The translations under genes were made by a program, and so were the position numbers. The notes beneath the pieces were generated by a model. That model searched no databases. It was not told the origin of the DNA and saw only the letters and a list, made by a program, of their open reading frames with translations. This document shows positions 1 through 64,000 of a stretch of 64,000 bases of DNA, in pieces (positions within the stretch are counted from its first letter, which is position 1; each line of letters begins with the position of its first letter). Where the stretch lies: the IMG/VR virus record IMGVR_UViG_3300013233_000235, positions 124,001 to 188,000 of that record. The stretch is one strand, 5' to 3'.

Positions 1-1
1 A

Positions 2-121
2 TTCGGCACACTTGTATCCTTAACGGTGTTTGAGGCCCCTGGTACAGACGCTATCATGGATAACCATTATGTAACCAGTTGCGATTTAACCATTCATATA
101 CGGAGGATGCAGGATGCTTGA
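2..121 (+). CDS. 5'-truncated hypothetical protein (C-terminal end)
   Basis: Frame 2 is open from base 2 to TGA at 119-121 and overlaps the ATG at 114; read manually. Confidence 0.4.
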   Translation, partial: FGTLVSLTVFEAPGTDAIMDNHYVTSCDLTIHIRRMQDA

Positions 122-476
122 ACCTAAATGGGAACAACGTGGTAAACTACTTATTGGTGATGTGGCCGTGTACCTCTACTGGGACTATATGGAAGACGTT
201 ATTGATGACGGGGTATTTAGCTTGGGAGCCGGCTGGTACGTTGTATACGCATATCGCTCTAACGGTAGGTTTAGGTCGTGGTTGCTAAGCGGCCGGCTTA
301 GACGGGTTATGCGGTGCTGTAGGGGGACAGTTGCCAAGGAGTTAATGGGACGGGCTGATAAAGTAATTGACATCGGTGTTACGGCTGCCACTGGGGTCAT
401 CACTATCGATGGCAAACCCGTGCCCCGGATATCCCAACACCGGTGGTACCTATCCAATTTACGAATATCTAACTAG
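114..476 (+). CDS. hypothetical protein
   Basis: 120-aa ORF, GGAGG SD at 102-106, followed by a terminator. Confidence 0.7.
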   Translation: MLEPKWEQRGKLLIGDVAVYLYWDYMEDVIDDGVFSLGAGWYVVYAYRSNGRFRSWLLSGRLRRVMRCCRGTVAKELMGRADKVIDIGVTAATGVITIDGKPVPRISQHRWYLSNLRISN

Positions 477-486
477 CTGTATAAGC

Positions 487-594
487 GGGCCCCAACTATG
501 GGGGCTTTCTTTTTTATTTGTTTCCATACATTCTCAAGACTATATAACTTGTATGAAGAGACACTTTGATCTCTTATAGTGAAAGGGTTTAATT
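487..594 (+). promoter_or_regulatory. Early cassette, class I: terminator + TATATAACT (541-549) + ATG 553 + hairpin AAGAGA-CACTTTGA-TCTCTT (556-575) + SD
   Basis: Near-identical to nine other intergenic copies. Confidence 0.85.
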
Positions 595-978
595 ATGAAT
601 GAAGAAATCACAGACGTGCTAGTGGCGCTATTAGGCACACTACGTGGCAAGCAACTGGTATTTAAAGCCGCCCCCCCGGACGATTTGCCAGAGACCCACG
701 ACGCGATGGGTGCAAACCCGGCATTCCAATTAACACTTCCCGGAGAGTTGTACGTAGCACTCCACCCAAAACGGTCCCCGGGGTCAGAGGGCTATGACTA
801 CGCGGTGGTATGGGATCGCATATCCGGTGATGATGATTGGCGGCGATGTGGGTCACTGTTGTTAAAAGAGGCCCCTGGGGTGGGAATCATATTTGGTGGC
901 CACTTGCTGATGGACGTGCCCCACAAAGTATCTGGCGATGGCCCGCAGAGACTCACACTTGTGGAGTTATCCCGATGA
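595..978 (+). CDS. hypothetical early protein
   Basis: First ORF after the cassette; ATGA overlap with the next gene. Confidence 0.8.
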   Translation: MNEEITDVLVALLGTLRGKQLVFKAAPPDDLPETHDAMGANPAFQLTLPGELYVALHPKRSPGSEGYDYAVVWDRISGDDDWRRCGSLLLKEAPGVGIIFGGHLLMDVPHKVSGDGPQRLTLVELSR

Positions 979-1574
979 AGGGTGGTACAGGGGATGCCTA
1001 CGAGGGGCGGTGGTTCGAACTCTCGACCCTGCGCCACCTAGTTAAAGCCTTTAAAGATAAAGGTATAACAGTGGCTTCATTGGGCTGGGCTGATACAGAG
1101 GGCAGTCTAAACCCTGATTTCGCATGTATGGCATCACCGATAGAATCCCCATGTGGTAAGATCACCACCGAGTCTCTGGAGTGGATATTGAGCAATACCA
1201 TCACCATGCGGTGCGATCGCGGGTTCGGCTCACAAGCCCATATTTGCACACAGCACGATGGGAAGTCACACATACTCAATTATGAGACGGATGGGCTCCG
1301 TACAGCCCGGCGGATATTTATGGATGACAGCACCGTTCTCGACTGCGCAAGATCTGGGGATGGTAGGCTATGGGTTATAACCCGCCGTGGGTTGTACAAG
1401 TTCTTACCAGATACATTTGGGTGGGGCAATGTGGGCACCCTAGTCGGAGAAGAATTCCCAGTATGTTGGGATATGGTTTCCTCGATGACGCCTACAGAAA
1501 CAGGTGTATCCGTTACGGGTTTCTCGGAGCTCATTGGTTGCGCCGGAGTACGTGTCAGCGCATCTGGCGAATAA
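975..1574 (+). CDS. hypothetical beta-rich protein (paralog family B)
   Basis: Start moved to ATG 975 (ATGA overlap); carries WVITRRGLY motif shared with 28734 and 31850. Confidence 0.7.
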   Translation: MKGGTGDAYEGRWFELSTLRHLVKAFKDKGITVASLGWADTEGSLNPDFACMASPIESPCGKITTESLEWILSNTITMRCDRGFGSQAHICTQHDGKSHILNYETDGLRTARRIFMDDSTVLDCARSGDGRLWVITRRGLYKFLPDTFGWGNVGTLVGEEFPVCWDMVSSMTPTETGVSVTGFSELIGCAGVRVSASGE

Positions 1575-1580
1575 TAAGTT

Positions 1581-1679
1581 AGCCCTTCGGGGCTTTCTTT
1601 TTTATTTGTTTCCATACATTCTTAGAACTATATAACTTGTATGAAGAGACACTTTGATCTCTTGTATAGGAGTTTAGTT
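1581..1679 (+). promoter_or_regulatory. Early cassette, class I (TATATAACT 1629-1637, ATG 1641, loop CACTTTGA)
   Basis: Repeat copy; UUCG-loop terminator, AGGAGT SD. Confidence 0.85.
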
Positions 1680-2486
1680 ATGAGCATACTTGATAAATAC
1701 TTAGGCAAAGCCTTGACGTGCCGCCGATCCACCTTAGTGGAATTCGATGCCAGAGTGCCGTATTACAGAGAATACGCACTGCCTAACGGGCAGGTGGTGT
1801 TTACGCATATTGTCGTAAACAGGGGGCCCAACGAGCTGGGTCACGGGGTTATACTCGGAGGGGCGGGCGGTGATATCATTAAGACGTTAGAAGAAAGTGA
1901 TGACCCTATCATCATGGCGGCTGTCGCCGCACCAACAGAAGGGTTGGATGTCATAATGTTTCGCCGGTATGTGATAGTAACTTTGCCAGGGGCCGTTGCC
2001 GAGCTATCAAAACTATTCTGTGAATACACAGACCCTGATGAGCTCAGTGTGGACCTGACCCCCATGGTAGTGGAATACCACGAGCTGCCACCGGTGTTAG
2101 CTAAGTACCACCCCAACAGTGTGCCAGGTAATACGTTTGAAAGGTACGCACATGGCAACTCATCCGGAGAAGAGCTGTACCTTATTGAAAACCCCGAAAG
2201 CGGTATGCGGGCCTTTGGGGTATACTCACAGGAACAAGGTAAATGGGTGGTGACAGAGGTGGCCCAAACACCTGGTGTGGAAGTCGACCCTATGGCGCAT
2301 GATGAGTGGTTCACCATCGGCCCAATCATGTTTAGACGTGATACACCACTGGGCGTACTAACAGCCACATGGAAAAAGTCTGAACTGGGGGTGTTAATCA
2401 AGCCCAACGGGTATGTGGAGCCAGCCACTGGTGATGATGCGCCAGTTGGCAAGTGCCCCGATGGTAACATGTTGACACGTATGTAA
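1680..2486 (+). CDS. hypothetical early protein
   Basis: SD-led ATG at 1680; the track start 1641 is the cassette ATG. Confidence 0.8.
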   Translation: MSILDKYLGKALTCRRSTLVEFDARVPYYREYALPNGQVVFTHIVVNRGPNELGHGVILGGAGGDIIKTLEESDDPIIMAAVAAPTEGLDVIMFRRYVIVTLPGAVAELSKLFCEYTDPDELSVDLTPMVVEYHELPPVLAKYHPNSVPGNTFERYAHGNSSGEELYLIENPESGMRAFGVYSQEQGKWVVTEVAQTPGVEVDPMAHDEWFTIGPIMFRRDTPLGVLTATWKKSELGVLIKPNGYVEPATGDDAPVGKCPDGNMLTRM

Positions 2487-2492
2487 TTAGTT

Positions 2493-2597
2493 AGCCCCGA
2501 TTAAGGGGCTATCTTTTTTATTTGTTTCACCCATGTGTAAGAACTATATAACTACTATGAAGAGGCACTTTGATCTCTTATGTTGAAGGATGTTGAT
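2493..2597 (+). promoter_or_regulatory. Early cassette, class I (TATATAACT 2545-2553, ATG 2557, stem AAGAGG/TCTCTT with G-U, loop CACTTTGA)
   Basis: Repeat copy. Confidence 0.85.
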
Positions 2598-3107
2598 ATG
2601 ACAATCATTGTAACAACAGTGGATAAAAAGGTGATAACTATGACAGGCGACGGCCGTGGGAGTCTGAGACAGATGGTGGTATCAGACCACTGTGTAAAGG
2701 TGCACCGCCACCATGATAGATTATACGGTTTCGCTGGATCTACGCAGGAGATAGACCAAGCCTTAAAGGTGTTACCATTTATACCGGACGGCGCTGCACC
2801 CGAGACTGTGGAAATGTTTTTGTCGCGGATATTGCAGGATAGCACGTGCATCACGGCAGCCTGGGTCAATGACAAACCCAGACTAGATAGATTCGGGCAT
2901 GGTAAAGCCCACCGCATCACCGACCGCGTGGATTTCTTGGGATCTGGAAGTCGTATGGGTATAGACCTGTTCACACCGACCCGGCTTCTCCACGACTGCA
3001 CTGCGGCAGAGGCGGCTGTAATTACTGTTAACACCGTGGGGCTTATACACAGCTCGTGCGGGGGTAGCACAACCACGGTACGCGTGGCACGGGAGGTTGC
3101 CAAATGA
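2598..3107 (+). CDS. HslV/proteasome-beta-like Ntn peptidase
   Basis: N-terminal M-T-I-I-V, DGR, VKV, FAGS, GSGS and C-terminal SSCGG motifs; GAAGGA SD before ATG 2598. Confidence 0.65.
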   Translation: MTIIVTTVDKKVITMTGDGRGSLRQMVVSDHCVKVHRHHDRLYGFAGSTQEIDQALKVLPFIPDGAAPETVEMFLSRILQDSTCITAAWVNDKPRLDRFGHGKAHRITDRVDFLGSGSRMGIDLFTPTRLLHDCTAAEAAVITVNTVGLIHSSCGGSTTTVRVAREVAK

Positions 3108-3712
3108 GGATGATAATCACCGATAACAGTGGTAACGGGGTTATAAAAATGGGCAGTCTAATAAAGACCGCTCCAACACACCCGATCGATCTGCCTGAAG
3201 ACATTATTAATGCAGATGGTGATGTTGAAGCCTATGGGGTTATCAGCTATGGTACAGGGTTAGCGTTAGAAGGCCTGTTGTCCGCACCTATCTCCGACAT
3301 CGATATAAAGGCCCTACCGGCTCCGGTGGAAACACATGACTGCTTTATCATGCATGGTCGGGATCGCACAGACCCACCAACCATGGTGTACAAGTTCCCT
3401 GGTAGCCGTGTCCACCATAGTCGCCTGGTTAGAAGGGGGGTTGCTATATACGGGGATGACCCGGATATTAGGTACCTGCGTAACATGGCCGTCATGGCCA
3501 CGAACCAAGTCACAGCACCTGGTAAGAATAAACCCACATTTGATGAGTGGTTGGGTATAGCGGCTATGTTTACATCCCGTGGTAGATATGGGGCCAACGT
3601 CATACATCGTGATGGTGGTGAGGTAACAGAGCTGTATTACTCAGATGCTTACTTACGTATAAAGGCCAACGAACTTATACTACGATCTGGTCTAAAGCCG
3701 ATCCTAGTATAG
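3104..3712 (+). CDS. hypothetical protein, possibly a degenerate Ntn-fold paralog
   Basis: ATGA-coupled to the HslV-like gene; weak motif resemblance only. Confidence 0.6.
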   Translation: MRMIITDNSGNGVIKMGSLIKTAPTHPIDLPEDIINADGDVEAYGVISYGTGLALEGLLSAPISDIDIKALPAPVETHDCFIMHGRDRTDPPTMVYKFPGSRVHHSRLVRRGVAIYGDDPDIRYLRNMAVMATNQVTAPGKNKPTFDEWLGIAAMFTSRGRYGANVIHRDGGEVTELYYSDAYLRIKANELILRSGLKPILV

Positions 3713-3721
3713 CAGCATAAG

Positions 3722-3854
3722 TAGACCCCCCGATTAAGGGGGTCTATTCTTTTTATGTAAATCTGGAATCAAGCATATCTCAATGACATATAACTAAAAT
3801 GGATATAGGCGTTTTGACTTATATCACTATGGCTTAACAGCCAGGAGTTTTACT
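3722..3854 (+). promoter_or_regulatory. Early cassette, class II: terminator + CATATAACT (3787-3795) + ATG 3799 + hairpin GATATAGG-CGTTTTGA-CTTATATC (3802-3825) + AGGAG SD
   Basis: Near-identical to 40335-40467. Confidence 0.85.
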
Positions 3855-4172
3855 ATGAACATGTCCAAATTTGCTGGAAAAATGTACAGCGTAGCACCAG
3901 TGGATACCAACTCTTTACCACCCATGGTGGCAGATGCGGCAGCCAAGGCTGCAAGCATCGTAGAGCTGAAATGCGTAAGCCAGTCTTTGGACACCCCACT
4001 ATACGCTGTACACAGTGGTGACAGCGTCGAACTATTCTACCAAGGTTCTAACGAGATATTCTCGTTAGAACCACGCACCCCCAACGGTGATAATACCATA
4101 CGTTGGTGCATAGATGCACCATACGGCTTCCTCGTGTATGGGGATGGCCGTATAGTCATCCTGAAAGCATAG
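3855..4172 (+). CDS. small hypothetical early protein
   Basis: SD-led ORF after the class II cassette. Confidence 0.75.
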   Translation: MNMSKFAGKMYSVAPVDTNSLPPMVADAAAKAASIVELKCVSQSLDTPLYAVHSGDSVELFYQGSNEIFSLEPRTPNGDNTIRWCIDAPYGFLVYGDGRIVILKA

Positions 4173-4175
4173 AAT

Positions 4176-4210
4176 ATACACGGGTAGGGCACTTCGCCCT
4201 ACCCGTGTAT
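4176..4210. terminator. bidirectional intrinsic terminator
   Basis: ATACACGGGTAGGGC/GCCCTACCCGTGTAT inverted repeat between convergent genes. Confidence 0.8.
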
Positions 4211-4234
4211 TCACATATTTTCTTTTTTTCTTTA

Positions 4235-5815
4235 CTACCAGGTTTCCTTTTCCCCACCTGTTATGGGTGTGACGTTAGCATCGCCGTATTGGTCGGCATA
4301 CTCATCGGCCCCATCATCCGCTACCTCTTCTTGTAAGTTGTATATCACGTTGGGGGTGGGTTCATGTATGTCGTCTATCAGCCCGCCAATCTCTTTGAGC
4401 TCATAACAGAAGTACTTATGTTTCTCGGGGGTGACATCCAGCCCACGATGCTTACCCCTACCGAAGTGTAGGTACTTACGACCAAGATGCTCATGGATGT
4501 GCAATACCCACTCTAGATCAAATTTCTGGTGTAGTGATTTGCTGTACTGGTAATACCCTTTGTTGGATACAGCTTTGGGCAGATTGTTGGTCCCCTCCCG
4601 CACTAGGTTCTGGGCCTCAGTGGATAACTGGTGAGCTGTTACCACGGTGATACCACGAGGGTATGTATGATTACGAAGAACCTGGAAGAGATCATTGATA
4701 GCCGCATCACGGCCATCACCACCGCCGGATACTTTAAACAACTGGGATAAGTAATCGATAACCAGTAAATGGATCTCATACCCTTCGGCTTCCAGTTCAC
4801 TTAACACATCCAGTAGGTGGTCGATGCTGAAAGAATTGGCCTCATAGAACAGCATCATGAACTCGTAACCATTCTCACCCAGCTTGCCAATTACGTACTT
4901 AGCGGCTTCTCTGGAGTTAACCGATCTTACATCCATCTTGACACCAGTCTCTGCTTCGATCATCTCCTTGTAAATTACAGGGAAATCTTGATCGAGCGTA
5001 TTCTCGAAACTGATCTTTAGAATAAGAGGTTTCTTCTTCTTATCCCACATGTGGGGTTTGTTATGGAGTGCCACCGATCTGGCTAGATAGTTCAGCATGA
5101 ACGACTTGTAGTTGTGAGATAGTGCGCCAACATTGACGAGCTCGCCCCGTCGCATGCCACCCACACCACACCCACGGTTAAAGCCAACTAAGCCTGTTTG
5201 CATAACCCCCTCAGAAGAATGGTTATCTTTAGACTTATCCAACACCTCAATAATGGAGTCTAGGTTGGACAATGTTAGCCTACCACCGAACCCTGGTTTC
5301 TCACCTGAATCCACATCGCCGGTGAACTCGGTTATCCCATCCTGCAAATCCTTTAACTCTTGGCGGTAGTCAACCTCCCCACTGCTATATCGTATCCGCT
5401 TGTTAACCTTGGAAACAACATCTTTAATACGTTCCTGCTTTAACTGGTAACGGAGTTCCCCAACAGTAGAGTTAATACGCTTGACACTTCTTTCGAGGTC
5501 ACACTCAACCATCAACATCCGTTCTAACTCTTTTACAACGGATGGGTTGTCCTTAAGATCAATACGCACCTTAGCCAGCAGATCATCCTTATCAAACTCA
5601 ACACTGCCGACTACACGCAGCATCCAATCTAACGCCGACTTTATGCTTTCACCGGCCAGGTAATCGTTATTCTCACCAAGCACACTAGCTGATAGCTCAA
5701 TGCGGTTAACTACTATTCGGATGGTATCAAGCTGGCGTTCCCACTTACCCTTTGTCTTAGATATAAGGTATACAGTGGACACACATTGCATTAGAACGAC
5801 GTAGGGGTTTCCCAT
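4235..5815 (-). CDS. dnaB: DnaB-like replicative helicase (phiKZ gp118-like)
   Basis: RRGEL + degenerate Walker A (GALSHNYKS), Walker B LLVIDY, VTAHQLS motif; synteny. Confidence 0.85.
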   Translation of the reverse strand: MGNPYVVLMQCVSTVYLISKTKGKWERQLDTIRIVVNRIELSASVLGENNDYLAGESIKSALDWMLRVVGSVEFDKDDLLAKVRIDLKDNPSVVKELERMLMVECDLERSVKRINSTVGELRYQLKQERIKDVVSKVNKRIRYSSGEVDYRQELKDLQDGITEFTGDVDSGEKPGFGGRLTLSNLDSIIEVLDKSKDNHSSEGVMQTGLVGFNRGCGVGGMRRGELVNVGALSHNYKSFMLNYLARSVALHNKPHMWDKKKKPLILKISFENTLDQDFPVIYKEMIEAETGVKMDVRSVNSREAAKYVIGKLGENGYEFMMLFYEANSFSIDHLLDVLSELEAEGYEIHLLVIDYLSQLFKVSGGGDGRDAAINDLFQVLRNHTYPRGITVVTAHQLSTEAQNLVREGTNNLPKAVSNKGYYQYSKSLHQKFDLEWVLHIHEHLGRKYLHFGRGKHRGLDVTPEKHKYFCYELKEIGGLIDDIHEPTPNVIYNLQEEVADDGADEYADQYGDANVTPITGGEKETW

Positions 5816-5858
5816 TACTTATTATCTCTCGGTAATCCATTATTGTGGGGGGTGTGTA

Positions 5859-5981
5859 TTACTTTGTGTAGAACAGTTCGTGCATGTTGGGTAGTTCACC
5901 GTATACCATCCGATCGTTGTAGTAGCTTAATCCGGTCATCACTATAATTAGAAAGATAGCCAGTTTGATAAGTTTCCGCAT
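5859..5981 (-). CDS. 40-aa single-TM micro-protein (MRKLIKLAIFLIIVMTGLSYY...)
   Basis: Manual translation; AGGA SD; below the track length cutoff. Confidence 0.55.
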   Translation of the reverse strand: MRKLIKLAIFLIIVMTGLSYYNDRMVYGELPNMHELFYTK

Positions 5982-6124
5982 GTCCGTATTCCTGTAAGTT
6001 GGTCTATTCGATTAGGGGTGACAAGAAAAATAATGCTTACACTATGTATCACCCCCTACCACCCCTAGCGGATGTAGAAGAAAAATAATAATGATATGAC
6101 CCCATTAGTAATGAGCGAATAGCT

Positions 6125-6625
6125 ATGAAAGTGTTATGTTTAAACGCATATACTACATTGCTCATAAGGGCCGAAGGTATCCAACTGGCTGACGTATTGG
6201 CCCCTGGGAAACTAGCAAACAGATTGTCCGAAGACAGGCTCTATGATCTGGACATGATTACGCGTAAGGTGTTGATGCAGCTAACGCAGAAATCCGGATT
6301 GATCCCCATCAAACCTTTACATGGTGCCAGCGATGGCGACCTGATTGGGTATGATTACGATAATGATGCTACGCCCTCGACCGACGACTTTCAAGGCTCG
6401 GAGATAGCTTACAATGGAGAAACGCTAATTATAGCATTTCCAAAGGAGTTCGATGTACACCCGAGTCGCCCCAGCCTGCATGATAAGCTGGCTTTTTATG
6501 AGCGAATAATGGTTGTCTGCACAGACCACTTGCGTTTGGCAGGCACCGTAGAATCCACGATCTTTGCCGAGTGGCACCGTATCACCGAAATGTTAACAAG
6601 GAATACCACCAATGTCAAGATATAA
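6125..6625 (+). CDS. conserved hypothetical protein upstream of the capsid gene (phiKZ gp119 position)
   Basis: Overlaps the MCP start; synteny. Confidence 0.7.
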   Translation: MKVLCLNAYTTLLIRAEGIQLADVLAPGKLANRLSEDRLYDLDMITRKVLMQLTQKSGLIPIKPLHGASDGDLIGYDYDNDATPSTDDFQGSEIAYNGETLIIAFPKEFDVHPSRPSLHDKLAFYERIMVVCTDHLRLAGTVESTIFAEWHRITEMLTRNTTNVKI

Positions 6626-8774
6626 ATCGTATGCCCAGAATGCCAGCCATGAGGGTTTCTTAGCGGAACTTCAAGGTAAAATCCGGGAAAGCAAATCTCT
6701 GCTGACCCCTGATCTGGCAAAAGCCGTTGCTGGTATGCAAGCCATGCCAGATGATAACATGATTGGCCTCACCACCACCCTGGACGGCATTAGTACCGAA
6801 CTGGATGCTTGTGGTCTGCAAAGTCTGCTGGAAGGTCACTATGGCGCTGATAACACCACAGCCATCGCACTGGGCAGAGAGGCGGCTACACTGCTGATGG
6901 CAAGCGCCGGTGATATGAAAGGCTTCACCGCAGCCAGCGAAGTGGAAGTGGGCGAAAACACCTACATGTCTCCTAATTCGGTTGCTGGTACCCAGGCATT
7001 CGAAGAAAAAGACGCCAGTAATTACATCGCCCAGTCAATCCTCTTGGCAGCATTCTCAGCGCATAACGGCCCTGATGATGAACTCTTTTTCCCAACCACT
7101 GTTGTTGAAGGTGGCACCAACGGCGTATCGGTGGATATCCAGATCCCTTACGTGTTTAACCGCACCAACCGTAAAACCGACGGCACCAAATTCGAGTACG
7201 AAAAAGTACCACTGCATCGCGCTCTGGAAGACCATACGATCTTGGAAAGTGACATCTGCCGTATTTGGCCTAATGCCGATATCGCAAAGGCTGGCCTGTT
7301 AGTCAGTGCTAGCGATGTACCAACCCTGAACAAAAATGTTAACGGCGTGGATGTTAAAACCCGCCCAATCAAGTTTGGCGCAGAAGTCGACCTGATGGGT
7401 ATCAGTGCACACCCCGGTCTGATTGGTCCCGACGCACAGGGTATCGAAGACACCGTATCTGCCAACATCAATCTGGGTGAAGTATTCTATCGCTTCTCAG
7501 TAGTTGTGCCTGATACCACTGTTGGTGCCGCCGCTGGTGCAACCGTTACCAAAACCCAAGTTGTGTCCTTTAAAGTGGATAACACCCAGGGTGCATTGTT
7601 CATGAAGTCCAACAACGCCGGTATGGCGAATGACTTGGTGATGAACTACTCAAACAGCATCGTGCTGACCTCCAAAGGTGTTGATGTCAGCGGCGTTGCC
7701 ATTGATATGGGTATCGGCGGCCTGTTGTCAGATGGTGGTAAAGGCTGGGCGGTGACTATCGGTGTCGAGTTGAACGGTAAAGCCAACCACGATACCGCGT
7801 ACTACCGGGTTTTTGCTAACCACAGTGAAGTGAGCGGCGCACGCATCGTTGGTTCCACCGATGGTTTGGCCTCTGATAACCCCGGTTTGCTGGACTTGAT
7901 CGCAAACATGACGATCACCCCATTGGGCGGATACCCACTGGCGCAGCGCACCAACAGTGGTTTGCAACAAATGGGTTACTTACTGGACGCTGGCGAAAAA
8001 GAAACCTTCTTCTTCGAACTGCGTGAAGGTTCCCCAATTGCGTCAATCGGTCCAACCGATGGCTCTGAGACCACCATGGGTGATATCACCATGATGCATC
8101 AAGCCACCCGCACATTGTCAAGCAACAATGCTATCACCACGATCCTCAACCATTTGGAAGATGTGAAACTGGCGCATGGCACTGGCAACCCTATGAGTGG
8201 CACCGGTAGTATCGGTGAGCGGTACACCAAACCCACTTACATGGAAGACACCATTGATGCAATCTCTGATGTACAGGTTCTCGAATCTCTACACACTCTT
8301 GAAAACCTGAAAGCGGTTATCATTGATGCAGTTTCAGTGATGGCATCTGAAATGGCATACTCATCTGGTTATAACACCAGCATGCGTCACCTGTCAAAAG
8401 ATGACAGCGAGTATGGCATTGCGATCTGGACAGAAGAACGTTTAGAGCGTTTGCTCATGCGTTCAGGTGATCCACGCACATTCGGCGATGGTCGTAAATT
8501 CACCGTGGCATCTTCAGTCGATTCGCGTATGGCATCTAAAATCCTCTTCTCGTTCTATCGTAAGAACCGTAAAGTGGTTGCAGATCCATTCAGCATTGGG
8601 TTCCGTCTGGCTCAACCACCTGTTATCCGTAAGTTGGACAACAGTCAGAAAACCCGCACTCTGGTGAACGAAGTACACATGCGCCCTCGTGAACACCATG
8701 TCGCAATCCTCCCCATCATGGGCGTGTTGCAAATTAACAACCTGACCGCGTACTACAAACGTGCGACTGCTTAG
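6612..8774 (+). CDS. major capsid protein (phiKZ gp120-like)
   Basis: 720 aa; ELFFPT..V and KT+PIKFG motifs; strongly biased codon usage; synteny. Confidence 0.85.
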   Translation: MSRYKSYAQNASHEGFLAELQGKIRESKSLLTPDLAKAVAGMQAMPDDNMIGLTTTLDGISTELDACGLQSLLEGHYGADNTTAIALGREAATLLMASAGDMKGFTAASEVEVGENTYMSPNSVAGTQAFEEKDASNYIAQSILLAAFSAHNGPDDELFFPTTVVEGGTNGVSVDIQIPYVFNRTNRKTDGTKFEYEKVPLHRALEDHTILESDICRIWPNADIAKAGLLVSASDVPTLNKNVNGVDVKTRPIKFGAEVDLMGISAHPGLIGPDAQGIEDTVSANINLGEVFYRFSVVVPDTTVGAAAGATVTKTQVVSFKVDNTQGALFMKSNNAGMANDLVMNYSNSIVLTSKGVDVSGVAIDMGIGGLLSDGGKGWAVTIGVELNGKANHDTAYYRVFANHSEVSGARIVGSTDGLASDNPGLLDLIANMTITPLGGYPLAQRTNSGLQQMGYLLDAGEKETFFFELREGSPIASIGPTDGSETTMGDITMMHQATRTLSSNNAITTILNHLEDVKLAHGTGNPMSGTGSIGERYTKPTYMEDTIDAISDVQVLESLHTLENLKAVIIDAVSVMASEMAYSSGYNTSMRHLSKDDSEYGIAIWTEERLERLLMRSGDPRTFGDGRKFTVASSVDSRMASKILFSFYRKNRKVVADPFSIGFRLAQPPVIRKLDNSQKTRTLVNEVHMRPREHHVAILPIMGVLQINNLTAYYKRATA

Positions 8775-8794
8775 GTTGTAAGATAGCTGATAAA

Positions 8795-8821
8795 TAAGAG
8801 GAGGGTTTTGCCCTCCTCTTA
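8795..8821 (+). terminator. intrinsic terminator after MCP
   Basis: TAAGAGGAGGG-TTTTG-CCCTCCTCTTA hairpin. Confidence 0.75.
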
Positions 8822-8837
8822 TGCCGTAATCGGGCAA

Positions 8838-8887
8838 ATGTCAGAACTATATAACTACTATGAATACACCTATAGGAGTTTTTTAGG
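8838..8887 (+). promoter_or_regulatory. Early-type promoter without the hairpin (TATATAACT 8848-8856, ATG 8860)
   Basis: 27 nt identical to the 39581 copy, but no CNNNUUGA stem-loop follows. Confidence 0.8.
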
Positions 8888-10228
8888 ATGATTATCACAC
8901 GGAAATCGTGGTATGGTTACCCCGATTCAGACGGTATGGATTATTACCGTAAAGTTAAAAACAACACCGGCATGCGCATACGCATATCGGATGTATCCGG
9001 ACGTGTGCGGGTACATGACAGTGACGTTGGCATAACCGATAATCCCCATTCCAGAGAAGTGGTCATCGAGGAGTTCTTCGCTGAGGGTACTGCCAAGTTC
9101 ATGGAGCACATATCCAAAGAGGATACTGAGCTGTATGGGGCCGGCACCGGGGTGGTTTTAACCACCATCGTTAAGCTTGACCTGATTAGGGAGGTTACCA
9201 AAGGGGTATACATCCGCGAGTTGGATTTGCACATAACCAAATCCGAGGGCCAAGTATACCGTGGGCATCCCAAATTTAACACCACTATTCGTGGCACTCA
9301 GCCGGCTAACGCGGTAGGGACCATGATAGAGCTGCTAGACCCTAGAAGTAGGTATACGACTATGTATGCCAACATCTCTGGGGAAGTGTACCTCGTGCAC
9401 CCAACCCGGTACCCAACGCCGGAAGTCGAGGGTGTGCGCATCACCTGCCACAACGGTAATAACCACGCACCAGACACTCATACGAGTGACGTAAAAGAGT
9501 TCACCACAGGTGATGGGGTGAATGGTATCCGGCTATATAGGGATATCGAGGAAGCGCGGGTTGATGCACGCGGTGACAAAGCCGTGGCTGTGAACGAGAG
9601 TATAGCCACTGCCAACAAGCTTATCGCTGAGAAGAATGCTGAATTCGCTAAGCGTGAGCAGAGCATTGCAGCGGCAAAATTGGCGGACAGTCGTGAAGCC
9701 GATTTGACCAAAGAGGCAATTAAGCGAGACCGGTCAGCGCTGGAAGTGCGTGAGCAGAATATACTTAACAAGCTGCATGAGCAGGAGAGCCGCGAGAAAG
9801 ATCGTAGAGCTGCTGCGGAAGCCACATTCATAAAACAACAGGAGGCTATAGATGAAAAACGAAAGGCTGAGTTAGACAAACGGCTTAAAGAGCTGAGGGC
9901 TACTGCGGATACCCACATACGGGACCTCACCAGTAGGATAAAAACGCTTGAAGGTAACATCGTTACCCTTAAGGCACAACACGCCAGGGATCTGGTAGAG
10001 GCGCGAAAAACCGCCAAGGAAGCAGCCGCTAAGGAGGAGGCTCAGCGATCAGCTGACCGAATTGAACGCGAGCAGGCTAAACGCAAGTCAGCAGAAGAAA
10101 AGGAACACACTGCTAAGGAAAGCAGTCGTAGCGTAGCATCAGCCTCTAATAAAGAGGGCTGGGGTACTATGACAAAGGTGTTGACATTCGGCGTAGCGGC
10201 ACTCGGCTTATGGCGGGTACTAGCGTAA
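8888..10228 (+). CDS. coiled-coil protein with C-terminal membrane anchor
   Basis: Long E/K/A/R-rich helical half; hydrophobic tail VLTFGVAALGLWRVLA. Confidence 0.8.
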   Translation: MIITRKSWYGYPDSDGMDYYRKVKNNTGMRIRISDVSGRVRVHDSDVGITDNPHSREVVIEEFFAEGTAKFMEHISKEDTELYGAGTGVVLTTIVKLDLIREVTKGVYIRELDLHITKSEGQVYRGHPKFNTTIRGTQPANAVGTMIELLDPRSRYTTMYANISGEVYLVHPTRYPTPEVEGVRITCHNGNNHAPDTHTSDVKEFTTGDGVNGIRLYRDIEEARVDARGDKAVAVNESIATANKLIAEKNAEFAKREQSIAAAKLADSREADLTKEAIKRDRSALEVREQNILNKLHEQESREKDRRAAAEATFIKQQEAIDEKRKAELDKRLKELRATADTHIRDLTSRIKTLEGNIVTLKAQHARDLVEARKTAKEAAAKEEAQRSADRIEREQAKRKSAEEKEHTAKESSRSVASASNKEGWGTMTKVLTFGVAALGLWRVLA

Positions 10229-10291
10229 CTACAATCCCTTAAAAAGGATGGTTATGTTAATTATCTGGGATCATAACTGGAGCCGTATCGG

Positions 10292-11899
10292 ATGATGGGT
10301 ACAGACCTTATAAAAAGGCAGCTTAATGGTAGACCAAGATTTAACCGTACACTCGGTGAAGGTCTGGCTTACCACCAGAGTGCGGAACACGAACCTTATA
10401 TCCGTGAGGTATTATTCTGGCAGGCTGAGTCATGGCCTACAGGGATAAAATACCTCGGATGCAGAAGGGCCACACCAGAGGAGCAGTTAGCGGAAAACAC
10501 CAGACATAAGCGCAGAGCACGGGTATTTGATATACTACCCAGCGACGTGTACATGATGGTGCACTCATTTGAGTATAACGGGCACCCGTTAAAAGACCGC
10601 AATATGTTCATGTTGACGCAGGGCCGTGGGTCGATGTTTAGGCTAAAGGGTTCACTGTTTAAAGCTTCGCCTGTATTGGCGGATATCTTATTCACAGTAG
10701 AGCACGACATGATATACATGCCCATAATGAAGTCCAAACTTAGATTCTGGCGAATCTCAGTAGACTACATAGCCAACGGCACACCAATGGGGGTGGATGT
10801 CATACACTCGCCGATACATCACCTAGCAACCAAGGCTAGTCGGACAAACGCCATAGTGACCACACTCGTGCATTACTTAATGTGCAAACATGGTCTGGCA
10901 GGTGCTATTAAGCACTACACCGGCGCAGAAGTGGTTGTTGGAAATGCTGAGATTAATAAGGACACGTACCCACCTGAAGATTGGATGGTGTGCGAGTCCA
11001 CAGGGGTGGCTCCTAAACGCAAAGGTCGGGCGATGTATAGCCCTACTGATGTACGCATAGCTGTACCCATGGATGCTTACAGTCAAACTGTGGCGTCCAT
11101 GATTGGCGGTATTTTCTACGTTATTGATCACGAGCCTGATATGGTTACGGTCGATGCGGTGGAGGATGTCTATTTGTGGCGGCGTTTGCTGCCAAGGTTT
11201 ATCTTGAAGGAGATTGATTCCGAAAAGAAAGCCATGGATATGATGGATGCACACTTCGATTCCTTAGATACATACCTGGACATCATAACTGAGCGCAAGC
11301 TTAAAGATGCTGGGGTTGTTGCGACGAACGTGTTTGACCTGTTATATCACATCATCGATTCTTTTAGGATTAGGACACTGCGAGCCAAACCGGCGGACAT
11401 GTCGGACAAGTACCTGGAGACCACGCGGTTTCTGCTATTCGGTATTGTCTGCGCTATCACTGATATAGGTTTTGCCCTCAAGAAGTTGGTAAAATCCAAA
11501 GGTGATAGACTGGATCACGCGGCTATTGATAAGCTGCTAGGGATGAAATTCCCTATAGATGAAATAATGGATATCACGTCCGGACATGGCGAGGTGACAT
11601 CTGTCAGTAGCCCAAGTGACTCTCTGCTGATAGGCATAACCAAATCTATCATTCCACAGTCAAGGACAACGCAGGTACGTAAATCCAACAGTAAATCTGG
11701 TGAGATGAACAACCCCGCGAATGCACTTGACAAGACCCAGCTTATAGTTAGTGGGGCTTCACTAATAACCGCTTCTAATCCGAGTGGTAGATCTTCCCTT
11801 AATCACTTTTTGCAAATAGAAAGAGATGGGAAGGTTATTATACCAGACGAATTCAAAGAAGATTTGGACAAGTTTGGCAGGATGATTGAAGGGGATTAA
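10292..11899 (+). CDS. non-virion RNA polymerase beta-like subunit (phiKZ gp123-like)
   Basis: 535 aa; position between MCP and RuvC/portal; C-terminal NPSGRSSLNHF segment typical of this family. Confidence 0.75.
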   Translation: MMGTDLIKRQLNGRPRFNRTLGEGLAYHQSAEHEPYIREVLFWQAESWPTGIKYLGCRRATPEEQLAENTRHKRRARVFDILPSDVYMMVHSFEYNGHPLKDRNMFMLTQGRGSMFRLKGSLFKASPVLADILFTVEHDMIYMPIMKSKLRFWRISVDYIANGTPMGVDVIHSPIHHLATKASRTNAIVTTLVHYLMCKHGLAGAIKHYTGAEVVVGNAEINKDTYPPEDWMVCESTGVAPKRKGRAMYSPTDVRIAVPMDAYSQTVASMIGGIFYVIDHEPDMVTVDAVEDVYLWRRLLPRFILKEIDSEKKAMDMMDAHFDSLDTYLDIITERKLKDAGVVATNVFDLLYHIIDSFRIRTLRAKPADMSDKYLETTRFLLFGIVCAITDIGFALKKLVKSKGDRLDHAAIDKLLGMKFPIDEIMDITSGHGEVTSVSSPSDSLLIGITKSIIPQSRTTQVRKSNSKSGEMNNPANALDKTQLIVSGASLITASNPSGRSSLNHFLQIERDGKVIIPDEFKEDLDKFGRMIEGD

Positions 11900-11901
11900 C
11901 A

Positions 11902-12345
11902 ATGCAGTACAGGGATTACATATGGTTTTACAATGCCATTTTCTATCCAGAGCTTGTGGTCGACCAACGGACCAAGGCAGATAGAACGGTGTTGCGATTC
12001 TACGAGAATAGTATTGCAGCTATACACGGGTTACACCACTACGACTTATCCGAGGCGGATGCATCTGCTATAAAGAAGCATTTTGAAGACGAGAAGTACA
12101 GTGGTAGCGTGAGTACGGCCCTATGGAAAAACATCCGCACAGGTGCTTATGCGCACATGGGTAACGCTGGATTAAGCTTATCCGATGATGTAATTAGGTA
12201 CAGGGTGGAATCCATACTACTGGGCACGCTCTGGGATAACCGGTTACACCTACGGTTAACCTCGATGATACAACAAACTGCTAATTCCCAATCCATAAAG
12301 ATTGATAGGGATTACATGCGGGCAACGTCACAATCTAGTGACTAA
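11902..12345 (+). CDS. conserved hypothetical protein
   Basis: Tightly packed ORF with GGGG SD. Confidence 0.7.
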   Translation: MQYRDYIWFYNAIFYPELVVDQRTKADRTVLRFYENSIAAIHGLHHYDLSEADASAIKKHFEDEKYSGSVSTALWKNIRTGAYAHMGNAGLSLSDDVIRYRVESILLGTLWDNRLHLRLTSMIQQTANSQSIKIDRDYMRATSQSSD

Positions 12346-12360
12346 CTACAGGAGGGCACA

Positions 12361-13752
12361 ATGCCCCAATTACCGAACCTTGAACGAGACGGCTACGAAG
12401 GCCCCTATGAGCGCGAAGATGGCCATAGGGGGTTCTGTTACGTGGCAATGGATACCCAAGATATATATGAGGCTGAATCGCTTCTACAATCGCTTGGTTA
12501 TGGGGGGAGCGCCCCACAGCGTCACCGTGAACAGCCCCGCTACGACCGCCATGAGCACTATGATAGTTATGATGAGCGGCCAAGGGGTGGTCAACGCGGT
12601 CGCTCCTATAACGATCTGGACGGTGTTCAGGAGTCTCGCCCAGTGCGGCGCCGTAGCACCACGGCTAGCGAGGAGCTATCGTCTTACCGCGATAGTGAGC
12701 CGCAGTATGAAACACCGGTACGGGAAAGAGCACCCACTAATAAGCCAGCGCCACCGGCTGTTGGTAATGTGTCTGTGTACACATCACCCGATGATGGGCC
12801 TTACCTGGCACACCCCAAAGGGGATTTGACACACATCAAGCTTGAAACCGCAGTGGGTAACCACTTTTTCATATATGAAGGGGAATACGAGATGAACAGA
12901 AGCGAGCACGTTACGGCCGAGAAGATGGCGACAAGGGCCATTCCAATGGATGATGTTCTGGCCAAGGGTGCCACAGTGTACGACACAGCCGGCAATGTAA
13001 AACCTGGGGTAGCCACCAATATCTTCGAGGCAACGTCTATCCAAGAGCTGGCGGTTAACATAGCCGCATGTCTATCTGGGGATGTTGGTTCATGCATTGG
13101 ACAAACCGCCACGTTCATAGGCACCGCCCCAGCATCAACGGGCTTTGTAAAAGCCTTTTCTGAAAACCCAAATAGCACGGCGGACCTGCTACGCTGGGTT
13201 GAGTCTCTCAATGCCGGAGAGTTCGGCAACATTAAAGCTGAGGCCTATGCCATCGCTGCGGTAAATAGGTACCTGATGGAGGGGCTAAAGAACATATGCG
13301 TTCACAACATGGGTACTGACGTCGAATTCGAAGGTGATTTCCTAGAAGAGTTCGCGGATATGGTGGAGCACTATACCAGTGGCACCCGTGATACCGAGTT
13401 TTACAAGCTGGTAAATGAGTTTGTAAAATATGCAGTTACCCCATCTGTGGTAGAAAGCACTATGGGTGATGTGACCACAGAGGTGTTATGCTTGAACAAG
13501 CGCTCATTATACACCCACTATGATACCACAGCCATCCTCTCAAACACGACTTTGGGCATCGTGTCCGGGGATATTTACCCCGATCTTCGTAAGGCTTGTA
13601 TCGCTGCTGCTGAGAAGGCACACACAGCTGACGTAGAGAGCGATGGTTTCTATGTCACCGATGGTGGGATGATTACACTTGAGATTCGTCGAACATCGGC
13701 GGCCTCTTTCAACACCGCGATTTATCGCATCGTTAAGATCATCACATCTTGA
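12361..13752 (+). CDS. hypothetical protein with disordered R/E/D-rich N-terminus
   Basis: 463-aa ORF, AGGAGG SD. Confidence 0.75.
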   Translation: MPQLPNLERDGYEGPYEREDGHRGFCYVAMDTQDIYEAESLLQSLGYGGSAPQRHREQPRYDRHEHYDSYDERPRGGQRGRSYNDLDGVQESRPVRRRSTTASEELSSYRDSEPQYETPVRERAPTNKPAPPAVGNVSVYTSPDDGPYLAHPKGDLTHIKLETAVGNHFFIYEGEYEMNRSEHVTAEKMATRAIPMDDVLAKGATVYDTAGNVKPGVATNIFEATSIQELAVNIAACLSGDVGSCIGQTATFIGTAPASTGFVKAFSENPNSTADLLRWVESLNAGEFGNIKAEAYAIAAVNRYLMEGLKNICVHNMGTDVEFEGDFLEEFADMVEHYTSGTRDTEFYKLVNEFVKYAVTPSVVESTMGDVTTEVLCLNKRSLYTHYDTTAILSNTTLGIVSGDIYPDLRKACIAAAEKAHTADVESDGFYVTDGGMITLEIRRTSAASFNTAIYRIVKIITS

Positions 13753-13767
13753 ATGTGAGCTGACATG

Positions 13768-13806
13768 AATAACCCCGGACTTAATTGCCCGGGGTTATTT
13801 TTTTTT
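13768..13806. terminator. bidirectional terminator
   Basis: AATAACCCCGG/CCGGGGTTATT plus T-tract between convergent genes. Confidence 0.8.
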
Positions 13807-14260
13807 ACCGTAATAACATAAAAAGGTTAATAAGCTCATCCATGCGCAAGTAGTGATCAGCCGATAAATATGTGTACGCGCCATACACGCCAATGGTTAT
13901 AACCCCGATAACTATAGTTAGGTAGGGCAAAAATCCAGTAGTATCGCGTACGGGCTTAGGCATGTGCACCCTATAATCCCGCCTATGTGTGCGGGGGGCG
14001 GGTTTAACCCCCCGCTTACCTAAGTCCATAAACAGACCTACCAACACTGCCACAATCGACAATGTAACCAGCGCAATAGAGAATAGCTCAGTGGCTAGCA
14101 ACTCACCTATGTATAGTTTACCATGCAGTGTGTAGACCAGCGTTGGAGGGTTAAGCATAGACTCCGTTAGCGCAAGGAAGCGCTCTTCATCGGATAACGG
14201 GTGTATCACCAACCCAGCCACGCCCACTGTGGAACTCACCGCATATATTGGCTGCGCCAT
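13805..14260 (-). CDS. membrane protein (two TM segments)
   Basis: Two hydrophobic stretches; coupled to ruvC. Confidence 0.7.
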   Translation of the reverse strand: MAQPIYAVSSTVGVAGLVIHPLSDEERFLALTESMLNPPTLVYTLHGKLYIGELLATELFSIALVTLSIVAVLVGLFMDLGKRGVKPAPRTHRRDYRVHMPKPVRDTTGFLPYLTIVIGVITIGVYGAYTYLSADHYLRMDELINLFMLLR

Positions 14261-14835
14261 TATAATACTCCTATATTTGCTGCGCGGTATTTATCAACAC
14301 CCCACATGCCCACACAGATGGCATCAATGGCATCTGGTCCCAAGGTGTCAACATATGACGGGTATGTGACATCTGTACGCCGCAATACCGCATCACGCAT
14401 CAGCCCCTTTACGCTGCTATTCCCATGTACGCCCATATGCCTCTTCACCTCAGTGGGACTAACCCTGTAAAAGTTAACAAGGTCGTCCCACCGCATGGTC
14501 CGGATAGACAGTTCATACACAACCTCCGACAACACCTGATATGCTGTGGGGAAACTACCGCTAAATGGGGCCTCGGAACACACGACCGTAGGTTCCCAAT
14601 CCTCCAGATATCTGGAGAACTCTTCACCATATGCCTGCATCACAGACTCACGATCGCCGATGCGTGCACCGGGGCGGCTATAATTACCAAGGACAGCCTT
14701 CCTTGTTAAGGTGGCTGCATGAATCACATTGATGGTACCGCTATCCAGACCATAGTCCGTTACAGCGATACCCATTAATGTGGTGCCCGGATCTATTGAT
14801 AGTATCCGAACTCTTTCTTGAAAGGGGGTGTACAT
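14260..14835 (-). CDS. ruvC: RuvC-like Holliday junction resolvase
   Basis: ILSIDPGT, VCSEAPF, VSPTEVK, DAIDAI motifs. Confidence 0.9.
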   Translation of the reverse strand: MYTPFQERVRILSIDPGTTLMGIAVTDYGLDSGTINVIHAATLTRKAVLGNYSRPGARIGDRESVMQAYGEEFSRYLEDWEPTVVCSEAPFSGSFPTAYQVLSEVVYELSIRTMRWDDLVNFYRVSPTEVKRHMGVHGNSSVKGLMRDAVLRRTDVTYPSYVDTLGPDAIDAICVGMWGVDKYRAANIGVL

Positions 14836-14880
14836 TACGCACTCCTAGTTAATGCATTATACCCTTTCCATATCCGACAC

Positions 14881-15717
14881 CTACGGCGTGTAAGGTGTAA
14901 CAGTCCCTGTTGAATATTCAATGTCGAAGCCACTGGAGCTCGCTATTGGTAATAAAACGCTGGTTGGTATATGCAGATCGATCTGGGCAAGAATTGCCTC
15001 AGTGTATGTGATATTGATCCCACCCAGAGTGCTATTGACCTGGGTTGGTATAGCGCTAACCATGCCCACTTCGGATAGGTTGGCGTAACTCGCATCGCCG
15101 AATAATGCAATGCACGCTGCGACCATCTCGGTAACATCCACAGAATTGAACGGGATCACCCCGGGGGTCTGAACACTAATGTGCGACCCAGATACGACGT
15201 TCAGTTCAACATTGCTGAGAGCCCGAATGGATGGGTCCAGTTGGCCAGGCGTTGGCTGGTATGGGGTAACTACGGGTACATCGTCCACAATCGTTTGGAT
15301 GTCAATAGCTGGGGTGGAGGGTGTCACAGCCACGCGTTTAAGGTAGTACAGGAACTGCTCAACACCACCCGTGTTCACCAGCACCCTACCGGCATACCCT
15401 TCCCGCTCAACAGCTGTCAGATCGTCGTTAATGGGCCTGGCGATGAATGGGATGTGTTCAAACAAGGCCGCATCGGTGGGCTCATGGCTAGCGACATCCG
15501 TTTTCAGTCTGCCATTTGTATCAGCAATGGCCCGAAACCCGCCCCTGCCAGCAGCTATATAGCTGATAACCGGATAGGCGTATTCAGGGGTGGCCACGTC
15601 AGTGTATAACCCCCACTTCTCATTTAGGGTGCCAAACTCCAATGGTCTGTATGGTAAATGGTTATCGCGCAGTTGCTCAGCGTTGCTAGCATAAATAGTT
15701 TTAACTGTGTCGTACAT
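14881..15717 (-). CDS. virion structural protein (phiKZ gp127-like)
   Basis: TLNEK, HIPF..RP..DDL motifs; synteny. Confidence 0.7.
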   Translation of the reverse strand: MYDTVKTIYASNAEQLRDNHLPYRPLEFGTLNEKWGLYTDVATPEYAYPVISYIAAGRGGFRAIADTNGRLKTDVASHEPTDAALFEHIPFIARPINDDLTAVEREGYAGRVLVNTGGVEQFLYYLKRVAVTPSTPAIDIQTIVDDVPVVTPYQPTPGQLDPSIRALSNVELNVVSGSHISVQTPGVIPFNSVDVTEMVAACIALFGDASYANLSEVGMVSAIPTQVNSTLGGINITYTEAILAQIDLHIPTSVLLPIASSSGFDIEYSTGTVTPYTP

Positions 15718-15727
15718 GTCTGTGCCT

Positions 15728-17785
15728 TTATCGGATGGTTGTTATTGAACGACCCATATTGGCCGTCGCTGGGGACATCGGTGCCACGTATGTTATCTTG
15801 CCGGTACTCGTTACGGTGGTACCACTATCAATAGATACATGGTACCCTATAATAACACGGCTATTACCAATGGCCTTGTTATTTGGACGCTTAGCGGTCA
15901 CGATCGGGCGCAGGGATGCCTTCGTATGACCCTGTGCACTCAATACAAAATGTTTTGTGCTGATGGAAGTGGTGGTGCCCATACTGTGGCTGCCACGTCG
16001 GACATCCCTGGTGGTATGGCCTAACCCTGCACCCTCATTGAATATAAGGCCATAGCTAGTGAGTTCCCTGAGTAACTCCACCAACCGCTTGTTACCGACT
16101 TTTATACCGTCAGAGGTTATCTCCAGACCGGTGAACACCTTGAGGGCCTTCAACGCAATACCACCTAGGTCCCTGACGGGGGTGTCGGCCAGAGACACAT
16201 TCAGCTTAGCAGCCCAATCCACATATGTTGTACCACTGGGAACCATGTCAATACTAACCGGGGGGTATACAGCGTCGTGGGTGGCCATGATGCGACTACG
16301 CTGGTATGCGTTCGCGCTACCCGCTACAAGCGTGTGCATCTTGTAACCGGATAGCCGCCACGCCTGCGTTACGCGGGTAAGGTCTGCCGGTGAACTAACA
16401 ACCCCCATCACCACCTGTAAACTTGCTATATGTTCAGCCAGTGGTAATCCCACAAGGTGGGCATTTATATCGGCCCCATTCAAAAAACGAGCAGATGGGG
16501 CAGTCGGCAGGATTAGCGGGGGTACCACCGTATTAACATCCCCGCCGGATACCAGTAGTGATATATACATCATCAAAACAAATCCGTCTGCCGTGGTTAG
16601 CATTAGGTCTTCGCGTTGCGGTAACTGTACTGGGTATGCCCCCGGGTATAGGCCGGCGCCGGCGTGCGCCCCCCACGACATCATGATGGCCGAATCCTCG
16701 GACATGTAACCATCCAGCGGGCTGTACTCGGCTGTGACGTCGATAATACCCGTTGGCACGCTATCGCCCGTGGTCGCCACAAGGTTGCGCTGGATCTTAT
16801 TTAGATCTTCGTCCACATATGGTGCGTTGCTAGGATACGTGGATATCAAATCCTGGTACAACTTAACTAGGGGGACTATGGTTTTTTCACCCCCTCTCAT
16901 AGGCTGCTTAACAACCACCGGTGTGGTTTTTCTACTACCCATCAGTGCGGACTCATCCTGACTAAGATCATATCGGGACAAAGTTAAGCCAGACGGCCCC
17001 ACTATATGCTTAACTAATAGATCTAGGGTCGAAGCTTTGCCAACATTATACCTAATGTATCGGATGTTACGGTATAAAAACAATAGCTGGTCGTTTGACA
17101 AATAGGGCATGTATTTATCAAGACCGGCTTCGCTGGCTAACCGCGCCGCCATGTGCCAAGTGGATACCTCTAGGGTACCCATGGTTTCCACCCTGCGGGC
17201 GGCGATAATATTTGGCAAATGTATGTAAAGAATACCATACATCGAGGCCAGATATAGTGGATCGGTAACCATGTATGCGGGCACGTTCCAGCGCACAGAA
17301 TAACCCTTTAACCACCTGTTAAGATATCTTATTAGACCTGACTCGGAGGCACCTATGTACGCTGGATCATGGTAGAGTATCGTAAAATCGTCAGCGGCAA
17401 TCGCCACATCCACATCCACTGGCCAAAACGCCCTAACCAGCACACCCCTATTGGCAGGGTTGGCTGTAATGAGCTCCCGGTGATATATACCACCGGGGCC
17501 GTACTCAGCTCTAGTGATCGGGTGGTCGGCAAGAGTAGCCGCATCCAAACGCATGAGGCTTTTGGTATCAGAAGAGATAATTGTAACCGGGGTATCAGTC
17601 GGATGATACATGCCAGATAAATTCAAGTAGTACTTCCAATCACGTGGGTCAGTTGATATGACGTAACCCATGGACTCTAGATAATCGTTTTGCTGCTCTA
17701 TAATGTGCTCTGATTTTATAACCAGGCTTCTGGCTAGTGCAATGCAAGAACCCATATATGTTCGGTAATTGGTATCCACACGCAT
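15728..17785 (-). CDS. virion structural protein (phiKZ gp128-like)
   Basis: WKYYLNLSG.YH and QLLFLYRNIRYI..NVGK..TL motifs; synteny. Confidence 0.7.
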   Translation of the reverse strand: MRVDTNYRTYMGSCIALARSLVIKSEHIIEQQNDYLESMGYVISTDPRDWKYYLNLSGMYHPTDTPVTIISSDTKSLMRLDAATLADHPITRAEYGPGGIYHRELITANPANRGVLVRAFWPVDVDVAIAADDFTILYHDPAYIGASESGLIRYLNRWLKGYSVRWNVPAYMVTDPLYLASMYGILYIHLPNIIAARRVETMGTLEVSTWHMAARLASEAGLDKYMPYLSNDQLLFLYRNIRYIRYNVGKASTLDLLVKHIVGPSGLTLSRYDLSQDESALMGSRKTTPVVVKQPMRGGEKTIVPLVKLYQDLISTYPSNAPYVDEDLNKIQRNLVATTGDSVPTGIIDVTAEYSPLDGYMSEDSAIMMSWGAHAGAGLYPGAYPVQLPQREDLMLTTADGFVLMMYISLLVSGGDVNTVVPPLILPTAPSARFLNGADINAHLVGLPLAEHIASLQVVMGVVSSPADLTRVTQAWRLSGYKMHTLVAGSANAYQRSRIMATHDAVYPPVSIDMVPSGTTYVDWAAKLNVSLADTPVRDLGGIALKALKVFTGLEITSDGIKVGNKRLVELLRELTSYGLIFNEGAGLGHTTRDVRRGSHSMGTTTSISTKHFVLSAQGHTKASLRPIVTAKRPNNKAIGNSRVIIGYHVSIDSGTTVTSTGKITYVAPMSPATANMGRSITTIR

Positions 17786-17846
17786 ACTCCTGTATGGGTT
17801 AATGGTATCATAATATTCTTAACTAACCCAACCACGGTGACCTTAT

Positions 17847-20288
17847 ATGAAATCCAAACGGGATCGGAATAAACACGTCAAGACGGCGGTCAAGGCAAAG
17901 GGGCTTATACAAAGCATCGCTATCCCCGCTGACATTTATAGTGATAGGGCTATAGCGGCCAGCAGGCATAAAACTAAACCCTCGCGGGGTGGGCCATCTA
18001 ATCTAGATAAGCTTTTAAAAAGGGCATCTGAAAGGGTGGGTGATAATGCAGCCTTAATGGATTTACTACCCGATATGGAGTTGCTGCAAGAAATTATTGT
18101 ATCTGGCATAATGTCCCCTAAAGACATGATGACCAATGCGATGAACCTATCACTTACCCCGCTGCGGAGTACAGATGTGCGATATTCCACAGACTTGGAG
18201 GGTAAGCTGCGGGAGTTTTTCACCACGGATGGCGGGTACAACATTAAAGCCAAGGTGCAGATCATCTTAGAGGAGGCACTGTTTAGATACGGCAGTTATA
18301 CGCTTGTATGTTTGCCAGTAAATCAGCTTGCCAAAATGGCCGCTGAAGAGAATGCCCGCGATGCCGACCGTAAAAAGATGTATGGCGCCACCGAGAAAGT
18401 AACCCACGGGTATCAGGGCATCATGGGTACCGCCCCGAGACTGATCACCGGCGATACCATCGATTTCGGTATAACTGTGACGGAGGATGCCACATACCTA
18501 GGGTCTAGCAATGTTGATACAGCCACGGCTGACCGCTTTGTGGACGTCCCCGGCTTCCAAGCCATGTTCGATAAGTCCGTATTAACACTCATGCCCAATG
18601 GGGCCGATGCGGTCGACGGCGATACACACCCCATGGTGATAAAGATACCGGCGGATGCACTTCTGCCAGTCGTCAATCCATATGAGGTGGATGAACCGGT
18701 CGGATACTGGGTACCCATATCCCCAAAAACATCGATGCCCATAACCCGCACCCGCAAAGACCGTAGCAATAAATTGCTAGATGCCGCGAAGAAGGCCGGT
18801 AAAGATGGTCCACTGGGCGATATGTTTAAGGTTTCAGGACTGGCTACTAATAAATCTAAGCTTGAGGATGTTGATAACGAGGAGTTGTTTATCAACTTTG
18901 AGCGATACCTAGATACACAACTAGCCAGGCAATTGAACGAGAAGGGTGCCGTTGGAGAAGAGCTTGAGGTCGGTAGTAGCAACGACGTATATCGGAGTGT
19001 ATTCCGGAGAACACTCAAGTCCATGGAGACGCGGTTCCTGTACCTTCCCGCCGAGTTAGTTACATGTGTGGCTGTTAAGTACACAGCCGATGGAATGGGT
19101 AAGTCGTTACTGGAGGCCGGCAAGACATATGGTATCCTTAGAGCGGTCTTATTGTTTTCCCGTGTAATGGCCAGCGTGAAGAATTCTGTTGGCCGCACCC
19201 GACTGGAAATAACCCTGGAAGAAGACGAGGAGAATCCCTCCGAGACAATCGAGGCCATACTACAAAACTACGCAGGATATCAGAGTGATATGTTGCCAAT
19301 GGGTAGCATGAGTATGCCTGACATTGCCCAATCATTAAGACGTGCTGGGGTTGAGGTGGCTGTCGATGGGGGGGATAACTGGCCAAACACCAAGACTGAT
19401 ATTGTCGAAGCGGCAAGATCCGGGTACGTACCCGATGAATCCATTTTGGAAGAACTGACCGCCTTGCAGTACAAGTCATTTGCACTAGACCCGAATATAC
19501 TGGAGGATGTCATATCCGGTGATACCGCCACACGGGTGTTGATTAAGAATAACCTGTTAACCAAGATCCTGGTGGGCTTATCCACTAAGGTGTCAGCCCA
19601 CCTGACCCGACATGTGCGACAGTATACCAGAGCTTCAGGGGTGCTTACCAAAATCGTGCGTGATAGTTTGGAGGGCAGTGCCACTAGCGCAGATGTGCTG
19701 AGTGTTATAAATAGCATCACTGTCACTCTACCGGAGCCGGATGGCGCCCGAATAGAAAGTCATACCGAGGTCTATGAAAAGTACAGCTCGATGATAGACG
19801 ATGTTGTTGAGGCGCACATCACCGAGGATATGATGTCTGAGTTGATGGATGGCGATATAGACTCAGGCGTGATAGAGTCACTGCAAATCTCGGTGGCTGC
19901 CCATCTTAAACGGGAGTGGATGCGTAAACAGAATGTGATGAACGATGTTACGGAGCTACTGTCCGATACCAAGGGTCTAGCCTCGGCCATATCCTCTCAC
20001 AACAACGATATATTCAGCATGCTCAAGCCGGTGTTGCTTAGAGCTATGAAGGGTAATAGCAAACTTGATAAAGCCGCCGCCAAGTTGGAGGATAAACTTA
20101 GCAACGAGGAAGAGGATAACGAAGATACAGAATCGAGCGGGAATGAATCCACAGATGAAACGGGTGGTGGAGAGCCAGATGACACCAACCCACCGGATGA
20201 AACGGGTGGTGGAGAGCCAGATGACACCAACCCACCGGATGAAACGGGTGGTGACGGCATGAGCGGCGATGGCCCACCGGACTTATAG
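17847..20288 (+). CDS. portal protein (phiKZ gp129-like) with acidic C-terminal tail
   Basis: 813 aa; LLPDMEL..EIIVS.IMSPKD motif; divergent from gp128-like gene as in phiKZ. Confidence 0.8.
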   Translation: MKSKRDRNKHVKTAVKAKGLIQSIAIPADIYSDRAIAASRHKTKPSRGGPSNLDKLLKRASERVGDNAALMDLLPDMELLQEIIVSGIMSPKDMMTNAMNLSLTPLRSTDVRYSTDLEGKLREFFTTDGGYNIKAKVQIILEEALFRYGSYTLVCLPVNQLAKMAAEENARDADRKKMYGATEKVTHGYQGIMGTAPRLITGDTIDFGITVTEDATYLGSSNVDTATADRFVDVPGFQAMFDKSVLTLMPNGADAVDGDTHPMVIKIPADALLPVVNPYEVDEPVGYWVPISPKTSMPITRTRKDRSNKLLDAAKKAGKDGPLGDMFKVSGLATNKSKLEDVDNEELFINFERYLDTQLARQLNEKGAVGEELEVGSSNDVYRSVFRRTLKSMETRFLYLPAELVTCVAVKYTADGMGKSLLEAGKTYGILRAVLLFSRVMASVKNSVGRTRLEITLEEDEENPSETIEAILQNYAGYQSDMLPMGSMSMPDIAQSLRRAGVEVAVDGGDNWPNTKTDIVEAARSGYVPDESILEELTALQYKSFALDPNILEDVISGDTATRVLIKNNLLTKILVGLSTKVSAHLTRHVRQYTRASGVLTKIVRDSLEGSATSADVLSVINSITVTLPEPDGARIESHTEVYEKYSSMIDDVVEAHITEDMMSELMDGDIDSGVIESLQISVAAHLKREWMRKQNVMNDVTELLSDTKGLASAISSHNNDIFSMLKPVLLRAMKGNSKLDKAAAKLEDKLSNEEEDNEDTESSGNESTDETGGGEPDDTNPPDETGGGEPDDTNPPDETGGDGMSGDGPPDL
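20154..20253 (+). repeat. 42-bp tandem repeat (about 2.4 copies), unit DETGGGEPDDTNPP
   Basis: Two exact 42-bp units plus a partial third, read directly. Confidence 0.95.
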
Positions 20289-20291
20289 GGG

Positions 20292-20396
20292 ATGGCAATG
20301 GTAATCAGATGTACGGGATTTAACTGGCCCCTCATTACGGTGCTAATTACGCTGGTCACCAGCGTCATACTGGTCATAGAGTGGGGACGTTGGTAG
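20292..20396 (+). CDS. 34-aa single-TM micro-protein (MAMVIRCTGFNWPLITVLITLVTSVILVIEWGRW)
   Basis: Manual translation; GGGG SD right after the portal stop. Confidence 0.45.
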   Translation: MAMVIRCTGFNWPLITVLITLVTSVILVIEWGRW

Positions 20397-20869
20397 CCCC
20401 CTCAGGTGATCATATTGCCGCCGTTGACCAGTTTGGTGATAATGTGATCCTCTACAATACGGTCAGTCGTACGTACCGCATACTGGCCCCCCGGCTGGGT
20501 AATTATACCGTCCTGTGGGAGGGTGACGACCCATCCGAGCCACCAGCCCGCGCGGCTGATGGGGTGATCATAAGTTCAACTGGGGATGCCTTCGCAACAC
20601 TGTATATGTGCGGCCGTGGTATACGCATGGTTAGGGTGGTCAATATGCACACGGGTGGTGATACATTATCCACCGCCTATCTAACTACGGGTGACCCACC
20701 ACTGAATCGGATTATTTTATACGGGGATGGGTCAGTAGGGCTCATTGGGTCTGAGGCCACCTACCCGTATATCGGCACCGGCCCATTGTGCCGGCGATAT
20801 ATGCACAAGTGGTTTTTACCACTTATATCTTTGGGTGTATTTTTTTATAGGACAGGGTGGACTTTATGA
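20381..20869 (+). CDS. hypothetical beta-rich protein
   Basis: GTG-start ORF in a packed operon. Confidence 0.55.
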   Translation: MGTLVAPSGDHIAAVDQFGDNVILYNTVSRTYRILAPRLGNYTVLWEGDDPSEPPARAADGVIISSTGDAFATLYMCGRGIRMVRVVNMHTGGDTLSTAYLTTGDPPLNRIILYGDGSVGLIGSEATYPYIGTGPLCRRYMHKWFLPLISLGVFFYRTGWTL

Positions 20870-21051
20870 GTAAATATGGTAAAAAGGTTGGTGGCATGGC
20901 CACCACCGTGGTTGTTACTATCGCAAAGCACAAGAAGAAAACCATGGCGGCCGTTTTGGCTGTAATCGTGATCATCTTATCAGCCACTGGTGTGGTTGAG
21001 TTAAACCCAAGTGATATGCTACAATTACTATCAACCGCTAGCGACGGTTAA
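20866..21051 (+). CDS. small membrane protein (basic N-terminus + one TM; holin-like topology)
   Basis: KHKKK followed by a 20-aa hydrophobic segment. Confidence 0.6.
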   Translation: MSKYGKKVGGMATTVVVTIAKHKKKTMAAVLAVIVIILSATGVVELNPSDMLQLLSTASDG

Positions 21052-21057
21052 CACCTA

Positions 21058-21083
21058 GCGCACTCTGTCAATGCAGGGTGCGC
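21058..21083 (+). terminator. hairpin, possible terminator
   Basis: GCGCACTCTG-TCAATG-CAGGGTGCGC; weak U-tract. Confidence 0.5.
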
Positions 21084-21124
21084 CTTATGCTGATCTTGGC
21101 AGACACCTATAGTTGGAATTCAAT

Positions 21125-22003
21125 ATGCATACACAAGAACATACAAAAGCCGCGTTAGCGGTACATTTCGGTAAACACCCAGTGGTGGTATTATTAACAG
21201 ATGCTGGGGATCTGACCATAGCCGTTACTGGCAAGGTGGTTTTTCATATAACTGGTGTCAGCGCATATCCAACTGTGGCCGTGGACCGGCTCGGTAAGCA
21301 TGTGTACATGTATGGGATATTCGATGGATTATCCACCCCCACGCTGGTGGTTGTGGGATTGGACCCTGTGGCCGTTGTGATTAAAGCCTACGTGGATGTG
21401 GACCCACTCCTTGAAGTACACATCGTACCAATCGCCGGACTCGATGTATATTTGCGTGGCTACCACCCCCGCACTGGTGAGATGGTGGAGTGGGTATTTG
21501 GGGATGACCAAGAGTCCGTTGATGAGCAGATGGGTGTCCCAGCCGATATGGATCTGTGTGATATAAACGTGTACGCAACCCAGCGGCTATACCACGGTAA
21601 TGGGCAGCTCGCCACAACTTCCAACAACATGCCACCATCCGCCCCACTGTGCATTCCTGGAATTATGGCCGCTGGGTTTATTTCGGCAACGCAGCTCCAC
21701 AGCATATCGAATGTGAATGGTGCGTGGTATGCTAATACCATCCGCGTGGATCCAATGGCCGTGGATGGACAGCACTTACAGATAACCGGCACAATGCGAC
21801 TGCCAAATATACCAGACGGGGAACAATACGTCCTGGCGGGCTGTGGCACAATAGCATACTTACCCGATGGTGTGATAAGTCCGGCTATAACTGTGCACAC
21901 ACATTGCGACCAAGGTCTGTGGTATAGTAACCCACTTGGGTACGCCACCAGCGGGAATAAGATACCCAGCCTACTAAATCACACAACAGCCGTGGTAAAT
22001 TAA
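21125..22003 (+). CDS. hypothetical beta-rich protein
   Basis: Long ORF; ATG 21125 preferred over TTG 21113. Confidence 0.7.
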   Translation: MHTQEHTKAALAVHFGKHPVVVLLTDAGDLTIAVTGKVVFHITGVSAYPTVAVDRLGKHVYMYGIFDGLSTPTLVVVGLDPVAVVIKAYVDVDPLLEVHIVPIAGLDVYLRGYHPRTGEMVEWVFGDDQESVDEQMGVPADMDLCDINVYATQRLYHGNGQLATTSNNMPPSAPLCIPGIMAAGFISATQLHSISNVNGAWYANTIRVDPMAVDGQHLQITGTMRLPNIPDGEQYVLAGCGTIAYLPDGVISPAITVHTHCDQGLWYSNPLGYATSGNKIPSLLNHTTAVVN

Positions 22004-22021
22004 CACAAAGTTGGGGGTCAT

Positions 22022-22600
22022 ATGCTACAGAAGACCTCTGCGCTAGAAGTACTTAACCCCAAAGGTCGGTCCAACTCTTCATACCTCACTAAAGATGGTA
22101 CCATGTTCATCTCACCCAAGGTGGGTATATCTGGGCCGGGTTTAGTAAGGGTTTTTACGAACGATGGTGACGGGTTTAAGGAAGGCAAGGCTTTGTCACC
22201 AGATCTAGCTATCCGTTACATCACATTTGGGGAGACCACATATGCCGACGCTGGCAGAAGACTTATAGTGGTGTCATCCGTTGTTAGAAACAGCGGTGGT
22301 GTATCCGCTATGGTGGAGTTGTATGAACCCATCGCCGGCATGGGCAGCCGTTGGGGCAAACGCGGCGGCGGTTATATACCGCATGAACTTAACGACTACA
22401 TGTGTCTATCCATTATTGTGGATGATACAACAAATGTATGCCACATTGCATATAAACTGAGAGGTAAAGATGGACACATCAGGTATGACTTTAAAAAATC
22501 CGGTGGAGGAGATTGGTACTGCGATGGAAAAGCTACAGTGCGCCCACGTGGACTACCGGCAATCCGTGCTGCGATTAAAAGCCCTGTTACCAGGGGCTGA
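22022..22600 (+). CDS. hypothetical beta-rich protein
   Basis: GGGGG SD; packed operon. Confidence 0.65.
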   Translation: MLQKTSALEVLNPKGRSNSSYLTKDGTMFISPKVGISGPGLVRVFTNDGDGFKEGKALSPDLAIRYITFGETTYADAGRRLIVVSSVVRNSGGVSAMVELYEPIAGMGSRWGKRGGGYIPHELNDYMCLSIIVDDTTNVCHIAYKLRGKDGHIRYDFKKSGGGDWYCDGKATVRPRGLPAIRAAIKSPVTRG

Positions 22601-23375
22601 CATCCTAATTGGCACAAGACTTACTACTGACCAGTCGGAGCTGTACGCCGTACTATCAACCGATGATGGGCTAGTCAGCTACATATACAGTTGCGACGAT
22701 GGTACTCTTCGAGAGGGCGCGTTCATTAAACACGTCCGCCCTAAACTGATCCATGATGATCCCGATCATCTGTACAAGGCTATGGCCGTCACTGGTGGGT
22801 GTGTGATCACCCCGGTAGAGAAGGGCATCCTGATTACAGACTTGTCAAATGGCAGGAACGTGGATGTACTCGTAACACCGTCCCCACCGGATGAGATACA
22901 GTTGGCCGGGCCAGGGTACCGCGATATCATTTATACCGGGTCTAGTGGCGAGACTATGGTGTTCGACACTATTGGCCGCACCACCACATCCGTATTCCCC
23001 TCACTGATTGCGCACGCTTTACTCACCGCCGAGGGTGGCTTCCTAGTGGTAGATAAACACGCCGAGGGTGTGTATGACTACATCCCGGCATTCTACGCTG
23101 ATGGTCAACTTATCACTGTACACAGTGCGCTACGTATCCCCGGCGGTGTGTGGGGGCTAAGTGCTGTGACTACCATCGAGTGCGCACATGGCACCACGTT
23201 GGTAATCTACCAGATGTCATCCGTATTCCCGGTAACCCCCTCTATTGTTGTCACCATACCCATTAGTGGTGAAGCCACTATGGAACTCATAATCGATAGC
23301 AATGGGTGCTTTAATAACCTTGTACACGCCGATTCTGGCAAAGACGTTGTAGTAGTTAATGGAGAACCCGTATGA
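22524..23375 (+). CDS. hypothetical beta-propeller-like protein (start uncertain)
   Basis: Long beta-rich ORF; ATGA overlap with the next gene. Confidence 0.6.
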   Translation: MEKLQCAHVDYRQSVLRLKALLPGADILIGTRLTTDQSELYAVLSTDDGLVSYIYSCDDGTLREGAFIKHVRPKLIHDDPDHLYKAMAVTGGCVITPVEKGILITDLSNGRNVDVLVTPSPPDEIQLAGPGYRDIIYTGSSGETMVFDTIGRTTTSVFPSLIAHALLTAEGGFLVVDKHAEGVYDYIPAFYADGQLITVHSALRIPGGVWGLSAVTTIECAHGTTLVIYQMSSVFPVTPSIVVTIPISGEATMELIIDSNGCFNNLVHADSGKDVVVVNGEPV

Positions 23376-24550
23376 GTGAAAACACGTGTATTGAGAAACT
23401 AGAAATACCTGTTAAGGATGATACCGAGTTATCAGCCGCCATGAACCGGCGCGGTGAATGCATGATCGGTACAGAAGACGGTAATATGCGCACCATTTGT
23501 GTACTCCCATACGACGACGATGAAAACGTGGAACTGTGGAGTATCAAAACCGGTGACCCAGTGGTCCGCAGACGGGTGCTGTTCAAGATGGCCGCATTCC
23601 TATCGGATGGGCAAACACTTGTAGACACCCTTATTTACGGGCGATTCTTTGTGGCCATGTCAAAGAACCGTATAACCATCCAGGATGTGCTGCGTCGGGC
23701 GTCCATCTTTGAAGCCGAGCAGGCCGGTGAGAACGTGGCATTAAGGTTGGTTGATGACGACATCGTGGTCTTCACCAGCATCGAGGGGCGCATCGGGGCC
23801 ACACGGATTAATACCACCACTGGTAGCGATTACGCAGTGTACCTACCGAAGCACATCCGTAAACGTCCAAAGGTTTCGCGATGGGTGAGGTGGGTCAAGT
23901 CTAAAGAAGGTATGGCTGAGTTCAAACGCAACTACGCTAAAGGGCCAGACCCTCTTAAAGGGGTGTACACTTTTGACGGAGTAGATGGTAGTGGTAAAAC
24001 CACACTAATCAATTCGTTAAAGGATCATTATACCGACCTTGGTGTCGAGGTTATTGTCTTTAACTGGAAGGACTATTTGAACGAATGGTTGGGTGATACA
24101 ACCACCGAGACCTTAGGGGCTTGTTGGGAAGAGGTAGCCCGCTTGGTGATTGCTTCCCCAGCGGATGCGCTGGTTCTAGTTGATCGATACGCCATGACGA
24201 CAGCCGTTTATCAAGGGGATGACTTTAACACGGGGGTTAGTGACTCTGATGGGGCGTATCAAGTCTACCATGATGCTTACCAACGCATGAACCCCTCTAC
24301 CTCTTTCATCATGGTGGGTGACGTTACAAAGTTTATCGCCCGTAGTACCACCGTTGAAGGGGATGCTAACGGGAATAAGGGGTTAGATTTCTACCAGCGC
24401 GCACAAACAAGTTACATCATGCTCGGTAGTAAAGCGTGGCATAACACCTGCCATATCAATGCCGACAAGCCGGCAGATGAGATCGCAGCGGAGGTACGTA
24501 AAACCATCGATGCATGGTTACAAACCAAAACGGAAAAGGAAGATGTATGA
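23372..24550 (+). CDS. tmk: thymidylate kinase domain fused to a 180-aa N-terminal beta-rich domain
   Basis: P-loop FDGVDGSGKTT and DRY..TT.VYQG TMK motifs in the C-terminal half. Confidence 0.75.
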   Translation: MSENTCIEKLEIPVKDDTELSAAMNRRGECMIGTEDGNMRTICVLPYDDDENVELWSIKTGDPVVRRRVLFKMAAFLSDGQTLVDTLIYGRFFVAMSKNRITIQDVLRRASIFEAEQAGENVALRLVDDDIVVFTSIEGRIGATRINTTTGSDYAVYLPKHIRKRPKVSRWVRWVKSKEGMAEFKRNYAKGPDPLKGVYTFDGVDGSGKTTLINSLKDHYTDLGVEVIVFNWKDYLNEWLGDTTTETLGACWEEVARLVIASPADALVLVDRYAMTTAVYQGDDFNTGVSDSDGAYQVYHDAYQRMNPSTSFIMVGDVTKFIARSTTVEGDANGNKGLDFYQRAQTSYIMLGSKAWHNTCHINADKPADEIAAEVRKTIDAWLQTKTEKEDV

Positions 24551-25068
24551 GTAAGTCATTAGCGTTTAGCATGAAAGAGTTACTACCATTTAAAATGGGC
24601 GAGCTTAAACTTAACCGATTGAACCGGTTGACCATGGACGGCCACCGTATGCCGGGATGTGAGTCGGGGTTCTTTGGTAAAGGTAGCATCAGTTGGGTAG
24701 ACGGGTCTAATCGCCGAATCATCAGCTATACCAACCCTCGGTACGCGGCGTTTAGACTTGATGGGCAGAATATCGTAATGCTACAGGGTGAGTACCAGTA
24801 CCCCGATGGTCGTATCGCCGCAAGTTTGTATTACAATCTTGATGGCAAGTTCAAATCACTGGGGCGTTACCACCGTGGCTGTGTTGGGCCATACCTAGTG
24901 TTTAGAGACCGGCTGGTTAACACCACAAGCGGCGAAGTGGCATTCCCCGGTCGGACTGTTGTAAAGGTATCCATGCCCGGTGATGCCGGCGTGATAAGGG
25001 TTGCATTTGAAAATAACCCTACCAGAGATTTCACTGTAAACAGGGCTGGCGAGTTAGTTCCTCAATAG
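24547..25068 (+). CDS. hypothetical protein (paralog family A)
   Basis: ATGA-coupled; DG..hP...G.I.W.DG motif. Confidence 0.7.
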   Translation: MSKSLAFSMKELLPFKMGELKLNRLNRLTMDGHRMPGCESGFFGKGSISWVDGSNRRIISYTNPRYAAFRLDGQNIVMLQGEYQYPDGRIAASLYYNLDGKFKSLGRYHRGCVGPYLVFRDRLVNTTSGEVAFPGRTVVKVSMPGDAGVIRVAFENNPTRDFTVNRAGELVPQ

Positions 25069-25180
25069 CAGTATAAAGACGGCCCCGAAGGCCACCCATA
25101 CCCACCGGGCTATTATAAGTCGGGTGTGGCATACAAGGGTGCCCGATAAACATGGGTACCAACTAAAGGATGTTTGTATT

Positions 25181-25759
25181 ATGAAGTTGTATCACTATTC
25201 CGCTAATTCACACGATGTGCTTAAATCTTTATATGCACAGGCCAAACTTACTGACAAAGAAGCTGAGCGCGCGAATGCCTGGGCAGTAGAAAGTCAGGCA
25301 GTCGGGCCCTACCATAAGCATATCGCATTGTTTTTTGAGAAAGTACCCTTGGACGAGCTTGGGGATATCTACGGCGACTACCATGAGATCTGGTACCACG
25401 GTAATGAGATTTACGAACACACCGTGTCTACGGAAGATATGGCCGATCGACCATACGTGATTACTGAAACCGAAACCCACAGGGCCACCATTGGTGAGTT
25501 GTGGGATGATGACTATGCACATCGTGGTAAGTATTACACCACCCTAAATAAAAGGCAGCAGGATAATAATGAGCGTGGGCATACCATGTCCGCCATGGTT
25601 AAAGCTGCAAAACCTTTTGTCGGTGGCACGCGGGCCGCCTTCGAGGCCAACCGTGGCAAAGAAGATTTGTTGTACGCAGCCAATGTGCCGCACCTTATGT
25701 ACTACGCGGGTGCGTTTGAGATACCTGTTCGTAAGATTGAGAAGGTGACTGTAAAATAG
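25181..25759 (+). CDS. conserved hypothetical phage protein (N-terminal LYHYS)
   Basis: AAAGGA SD; 192 aa. Confidence 0.75.
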   Translation: MKLYHYSANSHDVLKSLYAQAKLTDKEAERANAWAVESQAVGPYHKHIALFFEKVPLDELGDIYGDYHEIWYHGNEIYEHTVSTEDMADRPYVITETETHRATIGELWDDDYAHRGKYYTTLNKRQQDNNERGHTMSAMVKAAKPFVGGTRAAFEANRGKEDLLYAANVPHLMYYAGAFEIPVRKIEKVTVK

Positions 25760-25771
25760 CAGTAATAAGTC

Positions 25772-25872
25772 AGCCCCTTCGGGGGCTTTCTTTTTTATTT
25801 GTTTCCATACATTTTCAGAACCATATAACTACTATGAAGAGGCATCTTGATCTCTTACATTGGAGTTTAGTT
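25772..25872 (+). promoter_or_regulatory. Early cassette, class I (CATATAACT 25822-25830, ATG 25834, stem AAGAGG/TCTCTT, loop CATCTTGA)
   Basis: Repeat copy. Confidence 0.85.
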
Positions 25873-26481
25873 ATGAATGACTTATTAATGCGCTTAGTTG
25901 TCACCAGTGGTGTTAAGCTGAGATGTGACCACCGGGTGGTTGCGGTATCGCCCGATCGAGCCTGTACGTGGGCGGCGATACTAACCATTGGGGCTGAACA
26001 CCCCATCCTCCCAACCATGGGTGGTTGGGATAATGTCCACGCCGTCCCACTAGCCACACCCGGTCGGGGGGTGCTAAACGACAACGATGCCACCCGACGG
26101 TTTACCCAGGCGATCGTAGATGGGGTCGGGCGTGGGCACGGGCTTCTATCAGACCGTACACGTGCCATACAGGGCCTCAACATGGGTGTGAGACTGCCGG
26201 AGTTGTTTGAGGGATACATGTGGTCAAAACTGGCCACAAGACATGGGCTGGGTAACAGCCGGGCACTTTTTTACGCTGCATACGGGCTGTGCGAGCGGCA
26301 GGGCGACTGGTGGGAGGTACTGACCCACATGGAAGAGTACCAGCGTAGCGCACGCCAGCTTGTTGGGTTGGCTGGTGTGCGTACAGGGGGGGATCACGGG
26401 CTACTGTATATGAACAGTCGCCCGGAGTTACGAGATGCTGCATTGGACACACTCATCGAGTATGTAAGGGGGGTGAAATGA
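25873..26481 (+). CDS. hypothetical early protein
   Basis: SD-led ATG after the cassette. Confidence 0.75.
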   Translation: MNDLLMRLVVTSGVKLRCDHRVVAVSPDRACTWAAILTIGAEHPILPTMGGWDNVHAVPLATPGRGVLNDNDATRRFTQAIVDGVGRGHGLLSDRTRAIQGLNMGVRLPELFEGYMWSKLATRHGLGNSRALFYAAYGLCERQGDWWEVLTHMEEYQRSARQLVGLAGVRTGGDHGLLYMNSRPELRDAALDTLIEYVRGVK

Positions 26482-27407
26482 GTAGGGTGGTTAAAGAGCA
26501 GTTCGGCCCACTCCACGAGATGTTGCTCGCATCAATGTCATCCCATGGGCGTAACCGGCTGGTAAGTATGACCGGCATGGGTGTGGACGGCACCTGGTGG
26601 GATAGGGTGCTCACAAAGGGCCGTCGCATCACACCAACGAAGTTGTGGTCCTACCTGGATAACGTCTACGATCCCGCAAAGGACCCCTTTACCCCCCGTG
26701 AACTTATTGATGCCGCTATTGAGTGGGACTGGGGGGTAGGGGTAACACCAACCAATGCTGCGGCCACGAGCCCCATCGTTAAGGAGTTCTGGTGGATCAG
26801 GGTTAACCACCACATCAGCACTACCCAGCTGTGTAGGTCCATACACATGTGCTCAAGCCAAGTGTACAACATGGAGTCCGGCGACCGAGGGTGCTCATTA
26901 GAGCACAGCCTGCAACTGGCAGAGGCATTTATAAGCATCGGTGTAAGCAGAGAGTTGGTAGCCGCCGCCATTCTCAGATCTTTCTGCCCAGATCCTCGCC
27001 GTCATGCGCTGATGGGTACCGTGCTGAACATACTGGTTATGAGCCGGTGTACGTTAGCACCACTGCTGCTGATCATGGGTGGGCCTGATCTAACCAGAGC
27101 CCGCTTCCTGACTGGAGAGGGTGTTTCAATAACCACCATTGCGGCATGGACCCGGCATGCTACAAATAAGTATAGAGAGTTACGATCTATACTGGAGACG
27201 GGGGCCGTTGGTAACAGGCAGGTATTGTGGGAGGCACTTATGATGAGGGATGTGCCCCAAGGTGGATTGGCAAAACACCTCGGTACAAACCCACGCCTAT
27301 TTAAATACATGCTAGCCATAGGCCGAGGGGTTGGGGAATTGGATCTCACTCCGATCCAAAATATGCCATTGCGGGACGATGTTATAACGGGGGTTTACGT
27401 ATGCTAA
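26478..27407 (+). CDS. multi-domain XRE-like HTH protein
   Basis: ISTTQLCRSIHMCSSQVYNMESGDR...SLQLAEAF, plus N- and C-terminal HTH-like segments. Confidence 0.65.
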   Translation: MSRVVKEQFGPLHEMLLASMSSHGRNRLVSMTGMGVDGTWWDRVLTKGRRITPTKLWSYLDNVYDPAKDPFTPRELIDAAIEWDWGVGVTPTNAAATSPIVKEFWWIRVNHHISTTQLCRSIHMCSSQVYNMESGDRGCSLEHSLQLAEAFISIGVSRELVAAAILRSFCPDPRRHALMGTVLNILVMSRCTLAPLLLIMGGPDLTRARFLTGEGVSITTIAAWTRHATNKYRELRSILETGAVGNRQVLWEALMMRDVPQGGLAKHLGTNPRLFKYMLAIGRGVGELDLTPIQNMPLRDDVITGVYVC

Positions 27408-27790
27408 ATACGCTGGTTAAGCAGGGGCCGTTCACGGTCCCTACCGGTCTATCGGATAGAGCGCTACTGAGGGTAATATCGGCCAATATACCCCACATCC
27501 CCACCATGCACCGTGACCCCGCCGCAGTGGTGGTGGCATTGGCCATGGTGTGGGGAAGCATGTGCACAGAAGATCGACGAGATCTGTATGCCAACTACAG
27601 GACTGGATTGGACATTTACTTATGTCCAGACGAATACGCTGTCAAAATAAATGGGTTGAAATCACCCATAGTCGCAGCCGAATGCGGTATGTGGGTCAGA
27701 TCACTACCAGCGGATGTCCGCAAACGGCTTACCCACATGGTGAGTAAAGCCATATCGAAATACCGGGCGGATACCCCGCCACCAACATAG
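27401..27790 (+). CDS. hypothetical protein
   Basis: Overlap-coupled ORF. Confidence 0.65.
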   Translation: MLNTLVKQGPFTVPTGLSDRALLRVISANIPHIPTMHRDPAAVVVALAMVWGSMCTEDRRDLYANYRTGLDIYLCPDEYAVKINGLKSPIVAAECGMWVRSLPADVRKRLTHMVSKAISKYRADTPPPT

Positions 27791-27798
27791 GGTGCACA

Positions 27799-28584
27799 TT
27801 GCGTCCCGAGGAGCTAGTAATGATTAAAACTGTAGAAGAACTGAATGAAGTATTGCCCGAGGGCTACCTCGCCGAGATTGGTGAGGGTAGTGGGGATGAC
27901 ACACACCACCAGCTTACCGTGATGAGAGGGGATGCACTGATCATTAAGTATCTGTACAATGCCAACAGGTTCCCTAACATCTGGGTAGATGGGGACTACC
28001 TCGCCATTGTACAAAGCATAGACCGTAGCTGCATCCGGTTCTATCGGTTGGACATGGTGGGACAGGGGATGCTCTACAGCCTCATCTTCACCGGGTATGT
28101 GTTCGAGGTACCCGTGAGTATGTTAGAGGATGTGGTGGCCACTCTACGGGCTTTAGAACTGGCTATAACTGCATACACCCCTGGCTTGGTGGACGTCGAG
28201 TACGCATCTTTGGCGCCGGGGGCATCCGCGATGTTTAAACACATGGCTGTATCAAGGGGGTTCATACAGAAGAACCGTGGGGCAAGGTTGCACAGCGATT
28301 ACTACATCCGTGACCCCGAGAATGGTGTGTCGCTGTATGAGAACACACTTTACCGGGAGGGCCGATGGTTTGGAGAAGGGGAGTACACAACGTTCGACGT
28401 GCGTATGGATGCTACCCGCTGGTCTATCTCTAACAGGATTCGCACAGGCACTGGTAAGAGTATCAGTCAGTGCATCAACGTGTATCGCCCAGAGCTGGCG
28501 CCTGGCCAGGCAGCCATGGTGTCGCTCATAAACGAATCACACATGGTGGAGTTATTAGCTAACTCCACTGTTGTGGTTGCATAG
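27799..28584 (+). CDS. hypothetical protein
   Basis: Long ORF; TTG or downstream ATG start. Confidence 0.65.
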   Translation: MRPEELVMIKTVEELNEVLPEGYLAEIGEGSGDDTHHQLTVMRGDALIIKYLYNANRFPNIWVDGDYLAIVQSIDRSCIRFYRLDMVGQGMLYSLIFTGYVFEVPVSMLEDVVATLRALELAITAYTPGLVDVEYASLAPGASAMFKHMAVSRGFIQKNRGARLHSDYYIRDPENGVSLYENTLYREGRWFGEGEYTTFDVRMDATRWSISNRIRTGTGKSISQCINVYRPELAPGQAAMVSLINESHMVELLANSTVVVA

Positions 28585-28633
28585 TGGGCACGGGGCTTTC
28601 TTAACCGTAAGCCCCATAGCTGTGTATGTGATG

Positions 28634-28733
28634 GCCCCCTCGGGGGCTTTCTTTTTTATTTGTTTCCATACATTTTCAGAACTATATAACTTGTATGAAG
28701 AGACATCTTGATCTCTTGTATAGGAGTTTAGTT
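28634..28733 (+). promoter_or_regulatory. Early cassette, class I (TATATAACT 28683-28691, ATG 28695, loop CATCTTGA)
   Basis: Repeat copy. Confidence 0.85.
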
Positions 28734-29471
28734 ATGAGTAAAATGGTTAACTCGCTTAAGAAGGTGCCCAATACACCACGCAATTTCATGCACGAGGGGC
28801 GCCTTAGAAACCTCTTGGTACATATGCGGGAGTCGGACCCATCCGCTATTACGCCAGAGAACATGTTCGTCATGGCGGACATCCCGGTAGATTTTACCCG
28901 GCTGGCTTTACCCGAGATCCACGCCAGTGGTGCGACCCAGCCGATTTCTATCGCCGCCCTGACACGTCTTATCAACGGTGTCCAAATTGGCCGCATACGG
29001 TCGACAGATGGGTCGTTTGTGGTGGCTGCCTTTCCTAGATGGTATGATTCGGGCGCTGGTGCTATTAGCGTCGCCATATGTGTGGAAGGGGCGACAAATT
29101 CGGCTCTGGATATTAACATTATACATGGTCGGCGTATACTCCATGTTGCATGTGGGCATAAGCGGGCGTGGATAATCACGGATCTGGGTGCATGGCTTGT
29201 AGGCTGGGATGTCGATAGCCAGGGATCTGTACATATCCAGGAAGGGGCGGTACCACTCGGCGATGGGGGCCCATTGTACAACACTCGCATCCAGATGATC
29301 TATAATGCGGATGTGGATGAAGATAACAATCTTACATACACGGCCGTATGCTATAATGGGGGGGAACCAACCGCTGCATACGAGGTCTGCGTATCCCCGA
29401 TGACAGGTCAACACGATGCACCGTCCGATATGAGTGTGTCCGAATTGATGGACACACTTAAAACAAACTAA
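28734..29471 (+). CDS. hypothetical early protein (paralog family B)
   Basis: SD-led ATG; AWIITDLGAWL motif. Confidence 0.75.
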   Translation: MSKMVNSLKKVPNTPRNFMHEGRLRNLLVHMRESDPSAITPENMFVMADIPVDFTRLALPEIHASGATQPISIAALTRLINGVQIGRIRSTDGSFVVAAFPRWYDSGAGAISVAICVEGATNSALDINIIHGRRILHVACGHKRAWIITDLGAWLVGWDVDSQGSVHIQEGAVPLGDGGPLYNTRIQMIYNADVDEDNNLTYTAVCYNGGEPTAAYEVCVSPMTGQHDAPSDMSVSELMDTLKTN

Positions 29472-29481
29472 GGAGTTAGAC

Positions 29482-29886
29482 ATGAACCGAGTAAGCTTAG
29501 TGAGAGCGCTAAAAGAGTTTTGTAAGTCCACGGGCACCAAGCTATCCGATTACGTGGTAGGTGCAGGTGGTGCCATGATGTTGGAGAGTCGCACTTTGCG
29601 CTCCGAAACCGATGATGTGGATGTTGCTACTTCACACCGGGTGTGGGATCTGTTGTACAAGTTACCACACCGGGAAGAGTATTTCGGGGACACTGAGATA
29701 CGTGCCTTTGGCAAAGTGGATGTACACCTGGTTGATAACCCGGTGGTTATTGAAACACTGGTATCAAAAGAGGGTGTCATATATTGGGACCCTGAGACCG
29801 TGCTACGGTTCAAGCAATACCTCAACAGAGATAAGGATCAGAAGGATATAACCGCCCTAAAGAAGTACATCGCTAGTAATAAGTAA
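29482..29886 (+). CDS. minimal nucleotidyltransferase-fold protein (pol beta superfamily)
   Basis: VVGAGGAM...R.ETDDVDV and later DVH motif; AAGGAG SD. Confidence 0.65.
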   Translation: MNRVSLVRALKEFCKSTGTKLSDYVVGAGGAMMLESRTLRSETDDVDVATSHRVWDLLYKLPHREEYFGDTEIRAFGKVDVHLVDNPVVIETLVSKEGVIYWDPETVLRFKQYLNRDKDQKDITALKKYIASNK

Positions 29887-29892
29887 TAAGTC

Positions 29893-29995
29893 AGCCCCTT
29901 CGGGGGCTTTCCTTTTTATTTGTTTCCATCAATTCTTAGAACTATATAACTTGTATGAAGAGACACTTTGATCTCTTATTGTGAAGGATGTTGAT
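29893..29995 (+). promoter_or_regulatory. Early cassette, class I (TATATAACT 29943-29951, ATG 29955, loop CACTTTGA)
   Basis: Repeat copy; SD segment GAAGGATGTTGATATG identical to the 2557 copy. Confidence 0.85.
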
Positions 29996-30088
29996 ATGAG
30001 TAAAGTATGTAAGAACCCCACAGGCCCAAATGGCCGGGTTAGTTACGGACTCGCCCACGGTACCACCCTCTCCAACGAGCCACACTAG
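29996..30088 (+). CDS. 30-aa micro-protein MSKVCKNPTGPNGRVSYGLAHGTTLSNEPH
   Basis: Occupies the first-gene slot of a cassette with a full SD; manual translation. Confidence 0.55.
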   Translation: MSKVCKNPTGPNGRVSYGLAHGTTLSNEPH

Positions 30089-30101
30089 GGATAAAGGCGC
30101 A

Positions 30102-30731
30102 ATGACCAACCATAGGGTTAGCCCCAACTACACACCCCCAGCAACCCCGCTAGGCGATTATCTGCGTGCCGTCATGGCGCACCAGGATATAACCTGGAGG
30201 GGACTTTCCAATCGCGTGGGATGTACACCCATCTCATTGGCCGCCATCGCATCAGGTGAATCCCGCTTTCCGGATGTATCCCAAGAAAACCTTCTGATGT
30301 ATTGTAAACACGTTTACAAAGATAGGTTTTGTAAGGATGCTTGGCGCAGAGCTATGTCCGGCATACCAACGGGTAATAAGGAGGTGCACGCAGCAATGGC
30401 CACCCCTTTGGGGGACGCTATGCGGGAGTTCCGCCGAGAGCATGGGATCACCTATAGCCAGTTCGCCCGCATGTGTGGTATCAATCACACGTACCTGCGG
30501 TCAATCGAGCGTGGTAAAGTGAAACTTAGCTTTGCCAACGGCGTTTATATATCAAAAGGTATACGCGCCAATGGGGACCTAGATGTGGCAGCGACACGCC
30601 TACTTGATTTGGTGTCTAGCACCATGGTGCAACCCACTTACACGGATATGGCTATTAGAATATCCGCCCTTAATGAAACCAAACAACGCAGGCTTTCTGA
30701 CCTGCTACTTAAGTTGGAGACAGAGAAATGA
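30102..30731 (+). CDS. tandem double XRE-HTH protein
   Basis: Two TPLGD..R...H.IT...L/F.R..G.....L..I.SG/RG repeats. Confidence 0.75.
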   Translation: MTNHRVSPNYTPPATPLGDYLRAVMAHQDITWRGLSNRVGCTPISLAAIASGESRFPDVSQENLLMYCKHVYKDRFCKDAWRRAMSGIPTGNKEVHAAMATPLGDAMREFRREHGITYSQFARMCGINHTYLRSIERGKVKLSFANGVYISKGIRANGDLDVAATRLLDLVSSTMVQPTYTDMAIRISALNETKQRRLSDLLLKLETEK

Positions 30732-30970
30732 ATAATGCCGTAACAAGATACATCAAACAGTTCGTACCAATGCATCCCGAGCGGATTTCCAAGATGGGTA
30801 AGGCCATCGGGTGGGATGGTAATGAGCTATACCACTGGCTGCGTGGTGAACGCCCAAACCCATCCTTGGCGTACATGGAGCGGATCTCCCGTTACCTGAG
30901 CCGGGGTAACCCTGAGTTTGAACCAATCCGGTTCGATCAGCTAATAGAAGGAGTGAACAAACGTGATTGA
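30728..30970 (+). CDS. XRE-HTH protein
   Basis: MGKAIGWDGNELYHWLRGERPNPSLAYMERIS. Confidence 0.75.
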   Translation: MNNAVTRYIKQFVPMHPERISKMGKAIGWDGNELYHWLRGERPNPSLAYMERISRYLSRGNPEFEPIRFDQLIEGVNKRD

Positions 30971-31481
30971 GAAAACAGATGTAAGAAAGCTGTGGCTCAT
31001 GGGTCGCATGGCCGGTATGGTTGACACCATCCGTGGTGAGCGGATGGCTGGTAATATACACATACCCATTGGGGAGCATATGCGGGATGGTGTGTACAAG
31101 CACCAGTTTGTGAACGATAAGCTGGTACGGTCCATTGCGCAGATCCGAGCGGTGATATTGGCGGCCTTAGTCGCCCCACCGGCTGAGTACCTGCCGATAC
31201 TGGCACTGCTGAGCCCCGAAAACCCCGTCCCATATGGTAAAGGTTGGCCTGAAGAGTATGCCCCCGTGCATATGGCGGTGCACGGGTGCTACTTACTAAA
31301 CACCCCCCTGCTATTGACCGAATTGGTGGAGGTGGTTACCTACAGCCTCTTCGACATCCCTGATGAAAACATGGATGTGGCCATTGCCGCGATTCGGTCC
31401 TACTACGCTATGGGGGCCACCGGGGAGTCGCTAGCATTGTACGAGGCATTAGAGGTCTATGACACCATCCCAAAAGGGTAG
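30963..31481 (+). CDS. hypothetical protein
   Basis: GTG start with GGAG SD, overlap-coupled. Confidence 0.65.
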   Translation: MIEKTDVRKLWLMGRMAGMVDTIRGERMAGNIHIPIGEHMRDGVYKHQFVNDKLVRSIAQIRAVILAALVAPPAEYLPILALLSPENPVPYGKGWPEEYAPVHMAVHGCYLLNTPLLLTELVEVVTYSLFDIPDENMDVAIAAIRSYYAMGATGESLALYEALEVYDTIPKG

Positions 31482-31488
31482 ATGCACA

Positions 31489-31728
31489 TTGCCCCCAACC
31501 TCACCATGTGGTGCATGGTTGGATAAGCGTGTACGTGAGGGGGTGATAACTAGGGGCCAGTGGGTGGCTGCACTACCCATCGCGTATGGTACCTGGAGGA
31601 AGATCGAACTGGGTCGTATCCCCATTACCGAGGCGACAGCCATGCGCCTACAGCGGACTGTTATACGTGTGTTGGGTCACGACCACTTAGATAGTTGGTG
31701 GGGTTGTGTTAACACACACCCGCTGTAA
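31489..31728 (+). CDS. XRE-HTH protein (probable TTG start)
   Basis: TRGQWVAALPIAYGTWRKIELGRIPITEATAMRL. Confidence 0.6.
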   Translation: MPPTSPCGAWLDKRVREGVITRGQWVAALPIAYGTWRKIELGRIPITEATAMRLQRTVIRVLGHDHLDSWWGCVNTHPL

Positions 31729-31742
31729 ATTGCGGCATAACA

Positions 31743-31849
31743 AGACTCCCTTAATCGGGAGTCTTTCTTTTTTATTTGTTTCCATACATTCTTAAGACTA
31801 TATAACTTGTATGAAGAGACGCATTGATCTCTTGTATAGGAGTTTAGTT
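31743..31849 (+). promoter_or_regulatory. Early cassette, class I (TATATAACT 31799-31807, ATG 31811, loop CGCATTGA)
   Basis: Repeat copy. Confidence 0.85.
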
Positions 31850-32392
31850 ATGAACGAAGAATTATCTAAAGCGTGTGCATCCATAGCGGATACCCCGCAG
31901 TTGGAATTGACATTTGATGTCAACCGCATTAGCGGTATGCCCGATGGGACAAGTGCCAATATCTTGTCACGATTGTTGGGTGTTCCGCTATCATTCCTAA
32001 CTGCGGTTGCCGGGGTGAGTTGCAAGAAAGCCGCTCTGGCGAATATTTGCACAGCAGTAACACGCCCCGGCCTATCGGTGGTATACGCCGTACGGGGCGG
32101 TACACTGCATGTACAATTCTTGGTTGCTGGGGAGTACGAGCATCTACGGATAGATGCCCCTGAGGATCCCATTCTAGGCATGGGGGTGTCGGGGTTAACC
32201 GCATGGGTGGTTACCACACAGGGTGTCTACAAACACCAGTTGAATGACTTCGAGCCCCCGCAAGTGTTTACATACCCTATAACGGGTATAACGGGCATGG
32301 CGGTAAGTGGTACGGGGATCATCATTGATGTCTTGCTGCCCGACGGTGTTGAGCGATCAATGCATCTGCGTGTGGAGGCCGATAGTGAATAA
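31850..32392 (+). CDS. hypothetical early protein (paralog family B)
   Basis: AWVVTTQGVYK motif. Confidence 0.75.
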   Translation: MNEELSKACASIADTPQLELTFDVNRISGMPDGTSANILSRLLGVPLSFLTAVAGVSCKKAALANICTAVTRPGLSVVYAVRGGTLHVQFLVAGEYEHLRIDAPEDPILGMGVSGLTAWVVTTQGVYKHQLNDFEPPQVFTYPITGITGMAVSGTGIIIDVLLPDGVERSMHLRVEADSE

Positions 32393-33008
32393 GTCCATAT
32401 TAATGGTCTGCGACCCCAAGATCTTTGCTGTGCAGGATCGGTATCTGGTAACCAGACCTGACAGACCCTGTACGTGGAGAACACTGCATCGGCTGGCCCG
32501 CACTTACCCAATCGTTGACAGATACCTAAGTGTTGGGTGCCTGCTGCCAAATCCTGCCCCACACCGCCGTAGCAAGTTCATAGACGAAGGCACCGCCGAA
32601 CTGTACGGCATTATCGCAGACTATGTGGCCAGTGGGTACGCCCACTATAAGTTCGGAGTAGAGGTCGCCAAACACCTGCGCGCCACCACATGTGTGCAGA
32701 GCATGAGTGGTACGCTGAACTGGCTGGCTATCTTACCACACGTCTATCCGGAGTTACGCCCACTTGTGTTAAAGATACATGGCTTGGATGGGTTAGATAG
32801 CGTTATGGTTGCTAAGGCCGTGCGGTTAGCTATAAGCATATCTAAGTACAGGCACCGCCGGACCACCTATTCCGAGGTATACGGAATAACGCCAGCAAAC
32901 GAACGACAGTTGTTCAGCAGAGGATACACCTGCAAACATAAAGAAAAGATTATATCTAACCTAAAAGAGGGGGGCGAGTTATGGGATACATCATCGGTTC
33001 TATGGTAA
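32385..33008 (+). CDS. hypothetical protein (paralog family C, HTH-like C-terminus)
   Basis: GTG start with GGAGG SD; aligns by eye with 33721 and 35144. Confidence 0.7.
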   Translation: MNKSILMVCDPKIFAVQDRYLVTRPDRPCTWRTLHRLARTYPIVDRYLSVGCLLPNPAPHRRSKFIDEGTAELYGIIADYVASGYAHYKFGVEVAKHLRATTCVQSMSGTLNWLAILPHVYPELRPLVLKIHGLDGLDSVMVAKAVRLAISISKYRHRRTTYSEVYGITPANERQLFSRGYTCKHKEKIISNLKEGGELWDTSSVLW

Positions 33009-33721
33009 AGAGGCTACGGGAAGTACAAGGGCTATCTGTAAAGGGCATGGCCCTCTTATACGGGGTTGGTCACCAAAGTCTCCGTAATGCCGAACACGGG
33101 GTTTACTCGCTAACCCCGGATGCTTTCCAAAGTATCGCAATGGCTAGCGAGGAAGTGTATGCTAAAGCGGGGTTTACAAGGGCAGAGATGGCCACTGCCG
33201 CTGCTGACATGTACCTGGCTAGACACCGTGAAGTCATGAAAGACTTCTCATCGAAGAAGGTTGGGCCACGTAAAGAGTATAAGGTGCTGTTACGTAACGC
33301 TCGCCTGAATGGACACATATCGTCAACGCTGCTAGCCCAAGAAATGGGCATAACCCCATACAACTTCGGTCAGTTGGAATGCGCGGGGAGATCTGTTAAG
33401 GGCCCCATGTTACACCGATGGTTATTAGCACTTGAACAATACCAGTGTGAGCGGCCCGTGCTTATAGAGATAGTGGCTGCCAGATATGGGATCTCTATAA
33501 GTATAGCTGGGGAGGTGTTCAACCAGATATACAGTGCTATCCTGGCCAGCGGTATCACCACCCAACGGTACCTTAAAGAAACGGGTACCCGGTCAACTAC
33601 GCTACAGGTGCTGAATGTGCACCGCAGGGTGATGTGGAACATGTGCATGGCCCACAATCGGTGGGTGGACGATAATGGTTTATTAGGCGATAGTTGTAAA
33701 ATAAATATGGAGGAGCTATAA
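32981..33721 (+). CDS. multi-domain XRE-HTH protein
   Basis: VKRLREVQGLSVKGMALLYGVGHQSLRNAEHG and LRNARLNGHISSTLLAQEMGITPYNFGQLE. Confidence 0.75.
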   Translation: MGYIIGSMVKRLREVQGLSVKGMALLYGVGHQSLRNAEHGVYSLTPDAFQSIAMASEEVYAKAGFTRAEMATAAADMYLARHREVMKDFSSKKVGPRKEYKVLLRNARLNGHISSTLLAQEMGITPYNFGQLECAGRSVKGPMLHRWLLALEQYQCERPVLIEIVAARYGISISIAGEVFNQIYSAILASGITTQRYLKETGTRSTTLQVLNVHRRVMWNMCMAHNRWVDDNGLLGDSCKINMEEL

Positions 33722-34389
33722 TGAACATTGGTTTACAACGGGCGCTGGCAGGGTCCATAACGGGTGTGGTCAGCGAGACTGCCCGGCGCGCCATACAGCG
33801 GGACGATGCATCTTGCAGTTGGTACACAATGCGTAGACTGGCCCTACTGCATCCGCAGGTTGGTACAGCACTCAACCTTAACAGGCTGCTACCCACGGTC
33901 ATTCGCAACACCACCTCGCAGACGGTGTGTGATAACACCGGGGAGTTCTACAGCGAGATCAGTACACGGCTTAAGATAACACATGCAGACCACCCTGATC
34001 TGGAGGCGTGTCTGCGCCACCTGGGTACAGACACGCTGAGACCGCACCCTGCCGATGCGATCAACTGGGTAAATATGCGTTACTCACCTGGGCACCTGTG
34101 GACCCTATTTGGCAAGATGTACGGACTAGGCGAGTTATCTACCCACCATCTGAAGCAAGCTGTGTGGCTGGCTGCCGCCCTGGGCACGTACACGGTTCTG
34201 CCCAAAGATTACACGGCAATGTATGGGCTCACCAACCGTGAGGTCAGTTCGGTATTCTCCATTGGGCGAGGGACTAGAGAAAAGTTGGCGGCCCTGGATA
34301 AATGGTCCCAGGTGTCTCCACGGGTCTCAGCCCATGGGGACCTGCCCATATTAACGCACTGGCTGATGTTATTGCAACTACACTCGTAA
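33721..34389 (+). CDS. hypothetical protein (paralog family C)
   Basis: GGAG SD; family motifs. Confidence 0.7.
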   Translation: MNIGLQRALAGSITGVVSETARRAIQRDDASCSWYTMRRLALLHPQVGTALNLNRLLPTVIRNTTSQTVCDNTGEFYSEISTRLKITHADHPDLEACLRHLGTDTLRPHPADAINWVNMRYSPGHLWTLFGKMYGLGELSTHHLKQAVWLAAALGTYTVLPKDYTAMYGLTNREVSSVFSIGRGTREKLAALDKWSQVSPRVSAHGDLPILTHWLMLLQLHS

Positions 34390-34448
34390 CAAACAAATCT
34401 GGGTATACTACCCTAACTAACGCCGCAGATGCGGCAAGGATATTGACT

Positions 34449-35147
34449 ATGGAAAACCAAAGAATAGAAGCAGTTGAAACCAATGCGGCAATTTTAGAGG
34501 TCATGTTAAACTGCGGGTATGACCCCACCTACAGTCACGACATGGCCGCAGGCCGGGTGACATTGGCCGACGCGACATTGGCCCGCATACACGCGGAGGA
34601 CCACCGTATACCCGCCCCCCTCCGCCGTATTGTCGGCGGGATTGACGAGCTGGTAGATCAGGAGCTGAATAGATTGGGGCACACGGCGGTCTCAGTGGAA
34701 GCCAATCTTGGCAAAGGCCTATGCTATTGGGCCGGATGGAAATATAGGTATGTCAAAAGTGGTCAACGTATGTATCACGCACCAGCCCCCGTGGACATGT
34801 TGCTAGAGGCACACAGGATGTCTGGGGAGGCTGTGGATACCGGCTTACTGAAAGCCGTGCTCACAGTGGACGTATACAGCGACCGAGTGCAACGTATGGC
34901 TGTGGCGGCCACGATGTTCCGGACGGCCTACACACTGTCTCATCCAGAGATGGCTGTGGCTGTAGGGTTGGAAAGGCCCGAGCTAGGGCGCTACCTATGT
35001 ATGGGTGGGGATGAGTCGGGTGTACTGTTAGATGCGTCCAAGACGTTTTATCGGTACATGTGGACTCACCGGGTTAAGCTTGGCGAGCTCGTCCCCGACT
35101 GGCTCAACCCTGTTGATTTCAACAGCGCTTATGGTGAATCGATATGA
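34449..35147 (+). CDS. hypothetical protein with C-terminal HTH-like segment
   Basis: AAGGA SD before ATG 34449; FRTAYTLSHPEMAVAVGLERPELGRY. Confidence 0.65.
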   Translation: MENQRIEAVETNAAILEVMLNCGYDPTYSHDMAAGRVTLADATLARIHAEDHRIPAPLRRIVGGIDELVDQELNRLGHTAVSVEANLGKGLCYWAGWKYRYVKSGQRMYHAPAPVDMLLEAHRMSGEAVDTGLLKAVLTVDVYSDRVQRMAVAATMFRTAYTLSHPEMAVAVGLERPELGRYLCMGGDESGVLLDASKTFYRYMWTHRVKLGELVPDWLNPVDFNSAYGESI

Positions 35148-35737
35148 ATGAGTTGCTGACGAAGGTCTTGGGTGACCGCCAGCTAAACTTGACCCCGTCT
35201 GAAGAGAGGGCTATTTATACACCCGGCGTCGGTATGAGCTGGATAAGTCTTGGCAGGATTATCACCAATAACCCCATCCTGATGGGGCAGGGCTATTACG
35301 CCCATCTGTCAGCTGTACACTGCGATCCAAAAACATGCGTGTTAGTGGGTGGGGATGAGATGTCTACGGCTCTGGCTATCTCGATGAAAGAGTTAGCTAC
35401 CTATGGTGATTCCACGTCATTGGATAACCATAAGTACTTCCTATCCAGGGGTGCCAAGCCTACTGGCATCATGGCGAGCTTGTGGATATACCACTTAGAG
35501 CGACATGGCATAACCAGTGCATCAGCGCTGTACAGAGAGGTGTATGGCCTAGATAAGCAACAGGCTAAGGCGGCGTGCGAGCTTGTCTGGGTGACCACCA
35601 TGCGTGGGAGGACGGTCAGCAGGATCGCCAGCTATGCGGGTTACCGCGCCAAAGAGGTTTCCCAACTATGGGTGGTTGGGGCAAAGTCGTCCAAGAAGGA
35701 TGAGGTAATCCACCGTTTACGGGAACTCATGGGGTAG
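35144..35737 (+). CDS. hypothetical protein (paralog family C)
   Basis: ATGA-coupled; family motifs. Confidence 0.7.
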   Translation: MNELLTKVLGDRQLNLTPSEERAIYTPGVGMSWISLGRIITNNPILMGQGYYAHLSAVHCDPKTCVLVGGDEMSTALAISMKELATYGDSTSLDNHKYFLSRGAKPTGIMASLWIYHLERHGITSASALYREVYGLDKQQAKAACELVWVTTMRGRTVSRIASYAGYRAKEVSQLWVVGAKSSKKDEVIHRLRELMG

Positions 35738-35757
35738 TTAACCCCCAGAATAAAGTT

Positions 35758-35856
35758 AGCCCTTCGGGGCTTTCTTTTTTATTTGTTTCCCTATATTCTT
35801 AGAACTATATAACTTGTATGAAGAGACACTTTGATCTCTTGTATAGGAGTTTAGTT
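35758..35856 (+). promoter_or_regulatory. Early cassette, class I (TATATAACT 35806-35814, ATG 35818, loop CACTTTGA)
   Basis: Repeat copy. Confidence 0.85.
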
Positions 35857-36444
35857 ATGAGCGATTTTCTGACACACAGGTGTCACATGTTAAGTACACG
35901 CACCACCACCGGGGGGTCCGAGATGACCACCATCGACGGCCTTGATCTACCACGGGCGGTTAACGTAGGCGGGCATATTGAGTTGAAGAGAGGGGGTGTT
36001 ACATATCGCACTGATAAGCATCCGCCTTGGAAGCCCTTTACAGTGTTGTCAAGCTCGGGACGCCACGCCAACGGGGTATTGTTGGAAATGCACTGCGGGT
36101 GCGATGGCACATACCCGTATGTCCTGTTTATCGATGGTCGGTGCCACGTACTAGGTAAACATTTTGGTGACATCCCAGAGAATGGTTGCGTGTTTGAACA
36201 GGGTCTCTGGATGTACGGCCATGGTCTTCTAGACTACCATGAGTCTGTGGTTATAGCCATCGGTGAGTACACCGGCACCAAACCTAAGCGGCAGCTCAAC
36301 TACAAGGTAATTGCAATGGATACCCCCAAACAAGAGTTCGTAATAGAGATTATACCCAATGCTGAAAATAGCATTGTGTATCAATTGCGGGTAACCCTGC
36401 CAGCGTGGGGTCCCCGCGCACAAGTGATACAACGCGTTAAGTAA
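35857..36444 (+). CDS. hypothetical early protein (paralog family A)
   Basis: SD-led; TIDGLDLP...GGHIEL motif. Confidence 0.75.
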   Translation: MSDFLTHRCHMLSTRTTTGGSEMTTIDGLDLPRAVNVGGHIELKRGGVTYRTDKHPPWKPFTVLSSSGRHANGVLLEMHCGCDGTYPYVLFIDGRCHVLGKHFGDIPENGCVFEQGLWMYGHGLLDYHESVVIAIGEYTGTKPKRQLNYKVIAMDTPKQEFVIEIIPNAENSIVYQLRVTLPAWGPRAQVIQRVK

Positions 36445-36475
36445 TACACACACGGTATATACCAGGAGCTTAATT

Positions 36476-36907
36476 ATGAAAAACGAACAAGCATTAAAAG
36501 ACAAATTGCTGTATGTTAAAGCGGAGTCCGTAAAAACGATCTCCTCCACGTTCGCCAATGGGGATCGTATCAGTCATCTGGAGGTGGACGGCATGCATAT
36601 CCAGGGGCTGGATGGGTCGTCCGACGGGCGGATCGGGTGGAGTGACGGCGTCAACACATGGGTGAGCCAGCCATACCCGCTTTACCATAAAGCGGTCGGT
36701 GGACCCCAACGCTGCGGTGGGGGGCACAACCACATTGGGGTTATACTCCGCGTAAGGGATGGTGGTAGACGTCATCGGCTGTGCCTAGTTTACCGTGGCG
36801 CTGTGTACTACACTGGCGGGCTGGTTAAGAAAACCGGTGATGACATCCTATTCAAGAACCTACTTTGGGTTGGTGGTGTGGGTCCACGGCCAGTGCCCCA
36901 GTCGTGA
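36476..36907 (+). CDS. hypothetical protein (paralog family A)
   Basis: AGGAG SD; VDGMHIQG...GRIGWSDG motif. Confidence 0.75.
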   Translation: MKNEQALKDKLLYVKAESVKTISSTFANGDRISHLEVDGMHIQGLDGSSDGRIGWSDGVNTWVSQPYPLYHKAVGGPQRCGGGHNHIGVILRVRDGGRRHRLCLVYRGAVYYTGGLVKKTGDDILFKNLLWVGGVGPRPVPQS

Positions 36908-37485
36908 GCCAGTCGGAGTGGATGACACCCTACCAATCATTCCTGATAAGTGTCTCCCCCCAACCCCCCGATGGTGACATTATCTGCATTGATGGGCATC
37001 CCCTGCCCAATATAGGGCGTGTCGGCAACGGGTTAACCCTGGACATATCCGGTGAGCCATGGGTGACGGGTCCCCACCCGCCGTACGTGATGCTCAATGG
37101 GGTGCCAGGTGGCATCGCCATCGTATTGGTGTTCCGATGTGATGATCTTGGCACGATGGTCATCGTTGATAAAGGCGGCCCGGTTATAATGGGGAGGTTA
37201 GTCAGGGAGGTCCCCGCGTGTGGTCCAAATGGCACAATTGTTTGTGAGCAGCGTGTGTGGTTACACGGCTTGGGGCACACCGACCTACACGGGCAGCTAA
37301 AGAAAGCCGTTAAATACACCCGGACGTGGGATGCGATCTGCATTAGCACAGCCAACGTCAAGTCTGAGTGGGTTATCACAGCCACCAGGGGTTGGCCCAC
37401 CAATCCCGACGTAGTGGATAACCCATGGGAGCCAACGTATCTGTGCCGTTGGGAAGATGCCCACTGGGCATTTGCACGTATGTAA
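36904..37485 (+). CDS. hypothetical protein (paralog family A)
   Basis: GTGA overlap (alternative ATG 36922); IDGHPLP...GNGLTL motif. Confidence 0.7.
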   Translation: MSQSEWMTPYQSFLISVSPQPPDGDIICIDGHPLPNIGRVGNGLTLDISGEPWVTGPHPPYVMLNGVPGGIAIVLVFRCDDLGTMVIVDKGGPVIMGRLVREVPACGPNGTIVCEQRVWLHGLGHTDLHGQLKKAVKYTRTWDAICISTANVKSEWVITATRGWPTNPDVVDNPWEPTYLCRWEDAHWAFARM

Positions 37486-37491
37486 TTAGTT

Positions 37492-37590
37492 AGCCCTTCG
37501 GGGCTTTCTTTTTTATTTGCTTCCCTATATTCTTAAGCCTATATAACTTGTATGAAGAGACGCATTGATCTCTTGTATAGGAGTTTAGTT
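37492..37590 (+). promoter_or_regulatory. Early cassette, class I (TATATAACT 37540-37548, ATG 37552, loop CGCATTGA)
   Basis: Repeat copy. Confidence 0.85.
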
Positions 37591-39522
37591 ATGAGTGAAA
37601 GATATATCAGAGATCTGAGCCTTAAGTTACAGAGGTGGACAGATGCGTATGCAAGTGGCACCCCACTTGTGTCAGATAGTTTATACGATGCCGTCCATAA
37701 GGAGTTGGACAAAGCGGTCGGCGGATCGGCTGAGAAGTTCGTACCGCAGACCCTGACAGTGGCCACCACTGGTAAGCACCGCGTCCCCATGACCACTCTC
37801 AAAGATGTTTACACGATTGAGGATATTGGCAGATTCGTGAATGGTTTTCCAGAGGGTACCCGCTTTATAGCGGAGCCAAAGATGGATGGGATGGCTATCA
37901 GCCTAACATATGAAAACGGCGATCTGGTCAAAGGGTTAACCCGGGGTGATTATGTTAATGGGGAGCTCTGTACTGAATCCATCAGCTACGTCCCAAGCGT
38001 GCCTATAACACTCGGTCTGGATATCGATATGGAGGTTCGGGGTGAGCTTGTTGTTACCCACGAAAGCTTTACACCAGACATGGGTGTATCGCCACGCAAC
38101 TTTGCCGCAGGCAGCCTTATGAAGGGGGACCAAGAGCGGAACAAGCATCTAACGTTCATCCCATACGCTGTGACAGTGGCGCGCGGTGAATACGGGGAGT
38201 TAACAAGTCTGCACGACAAACTCATGTGGCTGGGGACCATCGGGTTCCAAACCAATCCGGCCAAGATACTGCTGGGCACCCGCGTACAAATCATCGATTG
38301 GATGAAGGATATGCATGAAAGTTGTGACCCGCAGGCACGGCCAGAAGCTTACATGTGCGCGATTGATGGGTTAGTGCTAAAGGTCGATGACTCTGAGCTG
38401 TTTGCCGACGCTGGTGGTACCAGCAAGCACCCCCACGGGGCGATCGCCTTTAAGTACAACTCAGCTAGCGCTGTCACCACGATCGTGGCTGTGGAGGAGT
38501 CTATGGGCCGCTTTGGCGAGATAACTCCAGTGGCTATCGTGGAGCCTGTGACCATCGATGGTAATGTGGTTACCCGTGCCACCCTCCACAACTACGCCAA
38601 GGTTCTAAGCAAGGGTGTATTCATTGGTGGGGAATGCGTACTGATGCGGGCAGGTGGTGTGATACCGGACCTGGTTGCTATGACGGAGAATGTTGACAAG
38701 TTGCCAATCGTATCCCCGCCATCTGTATGCCCAAGCTGTGGTGCCGCAACAATCGTCACCGCCGACCTTATCAACACCACCTGTAGTAGAGAAGACTGGT
38801 CGGAATGTAAGGCGCGTGCGGTGCGTACTGGGGCATACATCGTGTCTAAGAAGGTGCTAAATATACAGGGGCTTGGTGGAAAGACTATCGAGAAGTTGTA
38901 TGACCTTGGTGTCAAGTTAACCACCTTGCACCATGTGCTGACACTTTCCAAGGATGATCTGGTAAAGGCCGCAGGTAACGCTATGGGGAAAAAGGTATAT
39001 GACCGCATCCAGTCGGCGGCTGAGATGTCATGCCAAACATTCATAAAGGCCATGTGCATAAAGGAAATCGGCAACCATGCATCCGTTATATTGTCCGAGC
39101 ATGTGGGTCACCACCCCCAGGGTTTTCTCGACTTATCGGGGGAATCTATCGGGCTTATCAATGGTTTAGCCGAAGATGAAGTTGGGCATTTGGTGGAATT
39201 CTTTGGCGATACCGCGAGGCAAGCGGCGGCATGGCGTGGTCATGATCTGGTGACAGACCCTATGTCGCCTGAAGATGACCCCGCTAATAAAAACGCTGAT
39301 GAGTTGGTAGCTAGGTTCAGCAACGCTGGATTCGATACGTCTCACAAGGTGTGTGTAACCGGATCGTTTGAGGGTTGTAACCGCGATGATATTCACAAGG
39401 CCCTAAGCAACGCTGGGTTCACACCCACGAAATCAGCCAGTGCGAATACCGCCCTAATAGCCGGCGATAAACCGTCGGCATCAAAGGTGGATAAATCGGG
39501 CGCGATGTTCTGTGCGTTTTAA
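37591..39522 (+). CDS. ligA: NAD+-dependent DNA ligase
   Basis: EPKMDG, TRGD...GE, EVRGE, PRNFAAGSL, DGLVLK, AIAFKY, RATLHN, CPSC zinc finger, HhH, C-terminal BRCT (CVTGSF). Confidence 0.95.
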   Translation: MSERYIRDLSLKLQRWTDAYASGTPLVSDSLYDAVHKELDKAVGGSAEKFVPQTLTVATTGKHRVPMTTLKDVYTIEDIGRFVNGFPEGTRFIAEPKMDGMAISLTYENGDLVKGLTRGDYVNGELCTESISYVPSVPITLGLDIDMEVRGELVVTHESFTPDMGVSPRNFAAGSLMKGDQERNKHLTFIPYAVTVARGEYGELTSLHDKLMWLGTIGFQTNPAKILLGTRVQIIDWMKDMHESCDPQARPEAYMCAIDGLVLKVDDSELFADAGGTSKHPHGAIAFKYNSASAVTTIVAVEESMGRFGEITPVAIVEPVTIDGNVVTRATLHNYAKVLSKGVFIGGECVLMRAGGVIPDLVAMTENVDKLPIVSPPSVCPSCGAATIVTADLINTTCSREDWSECKARAVRTGAYIVSKKVLNIQGLGGKTIEKLYDLGVKLTTLHHVLTLSKDDLVKAAGNAMGKKVYDRIQSAAEMSCQTFIKAMCIKEIGNHASVILSEHVGHHPQGFLDLSGESIGLINGLAEDEVGHLVEFFGDTARQAAAWRGHDLVTDPMSPEDDPANKNADELVARFSNAGFDTSHKVCVTGSFEGCNRDDIHKALSNAGFTPTKSASANTALIAGDKPSASKVDKSGAMFCAF

Positions 39523-39538
39523 ATAGCAGTATAAAGTC

Positions 39539-39641
39539 AGCCCCGATTAAGGGGCTTTCTTTTTTATTTGTTTCGCCCATATGTCAGAACTATATAACTA
39601 CTATGAAGAGACACTTTGATCTCTTACTTTGGAGTTTAGTT
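39539..39641 (+). promoter_or_regulatory. Early cassette, class I (TATATAACT 39591-39599, ATG 39603, loop CACTTTGA)
   Basis: Repeat copy. Confidence 0.85.
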
Positions 39642-40325
39642 ATGAGTAAAGTAAACGTAGATGTAACCCCCGCGATGGTAGAAACCTCATTAGCGGTATG
39701 CCTGTCCCGGAATGGTGGTACCAGTGTGCGGGAGTTTGTCGAAAAGACCAGCGCCTACTGGAAAGCCATCTTGACTGAAGAGGCTGGGGAGGTGCTGTGC
39801 GAATTGGGCATAAAGCCCTGGAAACCTCTTAAGAAGGTGAACGCACTGCTGGAATGCGCAGACTTGTATTACACGTTACTGGCTGCCGCACACCAGCCCG
39901 GCTCGGGGGTAGGTAACGTGTACGAATCCGTGGCAGATTGGATGTCGGCACCACCGCGCGATGACATCCCCGAGGGGTTGGTTGACAAAGGCCTCACGCT
40001 GGTACACGTGGCGTCAGATCCGATGAGTACGGTCGCCGACAAGTTGGGGGAGACCGCCATGATAATGGTGGCGATCCTCAAACAGTTGGGGTACTCCCCC
40101 GCCGACATGCTTGGGGCGTTCAAATGGAAGAACGCATTGGTAGAACGACGGTACGAGTTTACACCGACAACTGATGGGAAGGTCGTTATCTACAACAGCG
40201 GGGTGATGTCCGATGATACCGCGCTGGGCCACATCATCCGTGAGCGGGATCTCGCGATGGATCTCCATAAACCATACATGGAGATGTGCGGGGAGATCCG
40301 CAACCGTCTGGCACCTGTAAAATAG
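39642..40325 (+). CDS. MazG-like / dimeric dUTPase-like NTP pyrophosphohydrolase
   Basis: EEAGE...KPWK...LECADLYY motif. Confidence 0.7.
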   Translation: MSKVNVDVTPAMVETSLAVCLSRNGGTSVREFVEKTSAYWKAILTEEAGEVLCELGIKPWKPLKKVNALLECADLYYTLLAAAHQPGSGVGNVYESVADWMSAPPRDDIPEGLVDKGLTLVHVASDPMSTVADKLGETAMIMVAILKQLGYSPADMLGAFKWKNALVERRYEFTPTTDGKVVIYNSGVMSDDTALGHIIRERDLAMDLHKPYMEMCGEIRNRLAPVK

Positions 40326-40334
40326 CAGCATAAG

Positions 40335-40467
40335 TAGACCCCCTATTAAGGGGTCTATTCTTTTTATGTAAATCTGGAATCAACGTATTTTCAATGACAT
40401 ATAACTAAAATGGATATAGGCGTTTTGACTTATATCTATTAATGGCTTAACAGCCAGGAGTTTTACT
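40335..40467 (+). promoter_or_regulatory. Early cassette, class II (CATATAACT 40398-40406, ATG 40410, hairpin GATATAGG-CGTTTTGA-CTTATATC 40413-40436)
   Basis: Near-identical to 3722-3854. Confidence 0.85.
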
Positions 40468-40809
40468 ATGACAAATCTAAAAGCGTTAGTAGTGTTCACA
40501 AATCAGTCATCCACCTATCCAGGTGTAAGCCGGTTGGTACACAAGGCGTTAGATGGGTACAATGTTGGAGTTATGAGTATCGGTACCGTGGACCTGGAAA
40601 ACAATGCGGAGGATAGAGCAATGATGGTACAACTGTTGCAGAGAAAGCAGCACGAATACAATCGGGTTGTTTACATCGATGGGGGGGATGGGAAGGCTTC
40701 TCATACCGTAGCATCCCACGCAGGTGCGTGGGATATGGTAATCCACGTGAATGCAGACAAAGTGGTAACAGGTTGCAGTAGATCATGGGGTGAGGATATC
40801 ACCCTATAA
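40468..40809 (+). CDS. small alpha/beta hypothetical protein
   Basis: AGGAG SD; alternating strand/helix pattern. Confidence 0.75.
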   Translation: MTNLKALVVFTNQSSTYPGVSRLVHKALDGYNVGVMSIGTVDLENNAEDRAMMVQLLQRKQHEYNRVVYIDGGDGKASHTVASHAGAWDMVIHVNADKVVTGCSRSWGEDITL

Positions 40810-40813
40810 AGTC

Positions 40814-40935
40814 AGCCCCTTCGGGGGCTTTCTTTTTTATTTGTTTCCATACATTTTCAGAACTATATAACTTGTATGATAGAATAACCACATCACCTAT
40901 TGACCACTATACTCTGGGTAACAAAAGGATGCTGT
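40814..40935 (+). promoter_or_regulatory. Early cassette with class I promoter but no stem-loop (TATATAACT 40864-40872, ATG 40876)
   Basis: Upstream part identical to class I; leader unrelated. Confidence 0.8.
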
Positions 40936-41253
40936 ATGAACACTATACAAGTAGAAGGAAAGATGTACCCAGTGATCGATATGTCAACCCACCCCACAAA
41001 TGGGCTCATGCTCGTGGCTTTCGCCAAAGGTGTGGCGGTGGTTAGACAGGACGCACTAGGTACCAATTATGTGGATGTGGTTATACCTTACCAGGTCCCT
41101 AACCCTAGGGACATCAGGGTCCATGTAAATGCGGCTTTATCAAATGGCTATTTTTCGGCCGACTTAACCTATACGCACGTGGGCACCCCATGTACGTTCA
41201 ACCTAATAATCCCAGCAATGGGGGGAACAGATGATGAAACACACATTCGGTAG
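40936..41253 (+). CDS. hypothetical protein
   Basis: AAAGGA SD before ATG 40936. Confidence 0.7.
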   Translation: MNTIQVEGKMYPVIDMSTHPTNGLMLVAFAKGVAVVRQDALGTNYVDVVIPYQVPNPRDIRVHVNAALSNGYFSADLTYTHVGTPCTFNLIIPAMGGTDDETHIR

Positions 41254-42067
41254 TAGATTAACAATGGGCAAAGTTGCCTTTAAGGATGACGATAACTACA
41301 TCGCCATCGAGGAGGTAGTAGAAGATGGCGCTGCTAAATACGTCATGCTGGCATACGCGGGCGGCCAACAGCGGTACCAGATGGTTCGTATGCCGACATC
41401 ACCAGAGCGGTGGCGTGGGGCTGCGGTATACATGCGAGGGGGTGCATATGTGGCACACATCTCCAGACACCTGGTTACCGGGGAACACGGTATCCTGATA
41501 CGACTGTTCCTGGCCACGGGTGGTTATGTGGGCCAGTGTTACCAGCAGGATAGTGGTAACACCAGCGCAATAGGCCATAAGGCGTTGGACCACGCCGTCG
41601 AGTCCATCATCGCTGGGTCGGCCCCGGTGTTACTGGCCGGGCATGATGCTTATCCGATGGATCTTAATGAAGGTATGGATTATATTGAGGCCGACAACCC
41701 GGGTGTTGACACAGTGCAGGTGGCCGGCGATGGTAGCCTGGATATCAGTGCCTACCACGGCGACGTGTTATTCACCGTAGAGCGCACGGGCGACGATGGT
41801 AATCTGGTGAGACACAGTGTCCGTAAACACAGCCGTACAGATGGGGCGATTAGTGACAATGGTGATTATCTGGTGCTGGTGCAGCGCAAGCTTGTAAAGA
41901 CATCATTTATCACCCGACTGCTCACTTACAAGACAACACAGAATGGGTTAATGCCTATCTCCACAGCAACTGTGGGTAAGCACGGGGGGTATTTCTCAAA
42001 GGCCGAGTTGTCAGTGCGCCTAGGTAAATTTGTAGATGCCTCCATGGCATACGTTAACTACAATTAA
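41231..42067 (+). CDS. hypothetical beta-rich protein
   Basis: Overlap-coupled long ORF. Confidence 0.7.
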   Translation: MMKHTFGSRLTMGKVAFKDDDNYIAIEEVVEDGAAKYVMLAYAGGQQRYQMVRMPTSPERWRGAAVYMRGGAYVAHISRHLVTGEHGILIRLFLATGGYVGQCYQQDSGNTSAIGHKALDHAVESIIAGSAPVLLAGHDAYPMDLNEGMDYIEADNPGVDTVQVAGDGSLDISAYHGDVLFTVERTGDDGNLVRHSVRKHSRTDGAISDNGDYLVLVQRKLVKTSFITRLLTYKTTQNGLMPISTATVGKHGGYFSKAELSVRLGKFVDASMAYVNYN

Positions 42068-42072
42068 AAAAT

Positions 42073-42096
42073 GGCCCGTTTGGGCCCTTTTTTTTT
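42073..42096 (+). terminator. intrinsic terminator
   Basis: GGCCC-GTTT-GGGCC followed by a long T-run. Confidence 0.8.
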
Positions 42097-42134
42097 AGTC
42101 CGGTATTAAACCTTAATGCATAGGGAAGATGTAA

Positions 42135-42473
42135 ATGAAAGCCATATTGCGAGTGGATAGTGTGAGTAAAGTGAGCGTGGATCGAATGGGTGCAGGTACG
42201 TTGACCACGACTCTTACAGGTGGCCGCACACACCAGGTTAGTACAGACGGGTTGAGCAATGCTGACATAACGGCTTTGCGTGCTAACAAATACGGGGTGG
42301 TTTATAGTGATGGTAGCATCTTGTTGCTGAGCATCAGGGACTTGATACACTTAGCTTTGGCTGCACTCGATGACGATATAAATAACAATCTACCATTACT
42401 CAGGATGGTTGGCCAATCTGTGGAGCATGGTGGTAGTGCCACCGCCGCTATCCTACTAGAGTTGGGGATCTGA
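42135..42473 (+). CDS. hypothetical protein
   Basis: AGGGA SD. Confidence 0.65.
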   Translation: MKAILRVDSVSKVSVDRMGAGTLTTTLTGGRTHQVSTDGLSNADITALRANKYGVVYSDGSILLLSIRDLIHLALAALDDDINNNLPLLRMVGQSVEHGGSATAAILLELGI

Positions 42474-42475
42474 CT

Positions 42476-43576
42476 GTGGCTAATAGTTACGTAAGCGGGC
42501 TATTAAAGCGGAAGGTGTATAAACATATAACCGATGCATCCGGTGACGGGGTTGTAACAATGGCGTTCACACCCACCGACGGCGGGGGGGCCCTAGCCAT
42601 CAGGCGTAGAGACGCCGCCGGTGTACGAGTTGTATCACTGGATACATCTATAACACATGTGGGTGAGTACTTTACAGGTATGGCGGCCATAAGCGGTGAT
42701 GGAAACTTGGCGATAATAATCACATCGGTTGGGGATAGTCATAAAGTCCGCATGTACCGTTACGATGGTAGCACGTATCGGGATGTTGGTACGCATACGT
42801 TGGCAACTGGTGGTGGATTACACACCGGCATCAACTTAAGTTGGACCGGTGTTACCTACGTACTCCATTCCAACCTAACCCCCTGGGAAGCACCCAGTGC
42901 AATCGTAGTAACCAATGTCAACGGCAGCCCAGAGGTAATAGGGCAGGCGGGCGTGGGCTACGTATCCATATCTGATGATGGTACACAGATGCTAGGGGTG
43001 AGTCGCTGTTCTGCCACAGATGTTGGTAAGGCGGTTATCTACGACCTATCTGGCGGAACTGTCGCCACCATGGCTAACCTGAGCATGGCTATACCTGGTG
43101 GGGCTAAAATACCCCACGCCGCAGGCACTATGTCTGGTAACGGTAAGAGTGTGGTTATTCCTATGTACACCATGCCGAGAGCGGGTGGTAGGGATGGTAT
43201 ATCTGCACTAATGCGGTTCACTAAATCCGACGCCACCGGGGCGTGGGAATACATGGGTGCTGTCAACTTATACAGCGGGTGTATAACCCCCCCATTGCTG
43301 GAGAGTACCACATCTATAGTCAGCTGTTACACAGGTGAACATATGTGCATAGCTGGGGTGGATGATGGTGGTGAAACCATGATCCGTTTTTATAAATACG
43401 CTACCCCTAGGTGGTTAATGGTAGAACACTCCATCGACAATGGTTCAGTGCTATCCGCTATGCGTAGGCTACCGCCTATGTACCTGCGCAGTCATGGGGA
43501 TCAGGCCTTGCTTGTTAGAGCCACCAATTCTGGTGTAATGGAAGTCACAATGTTTTACGACCAATTCGGGGGATAA
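42476..43576 (+). CDS. degenerate FG-GAP-like beta-propeller protein
   Basis: Repeated AISGDG / SISDDG / MSGNG blades. Confidence 0.65.
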   Translation: MANSYVSGLLKRKVYKHITDASGDGVVTMAFTPTDGGGALAIRRRDAAGVRVVSLDTSITHVGEYFTGMAAISGDGNLAIIITSVGDSHKVRMYRYDGSTYRDVGTHTLATGGGLHTGINLSWTGVTYVLHSNLTPWEAPSAIVVTNVNGSPEVIGQAGVGYVSISDDGTQMLGVSRCSATDVGKAVIYDLSGGTVATMANLSMAIPGGAKIPHAAGTMSGNGKSVVIPMYTMPRAGGRDGISALMRFTKSDATGAWEYMGAVNLYSGCITPPLLESTTSIVSCYTGEHMCIAGVDDGGETMIRFYKYATPRWLMVEHSIDNGSVLSAMRRLPPMYLRSHGDQALLVRATNSGVMEVTMFYDQFGG

Positions 43577-43580
43577 CAAC

Positions 43581-44708
43581 ATGGTAACCATAACTAAAGC
43601 AGCCATTCTAGATGGTATAGATATCGGTGTCACAGATATAGCGGTGTCATTGGATGGGTCCTTAATGCTGGTCGGTGATGCAGCCGTTGGCACGGTACAC
43701 GTCTACGATTATGGCCCAACTGGATACACCCTCACGGAGAAGCTGCACCCCCCGGGTATTAGAAACTTCGGATACGCCCTTGGAATAAGCCCTGATAATA
43801 CCACAATCATTATCGGGTCGTCTGTGGCACTCATCGGCGACCAGGTGCTATCCCCTGAGAGGGCCTTCGCAACCATCCTAGAACGGCCTCTAGGGGCTCT
43901 ATTCTTTATGGAGTCAGCTTTCATCGATGTTGGCCTTAACGGCCTAACACCGGCATGCTATAGCTTCTCAGCGGATGGTCTCACCTTATCTATTGCGGCA
44001 GCCCGACTCCAGGGTGAGGTATTCATGTTCGAGGGGGAAGAGACCGCTGTTACTGGTGACGACCCCCTATCCGTGCAGATCTACAAGTACGGGCTTGCAG
44101 CAGGATGGGCTATTGAGAAAGAATATGTGGTGGGTAATATGGATAACCTCCGCCAAGCTTATGGTGGGACGGCATGGTTAGACCCCCTGGGCACATCTAT
44201 CTGGATGACCACCAATTGGGGTTGGGGTGCCGGCTCTGGCACACGCTTACATCGGGCAGAAATGGTTAGTGGTTTTTGGGCACCACCGGTGCTGGTGGTG
44301 CCGGACATCGGCGATACGATCGTGTACTCCACCACCCCCACGACCATGCTGTATAGTGACACTAGCCGCGTACCAGGGTTAGGCTGTGCATACACTCTCC
44401 CACTCCCACCGCCAATGGGCGCACTGCCGGCATTACTGCCAAAGCCCGCAGGCGCTGATCCATTAATGTATGCTAAGAATGTAGCCATCTCACCAGATGG
44501 TGCACTTATAGCAACAACATCTAGACGCGAGGATGCGATAACTGGCAACATACATATCACCCGTGGCGGGACATACCTTGGGGCGATATGGGTACGCAAT
44601 GTTAAAGAGACTGATTACGGGGAGATAATCCGACTTGTAAACACCCCACTTGGATACAGAGTCATCACGAATGAGGGCGCTAGCGTAAATATATACGAGT
44701 GCGTTTAA
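43581..44708 (+). CDS. degenerate FG-GAP-like beta-propeller protein
   Basis: AVSLDG..MLVG, FGYALGISPD, FSADG, AISPDG blades. Confidence 0.65.
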   Translation: MVTITKAAILDGIDIGVTDIAVSLDGSLMLVGDAAVGTVHVYDYGPTGYTLTEKLHPPGIRNFGYALGISPDNTTIIIGSSVALIGDQVLSPERAFATILERPLGALFFMESAFIDVGLNGLTPACYSFSADGLTLSIAAARLQGEVFMFEGEETAVTGDDPLSVQIYKYGLAAGWAIEKEYVVGNMDNLRQAYGGTAWLDPLGTSIWMTTNWGWGAGSGTRLHRAEMVSGFWAPPVLVVPDIGDTIVYSTTPTTMLYSDTSRVPGLGCAYTLPLPPPMGALPALLPKPAGADPLMYAKNVAISPDGALIATTSRREDAITGNIHITRGGTYLGAIWVRNVKETDYGEIIRLVNTPLGYRVITNEGASVNIYECV

Positions 44709-44728
44709 ACATAACACTGGAGAGAGAT

Positions 44729-45793
44729 ATGCGTATAGTTGTAAATGGCCCACCGATGTATGGGAGGCACATGGCGTCTTCCGACGATGGTACGATGCTG
44801 GCAATAGGTATGGTTGGGGACGCTAGAATAGAGGGTGTCCCTGTATGGGTAGTGGACCTATACCACGTTGTTATGGGTAAACCCAAACTTATAGACAGGC
44901 TGACCGGGCAGTGCGGTGAAGGCACCCCCAGAATAACAGATCTGGTCATGGCTGATTACGGTCAGAGATTAACCATATCCAGTTCAACGGGGGTAACCAC
45001 TTACCACATATGGCCGCATGGGGCCAAGAAGCGTCCAGATGTGAGTGAGTCTTACTGCTATGATGCTAAGGTGGCTATTAGCTCTGATGGTGGCACCATT
45101 ATGGCAAGTCGGACGAGTGCCACGGCGTACGGTGGTATAGCTAGTAGACTCGGCATCATGAAGCCCCATGAACACCCAGACTTACTACCACGGTATTTTA
45201 AATCGGTCAAGGGTAAAGTCAGGGTTATATCCGGTGGCGTTTCCAACGATGGTACGACTATCGCGGTAGCCACAACGATGTGGTGTGACGGCCGATACCT
45301 AGCTAACCAACTAGCCATATGTGGTAATTGTGGGGATATACGTAAATACCCTGTTGACACATTCTCCCCGGATACCCCACCGGTGCTGTCCACTGGTGGT
45401 GGGACAGTATGGCTATCCCAGGGTGCGGGCGGTAGAAGCATAAACATCTATACCAAAGATGGTAAGTCGAGACTGTTTATGTTACTCCCTGATAACCTGA
45501 CTGTTGTTGGCCGGGTGTGTCTAAGTGTCACACAGCGGTACCTATATATCGGCGTGTTCGACGCCAGCATTGGGAGTACCCAGGTGTGGATGGTAAGCAC
45601 GGCTCGGCGGGAATATACCCCGCTACCGAATAAAATCTTCGGATTGAACCTACCTTATCCGGGTGTTACAGCTTGGTCCGTTGGGACAAGCGGGTTATAC
45701 ATGCTATCGGGTGACACCAACATGGTGTACCTTGAAAAGACTACGGGCATTAGCCCTTTAACACTAAGTTCTCTAAGGAGTTGTGATGAGTAA
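44729..45793 (+). CDS. degenerate beta-propeller protein
   Basis: YGRHMASSDDG, AISSDGG, VSNDG blades; GGAGAG SD. Confidence 0.65.
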   Translation: MRIVVNGPPMYGRHMASSDDGTMLAIGMVGDARIEGVPVWVVDLYHVVMGKPKLIDRLTGQCGEGTPRITDLVMADYGQRLTISSSTGVTTYHIWPHGAKKRPDVSESYCYDAKVAISSDGGTIMASRTSATAYGGIASRLGIMKPHEHPDLLPRYFKSVKGKVRVISGGVSNDGTTIAVATTMWCDGRYLANQLAICGNCGDIRKYPVDTFSPDTPPVLSTGGGTVWLSQGAGGRSINIYTKDGKSRLFMLLPDNLTVVGRVCLSVTQRYLYIGVFDASIGSTQVWMVSTARREYTPLPNKIFGLNLPYPGVTAWSVGTSGLYMLSGDTNMVYLEKTTGISPLTLSSLRSCDE

Positions 45794-46046
45794 CGCCTTC
45801 AACGGGTACTTCGATAACACCATCAGTGGTGACCACGGTAGAAGGCACGCCCTTAAGGGCGATGCTGTTATGGCCACCTTCATACAACTGGACGATACGG
45901 GCCTATGGCTGTACAGCGAAGAGGATACAAGATCCGAGCAGCTGTGGGCACTGCTAGCCCACTACACTTCCACCACCGGTAGCACATCCATACAGAAAAT
46001 GTACAAGGAACTAATGGGGTGGGCTGAACATAACCTAGAGGTTTAA
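45786..46046 (+). CDS. small hypothetical protein
   Basis: AGGAG SD, overlap-coupled. Confidence 0.6.
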   Translation: MSNAFNGYFDNTISGDHGRRHALKGDAVMATFIQLDDTGLWLYSEEDTRSEQLWALLAHYTSTTGSTSIQKMYKELMGWAEHNLEV

Positions 46047-46049
46047 CAC

Positions 46050-46970
46050 ATGAGTATTATATCGATATACTCGTTGGGCACCGTGGCTGAGAACAAGCTT
46101 CCGGACACCGATGTGGTAGAGATATACCCCAATGAAACATTACCACTAATGGATGGGGAACTTGATGTATCCATATCGCCGGTCGAGTCATCTGGCATCG
46201 ATCGTGAGGGCCGAGGTTACACAGCATCTGCTAATGTGGCTAACACCCTGTCGTGCAAATGGTTAAAGAGTACCTTTAGAGACACGTGCCCCGATGTAAG
46301 GCGCGGTGAGCGCGTGCTAATCATCAACATCGGCAACAGTATGGATTTCTGGTTCATACCGTTGGGGCTGGATGACCACTTGCGGAGGTTGGAGACCGTG
46401 CGCTTCTCTATCAGCGCATTCCCAGAAAACGAGGATGAGGACCCCAGTGTAGATAACAGATATTTCATTGAGCTAAGTTCTCACAAAAAGACTATAACAG
46501 TTAGTACCTCTATGCGGAATGGTGAAGTCGCTAGTTATGTCATGCAGTTGAACATGGATATAGGCCATGCGACCCTGGTGGATAACACCGAACAGATCAT
46601 CCAGATGGACACCGCCAATAAGCACATCTGGGCCCAAAACAGTGAGAAGGTATTGGCCGAGCTTAATAAGCGTGACCTTAAGTTACAAACACCAGATGGA
46701 TCAGAGATCCATATGCGTGGGGCTGACATACTTGCGCATAACGGCAATGGTGTAAAATTCGAGATGGTGGGGTCAAATACAACATCGACCTCACCCGGTA
46801 ACCACGTGGTTAATGCCACTAACCATATTGTCAATGCTAAGACTTTCCATAACAAACCCGTGATTGGCGGGAAGGCCACATACGGAAAGATCAATGCTGG
46901 CAAAGTCAGTGCTGGCCAGATTGGGGTAGGCATCCTCGTAGCAGGTAAGTTTAACTATCCAAAACCATAA
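46050..46970 (+). CDS. baseplate spike / puncturing protein (phiKZ gp164-like; OB-fold + beta-helix)
   Basis: YSLG.VAENK, PDVRRGERV motifs; beta-helix-like C-terminus with spaced His residues. Confidence 0.65.
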   Translation: MSIISIYSLGTVAENKLPDTDVVEIYPNETLPLMDGELDVSISPVESSGIDREGRGYTASANVANTLSCKWLKSTFRDTCPDVRRGERVLIINIGNSMDFWFIPLGLDDHLRRLETVRFSISAFPENEDEDPSVDNRYFIELSSHKKTITVSTSMRNGEVASYVMQLNMDIGHATLVDNTEQIIQMDTANKHIWAQNSEKVLAELNKRDLKLQTPDGSEIHMRGADILAHNGNGVKFEMVGSNTTSTSPGNHVVNATNHIVNAKTFHNKPVIGGKATYGKINAGKVSAGQIGVGILVAGKFNYPKP

Positions 46971-47010
46971 ATAACACCCAGAGCCACATCGGCTCTGGGT
47001 GTTATTTATG
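46966..47010. terminator. bidirectional terminator
   Basis: 20-bp perfect inverted repeat between convergent genes. Confidence 0.85.
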
Positions 47011-47026
47011 TTTAAAAGGTGTGTTA

Positions 47027-47497
47027 CTAACACATGCGGATGATTGGTATACCCATGTAATTGGCCACACCTCTGGCACAGGCCTGTGCCTGATTTTTAG
47101 TGCTGTCACTAGGTGCAACCATTAACCCAGCGGACCTCACATCCGTGGCCTGAAAGCCCTCGTCCCCAATTACAGACATTACCGTGGCCGATACCGCATT
47201 CTGGAAGGCCGTATTAGCAGTTGTTAGTTCTCTAACAATACCGTGGGTCTCTAAGAATTTGGCGACCTCTTGCGTTTCATAGCGGGTTGGCGTGAATGTG
47301 CCGGGCCTCGCTTTAGCCGTCCATAAGTCGGCCGAACCACCCTCCTCGACACATATTTGCATTAAGGCATCATTGCCGTCGGGCACCTCGGTTAGCCGGA
47401 TTTGCCAGCCCTTGGCAATCTGTCCCTTGACAACCGCCCGCATGTAATCCATGTTTTTAAGCACATACGCGTTACTACACATTATCGTACAATACAT
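47027..47497 (-). CDS. degenerate DprA/SLOG-like Rossmann protein
   Basis: GWQIR...DGNDA, V.S.IGD, C-terminal ARGVANYMGIPII pattern. Confidence 0.4.
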   Translation of the reverse strand: MYCTIMCSNAYVLKNMDYMRAVVKGQIAKGWQIRLTEVPDGNDALMQICVEEGGSADLWTAKARPGTFTPTRYETQEVAKFLETHGIVRELTTANTAFQNAVSATVMSVIGDEGFQATDVRSAGLMVAPSDSTKNQAQACARGVANYMGIPIIRMC

Positions 47498-47510
47498 CTA
47501 GGTAAATCTC

Positions 47511-48851
47511 CTATACCGATCCGGCATTAATATCCCCAACATATATCTCGTCAGGTGGGTAGACCACAGTTGGTATTGTGTCGCTATCGCGGCAATCGAT
47601 TATATCACTAGCGCTAATGGTGACTGGGATTACAGCGGTCCCATCGCCATCATCAGTCTCTAATAACGCCTCGGTGTCGTCACCATAGCCCACATCGGTA
47701 TCTACCACAACTGTATCATCAGAAGAAGCGACATCATCGGTGGTGGTACTGGCGTCACCAACACTTGTATCGGCAGACTCGCCGGTGGCATCGGTTGTGG
47801 CCGTGGCATCTTCTGCGGATGCACCGCCGGTATCAGAAGACCCATCGGTGCTATCAGTGGTGGCGTCATTGGATGTGTCCACACTATCCGTAGATACATC
47901 GCCGGCATCGGAGGTGCTGGCGTTATCACCATCGCTTGTACCGACATCTGTGGACGTGACATCATCGGCCGGGACCTCTGTTACCACCTCCACCCCATCA
48001 TCTGAAGACGCAGTTATGGTGGATGACCCATCCTCGTGCACTTCCTCGGTAGTAGTGGTGGTGGTAACGGTTTCAGACCCGTTAGCTTCGACCACATGCA
48101 CTTCCTCGGTAGTGGTGGTTGATGTAACCTGTGTAGTTGGGTGGTTAGTGATGTGGCTGTTTATGGTCTCCCTTAGGGCGGAGACCTCCACCTTAAGGTT
48201 CTCGTTGTCGGATATCAATTGCTGTAAGTGGTAGAAATACAGGTTAACATCTTCCCGCATTCTGCCAAGTAACTGCAATGTACGACCGTCTTGCTCGCGC
48301 AATGCCTGACCCGATGTGGCCAGCGGCCTGGCGTCCACCATCGCCTGGGTCATTTTATCGATGGCATCGGTGAGTGGGTTAAGCTTCTCGACATCATCGA
48401 TGGTGTGTGTATGTGGACCGGGTGGGTACAACCCCGGGAGATTACGGATATGGCTAAATACAACCACCCTATCGGCCGCTAATCGGATAGCATCCCTGAG
48501 ATTACGCAGCAGCTCATCGGATGTACCCTCGTACCCACCCACCAATTGGCAGGTCAGTAGCAGTTCCCCATACACCGCAGGATTTATTAACTCGATGGCA
48601 GTTGCAGCTTCGTGCCCTGTTGCTGCTACCACTTCAGGCTCAATGCCTAGAAAGCGGTAGTCCACCCCTAGCACCAATGGGGCGCTATCCAACGGTCTAC
48701 GTAGATAATGACCCTTGGTGTAAAATATACCCTCATTGCAGATGATGATACGGCTTCCATCCTCAGCTGCATTGTGGGGCTCGTCAACAACTAAGTTGGC
48801 GGGGTTTTTTGCCGACTCATCGTAATGCCGTTTAAATATACCGGTAACCAT
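47511..48851 (-). CDS. gp131-family baseplate/tail protein with long acidic T/D/S-rich tail
   Basis: N-terminal D....NP.NLV.DEPH...FY...LVLGVDY motif; low-complexity C-terminal half. Confidence 0.65.
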   Translation of the reverse strand: MVTGIFKRHYDESAKNPANLVVDEPHNAAEDGSRIIICNEGIFYTKGHYLRRPLDSAPLVLGVDYRFLGIEPEVVAATGHEAATAIELINPAVYGELLLTCQLVGGYEGTSDELLRNLRDAIRLAADRVVVFSHIRNLPGLYPPGPHTHTIDDVEKLNPLTDAIDKMTQAMVDARPLATSGQALREQDGRTLQLLGRMREDVNLYFYHLQQLISDNENLKVEVSALRETINSHITNHPTTQVTSTTTTEEVHVVEANGSETVTTTTTTEEVHEDGSSTITASSDDGVEVVTEVPADDVTSTDVGTSDGDNASTSDAGDVSTDSVDTSNDATTDSTDGSSDTGGASAEDATATTDATGESADTSVGDASTTTDDVASSDDTVVVDTDVGYGDDTEALLETDDGDGTAVIPVTISASDIIDCRDSDTIPTVVYPPDEIYVGDINAGSV

Positions 48852-48861
48852 GTATCACCCC

Positions 48862-49254
48862 CTAGGCTGTGTCGCCGAACCATCTAACCCGTAGATATCC
48901 GTAAACAGAAACGGCCATGTACATGGACTTACGACGGATAGGCTGTATGCCACCGAGCTTCATGGATTCATTAAAAATCCGGTTGGCTTTGGCCCAGCCC
49001 CAGCCTTCATCCAATGCATAGTCGTGAAGACATGCCTCAATGAAATACCGATCGATGGGCGGGAATAAACCCCACATCACGCGAAGTGTGCTGGCGCCAT
49101 CCGTGATAAACCCTTTGGGGATAGTGATCCCACTCGCTTGGTCCTTATATTCTTCAACAAAGAGGTATAGGACCCGGCCACCAATCTTGTTTGGTATGAT
49201 AGGTTGTACAGGGATCGGCGTATGGTCGGAAATATCGTATTTACTCTTATACAT
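48862..49254 (-). CDS. DUF1353-like protein
   Basis: IPKGFITDGAS...F.P..RY..A..LHDY...A...F...M. Confidence 0.8.
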   Translation of the reverse strand: MYKSKYDISDHTPIPVQPIIPNKIGGRVLYLFVEEYKDQASGITIPKGFITDGASTLRVMWGLFPPIDRYFIEACLHDYALDEGWGWAKANRIFNESMKLGGIQPIRRKSMYMAVSVYGYLRVRWFGDTA

Positions 49255-49259
49255 ATTGG

Positions 49260-50978
49260 TTATCCAAGTAAGAAGGCATTGCCGGCATCCGTTAGACCAG
49301 TGTCGGACCCTGGGGCCCCCACTATGCCACGTGCACCATCGCCTGATAAAGATACAGCGGTGCCGAGATAATCAGCGGCTAGAGAGCCTGTGACGCCTAG
49401 CTCGACACCGGCCAACCAGGTCCCTGAAACGTCAGCGAATGTGTACACCAGCCCGGCGTCATTGGCAGAGGAATCCGACATTGGACAACCCACAATAATG
49501 GCCAGTCCGTCGCCAGACATCCCCACTGCGTGACCAAACTGGTCATTTAGAGCAGGGGTGGGTGCTGTAAGAGTGGCCGCTAATGTGGGCACGCCTGTAA
49601 CCACGTTGAACACATATGCGGCACCGCCACCAGACACAGCGGAATCATCGCCCTCCGCGCCGATAACCACGCGGTCACCAGCGGCGCTTATGGCCGAACT
49701 TATGCCGAACTTATCGTAAGCCGACACACCAGTCGCCGTCAGGGTGCCAGATGGGCTCCAAGCACCAGATGTGGATGTGTACACAAACCCCGTACCGGAA
49801 TCAATACCTAAGGTGGCATCAGTGGGTGCTGTTATTACGGCGGTAACCCCTTGATCGGCTATCGCAACGCTGTAACCAAAGTAACCACCCTGCGACAGCA
49901 CGGCCGGCACGATGTTGGCGGACTGTACATATGCGCCAGTCACATCCGCGGTAAAGACATATACAGTGCCCACGGTTGTCAATAAACCATTACTCTTCGT
50001 GGGTGAGCCAATGATGATCTCATTGGTAACCCCTGCGATCGCAACGCTGTATCCGAACCATCCGATATCCGTGTGGTCTGTGGGTATCAGCTCCTGTGTA
50101 ACTGCGTAACCTGTGCCAGCATCCGTAATCACGTAAGCTTTACCAGCCCCAGCAACTCCGGCCGCATTGACATCGTTACTAGCACCCACCACGATAACAC
50201 TGCCATCGGCATTGACATCGATAGAGGAGCCAAAATATGCCGAAGGTGCGGCTGACGGGCTAGTTAACCGGGCAACCTCAACCCATATGTTGGATACGAG
50301 TTTTAGTATGAAAACCGCACCACCGCTTGCTGACGTATTGGAGTCTGTTGGGGCGCCTATTACGGCTACATCACCGCTGTCACTAATAACCACCGCGCTA
50401 CCATACCCACCCGATGTGGATGCCAAGCTTGGTGGTAGTGTAGATATAACCCCATTGATTGCCAGTGCATCCACGATGAAGCTGCTAACGGGGCCCCAAT
50501 TAGAAAGACCCCCCGAAACCGCCTCGTGTTTGATGCGTACGAAATGTTCGACAGATGGTGCTAGCTGGATACCCGCCACACCCAGATCGTAAACACCGGT
50601 ATTACCTGCTTGTCTACCACTCGCGTGTACGATGGTGGTAAAGGCGAGATCTGTGGCGATCTCTATAAACATGGCAGCCATGGTTTCAGACGTAAGATCT
50701 GTGGCAATGCCATTGAAAGCGCCACTACGGATAATGGGGCTCTGGTTTATACTGACGGCGGTGTTGGCCGGGCTAGCTACAACTGGGGCGCCAATGCCGG
50801 TAACCACATTACCCTTGATATCATGCCCACCGGCTTTAACGCCATCATGGATGGTTATCACGGGTGGGTTGCGACCATAGTCAATGATCAACTCATCCCG
50901 TATACCGGTTATGTTTGCCATGTTACCGGATATGCACGACTTCCATAAGAAATCGCCTAATAAAAATCTAGTACTCAT
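49260..50978 (-). CDS. tail adhesin: Mtd_N-like + Ig/Fn3 + FG-GAP propeller
   Basis: TIHDGVKAGGH; repeated FG.SVAIS.DG..VV+GAP. Confidence 0.8.
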   Translation of the reverse strand: MSTRFLLGDFLWKSCISGNMANITGIRDELIIDYGRNPPVITIHDGVKAGGHDIKGNVVTGIGAPVVASPANTAVSINQSPIIRSGAFNGIATDLTSETMAAMFIEIATDLAFTTIVHASGRQAGNTGVYDLGVAGIQLAPSVEHFVRIKHEAVSGGLSNWGPVSSFIVDALAINGVISTLPPSLASTSGGYGSAVVISDSGDVAVIGAPTDSNTSASGGAVFILKLVSNIWVEVARLTSPSAAPSAYFGSSIDVNADGSVIVVGASNDVNAAGVAGAGKAYVITDAGTGYAVTQELIPTDHTDIGWFGYSVAIAGVTNEIIIGSPTKSNGLLTTVGTVYVFTADVTGAYVQSANIVPAVLSQGGYFGYSVAIADQGVTAVITAPTDATLGIDSGTGFVYTSTSGAWSPSGTLTATGVSAYDKFGISSAISAAGDRVVIGAEGDDSAVSGGGAAYVFNVVTGVPTLAATLTAPTPALNDQFGHAVGMSGDGLAIIVGCPMSDSSANDAGLVYTFADVSGTWLAGVELGVTGSLAADYLGTAVSLSGDGARGIVGAPGSDTGLTDAGNAFLLG

Positions 50979-50983
50979 TATGA

Positions 50984-52639
50984 TTATCCGAGTGCATAAA
51001 CCGCACCGGCCTCGTTGCCATTTGTACCTTCACCGAAAGCGCCGACAGCGCCAACTGTACCATCGTTGCCGATAGCCCCGGAGAAGCCATAGTAGTCATA
51101 GCTACTGCTATTAGAAGCTGTTAGCTCAGACCCAGACTGTGCCCATGCGCCACTATCCTTAGTGAACACGTAGGCTGACCCACGGTAACTGGCGCTAGCA
51201 TAGGACCCAATCAAGATTGTGCTGCCATCCCCACTTATATTAACGCTGCGTCCAAAGTTATCACCGGCGGCGATCTCACTCGGCACTATTCGGATAGCCG
51301 GGCCCCAAGTGTTAGTGGCCAAGTCTTGCTCAAAGATGTACGCACCACCAGCATTGCTGCCATTGATGTCTTCCCCATAAGCCCCAACCACGGCAACTGA
51401 ACCATCCGCTGAGATATCCACCGAGAACCCAAAGTAACCGTATAGCTCGGGGTTAGGGGTGCTAAGCGTGGCCACCTCCGGCCAGTTGCTACCCTGGTTC
51501 TCGAAGATGGTGACCTCACCACCATCGCCAACTAAGGTGTCAGACAGATAGGATCCGGCTATGATGAAGTTCGTGTCACCCGATATGCTTACAGACGTGC
51601 CAAGATGATCACCAGTGGTATGGTTCCCAGGATTCAACTCCGTGCCGCTATCCCAATTGCCAACACCGCCTTCGAATACCCATACGTTGCCAGACGATGT
51701 ACCATTAACATCATCAAGGTCGGCACCGATTACACAGAAGATTCCGTCATCGCTCAGTCTGACATCGATGCCAAATTGATCACTATCGTTACCCGTACCG
51801 GCGAGCAGGTCCTGTTCGGCCCAGCCACCATTATCCTCGAAGATTATAACAGCACCATCATCATTACCACCGTCATCAAACAGGGGGGCACCTACTGCAC
51901 AGATCGTACCATCGAAGTTGAGGGCCACACTGTAGCCAAAGTGGTCGACTGGGTTGGAGTTCTTAGGATCACTTTCCAGGATATCGTTCCACACCCATTT
52001 GCCGGCAACCGACTTGTAAATATCTACAGCCCCTTCATCCGTTTGGTTATTATCCCCTAGGTAGGAGCCCACGGCCATGGTGCTATTGTCACCCGAGATT
52101 GCGATGGAGTGCCCTGACCTATCCCCGCCAGCGGGGTTGGCTGGGTATACAATTTCGATCTCTTTTGATAACGCGGCAGCGACTGTCGTAAATGACGTGA
52201 CAGCAGACCAAGCCGAGATGGGGGCTAGATTACTTTCGAAACGCACACGGATGTAATATGCCAACCCTTGGGTGAGTACCACCCCGGCCTGTGCCATATC
52301 GTGGCTGTTAAGATCGGTCAACCCCACAGTGCTATACACCGTGGTCGCAAAGGTCGGGTCCAGACTTAGCTCATAGTAACTCAAGATGTGTGCGCCGTCG
52401 CCCACCATGGTGCCCGTTGTGACAATTGGCGCAACAACGATTCCACTCGACCCATCTAAAGGGGAGGTGATGATAGGGGCCGCAATGGTGAATCCTACGG
52501 CCACAATGCCGTTACCACCCACGGTTGACCCATCTTGGATGTGCATGGGTCCGCGACCTTCCCGAATGGTTAGGCACCCGGTGGGGCCCACGTAAGTGGA
52601 CTCCGAGGCTGCGGTCATGGTTTTTATTTGTACACGCAT
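50984..52639 (-). CDS. tail adhesin: Mtd_N-like + Ig/Fn3 + FG-GAP propeller (Asp-rich loops)
   Basis: HIQDGSTVGGN; seven FG-GAP-type repeats with D.NG..G loops. Confidence 0.8.
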   Translation of the reverse strand: MRVQIKTMTAASESTYVGPTGCLTIREGRGPMHIQDGSTVGGNGIVAVGFTIAAPIITSPLDGSSGIVVAPIVTTGTMVGDGAHILSYYELSLDPTFATTVYSTVGLTDLNSHDMAQAGVVLTQGLAYYIRVRFESNLAPISAWSAVTSFTTVAAALSKEIEIVYPANPAGGDRSGHSIAISGDNSTMAVGSYLGDNNQTDEGAVDIYKSVAGKWVWNDILESDPKNSNPVDHFGYSVALNFDGTICAVGAPLFDDGGNDDGAVIIFEDNGGWAEQDLLAGTGNDSDQFGIDVRLSDDGIFCVIGADLDDVNGTSSGNVWVFEGGVGNWDSGTELNPGNHTTGDHLGTSVSISGDTNFIIAGSYLSDTLVGDGGEVTIFENQGSNWPEVATLSTPNPELYGYFGFSVDISADGSVAVVGAYGEDINGSNAGGAYIFEQDLATNTWGPAIRIVPSEIAAGDNFGRSVNISGDGSTILIGSYASASYRGSAYVFTKDSGAWAQSGSELTASNSSSYDYYGFSGAIGNDGTVGAVGAFGEGTNGNEAGAVYALG

Positions 52640-52651
52640 ATGTTACCCCTA

Positions 52652-53347
52652 CTAAACTGAGGTTGATTGCAGGTTATCGTGCAAGGCCTTAGATATGTTC
52701 AGTGCCCGTAGATCTGGCTCCGTCATCCCGTCCAGTAACCGATCAATGGAGGCTGCCGCATTAAACACCTTCCCACGATTAATGAGGATGGCTTTGTAAA
52801 GAGCCTGTGCAGCAGCCAAGGTATCAATGGTCAAATATCCACGCTCGAACGATGGGATCGCCCCGGGTGCGTCATTGCCCACCGACGGCATGATCCCAGA
52901 GAATAAGGTAACCTCGCCGAAGCCTTCAGTGTATGCGTAGACGACTCCGCTGACATCCGATACAGCTTGGCTGCCAGACTTAATAAGCAGACCATCATAC
53001 ATGAACCGTGCCTTCAATGTGTTGATCCGGGCCTGCTTCAGTTGCATACGTCTTTTTGCTAACAGTTCCATGACTGTCAAATCCCTAGCTGCTCGCACAA
53101 CAGTGATTAGTGAGTCTTCAGCAATCCGATCAACTGTCACCAGTTTCTGCCAATCCTCGCAGGGTGGCGTGGTGGTGGTGATAGGGATGATCTTAAGCAC
53201 ATTCGCTAGTTGTAGCGCCCCGCTTAAGACCCGTGGTACCAGGTCAGCAGGTACCCCGTATTTACCGCACACTTCTTTAACTGCGTCCATGGTGTATTCC
53301 ATTGGACCAGCTACCCGTAACGTACCTCTATAGATCTCGCAATACAT
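52652..53347 (-). CDS. possible tail fibre assembly chaperone (DUF4376-like C-terminus)
   Basis: Position between fibre genes; LKQAR....KA.F.YDG segment. Confidence 0.45.
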   Translation of the reverse strand: MYCEIYRGTLRVAGPMEYTMDAVKEVCGKYGVPADLVPRVLSGALQLANVLKIIPITTTTPPCEDWQKLVTVDRIAEDSLITVVRAARDLTVMELLAKRRMQLKQARINTLKARFMYDGLLIKSGSQAVSDVSGVVYAYTEGFGEVTLFSGIMPSVGNDAPGAIPSFERGYLTIDTLAAAQALYKAILINRGKVFNAAASIDRLLDGMTEPDLRALNISKALHDNLQSTSV

Positions 53348-53356
53348 GTCTTATAC

Positions 53357-55042
53357 CTACCCTAAAATTAATGCGCTACCAGCGCTGGCTAACAATGTGC
53401 TATCAGATGGCGCGCCGGCTATGACGTAATCACCATCTTTGGAACACCCAATGCTGCTTCCAAGCAACCCTCCGGCACCCGTGGTGGAACTCACAATGGG
53501 TGGTAATGCCGTCCACGCCCCGCTGACCAATTTATAGATGGCTACGGCGCCGGTGCTTGCCCCTGACACGGCGTTAGTTACATAAGGGGTGCCTACAAAC
53601 AATAACCCCACATCGTGGGCTACGGCCATTGCATACTGCCCACCAGAGACATCCACAGCAGTAAGAGCCGCGATGGTTGCTGTCCACACACCCGGCGCCG
53701 ATTCAGCGTAGATGTGAATGGTGCGCGTACCTGGCTCCGATACGAATAAGTGGCCCGAACCCTTATCGAACTCCACAGTGTCACCGTAAAAGGCGTCAAG
53801 TGTGGGGGTGGCCGAAAATAGTTCGGCTTCTGTCCACAGTGTTCCGCTCTTTGTGTACACGAATGCCCGGCCATAGATCGATGTCAACGCCCCCTGGTTG
53901 GTACCTACAGCGATAGCGGTGCCATCAAAGTTGATACTAACCGAATTACCATACCGCTGATAAACAGTGGATGTGGTGGGGGTGAGTTCCGCCGACCATA
54001 CCCACAGGCCTGTATTGTTTTTAACGTACACCAGTGCGGCACCAACCAGGTTATAATCGATGCGCCCTAAGACCATGGTGTTACCATCGCCAGAGATATC
54101 GATAGACATACCAAGTAGGCCCGATGGGATCGCTGTTGGTGATGTGATGGTCTGTTTAAGTACGAAGAATCCAGAACTGTCTGGGCTGTAAACGTATACC
54201 GCCCCAGCATTGGTAATCGTCGCACCGGTGGTGTCATCCAAGTATGGTGCGCTTACAATCAGATCTCCCGACGGGGTGAATGTAATCGCCGTGCCGTAAT
54301 AGTCATACGCCACCGGGTTGGGGTCTGTAAGTTTCTGTGTCTCCACGTACTGCCCGTTTACCATGGCGCTGATGTATACAGACCCTGCATCAGCCAGACC
54401 GTTGGCATCTTCTCGACTTGCGCTAACGGCTAACCGTTGTTTATCCGGGGATATCGCTACGGCCGACCCAAGGCCATCCCCCGCTGCTATATCACTGCTC
54501 TTGAATACCTGTAACTCCAAGCTGGGTGTGGAGGCCGCGACAGTGAAGCTTATCGGCGTAGACCATTCGCTGACACCACCAGTTTTAGAGGTGTGTTTTA
54601 CACGGGCGTATATAACACCCACTGGTAGAGTTGCGCCAACTTCTAGCAGATTGATACTCGTTAGATTGACGCTATCTTCCCCTGAGAAGTACGTACTGGT
54701 TAAAAAGGTGCTATCTGTACTGATCTCCCAGATGGCCCCGGCTTGCGTGTCTGCGCTGCGATCCTCTTTAATGCCATTGAACTGACTGGTCATGAGCAAT
54801 GGGCTAGGCAGGACGCCTGTAAGGCCGTTCAATGGGGATGTGATCACAGGGGTGGCCACCCCATTGATACCGAAGGACCCGAGTGGGTATCCACCGGGGG
54901 TGCTGCCATCACCGATACGTAGTCTCGGCAATGTGTCTCTCCAATCGATGAATAGTTCTCGATCAAGCTGGACGCTATTAAACATCAGATTGTCTTGGTA
55001 GCTTTTTAAAGGTACCGGTGTTGTAAGTAGTAATGTAGGCAT
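53357..55042 (-). CDS. tail adhesin: Mtd_N-like + Ig/Fn3 + FG-GAP propeller
   Basis: LRIGDGSTPGGY; FG-GAP repeats. Confidence 0.8.
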   Translation of the reverse strand: MPTLLLTTPVPLKSYQDNLMFNSVQLDRELFIDWRDTLPRLRIGDGSTPGGYPLGSFGINGVATPVITSPLNGLTGVLPSPLLMTSQFNGIKEDRSADTQAGAIWEISTDSTFLTSTYFSGEDSVNLTSINLLEVGATLPVGVIYARVKHTSKTGGVSEWSTPISFTVAASTPSLELQVFKSSDIAAGDGLGSAVAISPDKQRLAVSASREDANGLADAGSVYISAMVNGQYVETQKLTDPNPVAYDYYGTAITFTPSGDLIVSAPYLDDTTGATITNAGAVYVYSPDSSGFFVLKQTITSPTAIPSGLLGMSIDISGDGNTMVLGRIDYNLVGAALVYVKNNTGLWVWSAELTPTTSTVYQRYGNSVSINFDGTAIAVGTNQGALTSIYGRAFVYTKSGTLWTEAELFSATPTLDAFYGDTVEFDKGSGHLFVSEPGTRTIHIYAESAPGVWTATIAALTAVDVSGGQYAMAVAHDVGLLFVGTPYVTNAVSGASTGAVAIYKLVSGAWTALPPIVSSTTGAGGLLGSSIGCSKDGDYVIAGAPSDSTLLASAGSALILG

Positions 55043-55047
55043 ATTCC

Positions 55048-55266
55048 CTAACCATCCTCTTTTTCAGGCACTCCAGTGAAGAAGGAGCTTTTATCGTCAC
55101 CAACGCAGTAAGATACCAACGCAGATAACGCCGTATAGTTCATAATAATAGCGTCTGTATTTTCGGCATTGGTCCTACTGCCGGATAATTCGCTATTCTC
55201 ACGCATGTATTTACCAGCCATATTGTACCAGTTGGTAAAATACTCAATGTCTTTCTCAGTGCGCAT
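55048..55266 (-). CDS. small hypothetical protein
   Basis: Overlap-coupled ORF. Confidence 0.55.
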   Translation of the reverse strand: MRTEKDIEYFTNWYNMAGKYMRENSELSGSRTNAENTDAIIMNYTALSALVSYCVGDDKSSFFTGVPEKEDG

Positions 55267-55477
55267 TATACATCCTTTCTAATTTGGCATAGTAGGCTTG
55301 TAAGTACTGAGTGTTCTTAGAGAACCACCTCATCACCTCGGGGTCATTTATCTCCGCCACCGACAATGCTGCTGACTCCATCTTCAATATGTCCAACACC
55401 CGCAGTATCTCACCATAGATGTCTGGCTTTTTTGTGAGGGTGGACAAGTTGGCAAACATTATATCTTCTCTAGCCAT
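55256..55477 (-). CDS. small hypothetical protein
   Basis: AAGGAG SD. Confidence 0.65.
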   Translation of the reverse strand: MAREDIMFANLSTLTKKPDIYGEILRVLDILKMESAALSVAEINDPEVMRWFSKNTQYLQAYYAKLERMYNAH

Positions 55478-55503
55478 ATCGGGCTCCTTACCTGTAACGC
55501 ATA

Positions 55504-55533
55504 TAAAACACGAGGTGGGGAAACCCCACCTCG
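55504..55533 (-). terminator. intrinsic terminator
   Basis: CGAGGTGGGG/CCCCACCTCG hairpin followed by TGTTTT on the - strand. Confidence 0.7.
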
Positions 55534-55613
55534 CGCCCTAGAATGGCCACTATGGGCTCTTCCCTTTCTAATAACCACGTTACCAAAATAACGTGGGTGT
55601 AACTAGCGGAACC

Positions 55614-56633
55614 TTATACCAAGGCATCCATTTCCTGCACAGACAGGCGAACCTGTGCTGCTTGGAACATGCTCATGCTGAAGGACTTGGTCACTGAATC
55701 CAGAGAGGTTAACACCTGGGTGTTAATCCACTTGCTGGTAGCAGGATCAAGCATCATTGCATTCACATTCAAGAAGTCACCAGAAAGACCATGGATCTCA
55801 CTGTGGACCGCTTTAGCAGTAATGGAATCGTAGGTGTAAACCTTACCATTGATTTTACCCATCAGTGCTGCGGCACCGGCACCGGCTTCGCTTTTCAGCT
55901 CGTTGATGGCGGCGGTCAGACTGGAGTGATCAGTTGTGGTAAGAGTGGTGATGTCACCGGTTACGATACCCTGTGCTGTCTCGTAATCAGTCAATGCTTT
56001 GTTAGCATCGACGATTGCTTGATCAACGGTCTGGCGGTAAGAGGCTAAGTCGCTAGCAGCGCCTTCTGCAACACCGGCCACTTCATTGATAGCACCAACC
56101 AGGTCGCTTTTATATGAAGTGGTAAGGTTAGCAACATCGCCCATATCAGCAACGATGTTGTTGATGGCAGCCTGCACTTCACCAAGAGTATCCATCGCAG
56201 CGGTAGCACCACTAACAACAGATTCTTTCATGGTTGCGATTTTGCTATCCATCAACTGGGTAAGCGTATCCGCGATGTTTTGATCAGCATTGATTGCATT
56301 TGAAATCTCAATCAAGGTGTTCAACGCATCAGGTGCGCCACCGATCAAAGCTTGGATCTCACTACGGAATGAACCAGCGACGGTCGCATCACCATTGACT
56401 TGGTCAACAACCAATTTCAGCGCAGCCAATTCGGATACCGTGGCGAAGGTCTGTACGACAATGGCACCATTGACATCCAAAGAACTCAAACGCATGACTT
56501 TATCAGTGGTATTGTACCAGATACGACCAGCAACAATCGGAGATGGATCAACTGACAACTGCTCAGCATTCAGATCTTCGATCGCAGAACCTGGTACCAG
56601 GCTGATTCCATTAAACTGTTGATACTTTGACAT
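55614..56633 (-). CDS. fibre/whisker-like structural protein
   Basis: GAPDALNTL.EI.NAIN and GD...LTT..K/H..L..AINE fibre repeats; codon bias similar to MCP. Confidence 0.75.
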   Translation of the reverse strand: MSKYQQFNGISLVPGSAIEDLNAEQLSVDPSPIVAGRIWYNTTDKVMRLSSLDVNGAIVVQTFATVSELAALKLVVDQVNGDATVAGSFRSEIQALIGGAPDALNTLIEISNAINADQNIADTLTQLMDSKIATMKESVVSGATAAMDTLGEVQAAINNIVADMGDVANLTTSYKSDLVGAINEVAGVAEGAASDLASYRQTVDQAIVDANKALTDYETAQGIVTGDITTLTTTDHSSLTAAINELKSEAGAGAAALMGKINGKVYTYDSITAKAVHSEIHGLSGDFLNVNAMMLDPATSKWINTQVLTSLDSVTKSFSMSMFQAAQVRLSVQEMDALV

Positions 56634-56699
56634 AGGTAAATCCTTAAAAGGTATGATTAAGGTCCCATTCCCATTCCCTGCCCGTCACATGCATTCGCA

Positions 56700-56951
56700 C
56701 TAACGGGGCTTTTTACCCAGAGCTCTGTCGCGGTATCTACGTAAAGTCAGAAGAACGCGATCAGTAGACAAACAACACGAGTTTGTGTGCCTTGTATACC
56801 ACTCATCTTCAGGAACACTACTCTTGTAGACATAGCAATTCGTATCCAAATCGTAGCGTAACAGCTCGTTACTAGGGTCAGCCCCTATGAAAGCCGCAAA
56901 GTGCATGTTCTTTGACGGTACAGAGATTTCGTACGGTTTTTCCTTGCTCAT
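56700..56951 (-). CDS. small hypothetical protein
   Basis: GGAG SD; 83 aa. Confidence 0.65.
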   Translation of the reverse strand: MSKEKPYEISVPSKNMHFAAFIGADPSNELLRYDLDTNCYVYKSSVPEDEWYTRHTNSCCLSTDRVLLTLRRYRDRALGKKPR

Positions 56952-56991
56952 TTTAAACTCCGCATATCATTAAAAATAATGCACCACAGTA

Positions 56992-59598
56992 TTAGACTTT
57001 TCCAAGGTCAATGGTGTCATTCACAGTGAGCACATCTGCGACCTTGATGGCCCCTATATTAACCAATGCGTCGATGGCCGCTTGTACCGATACTGGTACC
57101 GCCGTATCAAGCTGGCCAGCAATTAGCAAAGGCGCCTGGTTAGCCACCTCGCTGTTTACTAATGCTGGTACTTGGCTGGTCACCTCGGCTGGTAACTTAG
57201 CAGAAACCTCAGTGGGTAGTCCTGCCGCAACAGCGGTGGTTACAGCACCGGGCAGTTTGGAATCCACATCCGTGGTTACAGCGCCGGGGACAACGGCATT
57301 GACAGCGGTTGTTATCAGAGCCGGAGCTTGGTTAGCCACCTCGGCTGGTAGTTTAGCAGCAACCTCGGTGCCCACAGATGTGCCAATCTGGCCAGTCACC
57401 TCGGCTGGCAGTTTAGCAGCAACTTCTGTGGTTACAGCGCCTGGTACTGCCGTATTTACAGCGGTTGTTATCAGGGCTGGTGCCTGTTTAGTCACTTCGG
57501 CTGGTAACTTAAGACCAACTTCCGTTGCCACCAGTGGTGTGGCTTGGTTAGCCACCTCGGCTGGTAACACATTACCCACTTCTGTTGCAACGGAGGTGCC
57601 AATCTGCGTACCAACTTCCGCCGGTAGTTTAGCAGCAACTTCTGTGGTTAATGCTGCTGGTAACTGGGTACCAACTTCCGCCGGTAGTTTAGCAGCAACT
57701 TCTGTGGTTACGGCGCCTGGTACCGCCGTATTTACAGCGGTTGTTATCAGAGCCGGAGCTTGGTTAGCCACCTCGGCTGGTAGTTTAGCAGCAACTTCCG
57801 TTGCTACCAAGGGTGTGGCTTGGTTAGCCACCTCGGCTGGTAACACATTACCCACCTCTGTTGCAACGGAGGTGCCAATCTGGCCAGTCACCTCGGCTGG
57901 CAGTTTAGCAGCAACTTCTGTGGTTAATGCTGCTGGTAACTGGGTACCAACTTCCGCCGGTAACTTAGCAGCAACTTCTGCGGTTACAGCGGTGGGTAGC
58001 TGCTTAGTAACCTCAGTACCAACGACTGTGCTAAGTTGTAGCGCCACGGTGTCGGTGATAATGGGGGTCGCCAGCGTGGCGATCTCAGTGGCTAGGTTAG
58101 CCGATAACTGTTTGGTTACCTCGGCCGACACACTGGTTGGCAACGCCGCTGCTAGGGCTGTGGTAATCTCTGTAGGTAATTTGGTACCTAGCTGGTTGGC
58201 GATATCCACGGTGATCTGGTCCGTCAACTGTGTTGTTACCTCCGCCGTAACAGCGGCCGGTAACAGCTTGCCAATCTCCACAGTGATGCTATTACCGATT
58301 TGTGCACCCACCTCAATCGCAACCAGATTAGGGAGGTTTGCCACCATATACACTGCCACCTCATTAGCGAGGTTTGTACCTAAGGTGTTGGTTATGATGG
58401 TGGTGAGATTACCCAGGTCGGTGGCCTGCTGTGCCGTGATGTTCTGGATGTGCGCCGGTAAGGCTAGTTGTACACCCAGTGTGTCAATAGCCGCCCCTAC
58501 TGCATTCGCAACCACGGTTGGCAAGGTGTCTGCCACAAACGCCGTCAATGCGGTACTAACACCGGCATTAACACTATCCGGTATAGTGACGCTCTTTATA
58601 GAGTTCATGGATGTGGTGACAGCTGCCGCCACGTTATCCGCTATAACCGTGGACTGATTAACCAGGTCTGTAACAAGTTGCTGACTTATATCGCTAAAGT
58701 AAGCTGGCGGGGAGTATGGTGCTGGTAGCTTCCCAACCTCTGTGTTAACTGTGGCCTGGATCTGGCCTGGAATATCTTCAATCGTGAGTTTTCTTCCGAC
58801 CTCCGCTGTGACAGCATCTGCCAATGTTGCACTACCCAGTTGCTTGGTAACCTCCGCTGATACCCCAGCCGGAAGTGTGTTGGCTAGCAAGGGGTCCCAC
58901 AACGTTGTTAATGCCGCCGACACCTTACCGGGAATGTCTTGGGCAGTTAGTGCACCAACCAGCTGCGTGGCTATCTTACCGGGGATGTCTTGGGCTGTAA
59001 GGCTAGTTAGTACCTGTGCGGCCACAGCCTCACCAAGCCTGTTATTGAGGCCCAGTGTGATACCATCCGTGACTGCTTGTGCGATGGTGCCCGGCAGGTT
59101 CAGTGTGGTTATCTGGGACGTAACCTCTGTACCGATCTGTAAAGGCACGTTCATGGCGGTGAAGGCGGTGGTTATCTGGTTGCTGACCTCTGTGGGTATG
59201 GTTGTACTCTTTAACAGAGTTACCGCGGTATCAAGCAACAGCTTGCTGGTAGTGTCAACCACTGTGCGTAACGCCTTAAGATCGGTGACGTCCGCAGCTG
59301 TCATCAACTGAATATGCGATGGCAGTATTGTGGTTAGATCGATGTTACCAACTGCGGTGGCAGCGGCAGCATCCACGGTGCTGTTAATACCATTTACAGC
59401 GGCAACCACATCGGCCGATAGCAACCCCAGATCAATCCACGGGGAGTTTGCAATACCTGGGCTAAACCATAGTGAGCCATCCACGGTGATAAGGGCTGGC
59501 ATTGATATAACAGTCGGTGTTGGCGGCACGGCCGCGTATACCGGTAGTACGAAGTCTGACTTAAACTCCAACCGGCTTAGTACTTGAATGCTTGGCAT
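56992..59598 (-). CDS. 868-aa repeat fibre protein with 4-residue hydrophobic periodicity
   Basis: TEVAAKLP/AEVANQAP-type units; AAGGAG SD. Confidence 0.8.
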   Translation of the reverse strand: MPSIQVLSRLEFKSDFVLPVYAAVPPTPTVISMPALITVDGSLWFSPGIANSPWIDLGLLSADVVAAVNGINSTVDAAAATAVGNIDLTTILPSHIQLMTAADVTDLKALRTVVDTTSKLLLDTAVTLLKSTTIPTEVSNQITTAFTAMNVPLQIGTEVTSQITTLNLPGTIAQAVTDGITLGLNNRLGEAVAAQVLTSLTAQDIPGKIATQLVGALTAQDIPGKVSAALTTLWDPLLANTLPAGVSAEVTKQLGSATLADAVTAEVGRKLTIEDIPGQIQATVNTEVGKLPAPYSPPAYFSDISQQLVTDLVNQSTVIADNVAAAVTTSMNSIKSVTIPDSVNAGVSTALTAFVADTLPTVVANAVGAAIDTLGVQLALPAHIQNITAQQATDLGNLTTIITNTLGTNLANEVAVYMVANLPNLVAIEVGAQIGNSITVEIGKLLPAAVTAEVTTQLTDQITVDIANQLGTKLPTEITTALAAALPTSVSAEVTKQLSANLATEIATLATPIITDTVALQLSTVVGTEVTKQLPTAVTAEVAAKLPAEVGTQLPAALTTEVAAKLPAEVTGQIGTSVATEVGNVLPAEVANQATPLVATEVAAKLPAEVANQAPALITTAVNTAVPGAVTTEVAAKLPAEVGTQLPAALTTEVAAKLPAEVGTQIGTSVATEVGNVLPAEVANQATPLVATEVGLKLPAEVTKQAPALITTAVNTAVPGAVTTEVAAKLPAEVTGQIGTSVGTEVAAKLPAEVANQAPALITTAVNAVVPGAVTTDVDSKLPGAVTTAVAAGLPTEVSAKLPAEVTSQVPALVNSEVANQAPLLIAGQLDTAVPVSVQAAIDALVNIGAIKVADVLTVNDTIDLGKV
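57180..58020 (-). repeat. hierarchical coding repeats including a near-exact 276-bp (92-aa) duplication
   Basis: e.g. sequence at 57541 recurs at 57817. Confidence 0.85.
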
Positions 59599-59599
59599 G

Positions 59600-61291
59600 T
59601 TATCTCCTTATCTTCGCCTTTAAGAACGAGGGGTTGGCTAGAATGGCGCGGATATTATTTGCATCGACAATCTCCACGCGCATGGCGTCTCTTCTCCACA
59701 CGTTATCAATATCTAACACGTAGATCTCGACTTCCGGGATGTCTTCATTAAGCTGGTGGTTAATCAAATGGATAGATTTAGCCACATCAGATGTGTACCG
59801 GTATACCCCATCCGTGATTGTTTTAATTGCTAGCTCGGTACTGATTAGCCGGCTAGTAACAGTCACCATGGATGCATCAACTTCCGTCATCCGATCCATG
59901 AGTAACAGATGCTCATTATGCGCAACTATGTGCTCGTTACCAATCTCTTCCAAGATGGGTTGTACGACTATCCTGCTATTCACACCGGTGGGTGTTTCAA
60001 AGGATATGGTGTTGAGCCCACGCATAGACAAACGCACCATCTCCATAGCGAACTGGCCATTCGACCCTTCAACCCACAAAGTGGCTGTCACAAAACCGGT
60101 ATTGAGTCTGTGGTTATAGATGGTCGAGGTACTGGGTGCCGTGGTGCGACCGATGTACGCGTTCTGCAATGGTGCTTGTATAATGGCGCGTATATTTACG
60201 GCCACATCGGTGGTTACCACGATATTCTTACCATCGACCATCCGCGTGCTGGCGACAGCCCTACGCCATACACCCTGATCGTTAACCCATAAACACATCG
60301 ATGGGTACATGGTGTTAAGGTTATGCACCATGGGGTGGTCAGTTTTAGGGACCAGGGATTCATATATGAAAGAACCTGTCCCCATCAGACGCACGGTTAT
60401 TCTTACGCGCAATGGCTCGTCAGATGTAATAACCACTACATCGGGGTGGGTCATCGCCACATCCGATAGTGGGATACTGAACAGCCCATCCGAGTCCTGC
60501 GCCCACACCTGCACATCTAAATCGTAACTATTCAGACCGTGTACAAACGTGTGAACCAACTCGGCGGTGTCGCTGCTATAGGCCTTACCGCTGGATAATG
60601 GTACTTGTGCGAAATACCCGTTCTCGATGGTGTTCTTAATGGATGCCTGTAACTCCAACAGTGCGTTGAACTCGTTGCGCATTGCTAAGAAATCACCAAG
60701 GACCGTTGCCTGCTGCACGTCCAGTGTGGACTGGCGAAGCTCCAGGTCGGTCACCTGCTTGATACCCACAGTGTCCGCTTGTGGGGCAAGTGGTTTTACA
60801 GCCTCTTTTATGGCCTCGATGCCCTGCGTTAATGCGGAGCATGCTAAGTCATTGTTAAGAAGTGGATTTGTATGACGCGTGTTATATTCCAGGTTTCCCC
60901 GGAATGATAGCCACGTGGCTGGGTCCAGCTTATCGAATGGGGCACTGTTAATTGAATCCAGCAGACCTTGGTCAACATACCCTGTACCAACCGCCTGGTA
61001 ACGTACACGGATGTACTTGTAAGCGCCCCTGATTACTAGGTAGCTATACACCTCCTCCGATGTCACCTCGCTGACAGACAAGAACATGGGAGAGAAGAAT
61101 ACATCACGCTGAGCTATAAGGGGGGTCCAGACAGGTATTGTTAGGGAATCCCCACCCTCAACTATCAGACCCCTGCGGTAAAAAGCACCGGCTGACAAGA
61201 TGACACCCACTGACGATGTCAGCGAGTGTATCTCATCGGGTATAAGGTTATCCACACTAGCAGCGGTGTGGTCGTACGAATAAGTAGCCAT
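59600..61291 (-). CDS. gp131-family tail protein with repeated H.L.T..P.V domains
   Basis: Y.YD.T....NLIPDE.H.L N-terminus; four HNLNT/HRLNT/HQLNE/HGLNS-type repeats. Confidence 0.7.
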   Translation of the reverse strand: MATYSYDHTAASVDNLIPDEIHSLTSSVGVILSAGAFYRRGLIVEGGDSLTIPVWTPLIAQRDVFFSPMFLSVSEVTSEEVYSYLVIRGAYKYIRVRYQAVGTGYVDQGLLDSINSAPFDKLDPATWLSFRGNLEYNTRHTNPLLNNDLACSALTQGIEAIKEAVKPLAPQADTVGIKQVTDLELRQSTLDVQQATVLGDFLAMRNEFNALLELQASIKNTIENGYFAQVPLSSGKAYSSDTAELVHTFVHGLNSYDLDVQVWAQDSDGLFSIPLSDVAMTHPDVVVITSDEPLRVRITVRLMGTGSFIYESLVPKTDHPMVHNLNTMYPSMCLWVNDQGVWRRAVASTRMVDGKNIVVTTDVAVNIRAIIQAPLQNAYIGRTTAPSTSTIYNHRLNTGFVTATLWVEGSNGQFAMEMVRLSMRGLNTISFETPTGVNSRIVVQPILEEIGNEHIVAHNEHLLLMDRMTEVDASMVTVTSRLISTELAIKTITDGVYRYTSDVAKSIHLINHQLNEDIPEVEIYVLDIDNVWRRDAMRVEIVDANNIRAILANPSFLKAKIRR

Positions 61292-62275
61292 CTAACCCAC
61301 CTTCATTATTGATAGACCGCAGGCTATGCCAGGGCCAGCAATGACGCATGTCACGGGAACGCCATCGGATGACTGAACCTCCAAACCTATAATCTGATTT
61401 GTAGATACTCCAACAACAGACCCGTAAATGGGGGATGTTGTAACCGGTAGGCCATCTATAACGTAACGGAATATGCCCCTCAGTTTTGTACCATCAACAT
61501 CCAGAATGGTGGGGTTGCCAGCCATGTTCACCATATAGGTGCCACTGACACCCGGTTTAATAACTACCCCGGTGGGCACCCACGTATTTTCGCCAATGTT
61601 TCCGAGGTCCTTGGAAGCACTACCCGTATTAGCTTGGAAGTAAATCTGTCTACTGGACTCTGTCGCCTGGACGACGGATTCAGCGAGGGTGCGCATGCTA
61701 GACACGATTGGGAAAACCAGTGAATCATTTAGATCCTGGATATCGGACATGCTGATGTTGCGCGACGGATTCTCTAGAGCGACAGCCATGCCGGCCATCG
61801 CCTCTAGAATTCTTGGTACACCGTCTATGGATGTGAAGGGTACATTGTGCGGAGTGTGTGGGAAGGTTGCTGGTACGTCGGCGATTGCATCCCAGTCGGT
61901 CGTGGTCAGTGCGGTCAGTGTGTCCAGACCCTGTTTCACGATCTGTGGGACCACATCAGCCAATTCCCCACCGAGCGTCCTATAGACTAATACGTAAGAC
62001 CCGCTGGTGGTGGGGTCCATGAAACCGAACCCCCCAACCACGCGCTTATTCGTATTATCGGTGGCGGTTTCGTACGGATAGGCCATGAATATCTCATTGC
62101 CTTCTGTTAGAACTGTTCCTGATTCCTTATCAATCACCACCAAGCTATCCGCGTAAAACGGGGACACATCTGGTATGACGTAATTCAGTGAAACCCCGTT
62201 AGCGGCGGTTATGGTATGAACTTCGTTTGGGATCAAATTCTCCGGCAACGTCCCCAGTGGATCGAATGGGTACAT
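61292..62275 (-). CDS. gp131-family baseplate/tail protein
   Basis: YPFDPLG....NLIPNE.H.I...PFY..SL...L.EG motif; AAGGAG SD. Confidence 0.75.
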   Translation of the reverse strand: MYPFDPLGTLPENLIPNEVHTITAANGVSLNYVIPDVSPFYADSLVVIDKESGTVLTEGNEIFMAYPYETATDNTNKRVVGGFGFMDPTTSGSYVLVYRTLGGELADVVPQIVKQGLDTLTALTTTDWDAIADVPATFPHTPHNVPFTSIDGVPRILEAMAGMAVALENPSRNISMSDIQDLNDSLVFPIVSSMRTLAESVVQATESSRQIYFQANTGSASKDLGNIGENTWVPTGVVIKPGVSGTYMVNMAGNPTILDVDGTKLRGIFRYVIDGLPVTTSPIYGSVVGVSTNQIIGLEVQSSDGVPVTCVIAGPGIACGLSIMKVG

Positions 62276-62334
62276 ATTTCTCTCCTTATATGGGTGGTTC
62301 GCATATAATTAAATTGAATGGAACAGTGATTATT

Positions 62335-63555
62335 ATGTTTGAATTGGTAAAAATATACGTACGTACCGGCCGAAAGTGGGAGACCATATCGGCGGACGGA
62401 CTGGCGGTTGGTGACCTTTTAGATGGTTATCGGGAGACGCGGCTTATCATATTAGGCTCGGGGGTCCCCATCACCACTGTTGATCTTAAAACACTTTGTA
62501 TCGGCATCCCCGCAGAGGAATCCACCATGGGCATCGTGGCCTGGCTGGGCCTGCTCCAATCCATACCTAGGGACGCTGTTGTAAACCATCGCCGGCTAAC
62601 CGAACTCGGTAAGATGCGGGTATCCAACGTATCCAACTATGCGGTATCTGTTGGCATTGGGGATGGCAGCCATGGGGATGGGGGTAGCGTGGCTATCGCC
62701 AGTGGGGCTGATATAATCATGCGGAACACTTCTGACGACGACGTCACCAGTTACTTGCAGGAGAACTGCTTATTCTGCATTAACGGGTACGTGTTGACAA
62801 GCACGCTGGTGGGTGACAATCTGGTTATAGACCTGGGAGCACCTTTCGCATGGGCCAACAGCCCTCGCCCATACACCGTAGATATTATCGACCTGAGTGA
62901 GCTAGGTTCGTGGGAGTGGGTACCATTTGCCGACTGTGCATTGACCAGACAGCCTGATATGGATGCTGATCGCATACTCAACCATAGTCGGGTGCATGTC
63001 AACATCCCAAACCTCCATGAGTACACACCCATTGTGATACTGGATGGGATGCCCCACTTCTTAGATGGTACCTACGATGTGGTCAGTAAAGATACGCTGG
63101 AGATAACATTGGACCATACCAGGGTTACGGCCAACGTAATGAACTACCCCATTAGCCGTAACCTCACTGGCAATAAGACAAGTGGGTTTGTCTCCTATGA
63201 CTTCGATCCGATTATGTACATGGGCGTACCTCAGAGTGGCATGCTACTTATCAAGAATACAGACATCAACCTAGATATAACCCACCTCGGTGGCACGGGT
63301 ATACCCGGTATGTACACCACTGGCGCACCAACCGACGGGCTGTTAATTGATACGCGTGGCAGGCCACATAGTTACCAATACGGGTTATCTAACGGTTACA
63401 TCTGGGGGGTTACATGTAACCTCGGTTACCGTAAGGGGGATCTGATGGAGGGGCAGTTTGGTGTGACGTACCGTGGGCACGTCCCCGTTGATGACAAACA
63501 CCCTCGTTTAGAGGATGCACGGCTGTTGAACCTATACACACTGACTTCGGTATAA
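62335..63555 (+). CDS. virion structural protein (start uncertain)
   Basis: Long ORF divergent from the tail operon; CLF.INGY motif. Confidence 0.65.
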   Translation: MFELVKIYVRTGRKWETISADGLAVGDLLDGYRETRLIILGSGVPITTVDLKTLCIGIPAEESTMGIVAWLGLLQSIPRDAVVNHRRLTELGKMRVSNVSNYAVSVGIGDGSHGDGGSVAIASGADIIMRNTSDDDVTSYLQENCLFCINGYVLTSTLVGDNLVIDLGAPFAWANSPRPYTVDIIDLSELGSWEWVPFADCALTRQPDMDADRILNHSRVHVNIPNLHEYTPIVILDGMPHFLDGTYDVVSKDTLEITLDHTRVTANVMNYPISRNLTGNKTSGFVSYDFDPIMYMGVPQSGMLLIKNTDINLDITHLGGTGIPGMYTTGAPTDGLLIDTRGRPHSYQYGLSNGYIWGVTCNLGYRKGDLMEGQFGVTYRGHVPVDDKHPRLEDARLLNLYTLTSV

Positions 63556-63587
63556 AAGAACCCACGCCCGTTTGGGCGTGGGTTCTT
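63556..63587. terminator. bidirectional terminator
   Basis: AAGAACCCACGCCC-GTTT-GGGCGTGGGTTCTT between convergent genes. Confidence 0.85.
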
Positions 63588-63592
63588 ATGAG

Positions 63593-64000
63593 CTATACCG
63601 CGATTTCTATCAATGATGCTTCCAATAATGCCACTTGCCGCTCTAGTCGTGTGCACCGATCCCGCCAGTGTTTCACTTCGGCATGACTGGAGGTTCTAGC
63701 GGCAATGGAGCCAGCCCTAGCCGCCAATAGCTTTGCCATAGCAGCTGGGCTAATAGCCTTCGAAGTCGGATAACGGTGGGTGGTTACTTTCGGAGCAACC
63801 CCTATAAGGTCACTAATGACATCTGATAACTGGGCTTTAACCTCACCCAATAACACGTCGTCGGGCAGTAACCCGATATCAATGGAGAGTATGATGTCAT
63901 TTACCGTGGCTGATATACCCGGTGGTGCCCCGACTATCAGCGAGCTGGGCATGGCTAGCCTAGCACTGGATATCACGCTGGACAACGTTATAATTTTAAC
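63593..64000 (-). CDS. 5'-truncated probable structural protein (C-terminal part)
   Basis: Frame is open to the window edge, upstream of the track's TTG at 63985. Confidence 0.65.
   Translation of the reverse strand, partial: VKIITLSSVISSARLAMPSSLIVGAPPGISATVNDIILSIDIGLLPDDVLLGEVKAQLSDVISDLIGVAPKVTTHRYPTSKAISPAAMAKLLAARAGSIAARTSSHAEVKHWRDRCTRLERQVALLEASLIEIAV

What the first reader, a model, noticed from the sequence alone, without database searches (positions are those of the whole stretch)
553..40436. Regulon-wide 5' stem-loop with an invariant CNNNUUGA loop and a fully exchanged stem on 12 early leaders
Seen: directly after (T/C)ATATAACT-N3-ATG, ten class I copies (ATG at 553, 1641, 2557, 25834, 28695, 29955, 31811, 35818, 37552, 39603) read AAGAG(A/G)-[8 nt]-TCTCTT. 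Two class II copies (3799, 40410) read GATATAGG-[8 nt]-CTTATATC. The stems share no sequence, yet every loop fits C-N-N-N-U-U-G-A (CACUUUGA x6, CAUCUUGA x2, CGCAUUGA x2, CGUUUUGA x2). Stem variants are G-U wobbles, and the loop falls in a different reading frame in class II, so the constraint looks like RNA structure rather than peptide or dsDNA operator. The hairpin lies just upstream of the SD. Inference: it is a protein-binding tag on early mRNAs, either a coordinated translational switch, a 5'-end stabiliser, or an export/priority signal. The last fits phiKZ-like phages, which transcribe DNA inside an early vesicle and later a nucleus and translate outside it. I am not aware of such an element being described for these phages.
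Basis: partly seen in the sequence, partly recalled or inferred. Interest (0 to 1): 0.92.

Follow-up and report, generated by a model that had tools for sequence, protein, structure and literature searches.

The report
Shared 5' hairpin on early phage mRNAs
An uncultivated phiKZ-like giant phage puts the same small RNA hairpin, predicted to start one base after the transcription start, on 26 of its 30 known early-type promoters; it is real and specific to this phage, but what it does (most likely 5'-end protection plus a protein docking site) is untested.

Summary
There are 10 class I (AAGAGR-N8-TCTCTT) and 2 class II (GATATAGG-N8-CTTATATC) inverted repeats, all on the + strand and all directly after (T/C)ATATAACT-N3-ATG. 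Chance expectation is below 0.1.

The window is bases 124001-188000 of IMG/VR contig 3300013233_000235. This is a distant phiKZ-like phage with a phiKZ-type capsid protein, a PHIKZ123-like RNA polymerase subunit and a PhuZ homolog. In the parts of the contig I could fetch, 26 of 30 such promoters carry the hairpin.

By homology with phiKZ and AR9 early promoters (consensus-N6-G+1), the invariant "ATG" is the start-site motif, not a codon. The stem then begins at +2 in both classes. The distance to the 5' end is therefore fixed, while the distance to the Shine-Dalgarno sequence is not.

- The stems are not fully exchanged; only 2-3 pairs are compensatory.
- The class I hairpin is weak, about -5 kcal/mol.
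- The element sits inside a repeated terminator-promoter-leader cassette, so the copies are not independent.

It is absent from the three distant relatives, the two reference-phage segments and the metagenome collection that I searched.

Best reading: a lineage-specific 5'-terminal RNA stem-loop that protects or marks early mRNAs. An export role is not excluded but is unlikely to be general.

The parts
556..575 (+). class I hairpin (AAGAGA-CACTTTGA-TCTCTT), predicted +2..+21 of transcript starting at G555
1644..1663 (+). class I hairpin, loop CACTTTGA; TSS G1643
2560..2579 (+). class I hairpin with G-U closing pair (AAGAGG), loop CACTTTGA; TSS G2559
3802..3825 (+). class II hairpin (GATATAGG-CGTTTTGA-CTTATATC); TSS G3801
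3831..3842 (+). second small hairpin of class II leader (GGCTTAACAGCC) abutting the SD AGGAG
   Evidence: family D18
25837..25856 (+). class I hairpin (AAGAGG), loop CATCTTGA; TSS G25836
28698..28717 (+). class I hairpin, loop CATCTTGA; TSS G28697
29958..29977 (+). class I hairpin, loop CACTTTGA; TSS G29957
31814..31833 (+). class I hairpin, loop CGCATTGA; TSS G31813
35821..35840 (+). class I hairpin, loop CACTTTGA; TSS G35820
37555..37574 (+). class I hairpin, loop CGCATTGA; leader of NAD-dependent DNA ligase gene (37591-39522)
39606..39625 (+). class I hairpin, loop CACTTTGA; TSS G39605
40413..40436 (+). class II hairpin; TSS G40412
40444..40455 (+). second small hairpin of class II leader (GGCTTAACAGCC)
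1576..1685 (+). representative full class I cassette: intrinsic terminator, T-rich tract, TATATAACT-N3-ATG promoter, hairpin, SD GGAG, start codon. 11 copies in the window at 65-100% identity
   Evidence: (family D2)
8848..8862 (+). same promoter type without the hairpin; feeds the 8888-10228 gene and the PHIKZ123-like nvRNAP subunit gene 10292-11899
40864..40878 (+). same promoter type without the hairpin (unstructured 58-nt leader)

Best explanation
The element is a stem-loop at the very 5' end of early mRNAs of an uncultivated phiKZ-like jumbo phage.

Anatomy. The promoter (T/C)ATATAAC-N6-G is the counterpart of the phiKZ and AR9 virion-RNA-polymerase early promoter. The G of the invariant 'ATG' is the predicted +1. 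The transcript then starts pppG followed directly by the stem: 6 bp in class I, 8 bp in class II. Inside the nominal 8-nt loop, C1 can pair with G7 and R2 with U6. That leaves a Y-N-U triloop and a bulged A8.

Mechanism (inferred). With only one unpaired 5' nucleotide, the hairpin should deny RppH and the RNase E 5' sensor the single-stranded end they need, so it should stabilise early mRNAs. The invariant C, UUG and bulged A, kept across two different stems, look like a sequence-specific contact for a trans-acting factor, most likely a phage or host protein, that reads or reinforces this 5' mark.

Shown versus inferred. Shown: the sequences, their positions, their pairing potential and their restriction to this promoter type. 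Inferred: the transcription start site, folding in vivo, the stabilising effect and the existence of a binding partner.
For: 1. Promoter identity. phiKZ early promoters read TATATTAC-N6-G. AR9, phiKZ and phiR1-37 start 6 nt downstream of the consensus, at G in AR9 (PMC5312081). The phiKZ late motif is T-3 A-2 T-1 G+1 (PMC7598289). One such promoter here feeds a PHIKZ123 homolog, and sigma-70-like promoters are depleted.
2. The stem starts at predicted +2 in both classes despite different stem lengths, whereas the distance to the SD differs (5-6 nt versus 18 nt).
3. Across 21 class I copies the only variable hairpin positions are loop positions 2-4 and one A/G opposite U. Flanking spacers vary freely.
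4. Classes I and II differ almost everywhere except the promoter core, the ATG, the loop C...UUGA and the SD.
5. 99.3% of cells are paired, 2 pairs are compensatory and 2 vary only by wobble. Only 2 of 500 shuffles reach the observed pairing or covariation score.
6. The hairpin has P>=0.9 in the ensemble for 10 of 12 leaders.
7. Hairpins with this loop occur only at these promoters and only on the sense strand.
8. RppH and RNase E need single-stranded 5' ends, and 5' structures stabilise mRNA (review PMC3997798).
Against: - The transcription start site is inferred by homology, not mapped.
- The class I hairpin is weak (about -5 kcal/mol) and no more stable than shuffled sequence (z about 0).
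- All copies are paralogs within one genome and lie in a repeated cassette, so conservation could partly be concerted evolution.
- Covariation rests on a single class I / class II split. 61 of 500 shuffles give as many doubly changed pairs.
- The stems are invariant in sequence within class I, which is more than pairing alone requires.
- Four promoters, including those for core genes, lack the element.
- Distant relatives and phiKZ lack it, so there is no cross-species support.
- No candidate binding protein was identified.
Confidence: 0.45

Rival explanations
1. Passenger of a proliferating regulatory cassette. The hairpin is simply part of a PeSL-like terminator-promoter-SD module. That module has spread and been homogenised by recombination in front of ORFan early genes. 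Its ubiquity would then reflect cassette copying, not selection on each leader.
For: - An 11-copy, 110-nt repeat family runs from the preceding stop codon to the first codons of the next gene.
- The downstream proteins are mostly unrelated ORFans that share only their first codons, MNEE or MSK.
- The four promoters without the hairpin include those that feed conserved core genes, the nvRNAP subunit and PhuZ.
- PeSL cassettes of T4-like phages behave this way (PMC4122927).
Against: - Variation inside the cassette is not uniform. Stems and five loop positions are invariant, while adjacent spacers and loop positions 2-4 vary.
- Two class I copies lack the upstream terminator part yet keep the hairpin (contig 44799 and 94992).
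- Class II shares the loop within an otherwise different cassette.
Confidence: 0.15
2. DNA-level element. The inverted repeat at +2..+21 would be a downstream promoter element or an operator. It would be bound as duplex DNA by the phage RNA polymerase or by a repressor that shuts off early transcription.
For: - It is a perfect palindrome with arms of invariant sequence within class I, which is more than pairing needs.
- Its position overlaps the initially transcribed region.
- For phiKZ nvRNAP, the region downstream of the start site is reported to matter, with no motif known (PMC7598289).
- The RNA hairpin itself is thermodynamically weak.
Against: - The conserved centre is asymmetric and keeps its register with the stem, not with the start site: TTGA lies at +12..+15 in class I and +14..+17 in class II.
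- Departures from symmetry are G-T only on the sense strand (3 class I copies and all class II copies).
- The two classes would need two different dimeric binders that share a non-palindromic centre.
- The arms are separated by 8 bp.
Confidence: 0.12
3. Translational control element. The hairpin would be an operator for a translational repressor or activator. Or its 5' arm would act as an anti-anti-SD that stops the pyrimidine-rich 3' arm (UCUCUU) from pairing with the SD.
For: - In class I leaders with the GUAUAGGAG spacer, removing the 5' arm in silico lowers SD accessibility, for example 0.60 to 0.09 and 0.27 to 0.02.
- In one fold of copy 25836, the MFE pairs UCUC with GGAG.
- The hairpin lies 5-6 nt from the SD in class I.
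Against: - The effect is small in the other class I spacer types tested and absent in class II.
- Spacing from hairpin to SD is not conserved between the classes.
- The loop conservation is not explained.
Confidence: 0.12
4. Leader peptide or N-terminal tag. Transcription would start at the A of ATG, giving a leaderless AUG. Class I would then encode M-K-R-(H/R)-(F/L/I/V)-D-L-L.
For: - In this frame the A/G stem variant is synonymous (AGA/AGG).
- CAC/CAT is also synonymous.
- NTT always gives a hydrophobic residue.
- 13 of 21 copies read through in frame into the gene.
Against: - 8 of 21 copies hit a stop after 8-9 codons.
- The third positions of GAT and CTC never vary.
- The class II loop is in another frame and encodes an unrelated peptide.
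- By homology the start is the G, so the AUG would not be in the RNA.
Confidence: 0.05

Closest known systems
phiKZ/AR9-type virion-RNA-polymerase early promoters (TATATTAC-N6-G+1; AAATATATATTAT-N6-G+1)
   Same: - An AT-rich octamer centred near -10.
- A G start 6 nt downstream.
- A T-rich tract further upstream.
- Location in front of early operons, including an nvRNAP subunit gene.
- 5' UTRs of 37-56 nt, against a typical 31-40 nt in phiKZ.
   Different: - The core here is TATATAAC(T), with an invariant ATG at the start site.
- phiKZ leaders (8 inspected) and Vibrio phage Yong leaders share no hairpin.
5'-terminal stabilising stem-loops (E. coli ompA and papA leaders; T7 gene 10 leader)
   Same: A hairpin beginning within 1-2 nt of the predicted 5' end. 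This is the geometry known to block RppH and 5'-end-dependent RNase E (PMC3997798). The T7 example is from my own knowledge.
   Different: - Those stabilisers need structure only. Here five loop or bulge nucleotides are conserved across two stems.
- The stem is short and weak.
- The stabilising effect has not been tested.
PeSL (promoter-early stem-loop) cassettes of T4-like phages
   Same: A composite of terminator stem-loop, early promoter, SD and start codon. It is repeated many times in front of ORFan early genes (PMC4122927).
   Different: - PeSLs use sigma-70-like promoters, and their stem-loop lies upstream of the promoter.
- The hairpin studied here lies downstream of the start site and is additional.
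- A role in gene shuffling cannot be tested without close relatives.
Lambda boxB/nut hairpins and coat-protein operators (MS2, Qbeta, PP7)
   Same: A small hairpin on phage transcripts whose loop and bulged-A identity is conserved while stem sequence can change. This is the classical signature of a protein-binding RNA (my own knowledge).
   Different: - There is no boxA and no GNRA-like pentaloop.
- The position is at the very 5' end, not internal or at a start codon.
- No N-like or coat-like partner has been identified.
- Antitermination is implausible because each unit has its own promoter and strong terminator.

Membership tests
phiKZ-type vRNAP early promoter | About 8-10 nt AT-rich conserved element centred near -10, over-represented upstream of early operons | tested here: met
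   14 copies of (T/C)ATATAACT-N3-ATG against 0.46 expected. All are intergenic, on the + strand and upstream of genes. phiKZ shows TATATTAC.
phiKZ-type vRNAP early promoter | Transcription start 6 nt downstream of the element (G) | not testable with these tools
   The position holds an invariant G in all 30 promoters, and phiKZ shows the same layout. No RNA data are available.
phiKZ-type vRNAP early promoter | The phage encodes phiKZ-type multisubunit RNA polymerase | tested here: met
   10292-11899 matches PHIKZ123 (7ogp_E) at E=1e-50. Also present: PhiKZ_MCP Pfam, a PhuZ homolog, TerL and sheath.
5'-terminal stabilising stem-loop | Base-paired structure beginning within about 1-2 nt of the 5' end | tested here: inconclusive
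   Met only if the start is the predicted G, in which case the stem begins at +2 in both classes. The start site is not mapped.
5'-terminal stabilising stem-loop | Prolongs mRNA half-life in an RppH/RNase E-dependent way | not testable with these tools
   Needs half-life measurements.
PeSL cassette | Terminator stem-loop immediately upstream of an early promoter, followed by SD and start codon, repeated in ORFan regions | tested here: met
   ORFan downstream genes.
PeSL cassette | Sigma-70-like early promoter | tested here: not met
   The promoter is of the phiKZ vRNAP type. Sigma-70-like sites are depleted, 12 against 20 expected.
PeSL cassette | Cassettes coincide with indel or replacement boundaries between close relatives | not testable with these tools
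   No close relative exists in the viral, metagenome or protein collections.
Lambda nut (boxA + boxB) | BoxA sequence plus a hairpin with a GNRA-like pentaloop, acting with an N-type antiterminator | tested here: not met
   The loop is C-R-Y-N-U-U-G-A. There is no boxA shared by both classes.
Any Rfam family | Covariance-model match at the gathering score | tested here: not met
   No match in the 64-kb window.

The most novel reading that the evidence does not exclude
The hairpin is a cis-acting identity tag on transcripts made by the injected virion RNA polymerase. A virion-delivered or very early phage protein would read it. That protein would then route these mRNAs out of the early infection vesicle, give them priority on ribosomes, or spare them from a phage-induced host mRNA shut-off. 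This would be the first cis signal for mRNA trafficking or self-marking in a nucleus-forming phage lineage. A 2025 review still lists how mRNA leaves the vesicle as an open question (PMC12908238).
Probability: 0.1. Interest if true: 0.8.

Novelty: new variant of a known kind. Interest (0 to 1): 0.45.

Why it matters
Early gene expression of phiKZ-like phages runs on an injected polymerase and is separated from translation. Apart from the promoter, little cis-acting information on early mRNAs has been described.

A near-universal 5' hairpin with a sequence-specific loop suggests that, at least in this lineage, early mRNAs carry a post-transcriptional mark. If that holds, it offers a handle to find the factor that reads it, and a compact 5' module for stabilising or tagging synthetic transcripts.

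Its value is limited for three reasons:
- The phage is uncultivated and its host is unknown.
- No close relatives are available.
- Model chimalliviruses do not share the element.

Tried and rejected
1. Close relatives for covariation: none found.
   - Megablast against 50,697 phage records gave no hit.
   - The capsid protein finds only self in IMG/VR and one 34%-identical cluster among 5.8 billion proteins.
   - A profile search adds one 32% relative.
   - A metagenome scan for the class I hairpin gave 14 chance hits and no promoter context.
   - The 106 non-home IMG/VR hits to promoter plus loop have no stems.
2. A covariance model of the hairpin finds exactly the 26 known copies. It finds nothing in relatives L119, L120 and L122, in phiKZ 1-50 kb or in Vibrio phage Yong 1-50 kb.
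3. The anti-anti-SD switch works only for one class I spacer type and not for class II, so I rejected it as the general mechanism.
4. The peptide or leaderless-uORF reading was rejected for the reasons given under rivals.
5. These matches were checked by eye from the sequence, and none is shared by both classes:
   - a host sigma-70 -35 (TTGACT / TTGATC) with no -10 at 16-18 bp;
   - an IHF site on the opposite strand;
   - a Dam GATC, which is class I only;
   - 16S complementarity of UGAUC, which is class I only.
6. An RNase E motif (RN|WUU) fits most loops, but it does not explain C1, G7 or A8. I noted it and did not adopt it.
7. Supplementary TSS tables for phiKZ were not held in the library.
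8. Pfam and PHROGs scans of the downstream genes gave almost nothing, so no RNA-binding candidate emerged.
Full report
**Observation.** The pattern (T/C)ATATAACT-N3-ATG occurs 14 times in the window, all on the + strand, against 0.46 expected. Ten of these are followed at once by AAGAG(A/G)-N8-TCTCTT (0.07 expected). Two are followed by GATATAGG-N8-CTTATATC (0.02 expected). A scan for any stem of at least 5 pairs closing a C...TTGA loop returns only these 12 on the + strand, plus one 5-bp chance hit on the - strand. The promoters at 8848 and 40864 are of the same type but have no such hairpin.

**What the window is.**
- It is bases 124001-188000 of the 204-kb contig IMGVR_UViG_3300013233_000235.
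- It has no near match among 50,697 phage records.
- Its 720-aa capsid protein carries the PhiKZ_MCP family but is only about 27% identical to the best isolates.
- The 535-aa product of 10292-11899 matches PHIKZ123, a subunit of the phiKZ non-virion RNA polymerase, at E=1e-50.
- Elsewhere on the contig there are PhuZ, terminase and sheath homologs.
- Sigma-70-like promoters are depleted.
- This is therefore a deep-branching phiKZ-like phage. A chimallin gene was not in the roughly 55% of the contig I could fetch.

**Promoter and start site.**
- phiKZ early promoters in its first 50 kb read TATATTAC-N6-G.
- The AR9 study gives AAATATATATTAT-N6-G+1. It also states that the phiKZ and phiR1-37 virion-polymerase promoters start 6 nt downstream of the consensus (PMC5312081).
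- The phiKZ late motif is T-3 A-2 T-1 G+1 (PMC7598289).
- Here TATATAAC-(T-N3-A-T)-G puts the G of the invariant "ATG" at +1.
- The ATG is also invariant in the four hairpin-less promoters. It therefore belongs to the promoter, not to the hairpin or to a coding sequence.
- This start site is inferred, not measured.
- With it, leaders are 37-40 nt in class I and 54-56 nt in class II, close to the 31-40 nt typical of phiKZ (PMC8244752).

**Anatomy.**
- On that start site the stem begins at +2 in both classes, although the stems are 6 and 8 bp long.
- The distance from the hairpin to the SD is 5-6 nt in class I. In class II it is 18 nt, with a second small hairpin in between.
- The element therefore keeps register with the 5' end, not with the ribosome-binding site. 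The TTGA keeps register with the stem, not with the start site (+12..+15 versus +14..+17).
- RNAalifold extends the helix into the nominal loop. C1 pairs with G7 and R2 with U6 (A-U or G-U), which leaves a Y-N-U triloop and a bulged A8.

**Census.**
- The fetched parts of the contig hold 21 class I and 5 class II copies. New loops are CACATTGA, CGCTTTGA and CACGTTGA, so the loop consensus is C-R-Y-N-U-U-G-A.
- The class II-type promoter string occurs six times in all of IMG/VR, all on this contig. Five of the six carry the class II hairpin.
- The GAAC-type promoter occurs 16 times on the contig, and 14 of these carry class I.
- Of 30 known promoters, 26 carry the element.
- The four without it include those that feed the PHIKZ123-like operon and the PhuZ homolog. 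Two of the four have other 5'-proximal hairpins.

**Evidence for an RNA structure.**
- Among the 21 class I copies, the only variable hairpin positions are loop positions 2-4 and one A/G opposite U. The N3 spacer, the -25..-10 region and the hairpin-to-SD spacer vary freely.
- Classes I and II differ nearly everywhere except the promoter core, the ATG, C...UUGA and the SD.
- On a model-guided alignment of the 26 copies, 99.3% of cells pair. Two pairs change on both sides, two vary only by wobble and three never vary.
- Only 2 of 500 shuffles reach the observed pairing or covariation score. However, 61 of 500 reach the number of doubly changed pairs.
- The covariation is therefore modest and comes from one class I / class II split. 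"Fully exchanged stem" is an overstatement.
- Class I is thermodynamically weak, about -5 kcal/mol with z near 0. The hairpin still has P>=0.9 in the ensemble for 10 of 12 leaders.
- The class II leader is clearly structured (-14 kcal/mol, z=-2.5).

**Context.**
- Each copy sits in a repeated module of intrinsic terminator, T-tract, promoter, hairpin, SD and first codons. The 110-nt family has 11 copies, and terminators are confirmed.
- The genes downstream are mostly unrelated ORFans.
- This resembles the PeSL cassettes of T4-like phages (PMC4122927). It means the copies are not independent observations.
- Two class I copies lack the terminator part yet keep the hairpin. This argues the hairpin is not merely carried along.

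**Relatives.**
- Three distant relatives (L119 and L120 at 34% capsid identity; L122 at 32%), Vibrio phage Yong and phiKZ all share the promoter core.
- None has the hairpin, whether inspected by eye or searched with the covariance model.
- Some of their leaders have other 5'-proximal hairpins, but not consistently.
- A metagenome scan found no close relative.
- The element is therefore lineage-specific as far as public data show.

**Mechanism.**
- The fixed register with the predicted 5' end points to a function tied to that end.
- RppH and the RNase E 5' sensor need single-stranded 5' termini, and 5' structures stabilise mRNA (PMC3997798). One unpaired nucleotide would block both.
- The conserved C, UUG and bulged A across two stems suggest a sequence-specific partner.
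- I commit to a 5'-terminal protective stem-loop that also serves as a protein contact, at confidence 0.45.
- The rivals are listed with their tests: passenger of the cassette, duplex-DNA operator or downstream promoter element, translational operator or anti-anti-SD, and leaderless leader peptide.
- The anti-anti-SD effect appears only in one class I spacer type and not in class II.
- The peptide reading explains the synonymous A/G and C/T variants. It fails on the invariant third positions, the stops in 8 of 21 copies, the different frame in class II and the predicted start.

- Export from the early vesicle remains an open question in the field (PMC12908238), and my data do not exclude it.
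- The absence of the element from phiKZ and other relatives means it cannot be the general solution.
- Verdict: a real, new, lineage-specific variant of a known kind of element, with untested function.

Noticed in passing
window 541-555 and the other 13 promoters: Class I and most other promoters have T-A-T-G at the predicted start, identical to the phiKZ late (nvRNAP) T-3ATG+1 motif. Class II and III promoters have A-A-T-G. Class I units might therefore be read by both phage polymerases, and class II only by the virion enzyme.
   Followed up: partly
L013:11643-11720 (contig about 44019) and L010:5245-5300 (contig about 62741): Two promoters of the same type carry different 5'-proximal hairpins. 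One is a 9-bp stem with loop UAAUUCUG (-11.9 kcal/mol, z=-4.9). The other is GAUGGGU-AACA-ACCCUUC in front of the PhuZ homolog.
   Followed up: partly
window 56992-59598 (- strand), repeats at 57131-58017: The 868-aa protein gene contains a degenerate 60-nt (20-residue) periodic repeat array, with at least 10 units at 61-88% identity.
   Followed up: no
window 20154-20279: Three tandem 42-nt repeats, two of them identical, lie at the 3' end of the 813-aa virion structural protein gene (17847-20288).
   Followed up: no
window 49260-55042 (- strand): Three adjacent proteins of about 550-570 aa all carry FG-GAP repeats (Pfam PF14312). They are probably virion or host-recognition proteins.
   Followed up: no
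window start codons after each cassette (e.g. 595, 28734, 31850, 39642): Unrelated early proteins begin with the same few codons (ATGAACGAAGAA = MNEE; ATGAGTAAAG = MSK). Cassette similarity, or selection on the initiation region, therefore runs 6-12 nt into the coding sequence.
   Followed up: partly
L119:62-150 and L119:6125-6200 (Logan SRR12358676, 34% capsid identity): In this AT-rich distant relative, two TATATAAC promoters are followed by leaders that share a different hairpin (CCCUAGCUAUUAGGG / CCUCUAGCUAUAGGGG). This hints that each lineage may have its own leader hairpin.
   Followed up: no
window 25000-41500: Terminators upstream of the promoters are near-identical (AGCCCCTTCGGGGGCT plus TTCTTTTTT, with a UUCG tetraloop). 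Even the 20 nt before them (AATAGCAGTATAAAGTCAGCCCC) recur.
   Followed up: partly
window 2598-3107: An early gene product has weak similarity to an HslV-family peptidase (PHROG 1040, E=2e-7).
   Followed up: no

What the first reader, a model, noticed from the sequence alone, without database searches (positions are those of the whole stretch)
553..40887. Invariant ATG at the predicted 5' end: a shared 13-aa N-terminal tag or a micro-uORF on every early transcript
Seen: in seven copies the ATG is in frame with the downstream gene and would add MKR(H/R)(F/L/I)DLL(Y/H/L)(R/W)SLV. In the other seven it opens a uORF that stops before the SD-led start: MKRHFDLL*, MKRHFDLLC*, MKRHFDLLL*, MDIGVLTYITMA*, MDIGVLTYIY*, MNTPIGVF*, MIE*. 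None overlaps the main start out of frame. Several class I changes are synonymous or conservative. Established: 5'-terminal AUGs support leaderless 70S initiation and can modulate downstream SD-led genes in E. coli. Inference: possible dual initiation (tagged and untagged isoforms) or ribosome loading that melts the hairpin. The simpler alternative is that ATG is only an initiator element for the RNAP, and the seven in-frame copies are not independent.
Basis: partly seen in the sequence, partly recalled or inferred. Interest (0 to 1): 0.6.

Follow-up and report, generated by a model that had tools for sequence, protein, structure and literature searches.

The report
Jumbo-phage early promoter start-site motif
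The invariant ATG is most likely the last three bases (-2, -1, +1) of a phiKZ-type early promoter repeated about 31 times in an uncultured jumbo phage, not a start codon, so the shared "tag" and micro-uORFs are by-products of a conserved promoter and 5' hairpin cassette.

Summary
All 14 copies, their ATGs, the seven in-frame readings and the seven short ORFs are as described. The whole 204-kb genome has 31 copies, all on the + strand.

The window belongs to a phiKZ-like jumbo phage with a PhiKZ-type capsid protein and two beta'-like RNA polymerase genes. The element is a module: terminator, T-rich tract, the box TATATAAC, six bases, then G.

This is the same register as early promoters elsewhere in the family:
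- phiKZ: TATATTAC-N5-TG
- 201phi2-1: TATATTAC-N4-GTG
- Vibrio phage Yong: box-N5-(T/C)G
- AR9: box-(6N)-G, where that G is the mapped +1

So the G of the ATG aligns with the transcription start, and A and T with -2 and -1. The AUG is then probably not in the RNA.

Only G is invariant (31/31). One copy has GCG. A 34%-identity relative has the same box followed by gTG, tTG or gTA.

Coding tests fail:
- Every open in-frame copy is the same 39-nt cassette.
- One such cassette carries TAG.
- All three 42-nt cassettes are closed by stops.
- Codon 9 is Y/H/L/S/P/stop.
- Class II encodes an unrelated peptide.

What is conserved is a hairpin starting at +2, with covarying stems and a shared loop. No transcript 5' ends were available for this phage.

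The parts
510..597 (+). Class I module. Promoter -45 to +1 with box at 542-549, ATG at 553-555 (G555 = proposed +1), hairpin at 556-575, SD-led start at 595. The ATG frame stops after 8 codons.
1598..1682 (+). Class I module. Box 1630-1637, ATG 1641-1643, hairpin 1644-1663, SD-led start 1680. 39-nt cassette, ATG frame open.
2514..2600 (+). Class I module. Box 2546-2553, ATG 2557-2559, hairpin 2560-2579 (5' arm ends in G, giving a G.U pair), SD-led start 2598. 41-nt spacing, frame closed.
3756..3857 (+). Class II module. Box 3788-3795, ATG 3799-3801, 8-bp hairpin 3802-3825 with a different stem but the same loop, a second small hairpin just before the SD, start at 3855. Unrelated 12-codon frame, closed.
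8817..8890 (+). Single-copy module directly after the capsid gene. Box 8849-8856, ATG 8860-8862, no hairpin, 28-nt leader, start at 8888. 8-codon frame, closed.
25791..25875 (+). Class I module. Box 25823-25830, ATG 25834-25836, hairpin 25837-25856 (G.U variant), start 25873. 39-nt cassette, open.
28652..28736 (+). Class I module. Box 28684-28691, ATG 28695-28697, hairpin 28698-28717, start 28734. 39-nt cassette, open.
29912..29998 (+). Class I module. Box 29944-29951, ATG 29955-29957, hairpin 29958-29977. The SD-led ATG at 29996 opens only a 30-codon ORF. 41-nt spacing, frame closed.
31768..31852 (+). Class I module. Box 31800-31807, ATG 31811-31813, hairpin 31814-31833, start 31850. 39-nt cassette, open.
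35775..35859 (+). Class I module. Box 35807-35814, ATG 35818-35820, hairpin 35821-35840, start 35857. 39-nt cassette, open.
37509..37593 (+). Class I module in front of the NAD-dependent DNA ligase gene. Box 37541-37548, ATG 37552-37554, hairpin 37555-37574, start 37591. 39-nt cassette, open.
39560..39644 (+). Class I module. Box 39592-39599, ATG 39603-39605, hairpin 39606-39625, start 39642. 39-nt cassette, open.
40367..40470 (+). Class II module. Box 40399-40406, ATG 40410-12, hairpin 40413-40436 (in this copy the stem can extend over the ATG), start 40468. 10-codon frame, closed.
40833..40938 (+). Module with a class I promoter but an unrelated leader. Box 40865-40872, ATG 40876-40878, no 5' hairpin, start 40936. 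3-codon frame, closed, although 60 nt is in frame by distance.

Best explanation
Each copy is a terminator, early-promoter and 5'-leader module of a phiKZ-like jumbo phage. It is read by the phage's own multisubunit (virion) RNA polymerase.

The promoter runs from about -45 to +1: a T-rich tract, the box TATATAAC at -14 to -7, and a start-site element A(-2) T(-1) G(+1). The 'invariant ATG' is that start-site element. Transcription most likely begins at the G, so the RNA starts pppG followed at +2 by a short stem-loop, then a free Shine-Dalgarno sequence and the real start codon 28-60 nt downstream.

The apparent 13-residue tag and the micro-ORFs are what the hairpin arms, the loop and the SD spell when read from a triplet that is probably not transcribed as AUG.

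Shown here: the architecture, the register shared with mapped promoters of relatives, the lack of any coding signature, and covariation in the hairpin.

Inferred: the start at G in this phage, recognition of A-T-G by the polymerase (by analogy with the T-A-T-G pocket of the phiKZ non-virion enzyme), and a role of the 5'-terminal hairpin in protecting or marking early mRNAs.
For: Identity of the genome:
- The capsid protein hits Pfam PhiKZ_MCP at 5e-107.
- The genome has a beta-like gene, a phiKZ gp55 homologue and two beta'-like catalytic-domain matches, one over and one under the Pfam cut-off.
- It is a 204-kb IMG/VR record with terminal repeats.

Copies:
- 31 copies, all on the + strand. None lies in the structural-gene block on the - strand.
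- Most of the copies scanned in detail follow an intrinsic terminator.

Register with relatives:
- phiKZ: the box TATATTAC is followed by N5 then T (28/33) and G (25/33) or A (5/33).
- 201phi2-1: box, N4, then GTG in 21 of 23 forward-strand matches and ATG in 2.
- Vibrio phage Yong: box, N5, then mostly T/C followed by G.
- AR9: box-(6N)-G(+1), mapped by dRNA-seq and primer extension. The same paper states that phiKZ and phiR1-37 have a conserved start 6 nt downstream of the box (PMC5312081).
- The review PMC7598289 places the AT-rich box at about -10.
- In this phage the box is followed by exactly six bases and then the G.

Conservation in this phage:
- G(+1) is 31/31; A(-2) and T(-1) are 30/31. 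The exception, GCG, keeps pyrimidine-G.
- The nearest relative found (capsid 34% identical, syntenic) has the same box followed by gTG, tTG or gTA, so no ATG.

Precedent for a start-site element:
- The phiKZ late promoter is T(-3)A(-2)T(-1)G(+1). All four bases are required in vitro (PMC4666361).
- They are bound in the non-template strand by a pocket of the beta-like subunit (PMC12809450).
- Position -2 is highly conserved in 201phi2-1 early promoters (PMC11512511).

No coding signature:
- 39-nt cassette: 14 copies, 13 open and 1 with TAG.
- 42-nt cassette: 3 copies, all closed.
- Class II encodes an unrelated peptide.
- The codon after LL is hypervariable.

Hairpin:
- 27 promoter-coupled copies against 1-2 elsewhere, with 0.9 expected.
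- 100% of cells paired and 3 of 5 pairs with double changes; slid controls give 36-76%.
- The non-Watson-Crick pairs are G.U when read on the + strand.
Against: - The start at G rests on homology of register.
- A(-2) is also a purine preceded by T in class I, so some initiation at A cannot be excluded.
- The primary phiKZ mapping paper was not readable. ONT-cappable-seq start sites in 201phi2-1 are only good to about 2 nt.
- Near-invariance of A(-2) is stronger than in phiKZ, where -2 varies. This needs a lineage-specific explanation.
- The class I hairpin is thermodynamically weak: -5.2 kcal/mol, z = -1.2. In some copies an alternative fold pairing its 3' arm with the SD is equally stable.
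- Many copies are recent duplicates, so their conservation is not independent.
Confidence: 0.75

Rival explanations
1. Transcription starts at the A, so every early mRNA carries a 5'-terminal AUG that loads 70S ribosomes without a leader. This would give a 13-residue N-terminal extension on the 39-nt cassette genes and short ORFs elsewhere, and translation through the hairpin would modulate the SD-led start.
For: - ATG is present in 30 of 31 copies, including copies with unrelated leaders.
- A(-2) is a purine preceded by T in class I, so initiation there is chemically plausible.
- 13 genes would be extended in frame.
- The hairpin is weak enough (-5 to -7 kcal/mol) for a ribosome to open.
- From general knowledge, a 5'-terminal AUG suffices for leaderless initiation in E. 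coli.
Against: - The family register puts +1 on the G.
- The GCG copy and the relative's gTG, tTG and gTA show that a start codon is not required.
- All open frames are one cassette type. One of the 14 has TAG, and the three 42-nt cassettes are closed.
- Class II spells a different peptide, and codon 9 is Y/H/L/S/P/stop.
- Variable sites are not enriched at third codon positions.
- Every gene has its own strong SD-led start.
- No leaderless transcripts were found in phiKZ by dRNA-seq (PMC8244752).
Confidence: 0.1
2. The ATG has no function of its own. It is carried along because the modules are recent duplicates, or are homogenised by recombination, so invariance reflects shared descent only.
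For: - Class I copies are 65-98% identical over 110 nt.
- Identical leaders recur, and even the first codons of the downstream genes repeat.
Against: - The three bases just upstream of the ATG vary (TGT, ACT, AAT, AAA, ACC, AGA), while A-T-G stays at 30-31 of 31.
- Copies with unrelated upstream and downstream sequence still keep it: class II, window 8860, window 40876, genome 44019 and genome 62741.
- The T-G at this spacing is conserved across distantly related phages.
Confidence: 0.1
3. The elements are host sigma-70 promoters (-10 TATAAC), or the inverted repeat after the ATG is a DNA operator for a phage repressor rather than an RNA hairpin.
For: - TATAAC at -12 to -7 fits sigma-70 geometry. 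That geometry would also place +1 on the G.
- An inverted repeat at +2 to +21 is a classical operator position.
- An HTH protein is encoded by an early-type gene at 30030-30731.
Against: - The sigma-70 consensus scan does not flag the elements, and there is no usable -35 at 16-18 bp.
- Conservation extends over positions that sigma-70 does not read.
- phiKZ-like phages transcribe independently of host polymerase (PMC4666361, PMC7598289).
- The three stem classes differ in sequence yet stay complementary, with G.U pairs on one strand only. This fits RNA pairing, not a protein-read operator.
Confidence: 0.04

Closest known systems
phiKZ early (virion RNA polymerase) promoters
   Same: - The AT-rich box is identical in 7 of 8 bases (TATATAAC against TATATTAC).
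- There is a T-rich tract upstream, and T-G lies exactly six and seven bases after the box.
- There are tens of copies, nearly all on one strand, often just after an intrinsic terminator.
- Leaders are about 30-40 nt (PMC8244752, PMC7598289).
   Different: - Here -2 is almost fixed as A. In phiKZ it varies.
- Most leaders here begin with a conserved stem-loop, which I did not see in phiKZ leaders.
- The start site is not mapped here.
phiKZ late promoter T(-3)A(-2)T(-1)G(+1), read by the non-virion polymerase
   Same: - Class I copies carry TATG at the equivalent place.
- It shows that a start-site-overlapping motif ending in the +1 G can be a sequence-specific polymerase contact (PMC4666361, PMC12809450).
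   Different: - Late promoters have no upstream box.
- Class II copies here have AATG.
- Which polymerase reads the modules is inferred, not shown.
AR9 and 201phi2-1 early promoters
   Same: - AR9 has box-(6N)-G(+1).
- 201phi2-1 has the box, then N4, then GTG, with -2 conserved. This is the same register.
   Different: - The triplet is GTG in 201phi2-1 and NNG in AR9.
- AR9 DNA contains uracil.
5'-terminal stem-loop mRNA stabilisers (E. coli ompA leader; the phage T7 late leader)
   Same: A short hairpin lies within one to three nucleotides of the predicted 5' end, followed by an accessible SD.
   Different: - The effect on half-life is untested.
- The loop sequence is conserved across stem classes, which simple end protection does not require.
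- The comparison rests on general knowledge, not on a tool result.
Leaderless mRNAs and regulatory leader peptides
   Same: If transcription began at the A, an AUG would sit at the very 5' end.
   Different: - Every gene has its own SD-led start.
- The peptide is not conserved between classes.
- Stops fall at varied places, and there is no overlap or coupling with the main start.

Membership tests
phiKZ-type early (virion RNAP) promoter | Highly conserved AT-rich box of about 8-10 nt centred near -10 | tested here: met
   TATATAAC occupies -14 to -7 relative to the G in all 31 copies. It matches the phiKZ box in 7 of 8 bases.
phiKZ-type early (virion RNAP) promoter | Conserved start site six bases downstream of the box (pyrimidine -1, G +1) | tested here: inconclusive
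   The sequence register is met: T(-1) in 30/31, C in 1/31, G in 31/31. It is the same as in phiKZ, 201phi2-1, Yong and AR9. The actual 5' end was not measured.
phiKZ-type early (virion RNAP) promoter | Many copies, strand-biased, in front of operons of small genes of unknown function and absent from virion-gene blocks | tested here: met
   There are 31 copies on the + strand and none on the - strand. Downstream genes are mostly without family hits. The - strand block at 47-62 kb encodes virion proteins.
phiKZ-type early (virion RNAP) promoter | Genome encodes two sets of split beta/beta'-like RNA polymerase subunits | tested here: inconclusive
   Found: one beta-like ORF, a gp55 homologue and two beta'-like catalytic-domain matches. 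The full two sets were not enumerated, and chimallin was not detected by the one search made.
phiKZ-type early (virion RNAP) promoter | Early transcription independent of host polymerase and of protein synthesis | not testable with these tools
   This needs infection experiments. The phage is an uncultured IMG/VR record.
Leaderless mRNA (5'-terminal AUG) | Transcription starts on the A of the AUG | not testable with these tools
The comparative register points to G instead.
Leaderless mRNA (5'-terminal AUG) | The 5' AUG opens the gene's reading frame and no SD-led start is needed | tested here: not met
   18 of 31 frames stop within 3-13 codons. All copies have an SD-led start 28-95 nt downstream.
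Regulatory uORF / leader peptide | Conserved peptide, or conserved stop position relative to the main start | tested here: not met
   Peptides differ between classes. Stops come after 3, 5, 8, 9, 10 or 12 codons, and none overlaps the main start.
5'-terminal stabilising stem-loop | Base-paired stem within a few nucleotides of the 5' end, maintained by compensatory change | tested here: met
   Three stem classes share a loop. 100% of cells are paired and 3 of 5 pairs show double changes. 27 copies start at +2. Two further copies have unrelated hairpins, at +1 and +5.
5'-terminal stabilising stem-loop | Raises mRNA half-life | not testable with these tools
   This needs decay measurements with stem-disrupting and stem-restoring mutants.

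The most novel reading that the evidence does not exclude
All early mRNAs of this phage carry a common 5' label: the first base or bases, followed by a stem-loop whose loop C-R-Y-N-U-U-G-A is kept while the stems have been wholly replaced. A phage or host factor reads this label. Possible roles are sorting or exporting early transcripts, recruiting ribosomes, or shielding the 5' end. A minority of transcripts starting at the A could add a 5'-terminal AUG that loads 70S ribosomes onto this label.
Probability: 0.15. Interest if true: 0.6.

Novelty: new member of a known kind. Interest (0 to 1): 0.25.

Why it matters
It removes a tempting but probably false coding annotation. Thirteen genes in this genome should start at the SD-led ATG, not 39 nt upstream.

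It gives a full early-promoter model (-45 to +1) for an uncultured jumbo phage that has no close sequenced relative.

It also shows that the start-site triplet of these promoters is lineage-specific across the family: ATG here, GTG in 201phi2-1, NTG in phiKZ, and (T/C)G in Yong. This fits the recent structural finding that a beta-like subunit pocket reads the bases at the start site.

The promoter-coupled hairpin with a conserved loop is a small, testable new feature of early-mRNA design.

Tried and rejected
I therefore did not use read laying, and no 5' ends could be examined.
- Close relatives.
  - An exact promoter-plus-hairpin pattern found nothing in metagenome or genome contigs.
  - A shorter pattern in viral contigs gave seven single, coding-region chance hits in unrelated contigs.
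  - A capsid-based locus search in viral contigs found nothing.
  - Megablast against phages found nothing.
  - The word-based protein search gave one relative at 34% identity, which was used.
- Rfam gave no family match in the window.
- Host sigma-70 promoters: the scan does not flag the modules.
- The primary phiKZ transcription paper and the supplementary start-site tables are not held, so the phiKZ register was taken from the genome itself plus statements in later papers.
- The one-mismatch hit at 6620 was rejected as coding sequence.
- Energy alone does not support the class I hairpin (z = -1.2). Its support is comparative.
- MAFFT did not gap the 3' arm to match the 5' arm, so only the inner five pairs were counted formally.
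- Only genetic code 11 was used.


Full report
**What the window is.** The window is bases 124001-188000 of a single 204,041-bp virus record with direct terminal repeats.
- The 720-residue product of 6612-8774 matches Pfam PhiKZ_MCP at 5e-107. Its best named relatives are jumbo phages at 24-27% identity.
- The genome also encodes a beta-like RNA polymerase ORF, a homologue of phiKZ gp55 and two beta'-like catalytic-domain matches, one over and one under the Pfam cut-off.
- It is therefore a divergent, uncultured phiKZ-like jumbo phage of the kind that brings its own multisubunit RNA polymerase.
- The - strand block at 47-62 kb encodes virion proteins.
- The + strand genes behind the repeated element are mostly small and without family hits. 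Exceptions are an NAD-dependent ligase, an HTH protein and an HslV-like peptidase.

**Observation check.** The pattern ATATAACT-NNN-ATG occurs 14 times exactly, all on the + strand.
- The copies belong to a larger repeat of about 110 nt.
- Its parts, in order, are an intrinsic terminator, a T-rich tract, the box, three variable bases, ATG, an inverted repeat, an SD and the gene start.

**The rest of the genome.** Scanning all 204 kb gives 31 promoter-like copies on the + strand and none on the - strand. I numbered positions from the G of the triplet as +1.
- G(+1) is present in 31 of 31 copies. A(-2) and T(-1) are present in 30 of 31.
- Other fixed positions are at -19, -23 and -32.
- The three bases before the triplet vary freely.
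- The exception is at genome 83177, in front of the 703-residue beta-like polymerase ORF. It reads GCG: still pyrimidine then G, but not a start codon.

**Where transcription most likely starts.** I compared the element with promoters whose starts have been mapped.
- AR9: the early consensus is box-(6N)-G(+1), from dRNA-seq and primer extension. The same paper says phiKZ and phiR1-37 have a conserved start six bases downstream of their boxes (PMC5312081).
- The review PMC7598289 places the AT-rich box at about -10.
- phiKZ: in the genome itself, TATATTAC is followed by five variable bases, then T in 28 of 33 and G in 25 of 33 or A in 5 of 33.
- 201phi2-1: the same box is followed by four variable bases and then GTG in 21 of 23 forward-strand matches, ATG in the other two. 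This agrees with the published remark that -2 is highly conserved there but variable in phiKZ (PMC11512511).
- Vibrio phage Yong: the promoter-like copies mostly have the box, five bases, then T or C followed by G.
- Nearest relative found: a Logan contig with a syntenic helicase-capsid region and a capsid 34% identical. It has the very same box, TATATAAC, followed by gTG, tTG or gTA.
- In the present phage the box is followed by exactly six bases and then the G.

The family-wide element is therefore T/C at -1 and G at +1. The base at -2 is lineage-specific: A here, G in 201phi2-1, any base in phiKZ. Read this way, the 'ATG' is -2, -1 and +1, and the RNA begins with G.

There is a direct precedent for a start-site-overlapping motif.
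- The phiKZ late promoter is T(-3)A(-2)T(-1)G(+1), and all four bases are needed in vitro (PMC4666361).
- Those bases are held in the non-template strand by a pocket of the beta-like subunit (PMC12809450).
- Class I copies here carry TATG.

**Is anything translated from the triplet?** The sequence gives no sign of it.
- By distance to the SD-led start, the class I leaders fall into three cassettes.
  - 39 nt: 14 copies, of which 13 are open and one (genome 202254) carries TAG.
  - 42 nt: three copies, in frame by distance but all closed by stops.
  - 41 nt: four copies, out of frame.
- Class II (56 or 58 nt) spells an unrelated 10-12 residue peptide.
- The single-copy leaders (28, 36, 60, 74 and 95 nt) are all closed.
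- Four of about ten spacing types are multiples of three, which is what chance gives, and only one of the four is open.
- Within the 39-nt cassette the conserved 'residues' are exactly the hairpin arms and the SD.
- The only freely varying codon reads Y, H, L, S, P or stop, and the next reads R or W.
- The F/L/I/V series is simply NTT.
- Variable sites are not concentrated at third codon positions.
- Every gene has a strong SD seven to eight bases before its own ATG.
- phiKZ dRNA-seq found leaders of 31-40 nt and no leaderless transcripts (PMC8244752).

**What is conserved after the start.** It is a hairpin, not a peptide.
- Class I has a 6-bp stem, class II an 8-bp stem of quite different sequence, and the GCG copy a third 5-bp stem.
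- All three enclose the same loop, C-R-Y-N-T-T-G-A/T.
- On an alignment of 27 copies, the five inner pairs are paired in 100% of cells. Three of the five pairs show changes on both sides. Sliding the partner by one to three columns drops pairing to 36-76%.
- The non-Watson-Crick pairs are G.U when read on the + strand, which points to RNA rather than a duplex operator.
- A genome scan for stem-loop-stem with this loop finds 27 copies. All begin at the base after the triplet. One or two lie elsewhere, with 0.9 expected.
- Two further copies with unrelated leaders have other hairpins, at +1 and +5. Only the copies at 8860 and 40876 lack one.

Limits on the hairpin evidence:
- Stability is modest: -5.2 kcal/mol (z = -1.2) for class I and -6.9 (z = -4.8) for class II.
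- In class I copies with the CGCATTGA loop, a fold pairing the 3' arm with the SD is as stable as the 5' hairpin.
- Rfam has no matching family.

**Most likely mechanism.** The injected virion polymerase recognises the T-rich tract, the box and the A-T-G start-site element, and starts at G.
- The nascent RNA folds a stem-loop one base from its 5' end.
- By analogy with 5'-terminal stem-loops known to slow 5'-end-dependent decay in E. coli (general knowledge, not tested here), this would stabilise or mark early mRNAs.
- The SD stays free for ordinary initiation.
- The conserved loop suggests something more specific than end protection, but I cannot say what.

**Rivals.**
- Leaderless reading. 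It survives only if a substantial share of transcripts start at the A. Nothing here excludes a minority doing so.
- Pure hitch-hiking by duplication. This is unlikely, because the bases next to the triplet vary and copies with unrelated flanks keep it.
- Host sigma-70 promoters. The consensus scan does not flag the modules, and there is no usable -35.

**Novelty and limits.** This is a new member of a known kind: early promoters of phiKZ-like phages.
- It has two features not described for the characterised relatives: near-fixation of A at -2, and a promoter-coupled 5' hairpin with a conserved loop.
- The central inference, a start at G, is comparative.
- The phage has no close sequenced relative, so all conservation within the lineage comes from paralogous copies in one genome.

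Noticed in passing
genome 83177-83230 (outside the window; locus L043): The only promoter copy without ATG (it has GCG) sits in front of a 703-residue ORF with an RNA_pol_Rpb2_6 match. It has its own 5-bp hairpin with the shared loop. A polymerase subunit gene may therefore have a deliberately different start-site element.
   Followed up: partly
window 1663-1680, 31833-31850 and other 39-nt cassettes: The 3' arm of the class I hairpin (TCTCTT) is also complementary to the SD (AGGAG). In copies with the CGCATTGA loop, the fold that hides the SD is as stable as the 5' hairpin (-5.5 against -5.2 kcal/mol). This could be a small translational switch, or nothing.
   Followed up: partly
window 3826-3850 and 40437-40463: Class II leaders carry a second small hairpin (GGCT-TAAC-AGCC) directly against the SD. 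It is identical in all class II copies.
   Followed up: no
window 29996-30731: The SD-led ATG behind the promoter at 29955 opens only a 30-codon ORF. A 233-residue HTH-domain ORF (30030-30731) follows in another frame and overlaps it. This could be a small early gene, a frameshift or an assembly error.
   Followed up: partly
SD-led starts at window 595, 28734, 29996, 31850, 39642 and genome-wide: The first three or four codons of unrelated early genes repeat (ATGAGTAAAG..., ATGAACGAAGAA...). The repeated cassette, or selection for A-rich early codons, therefore extends into the coding region.
   Followed up: no
window 25745-25779, 39512-39546, 40311-40345, 25064-25088, 3709-3730: A conserved 25-33 nt block (…AATAGCAGTATAAAGTCAGCCCC…) precedes several terminators, so the repeated module also includes the 3' end of the upstream transcription unit.
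   Followed up: no
window 20154-20279: Three tandem 42-bp units, two of them identical, lie inside the 813-residue virion structural protein gene (17847-20288). They encode an acidic, Gly/Pro-rich repeat.
   Followed up: no
window 6043-6064 (also 34769, 36947): A TATG followed by a C-rich stretch lies in the divergent region upstream of the 166-residue ORF and capsid operon. It might be a late-type TATG start site, but the two related copies lie inside ORFs and may be chance.
   Followed up: no
loci L052 and L053 (Logan contigs of SRR12358676 and SRR12358675): This is the only relative found. It has 35% G+C against 50% here, and a syntenic helicase / 166-residue ORF / capsid region. It uses the same TATATAAC or TATATTAC box with T-G or T-A six bases on.
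   Followed up: partly
genome 44019-44100 (locus L036): A class II-type promoter is followed by two strong hairpins (leader folding energy -24 kcal/mol) and a 57-codon ORF. This could be a structured small RNA rather than an mRNA leader.
   Followed up: no

What the first reader, a model, noticed from the sequence alone, without database searches (positions are those of the whole stretch)
26478..35147. Cluster of at least six XRE-type HTH proteins under the cassette promoters: candidate readers of the hairpin
Seen: HTH-like segments in 26478 (about three), 30102 (two), 30728, 31489, 32981 (two or more) and 34449, all in operons driven by the cassette. This is a large number for a phage whose core genes point to a lytic phiKZ-like lifestyle with its own RNAPs. 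Established: the anti-CRISPR-associated HTH Aca2 represses both by binding DNA and by binding a conserved 5'-UTR RNA stem-loop. Inference: some of these HTHs may bind the CNNNUUGA hairpin, giving feedback shut-off of early genes at the RNA level. That would suit a phage whose DNA is shielded from cytoplasmic proteins. They could instead target host promoters or act as decoys for XRE antitoxins or defence regulators.
Basis: partly seen in the sequence, partly recalled or inferred. Interest (0 to 1): 0.72.

Follow-up and report, generated by a model that had tools for sequence, protein, structure and literature searches.

The report
Early XRE-type HTH gene cluster
A very divergent nucleus-forming jumbo phage carries, in three neighbouring early operons, four to five fast-evolving Cro/C1 (XRE)-type DNA-binding proteins, some with two HTH units per chain; this is more than in related phages but a known kind of gene, and nothing yet links them to the leader RNA hairpin.

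Summary
Two proteins pass curated Pfam cut-offs: 30102-30731 (its N- and C-halves are a duplicated HTH) and 32981-33721. Two more (26478-27407, 30728-30970) have sub-threshold HTH_31/HTH_3 matches. In a six-frame scan of the whole 204-kb genome, every HTH_3/HTH_31 match at E<=10 falls in this one 6.4-kb stretch, in frame. 31459-31728 is probable: weak similarity to the HTH of 30102 and language-model features, but its AF2 model gave no HTH fold. 34449-35147 is a strict ORFan with no usable evidence. "About three" units in 26478 and a third in 32981 are not supported.

All six genes lie in operons bounded by the terminator-promoter-hairpin cassette. The genome encodes a chimallin homologue.

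The hairpin-reader idea could not be tested. The hairpin is weak, shows no covariation and does not cover the ribosome-binding site. Six divergent readers for one invariant target is unparsimonious.

The only studied chimallivirus XRE protein, RAY gp094, binds host DNA. My best reading is early cytoplasmic host-DNA binders for host takeover (confidence about 0.4). This is a new member of a known kind, of moderate interest.

The parts
25772..25875 (+). Cassette A: terminator hairpin plus T-run, AT-rich promoter box (25817-25837), leader hairpin (25837-25856), GGAG, ATG 25873. Drives operon A (25873, 26478, 27401, 27820).
26478..27407 (+). 309-aa all-helical ORFan. One credible XRE-type unit at residues about 98-161 (26769-26960). 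A second weak unit at residues 250-273 (27225-27296). Claimed units 1 and 3 are unsupported.
29893..29997 (+). Cassette C: terminator, promoter box 29938-29958, leader hairpin 29958-29977. Its ATG (29995) opens a 30-aa sORF (29995-30087) ahead of 30102.
30102..30731 (+). 209-aa protein (ORF open from 30030) with two Cro/C1-type HTH units: N unit 30150-30272 and C unit 30408-30536. A C-terminal helical tail follows.
30728..30970 (+). 80-aa protein, probably a single XRE-type HTH (30791-30898), sub-threshold.
31459..31728 (+). 89-aa protein (alternative start TTG 31489), probably an HTH at residues 15-70 (31501-31668). Supported only by weak similarity to the HTH of 30102 and by language-model features.
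31742..31852 (+). Cassette D: terminator, promoter box 31794-31814, hairpin 31814-31833, ATG 31850. Drives operon D (31850, 32385, 32981, 33721, 34449, 35144).
32981..33721 (+). 246-aa protein with an N-terminal HTH_3 unit (32996-33139) above the Pfam cut-off. A possible second unit lies at residues 104-133 (33290-33379).
34449..35147 (+). 232-aa strict ORFan; the HTH claim is not confirmed. It holds the same position (after a family-A gene) as 26478 and 32981.
28633..28736 (+). Cassette B. Drives operon B (28734, 29482), which has no HTH gene.
35758..35859 (+). Cassette E. Its terminator closes operon D.

Best explanation
**What it is (shown)**
- This is a real cluster of four, probably five, highly diverged Cro/C1 (XRE)-type helix-turn-helix proteins.
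- At least one has two HTH units in one chain.
- They are encoded in three consecutive operons. Each operon is bracketed by the phage's 23-copy terminator / AT-rich promoter / leader cassette.
- The phage is a singleton, chimallin-encoding, phiKZ-like jumbo phage.

**How it likely works (inferred)**
- The cassette box is the early promoter read by the injected virion RNAP.
- The proteins would therefore be made in the cytoplasm in the first minutes of infection, while the phage genome is enclosed.
- They would bind the only accessible DNA, the host chromosome.
- There they would silence or re-programme host transcription, possibly including stress or defence operons normally held by XRE repressors.
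- Tandem units would let one chain, or an oligomer, read extended or asymmetric sites.
- The ORFan state and extreme divergence fit an accessory, host-specific, fast-evolving role rather than core regulation of the phage's own genes.
For: **Identity of the proteins**
- Searches support the HTH assignments.
- The HTH signals are confined to this stretch of the genome.

**Operon structure and promoter**
- Operon structure and sigma-70 promoter depletion (9 found against 15.7 +/- 3.8 in shuffles) come.
- An AT-rich, roughly 10-nt box as a jumbo-phage early promoter is described in PMC7598289.

**Phage type**
- Chimallin and RNAP homologues are present, and the capsid is phiKZ-like.

**Precedent**
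- RAY gp094, an accessory XRE protein of a chimallivirus, stays cytoplasmic and coats host DNA like H-NS (PMC10299810).
- Group 1 jumbo phages carry cro/cI-type TFs that may modulate host transcription (PMC7824862).

**Rapid evolution**
- All four proteins searched are ORFans.

**Count compared with other phages**
- The same six-frame scan finds 0-2 proteins in phiKZ, RAY, Xoo-sp14 and Yong MS32.
- Yong MS32 has a 234-aa multi-HTH ORF.
Against: - No binding, localisation or timing data exist for this phage.
- The host is unknown, so no host operator could be sought.
- 'Early' rests on analogy of the promoter box with other jumbo phages.
- Sequence alone cannot exclude import into the phage nucleus or RNA binding.
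- Only two proteins pass curated thresholds. The weaker ones could have lost nucleic-acid binding.
Confidence: 0.4

Rival explanations
1. Cassette autoregulation, the reader's idea and its DNA twin. One of the HTH proteins binds the conserved AAGAGR-N8-TCTCTT element found in 21 cassettes. It could bind it as an RNA stem-loop at the 5' end of early mRNAs, or as an inverted-repeat operator just downstream of the start site. Either way it would shut early expression off globally.
For: - The element is near-invariant and has a conserved loop, CNNNTTGA.
- Three copies carry A-to-G, which keeps a G.U pair in RNA.
- The HTH genes sit under the promoters they would control.
- Aca2 and Aca1 show that HTH_3-type proteins can bind both an operator and a 5'-UTR hairpin (PMC13551039).
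- The duplicated HTH in 30102 could read the two arms of an inverted repeat.
Against: - The hairpin is weak, with a z-score near 0 against shuffles.
- There is no covariation and no Rfam match.
- The hairpin ends before the SD, so RBS occlusion as in Aca2 is not evident.
- Five or six unalignable proteins are not needed for one invariant site.
- A 5'-terminal hairpin has simpler roles, such as mRNA stabilisation or a promoter-proximal element.
- Operator binding on DNA needs access to enclosed phage DNA.
- The complex prediction was not folded.
Confidence: 0.2
2. Anti-defence decoys or mimics. The proteins imitate host XRE-family antitoxins or defence-operon repressors (HigA/HipB/MqsA-like, CapH/DdrO-like, R-M C proteins). 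They would either hold defence promoters shut or titrate partner toxins and peptidases.
For: - The C module of 30102 (residues 99-206) aligns to the whole PADLOC capH model (E 8.7e-8) and to R-M control-protein models.
- NCBIfam gives weak hits to HipB, HigA and MqsA-type antitoxins.
- The genes are early, accessory and fast-evolving.
Against: - The capH model rings in 14 of 14 control genomes, so the match is generic XRE similarity.
- No partner peptidase or toxin gene lies in the operons.
- All antitoxin hits are far below their curated cut-offs.
Confidence: 0.15
3. Phage-nucleus transcription factors. The proteins are imported and act with the non-virion RNAP to time middle and late genes, or to silence early promoters on replicated DNA.
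For: - Iyer et al. suggest that group 1 jumbo phages may deploy their own TFs with their RNAPs (PMC7824862).
- The determinants of middle-promoter recognition in phiKZ are unknown (PMC7598289).
Against: - Core regulators would be expected to be conserved among chimalliviruses, but these are ORFans.
- They have no tblastn match in 50,697 phage records.
- The studied XRE protein of RAY is excluded from the nucleus (PMC10299810).
Confidence: 0.15
4. Partial artefact. Only 30102 and 32981 are functional HTH proteins. The other 'HTH-like segments' are helical ORFan sequence that matches a loose pattern by eye.
For: - 34449 has no signal.
- Units 1 and 3 of 26478 and unit 3 of 32981 are at background.
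- AF2 models of 26478 (pLDDT 38) and 31459 (pLDDT 65) gave no HTH fold.
Against: - The sub-threshold Pfam places are confined to this stretch and lie in frame.
- Six of 14 candidate units score at or above 13.9 in hhalign. None of 23 windows from neighbouring non-HTH proteins does, and about 3% of null windows do.
- Atlas features point to HTH for 26478 and 31459.
Confidence: 0.1

Closest known systems
Erwinia chimallivirus RAY gp094 (accessory XRE-superfamily regulator; PMC10299810)
   Same: Both are Cro/C1-type HTH proteins encoded by a chimallin-encoding jumbo phage. Both are accessory rather than core genes. gp094 is detected by the same HTH_3/HTH_31 scan (40.4 bits).
   Different: - gp094 is a single 100-aa, single-HTH protein. 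Here there are 4-5 proteins of 80-309 aa, at least one with a duplicated HTH.
- No sequence similarity is detectable.
- Host-DNA localisation has been shown for gp094 only.
Aca2 / Aca1 anti-CRISPR-associated HTH autoregulators (PMC13551039, PMC6765145)
   Same: Both are HTH_3-class proteins encoded in the operon downstream of a conserved promoter and 5'-UTR stem-loop. Dual DNA and RNA binding would be possible in principle.
   Different: - No acr gene has been identified here.
- The element is repeated at 21 operons, not only at the regulator's own.
- The inverted repeat lies downstream of the promoter box, and the hairpin does not cover the RBS.
- The hairpin is weak.
- Binding has not been tested.
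R-M controller (C) proteins, SinR, ClgR, HipB, DdrO, CapH: small bacterial XRE repressors
   Same: These are the best sequence neighbours of the C-terminal HTH of 30102. Like CapH and DdrO, 30102 has an HTH followed by a short helical tail.
   Different: - 30102 carries an extra N-terminal HTH duplicate.
- There is no partner peptidase, toxin or R-M gene.
- The capH match is non-specific.
Tandem-HTH XRE proteins: Wmk of prophage WO, and the 234-aa multi-HTH ORF of Vibrio phage vB_VmeM-Yong MS32
   Same: These have two or more Cro/C1-type units in one 200-300-aa chain. The Atlas structural neighbour list of 26478 includes Wmk. The Yong ORF has two HTH_3 places in one frame.
   Different: - The TM-score is only 0.31.
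- Smith-Waterman z-scores against the Yong ORF are at or below 2.4.
- The spacing between units differs.

Membership tests
Cro/C1 (XRE) HTH, Pfam HTH_3 PF01381 / HTH_31 PF13560 | Profile match above the curated gathering score | tested here: met
   - 30102: 37.4 and 38.5 bits.
- 32981: 24.8 bits against a cut-off of 23.
- Not met by 26478 (17.3), 30728 (18.0), 31459 (none) or 34449 (none).
Cro/C1 (XRE) HTH, Pfam HTH_3 PF01381 / HTH_31 PF13560 | Five-helix bundle fold, with helices 2 and 3 forming the HTH | tested here: inconclusive
   - Single-sequence AF2 of 26478 gave pLDDT 38.
- AF2 of 31459 gave pLDDT 65 with four long helices and no HTH neighbours.
- The ESM Atlas model of 26478 (pLDDT 0.58) has HTH_3 neighbours at TM 0.23-0.33.
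- No homologues exist from which to build alignments.
Cro/C1 (XRE) HTH, Pfam HTH_3 PF01381 / HTH_31 PF13560 | Sequence-specific nucleic-acid binding | not testable with these tools
   The complex job with the leader RNA was returned NOT FOLDED.
Aca2-type dual DNA/RNA-binding autoregulator | Regulator encoded in the operon it controls, next to an anti-CRISPR gene | tested here: not met
   The genes lie in cassette-driven operons, but no neighbouring gene has any known family and no acr is recognisable.
Aca2-type dual DNA/RNA-binding autoregulator | Conserved 5'-UTR stem-loop whose binding occludes the RBS | tested here: inconclusive
   - The stem-loop is conserved in 21 copies but weak, with z about 0.
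- There is no covariation.
- It ends 5-8 nt upstream of GGAG.
- There is no Rfam match.
Aca2-type dual DNA/RNA-binding autoregulator | Inverted-repeat operator overlapping the promoter | tested here: not met
   The only inverted repeat in the cassette, apart from the terminator, is the hairpin itself. It lies downstream of the AT-rich box.
CapH/DdrO-type cleavable defence repressor | HTH plus C-terminal dimerisation helices, with an adjacent CapP/IrrE metallopeptidase | tested here: not met
   - The capH model match has E 8.7e-8 over model positions 3-99.
- The same model rings in 14 of 14 control genomes.
- No peptidase domain occurs in the operons.
Chimalliviridae-like (nucleus-forming) phage, as context | Chimallin shell protein, split multisubunit RNAPs and a phiKZ-type capsid | tested here: met
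   - phrog_4795 (nuclear shell protein) E 2e-20 at G000:71476-72681.
- An RNAP beta fragment and phrog_2943.
- MCP phrog_3231 E 1e-80, about 27% identical to jumbo phages.
- No tubulin or PhuZ by PF00091; some chimalliviruses also lack it (PMC11724907).

The most novel reading that the evidence does not exclude
One of these early HTH proteins (30102, with its duplicated HTH, is the best candidate) recognises the conserved AAGAGR-CNNNUUGA-UCUCUU element at the 5' end of all 21 early transcripts. It would thereby switch off, stabilise or route the whole early regulon at the RNA level. This would be an Aca2-like RNA-binding HTH scaled up to a genome-wide temporal switch, in a phage whose DNA is inaccessible to cytoplasmic proteins.
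Probability: 0.1. Interest if true: 0.75.

Novelty: new member of a known kind. Interest (0 to 1): 0.35.

Why it matters
- Nucleus-forming phages separate their DNA from the cytoplasm. What their cytoplasmic DNA-binding-type proteins do is therefore an open question.
- This is a compact set of early XRE proteins, some with tandem HTH units, in a phage lineage with no sequenced relatives.
- It is a convenient test set for three alternatives: host-nucleoid takeover, mimicry of defence regulators, or RNA-level control of a 21-copy leader.
- XRE-type factors are already documented in jumbo phages (median 2 TFs, range 1-15). One is already known to bind host DNA. The cluster itself is therefore not a surprise.

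Tried and rejected
**Searches for relatives**
- Close relatives were sought with 32981, 26478 and the RNAP subunit in IMG/VR; none was found.
- The cassette pattern gave none in IMG/VR.
- It gave four single chance matches in metagenomes. Their tblastx against the genome printed no hit and no error message, and I did not confirm that tblastx is installed there.
- megablast and tblastn against 50,697 phage records found nothing.
- Comparative genomics and covariation across phages were therefore impossible.

**Protein-database searches**
- 32981, 30102 and 26478 (5.8 billion proteins) and 34449 (1.84 billion representatives, exhaustive) returned only themselves.

**Structure**
- AF2 without alignments gave 26478 pLDDT 38 and 31459 pLDDT 65.
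- Foldseek PDB and Atlas searches of the 31459 model gave no HTH. I treat this as inconclusive, not negative.

**Own profile tests**
- A five-unit seed HMM scan of all genome ORFs and sliding windows brought no extra unit to significance after multiple testing.
- hhalign with empirical nulls gave only collective support.

**Other attempts**
- Complex prediction with three HTH proteins plus the leader RNA was NOT FOLDED and counts as no evidence.
- The CapH-like reading of 30102 was rejected as specific because the model hits every control genome.
- The family-A paralogues (25873, 32385, 33721, 35144) gave nothing meaningful against PDB.
- No sequencing run was listed.
- Rfam found nothing.
- Single-sequence phiKZ gp54 did not find chimallin; the PHROG profile did.

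Full report
**Context**

The window is bases 124001-188000 of a 204,041-bp IMG/VR virus record with direct terminal repeats.

- Its major capsid protein matches the phiKZ-type capsid family (phrog_3231, E 1e-80). It is only about 27% identical to the nearest sequenced jumbo phages, the Vibrio phage Yong group.
- The genome encodes a chimallin homologue (phrog_4795 'nuclear shell protein', E 2e-20). A single-sequence search with phiKZ gp54 had missed it.
- It also encodes split RNAP subunits.
- No tubulin was found. That is compatible with a nucleus-forming phage (PMC11724907).

The premise of a phiKZ-like, nucleus-forming phage is therefore supported by homology. No closer relative exists in the collections searched.

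**The cassette**

A unit of about 110 nt is repeated 23 times in the genome, always on the + strand. In order, it contains:

- a G+C-rich terminator hairpin and a T-run;
- an invariant AT-rich box (CTATATAACT);
- in 21 copies, AAGAGR-CNNNTTGA-TCTCTT;
- GGAG and ATG.

Strong + strand terminators in 25-38 kb occur only at cassette starts. Sigma-70-like promoters are depleted there, 9 against 15.7 +/- 3.8 in shuffles.

Jumbo-phage early promoters are about 10-nt AT-rich motifs centred near -10 (PMC7598289). By that analogy, which is an inference, transcripts would start just before AAGAGA, and the stem-loop would sit at the extreme 5' end of the mRNA.

The stem-loop is modest:

- It has 6 bp and an 8-nt loop, at -5 to -8 kcal/mol, with z-scores of -0.65 to +0.8 against shuffles.
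- The 21 copies show no compensatory change. Three copies have A-to-G, which would keep a G.U pair.
- It ends 5-8 nt before the SD.
- There is no Rfam match.

**Operons in the finding**

| Operon | Genes |
|---|---|
| A | 25873, 26478, 27401, 27820 |
| B | 28734, 29482 |
| C | 30-aa sORF 29995-30087, 30102, 30728, 30963, 31459 |
| D | 31850, 32385, 32981, 33721, 34449, 35144 |

The Atlas record also starts at 34449. All six candidate genes are indeed under cassettes.

**The HTH claim, protein by protein**

- **30102.** The C-terminal unit passes the Pfam cut-offs (HTH_3 37.4 bits, HTH_31 38.5 bits). It matches PHROG repressor families and PDB XRE repressors (C.AhdI, C.BclI, SinR, ClgR, HipB, DdrO). 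The N-terminal half is a duplicate of the C-terminal half, in register with the HTH (E 6e-5; HTH_31 12.4 bits). The source's gene call is only 125 aa and hides this N-terminal unit.
- **32981.** The N-terminal HTH_3 scores 24.8 bits against a cut-off of 23. It is related to 30102 (Smith-Waterman z 6.05).
- **26478.** The central unit is sub-threshold (HTH_31 17.3 bits; PADLOC HTH_VI E 0.0075). The ESM Atlas neighbours, by features and by structure, are all HTH_3 clusters, including the tandem-HTH Wmk.
- **30728.** HTH_31 scores 18.0 bits, E 0.0038; the six-frame scan gives E 0.001.
- **31459.** There is no profile hit. It is similar to the HTH of 30102 (z 4.4, 0 of 150 shuffles; hhalign over 56 columns in register, empirical p 0.024). 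Atlas features score 0.93-0.94 to HTH_3 clusters. The AF2 model (pLDDT 65) showed four long helices and no HTH neighbours, which I read as inconclusive.
- **34449.** There is nothing in any library. ESM pLDDT is 0.36. Only itself is found among 1.84 billion representatives. Two hhalign segments reach p about 0.025.

**Is it more than chance?**

A six-frame scan of the whole genome with HTH_3 and HTH_31 at E<=10 returns only the five units above. All lie within 6.4 kb, on the + strand, in frame.

I also compared candidate units with a profile of those five units:

- Six of 14 further candidate units score at or above 13.9 in hhalign.
- About 3% of 288 null windows reach that score, and none of 23 windows from neighbouring non-HTH proteins does.
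- Composition-matched shuffles reach the observed score 0-2 times in 35.

This gives collective, not individual, support for extra units at 26478 residues 250-273 and 32981 residues 104-133. It gives none for 26478 units 1 and 3 or for 32981 unit 3.

**How unusual is the number?**

| Phage | Result of the same scan at E<=1 |
|---|---|
| phiKZ | one place |
| RAY | one place (gp094) |
| Xoo-sp14 | none |
| Vibrio phage Yong MS32 | one 234-aa ORF with two places, plus one weak hit in another ORF |
| This phage | four proteins |

This phage is at the high end. Even so, 92% of jumbo phages encode their own transcription factors (median 2, range 1-15), and cro/cI-type HTHs are noted in phiKZ-like group 1 (PMC7824862).

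**Function**

All four proteins searched are ORFans, so function can only be argued from class, timing and compartment. Three observations bear on it:

- The only chimallivirus XRE protein studied, RAY gp094, is an accessory protein. It stays outside the phage nucleus and decorates host DNA like H-NS (PMC10299810).
- Five or six mutually unalignable proteins are not what one expects for readers of a single invariant element.
- The hairpin lacks the hallmarks of a structured regulatory RNA and does not cover the RBS.

I therefore rank host-DNA binding for host takeover first, at about 0.4.

The alternatives are:

- Cassette autoregulation, on RNA or DNA, remains possible for one member (about 0.2). 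Aca2 and Aca1 are valid precedents for RNA binding by HTH proteins (PMC13551039).
- The defence-regulator mimic idea rests on a capH-model hit that proved non-specific.
- A role inside the phage nucleus is disfavoured because the proteins are not conserved.

**Verdict**

This is a real but smaller and less certain cluster than claimed: two proteins certain, two credible, one probable, one unsupported. Its operon context was described correctly. The functional link to the hairpin is untested and, on indirect grounds, not the leading explanation. It is a new member of a known kind.

Noticed in passing
window 25873-26481, 32385-33008, 33721-34389, 35144-35737: Four paralogues of an unknown family: 32307 vs 33721 BLASTP E 2e-12; 25834 vs 32307 E 5e-5; invariant W, P, W, L, GL, G. 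They alternate with the large HTH or candidate-HTH genes in the order A-26478, A-32981, A-34449, A. This suggests duplication of a two-gene module. It is also the only, weak, argument that 34449 is a diverged sibling of 26478 and 32981. No Pfam, PHROG or PDB match.
   Followed up: partly
window 29995-30087: In operon C the cassette's start codon opens only a 30-aa ORF (MSKVCKNPTG...). The HTH gene 30102 follows it in another frame, with a weak AAGG SD. This could be a leader peptide or translational coupling. All other cassettes run directly into a full-length gene.
   Followed up: partly
window 26478-27407 residues 194-262, and 30963-31481 residues 100-172: The two ORFans share a 73-residue segment at 28.8% identity (Smith-Waterman z 4.4, 1 of 150 shuffles). 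30963 may therefore carry one of the helical units of 26478.
   Followed up: no
window 29482-29886: A 134-aa protein with a sub-threshold match to DUF6036, a nucleotidyltransferase of unknown function (E 9e-4, 19.5 bits against a cut-off of 23.6).
   Followed up: no
window 8843 and 40859; also 3728-3825 and 40339-40436: Two cassette copies keep the promoter box but lack the leader hairpin. A second, different 98-nt intergenic repeat (89% identical pair) carries a variant box, ATGACATATAACTAAAATGG, and its own downstream conserved 30-mer.
   Followed up: no
window 57131-58009 (- strand ORF 56992-59598, 868 aa): Degenerate repeats with spacings in multiples of 12 nt, most often 60 nt, lie inside a large minus-strand ORF. 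They would give a repetitive protein segment, possibly a fibre or decoration protein.
   Followed up: no
window 20154-20279: Three tandem 42-nt repeats, two of them identical, encode DETGGGEPDDTNPP-like units at the 3' end of the 813-aa virion structural gene 17847-20288.
   Followed up: no
L012:1483-2187 (-), Vibrio phage vB_VmeM-Yong MS32: The phage with the best capsid match encodes a 234-aa ORF with two HTH_3 places in one frame, and by eye a third HTH-like unit. Tandem XRE arrays therefore also occur in a related jumbo phage. It has no significant similarity to the proteins here.
   Followed up: partly
window 23372-24550: A 392-aa protein whose C-terminal half matches thymidylate kinase / P-loop NTPase (PF02223, E 5.6e-11). 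It lies just upstream of the early-operon block.
   Followed up: no
window 35857-36444 and 36865-37485; 28734-29471 and genome 202304-203071: Two further ORFan paralogue pairs lie in cassette-driven operons (BLASTP E 4e-7 and 5e-15). The early region is rich in lineage-specific duplications.
   Followed up: no
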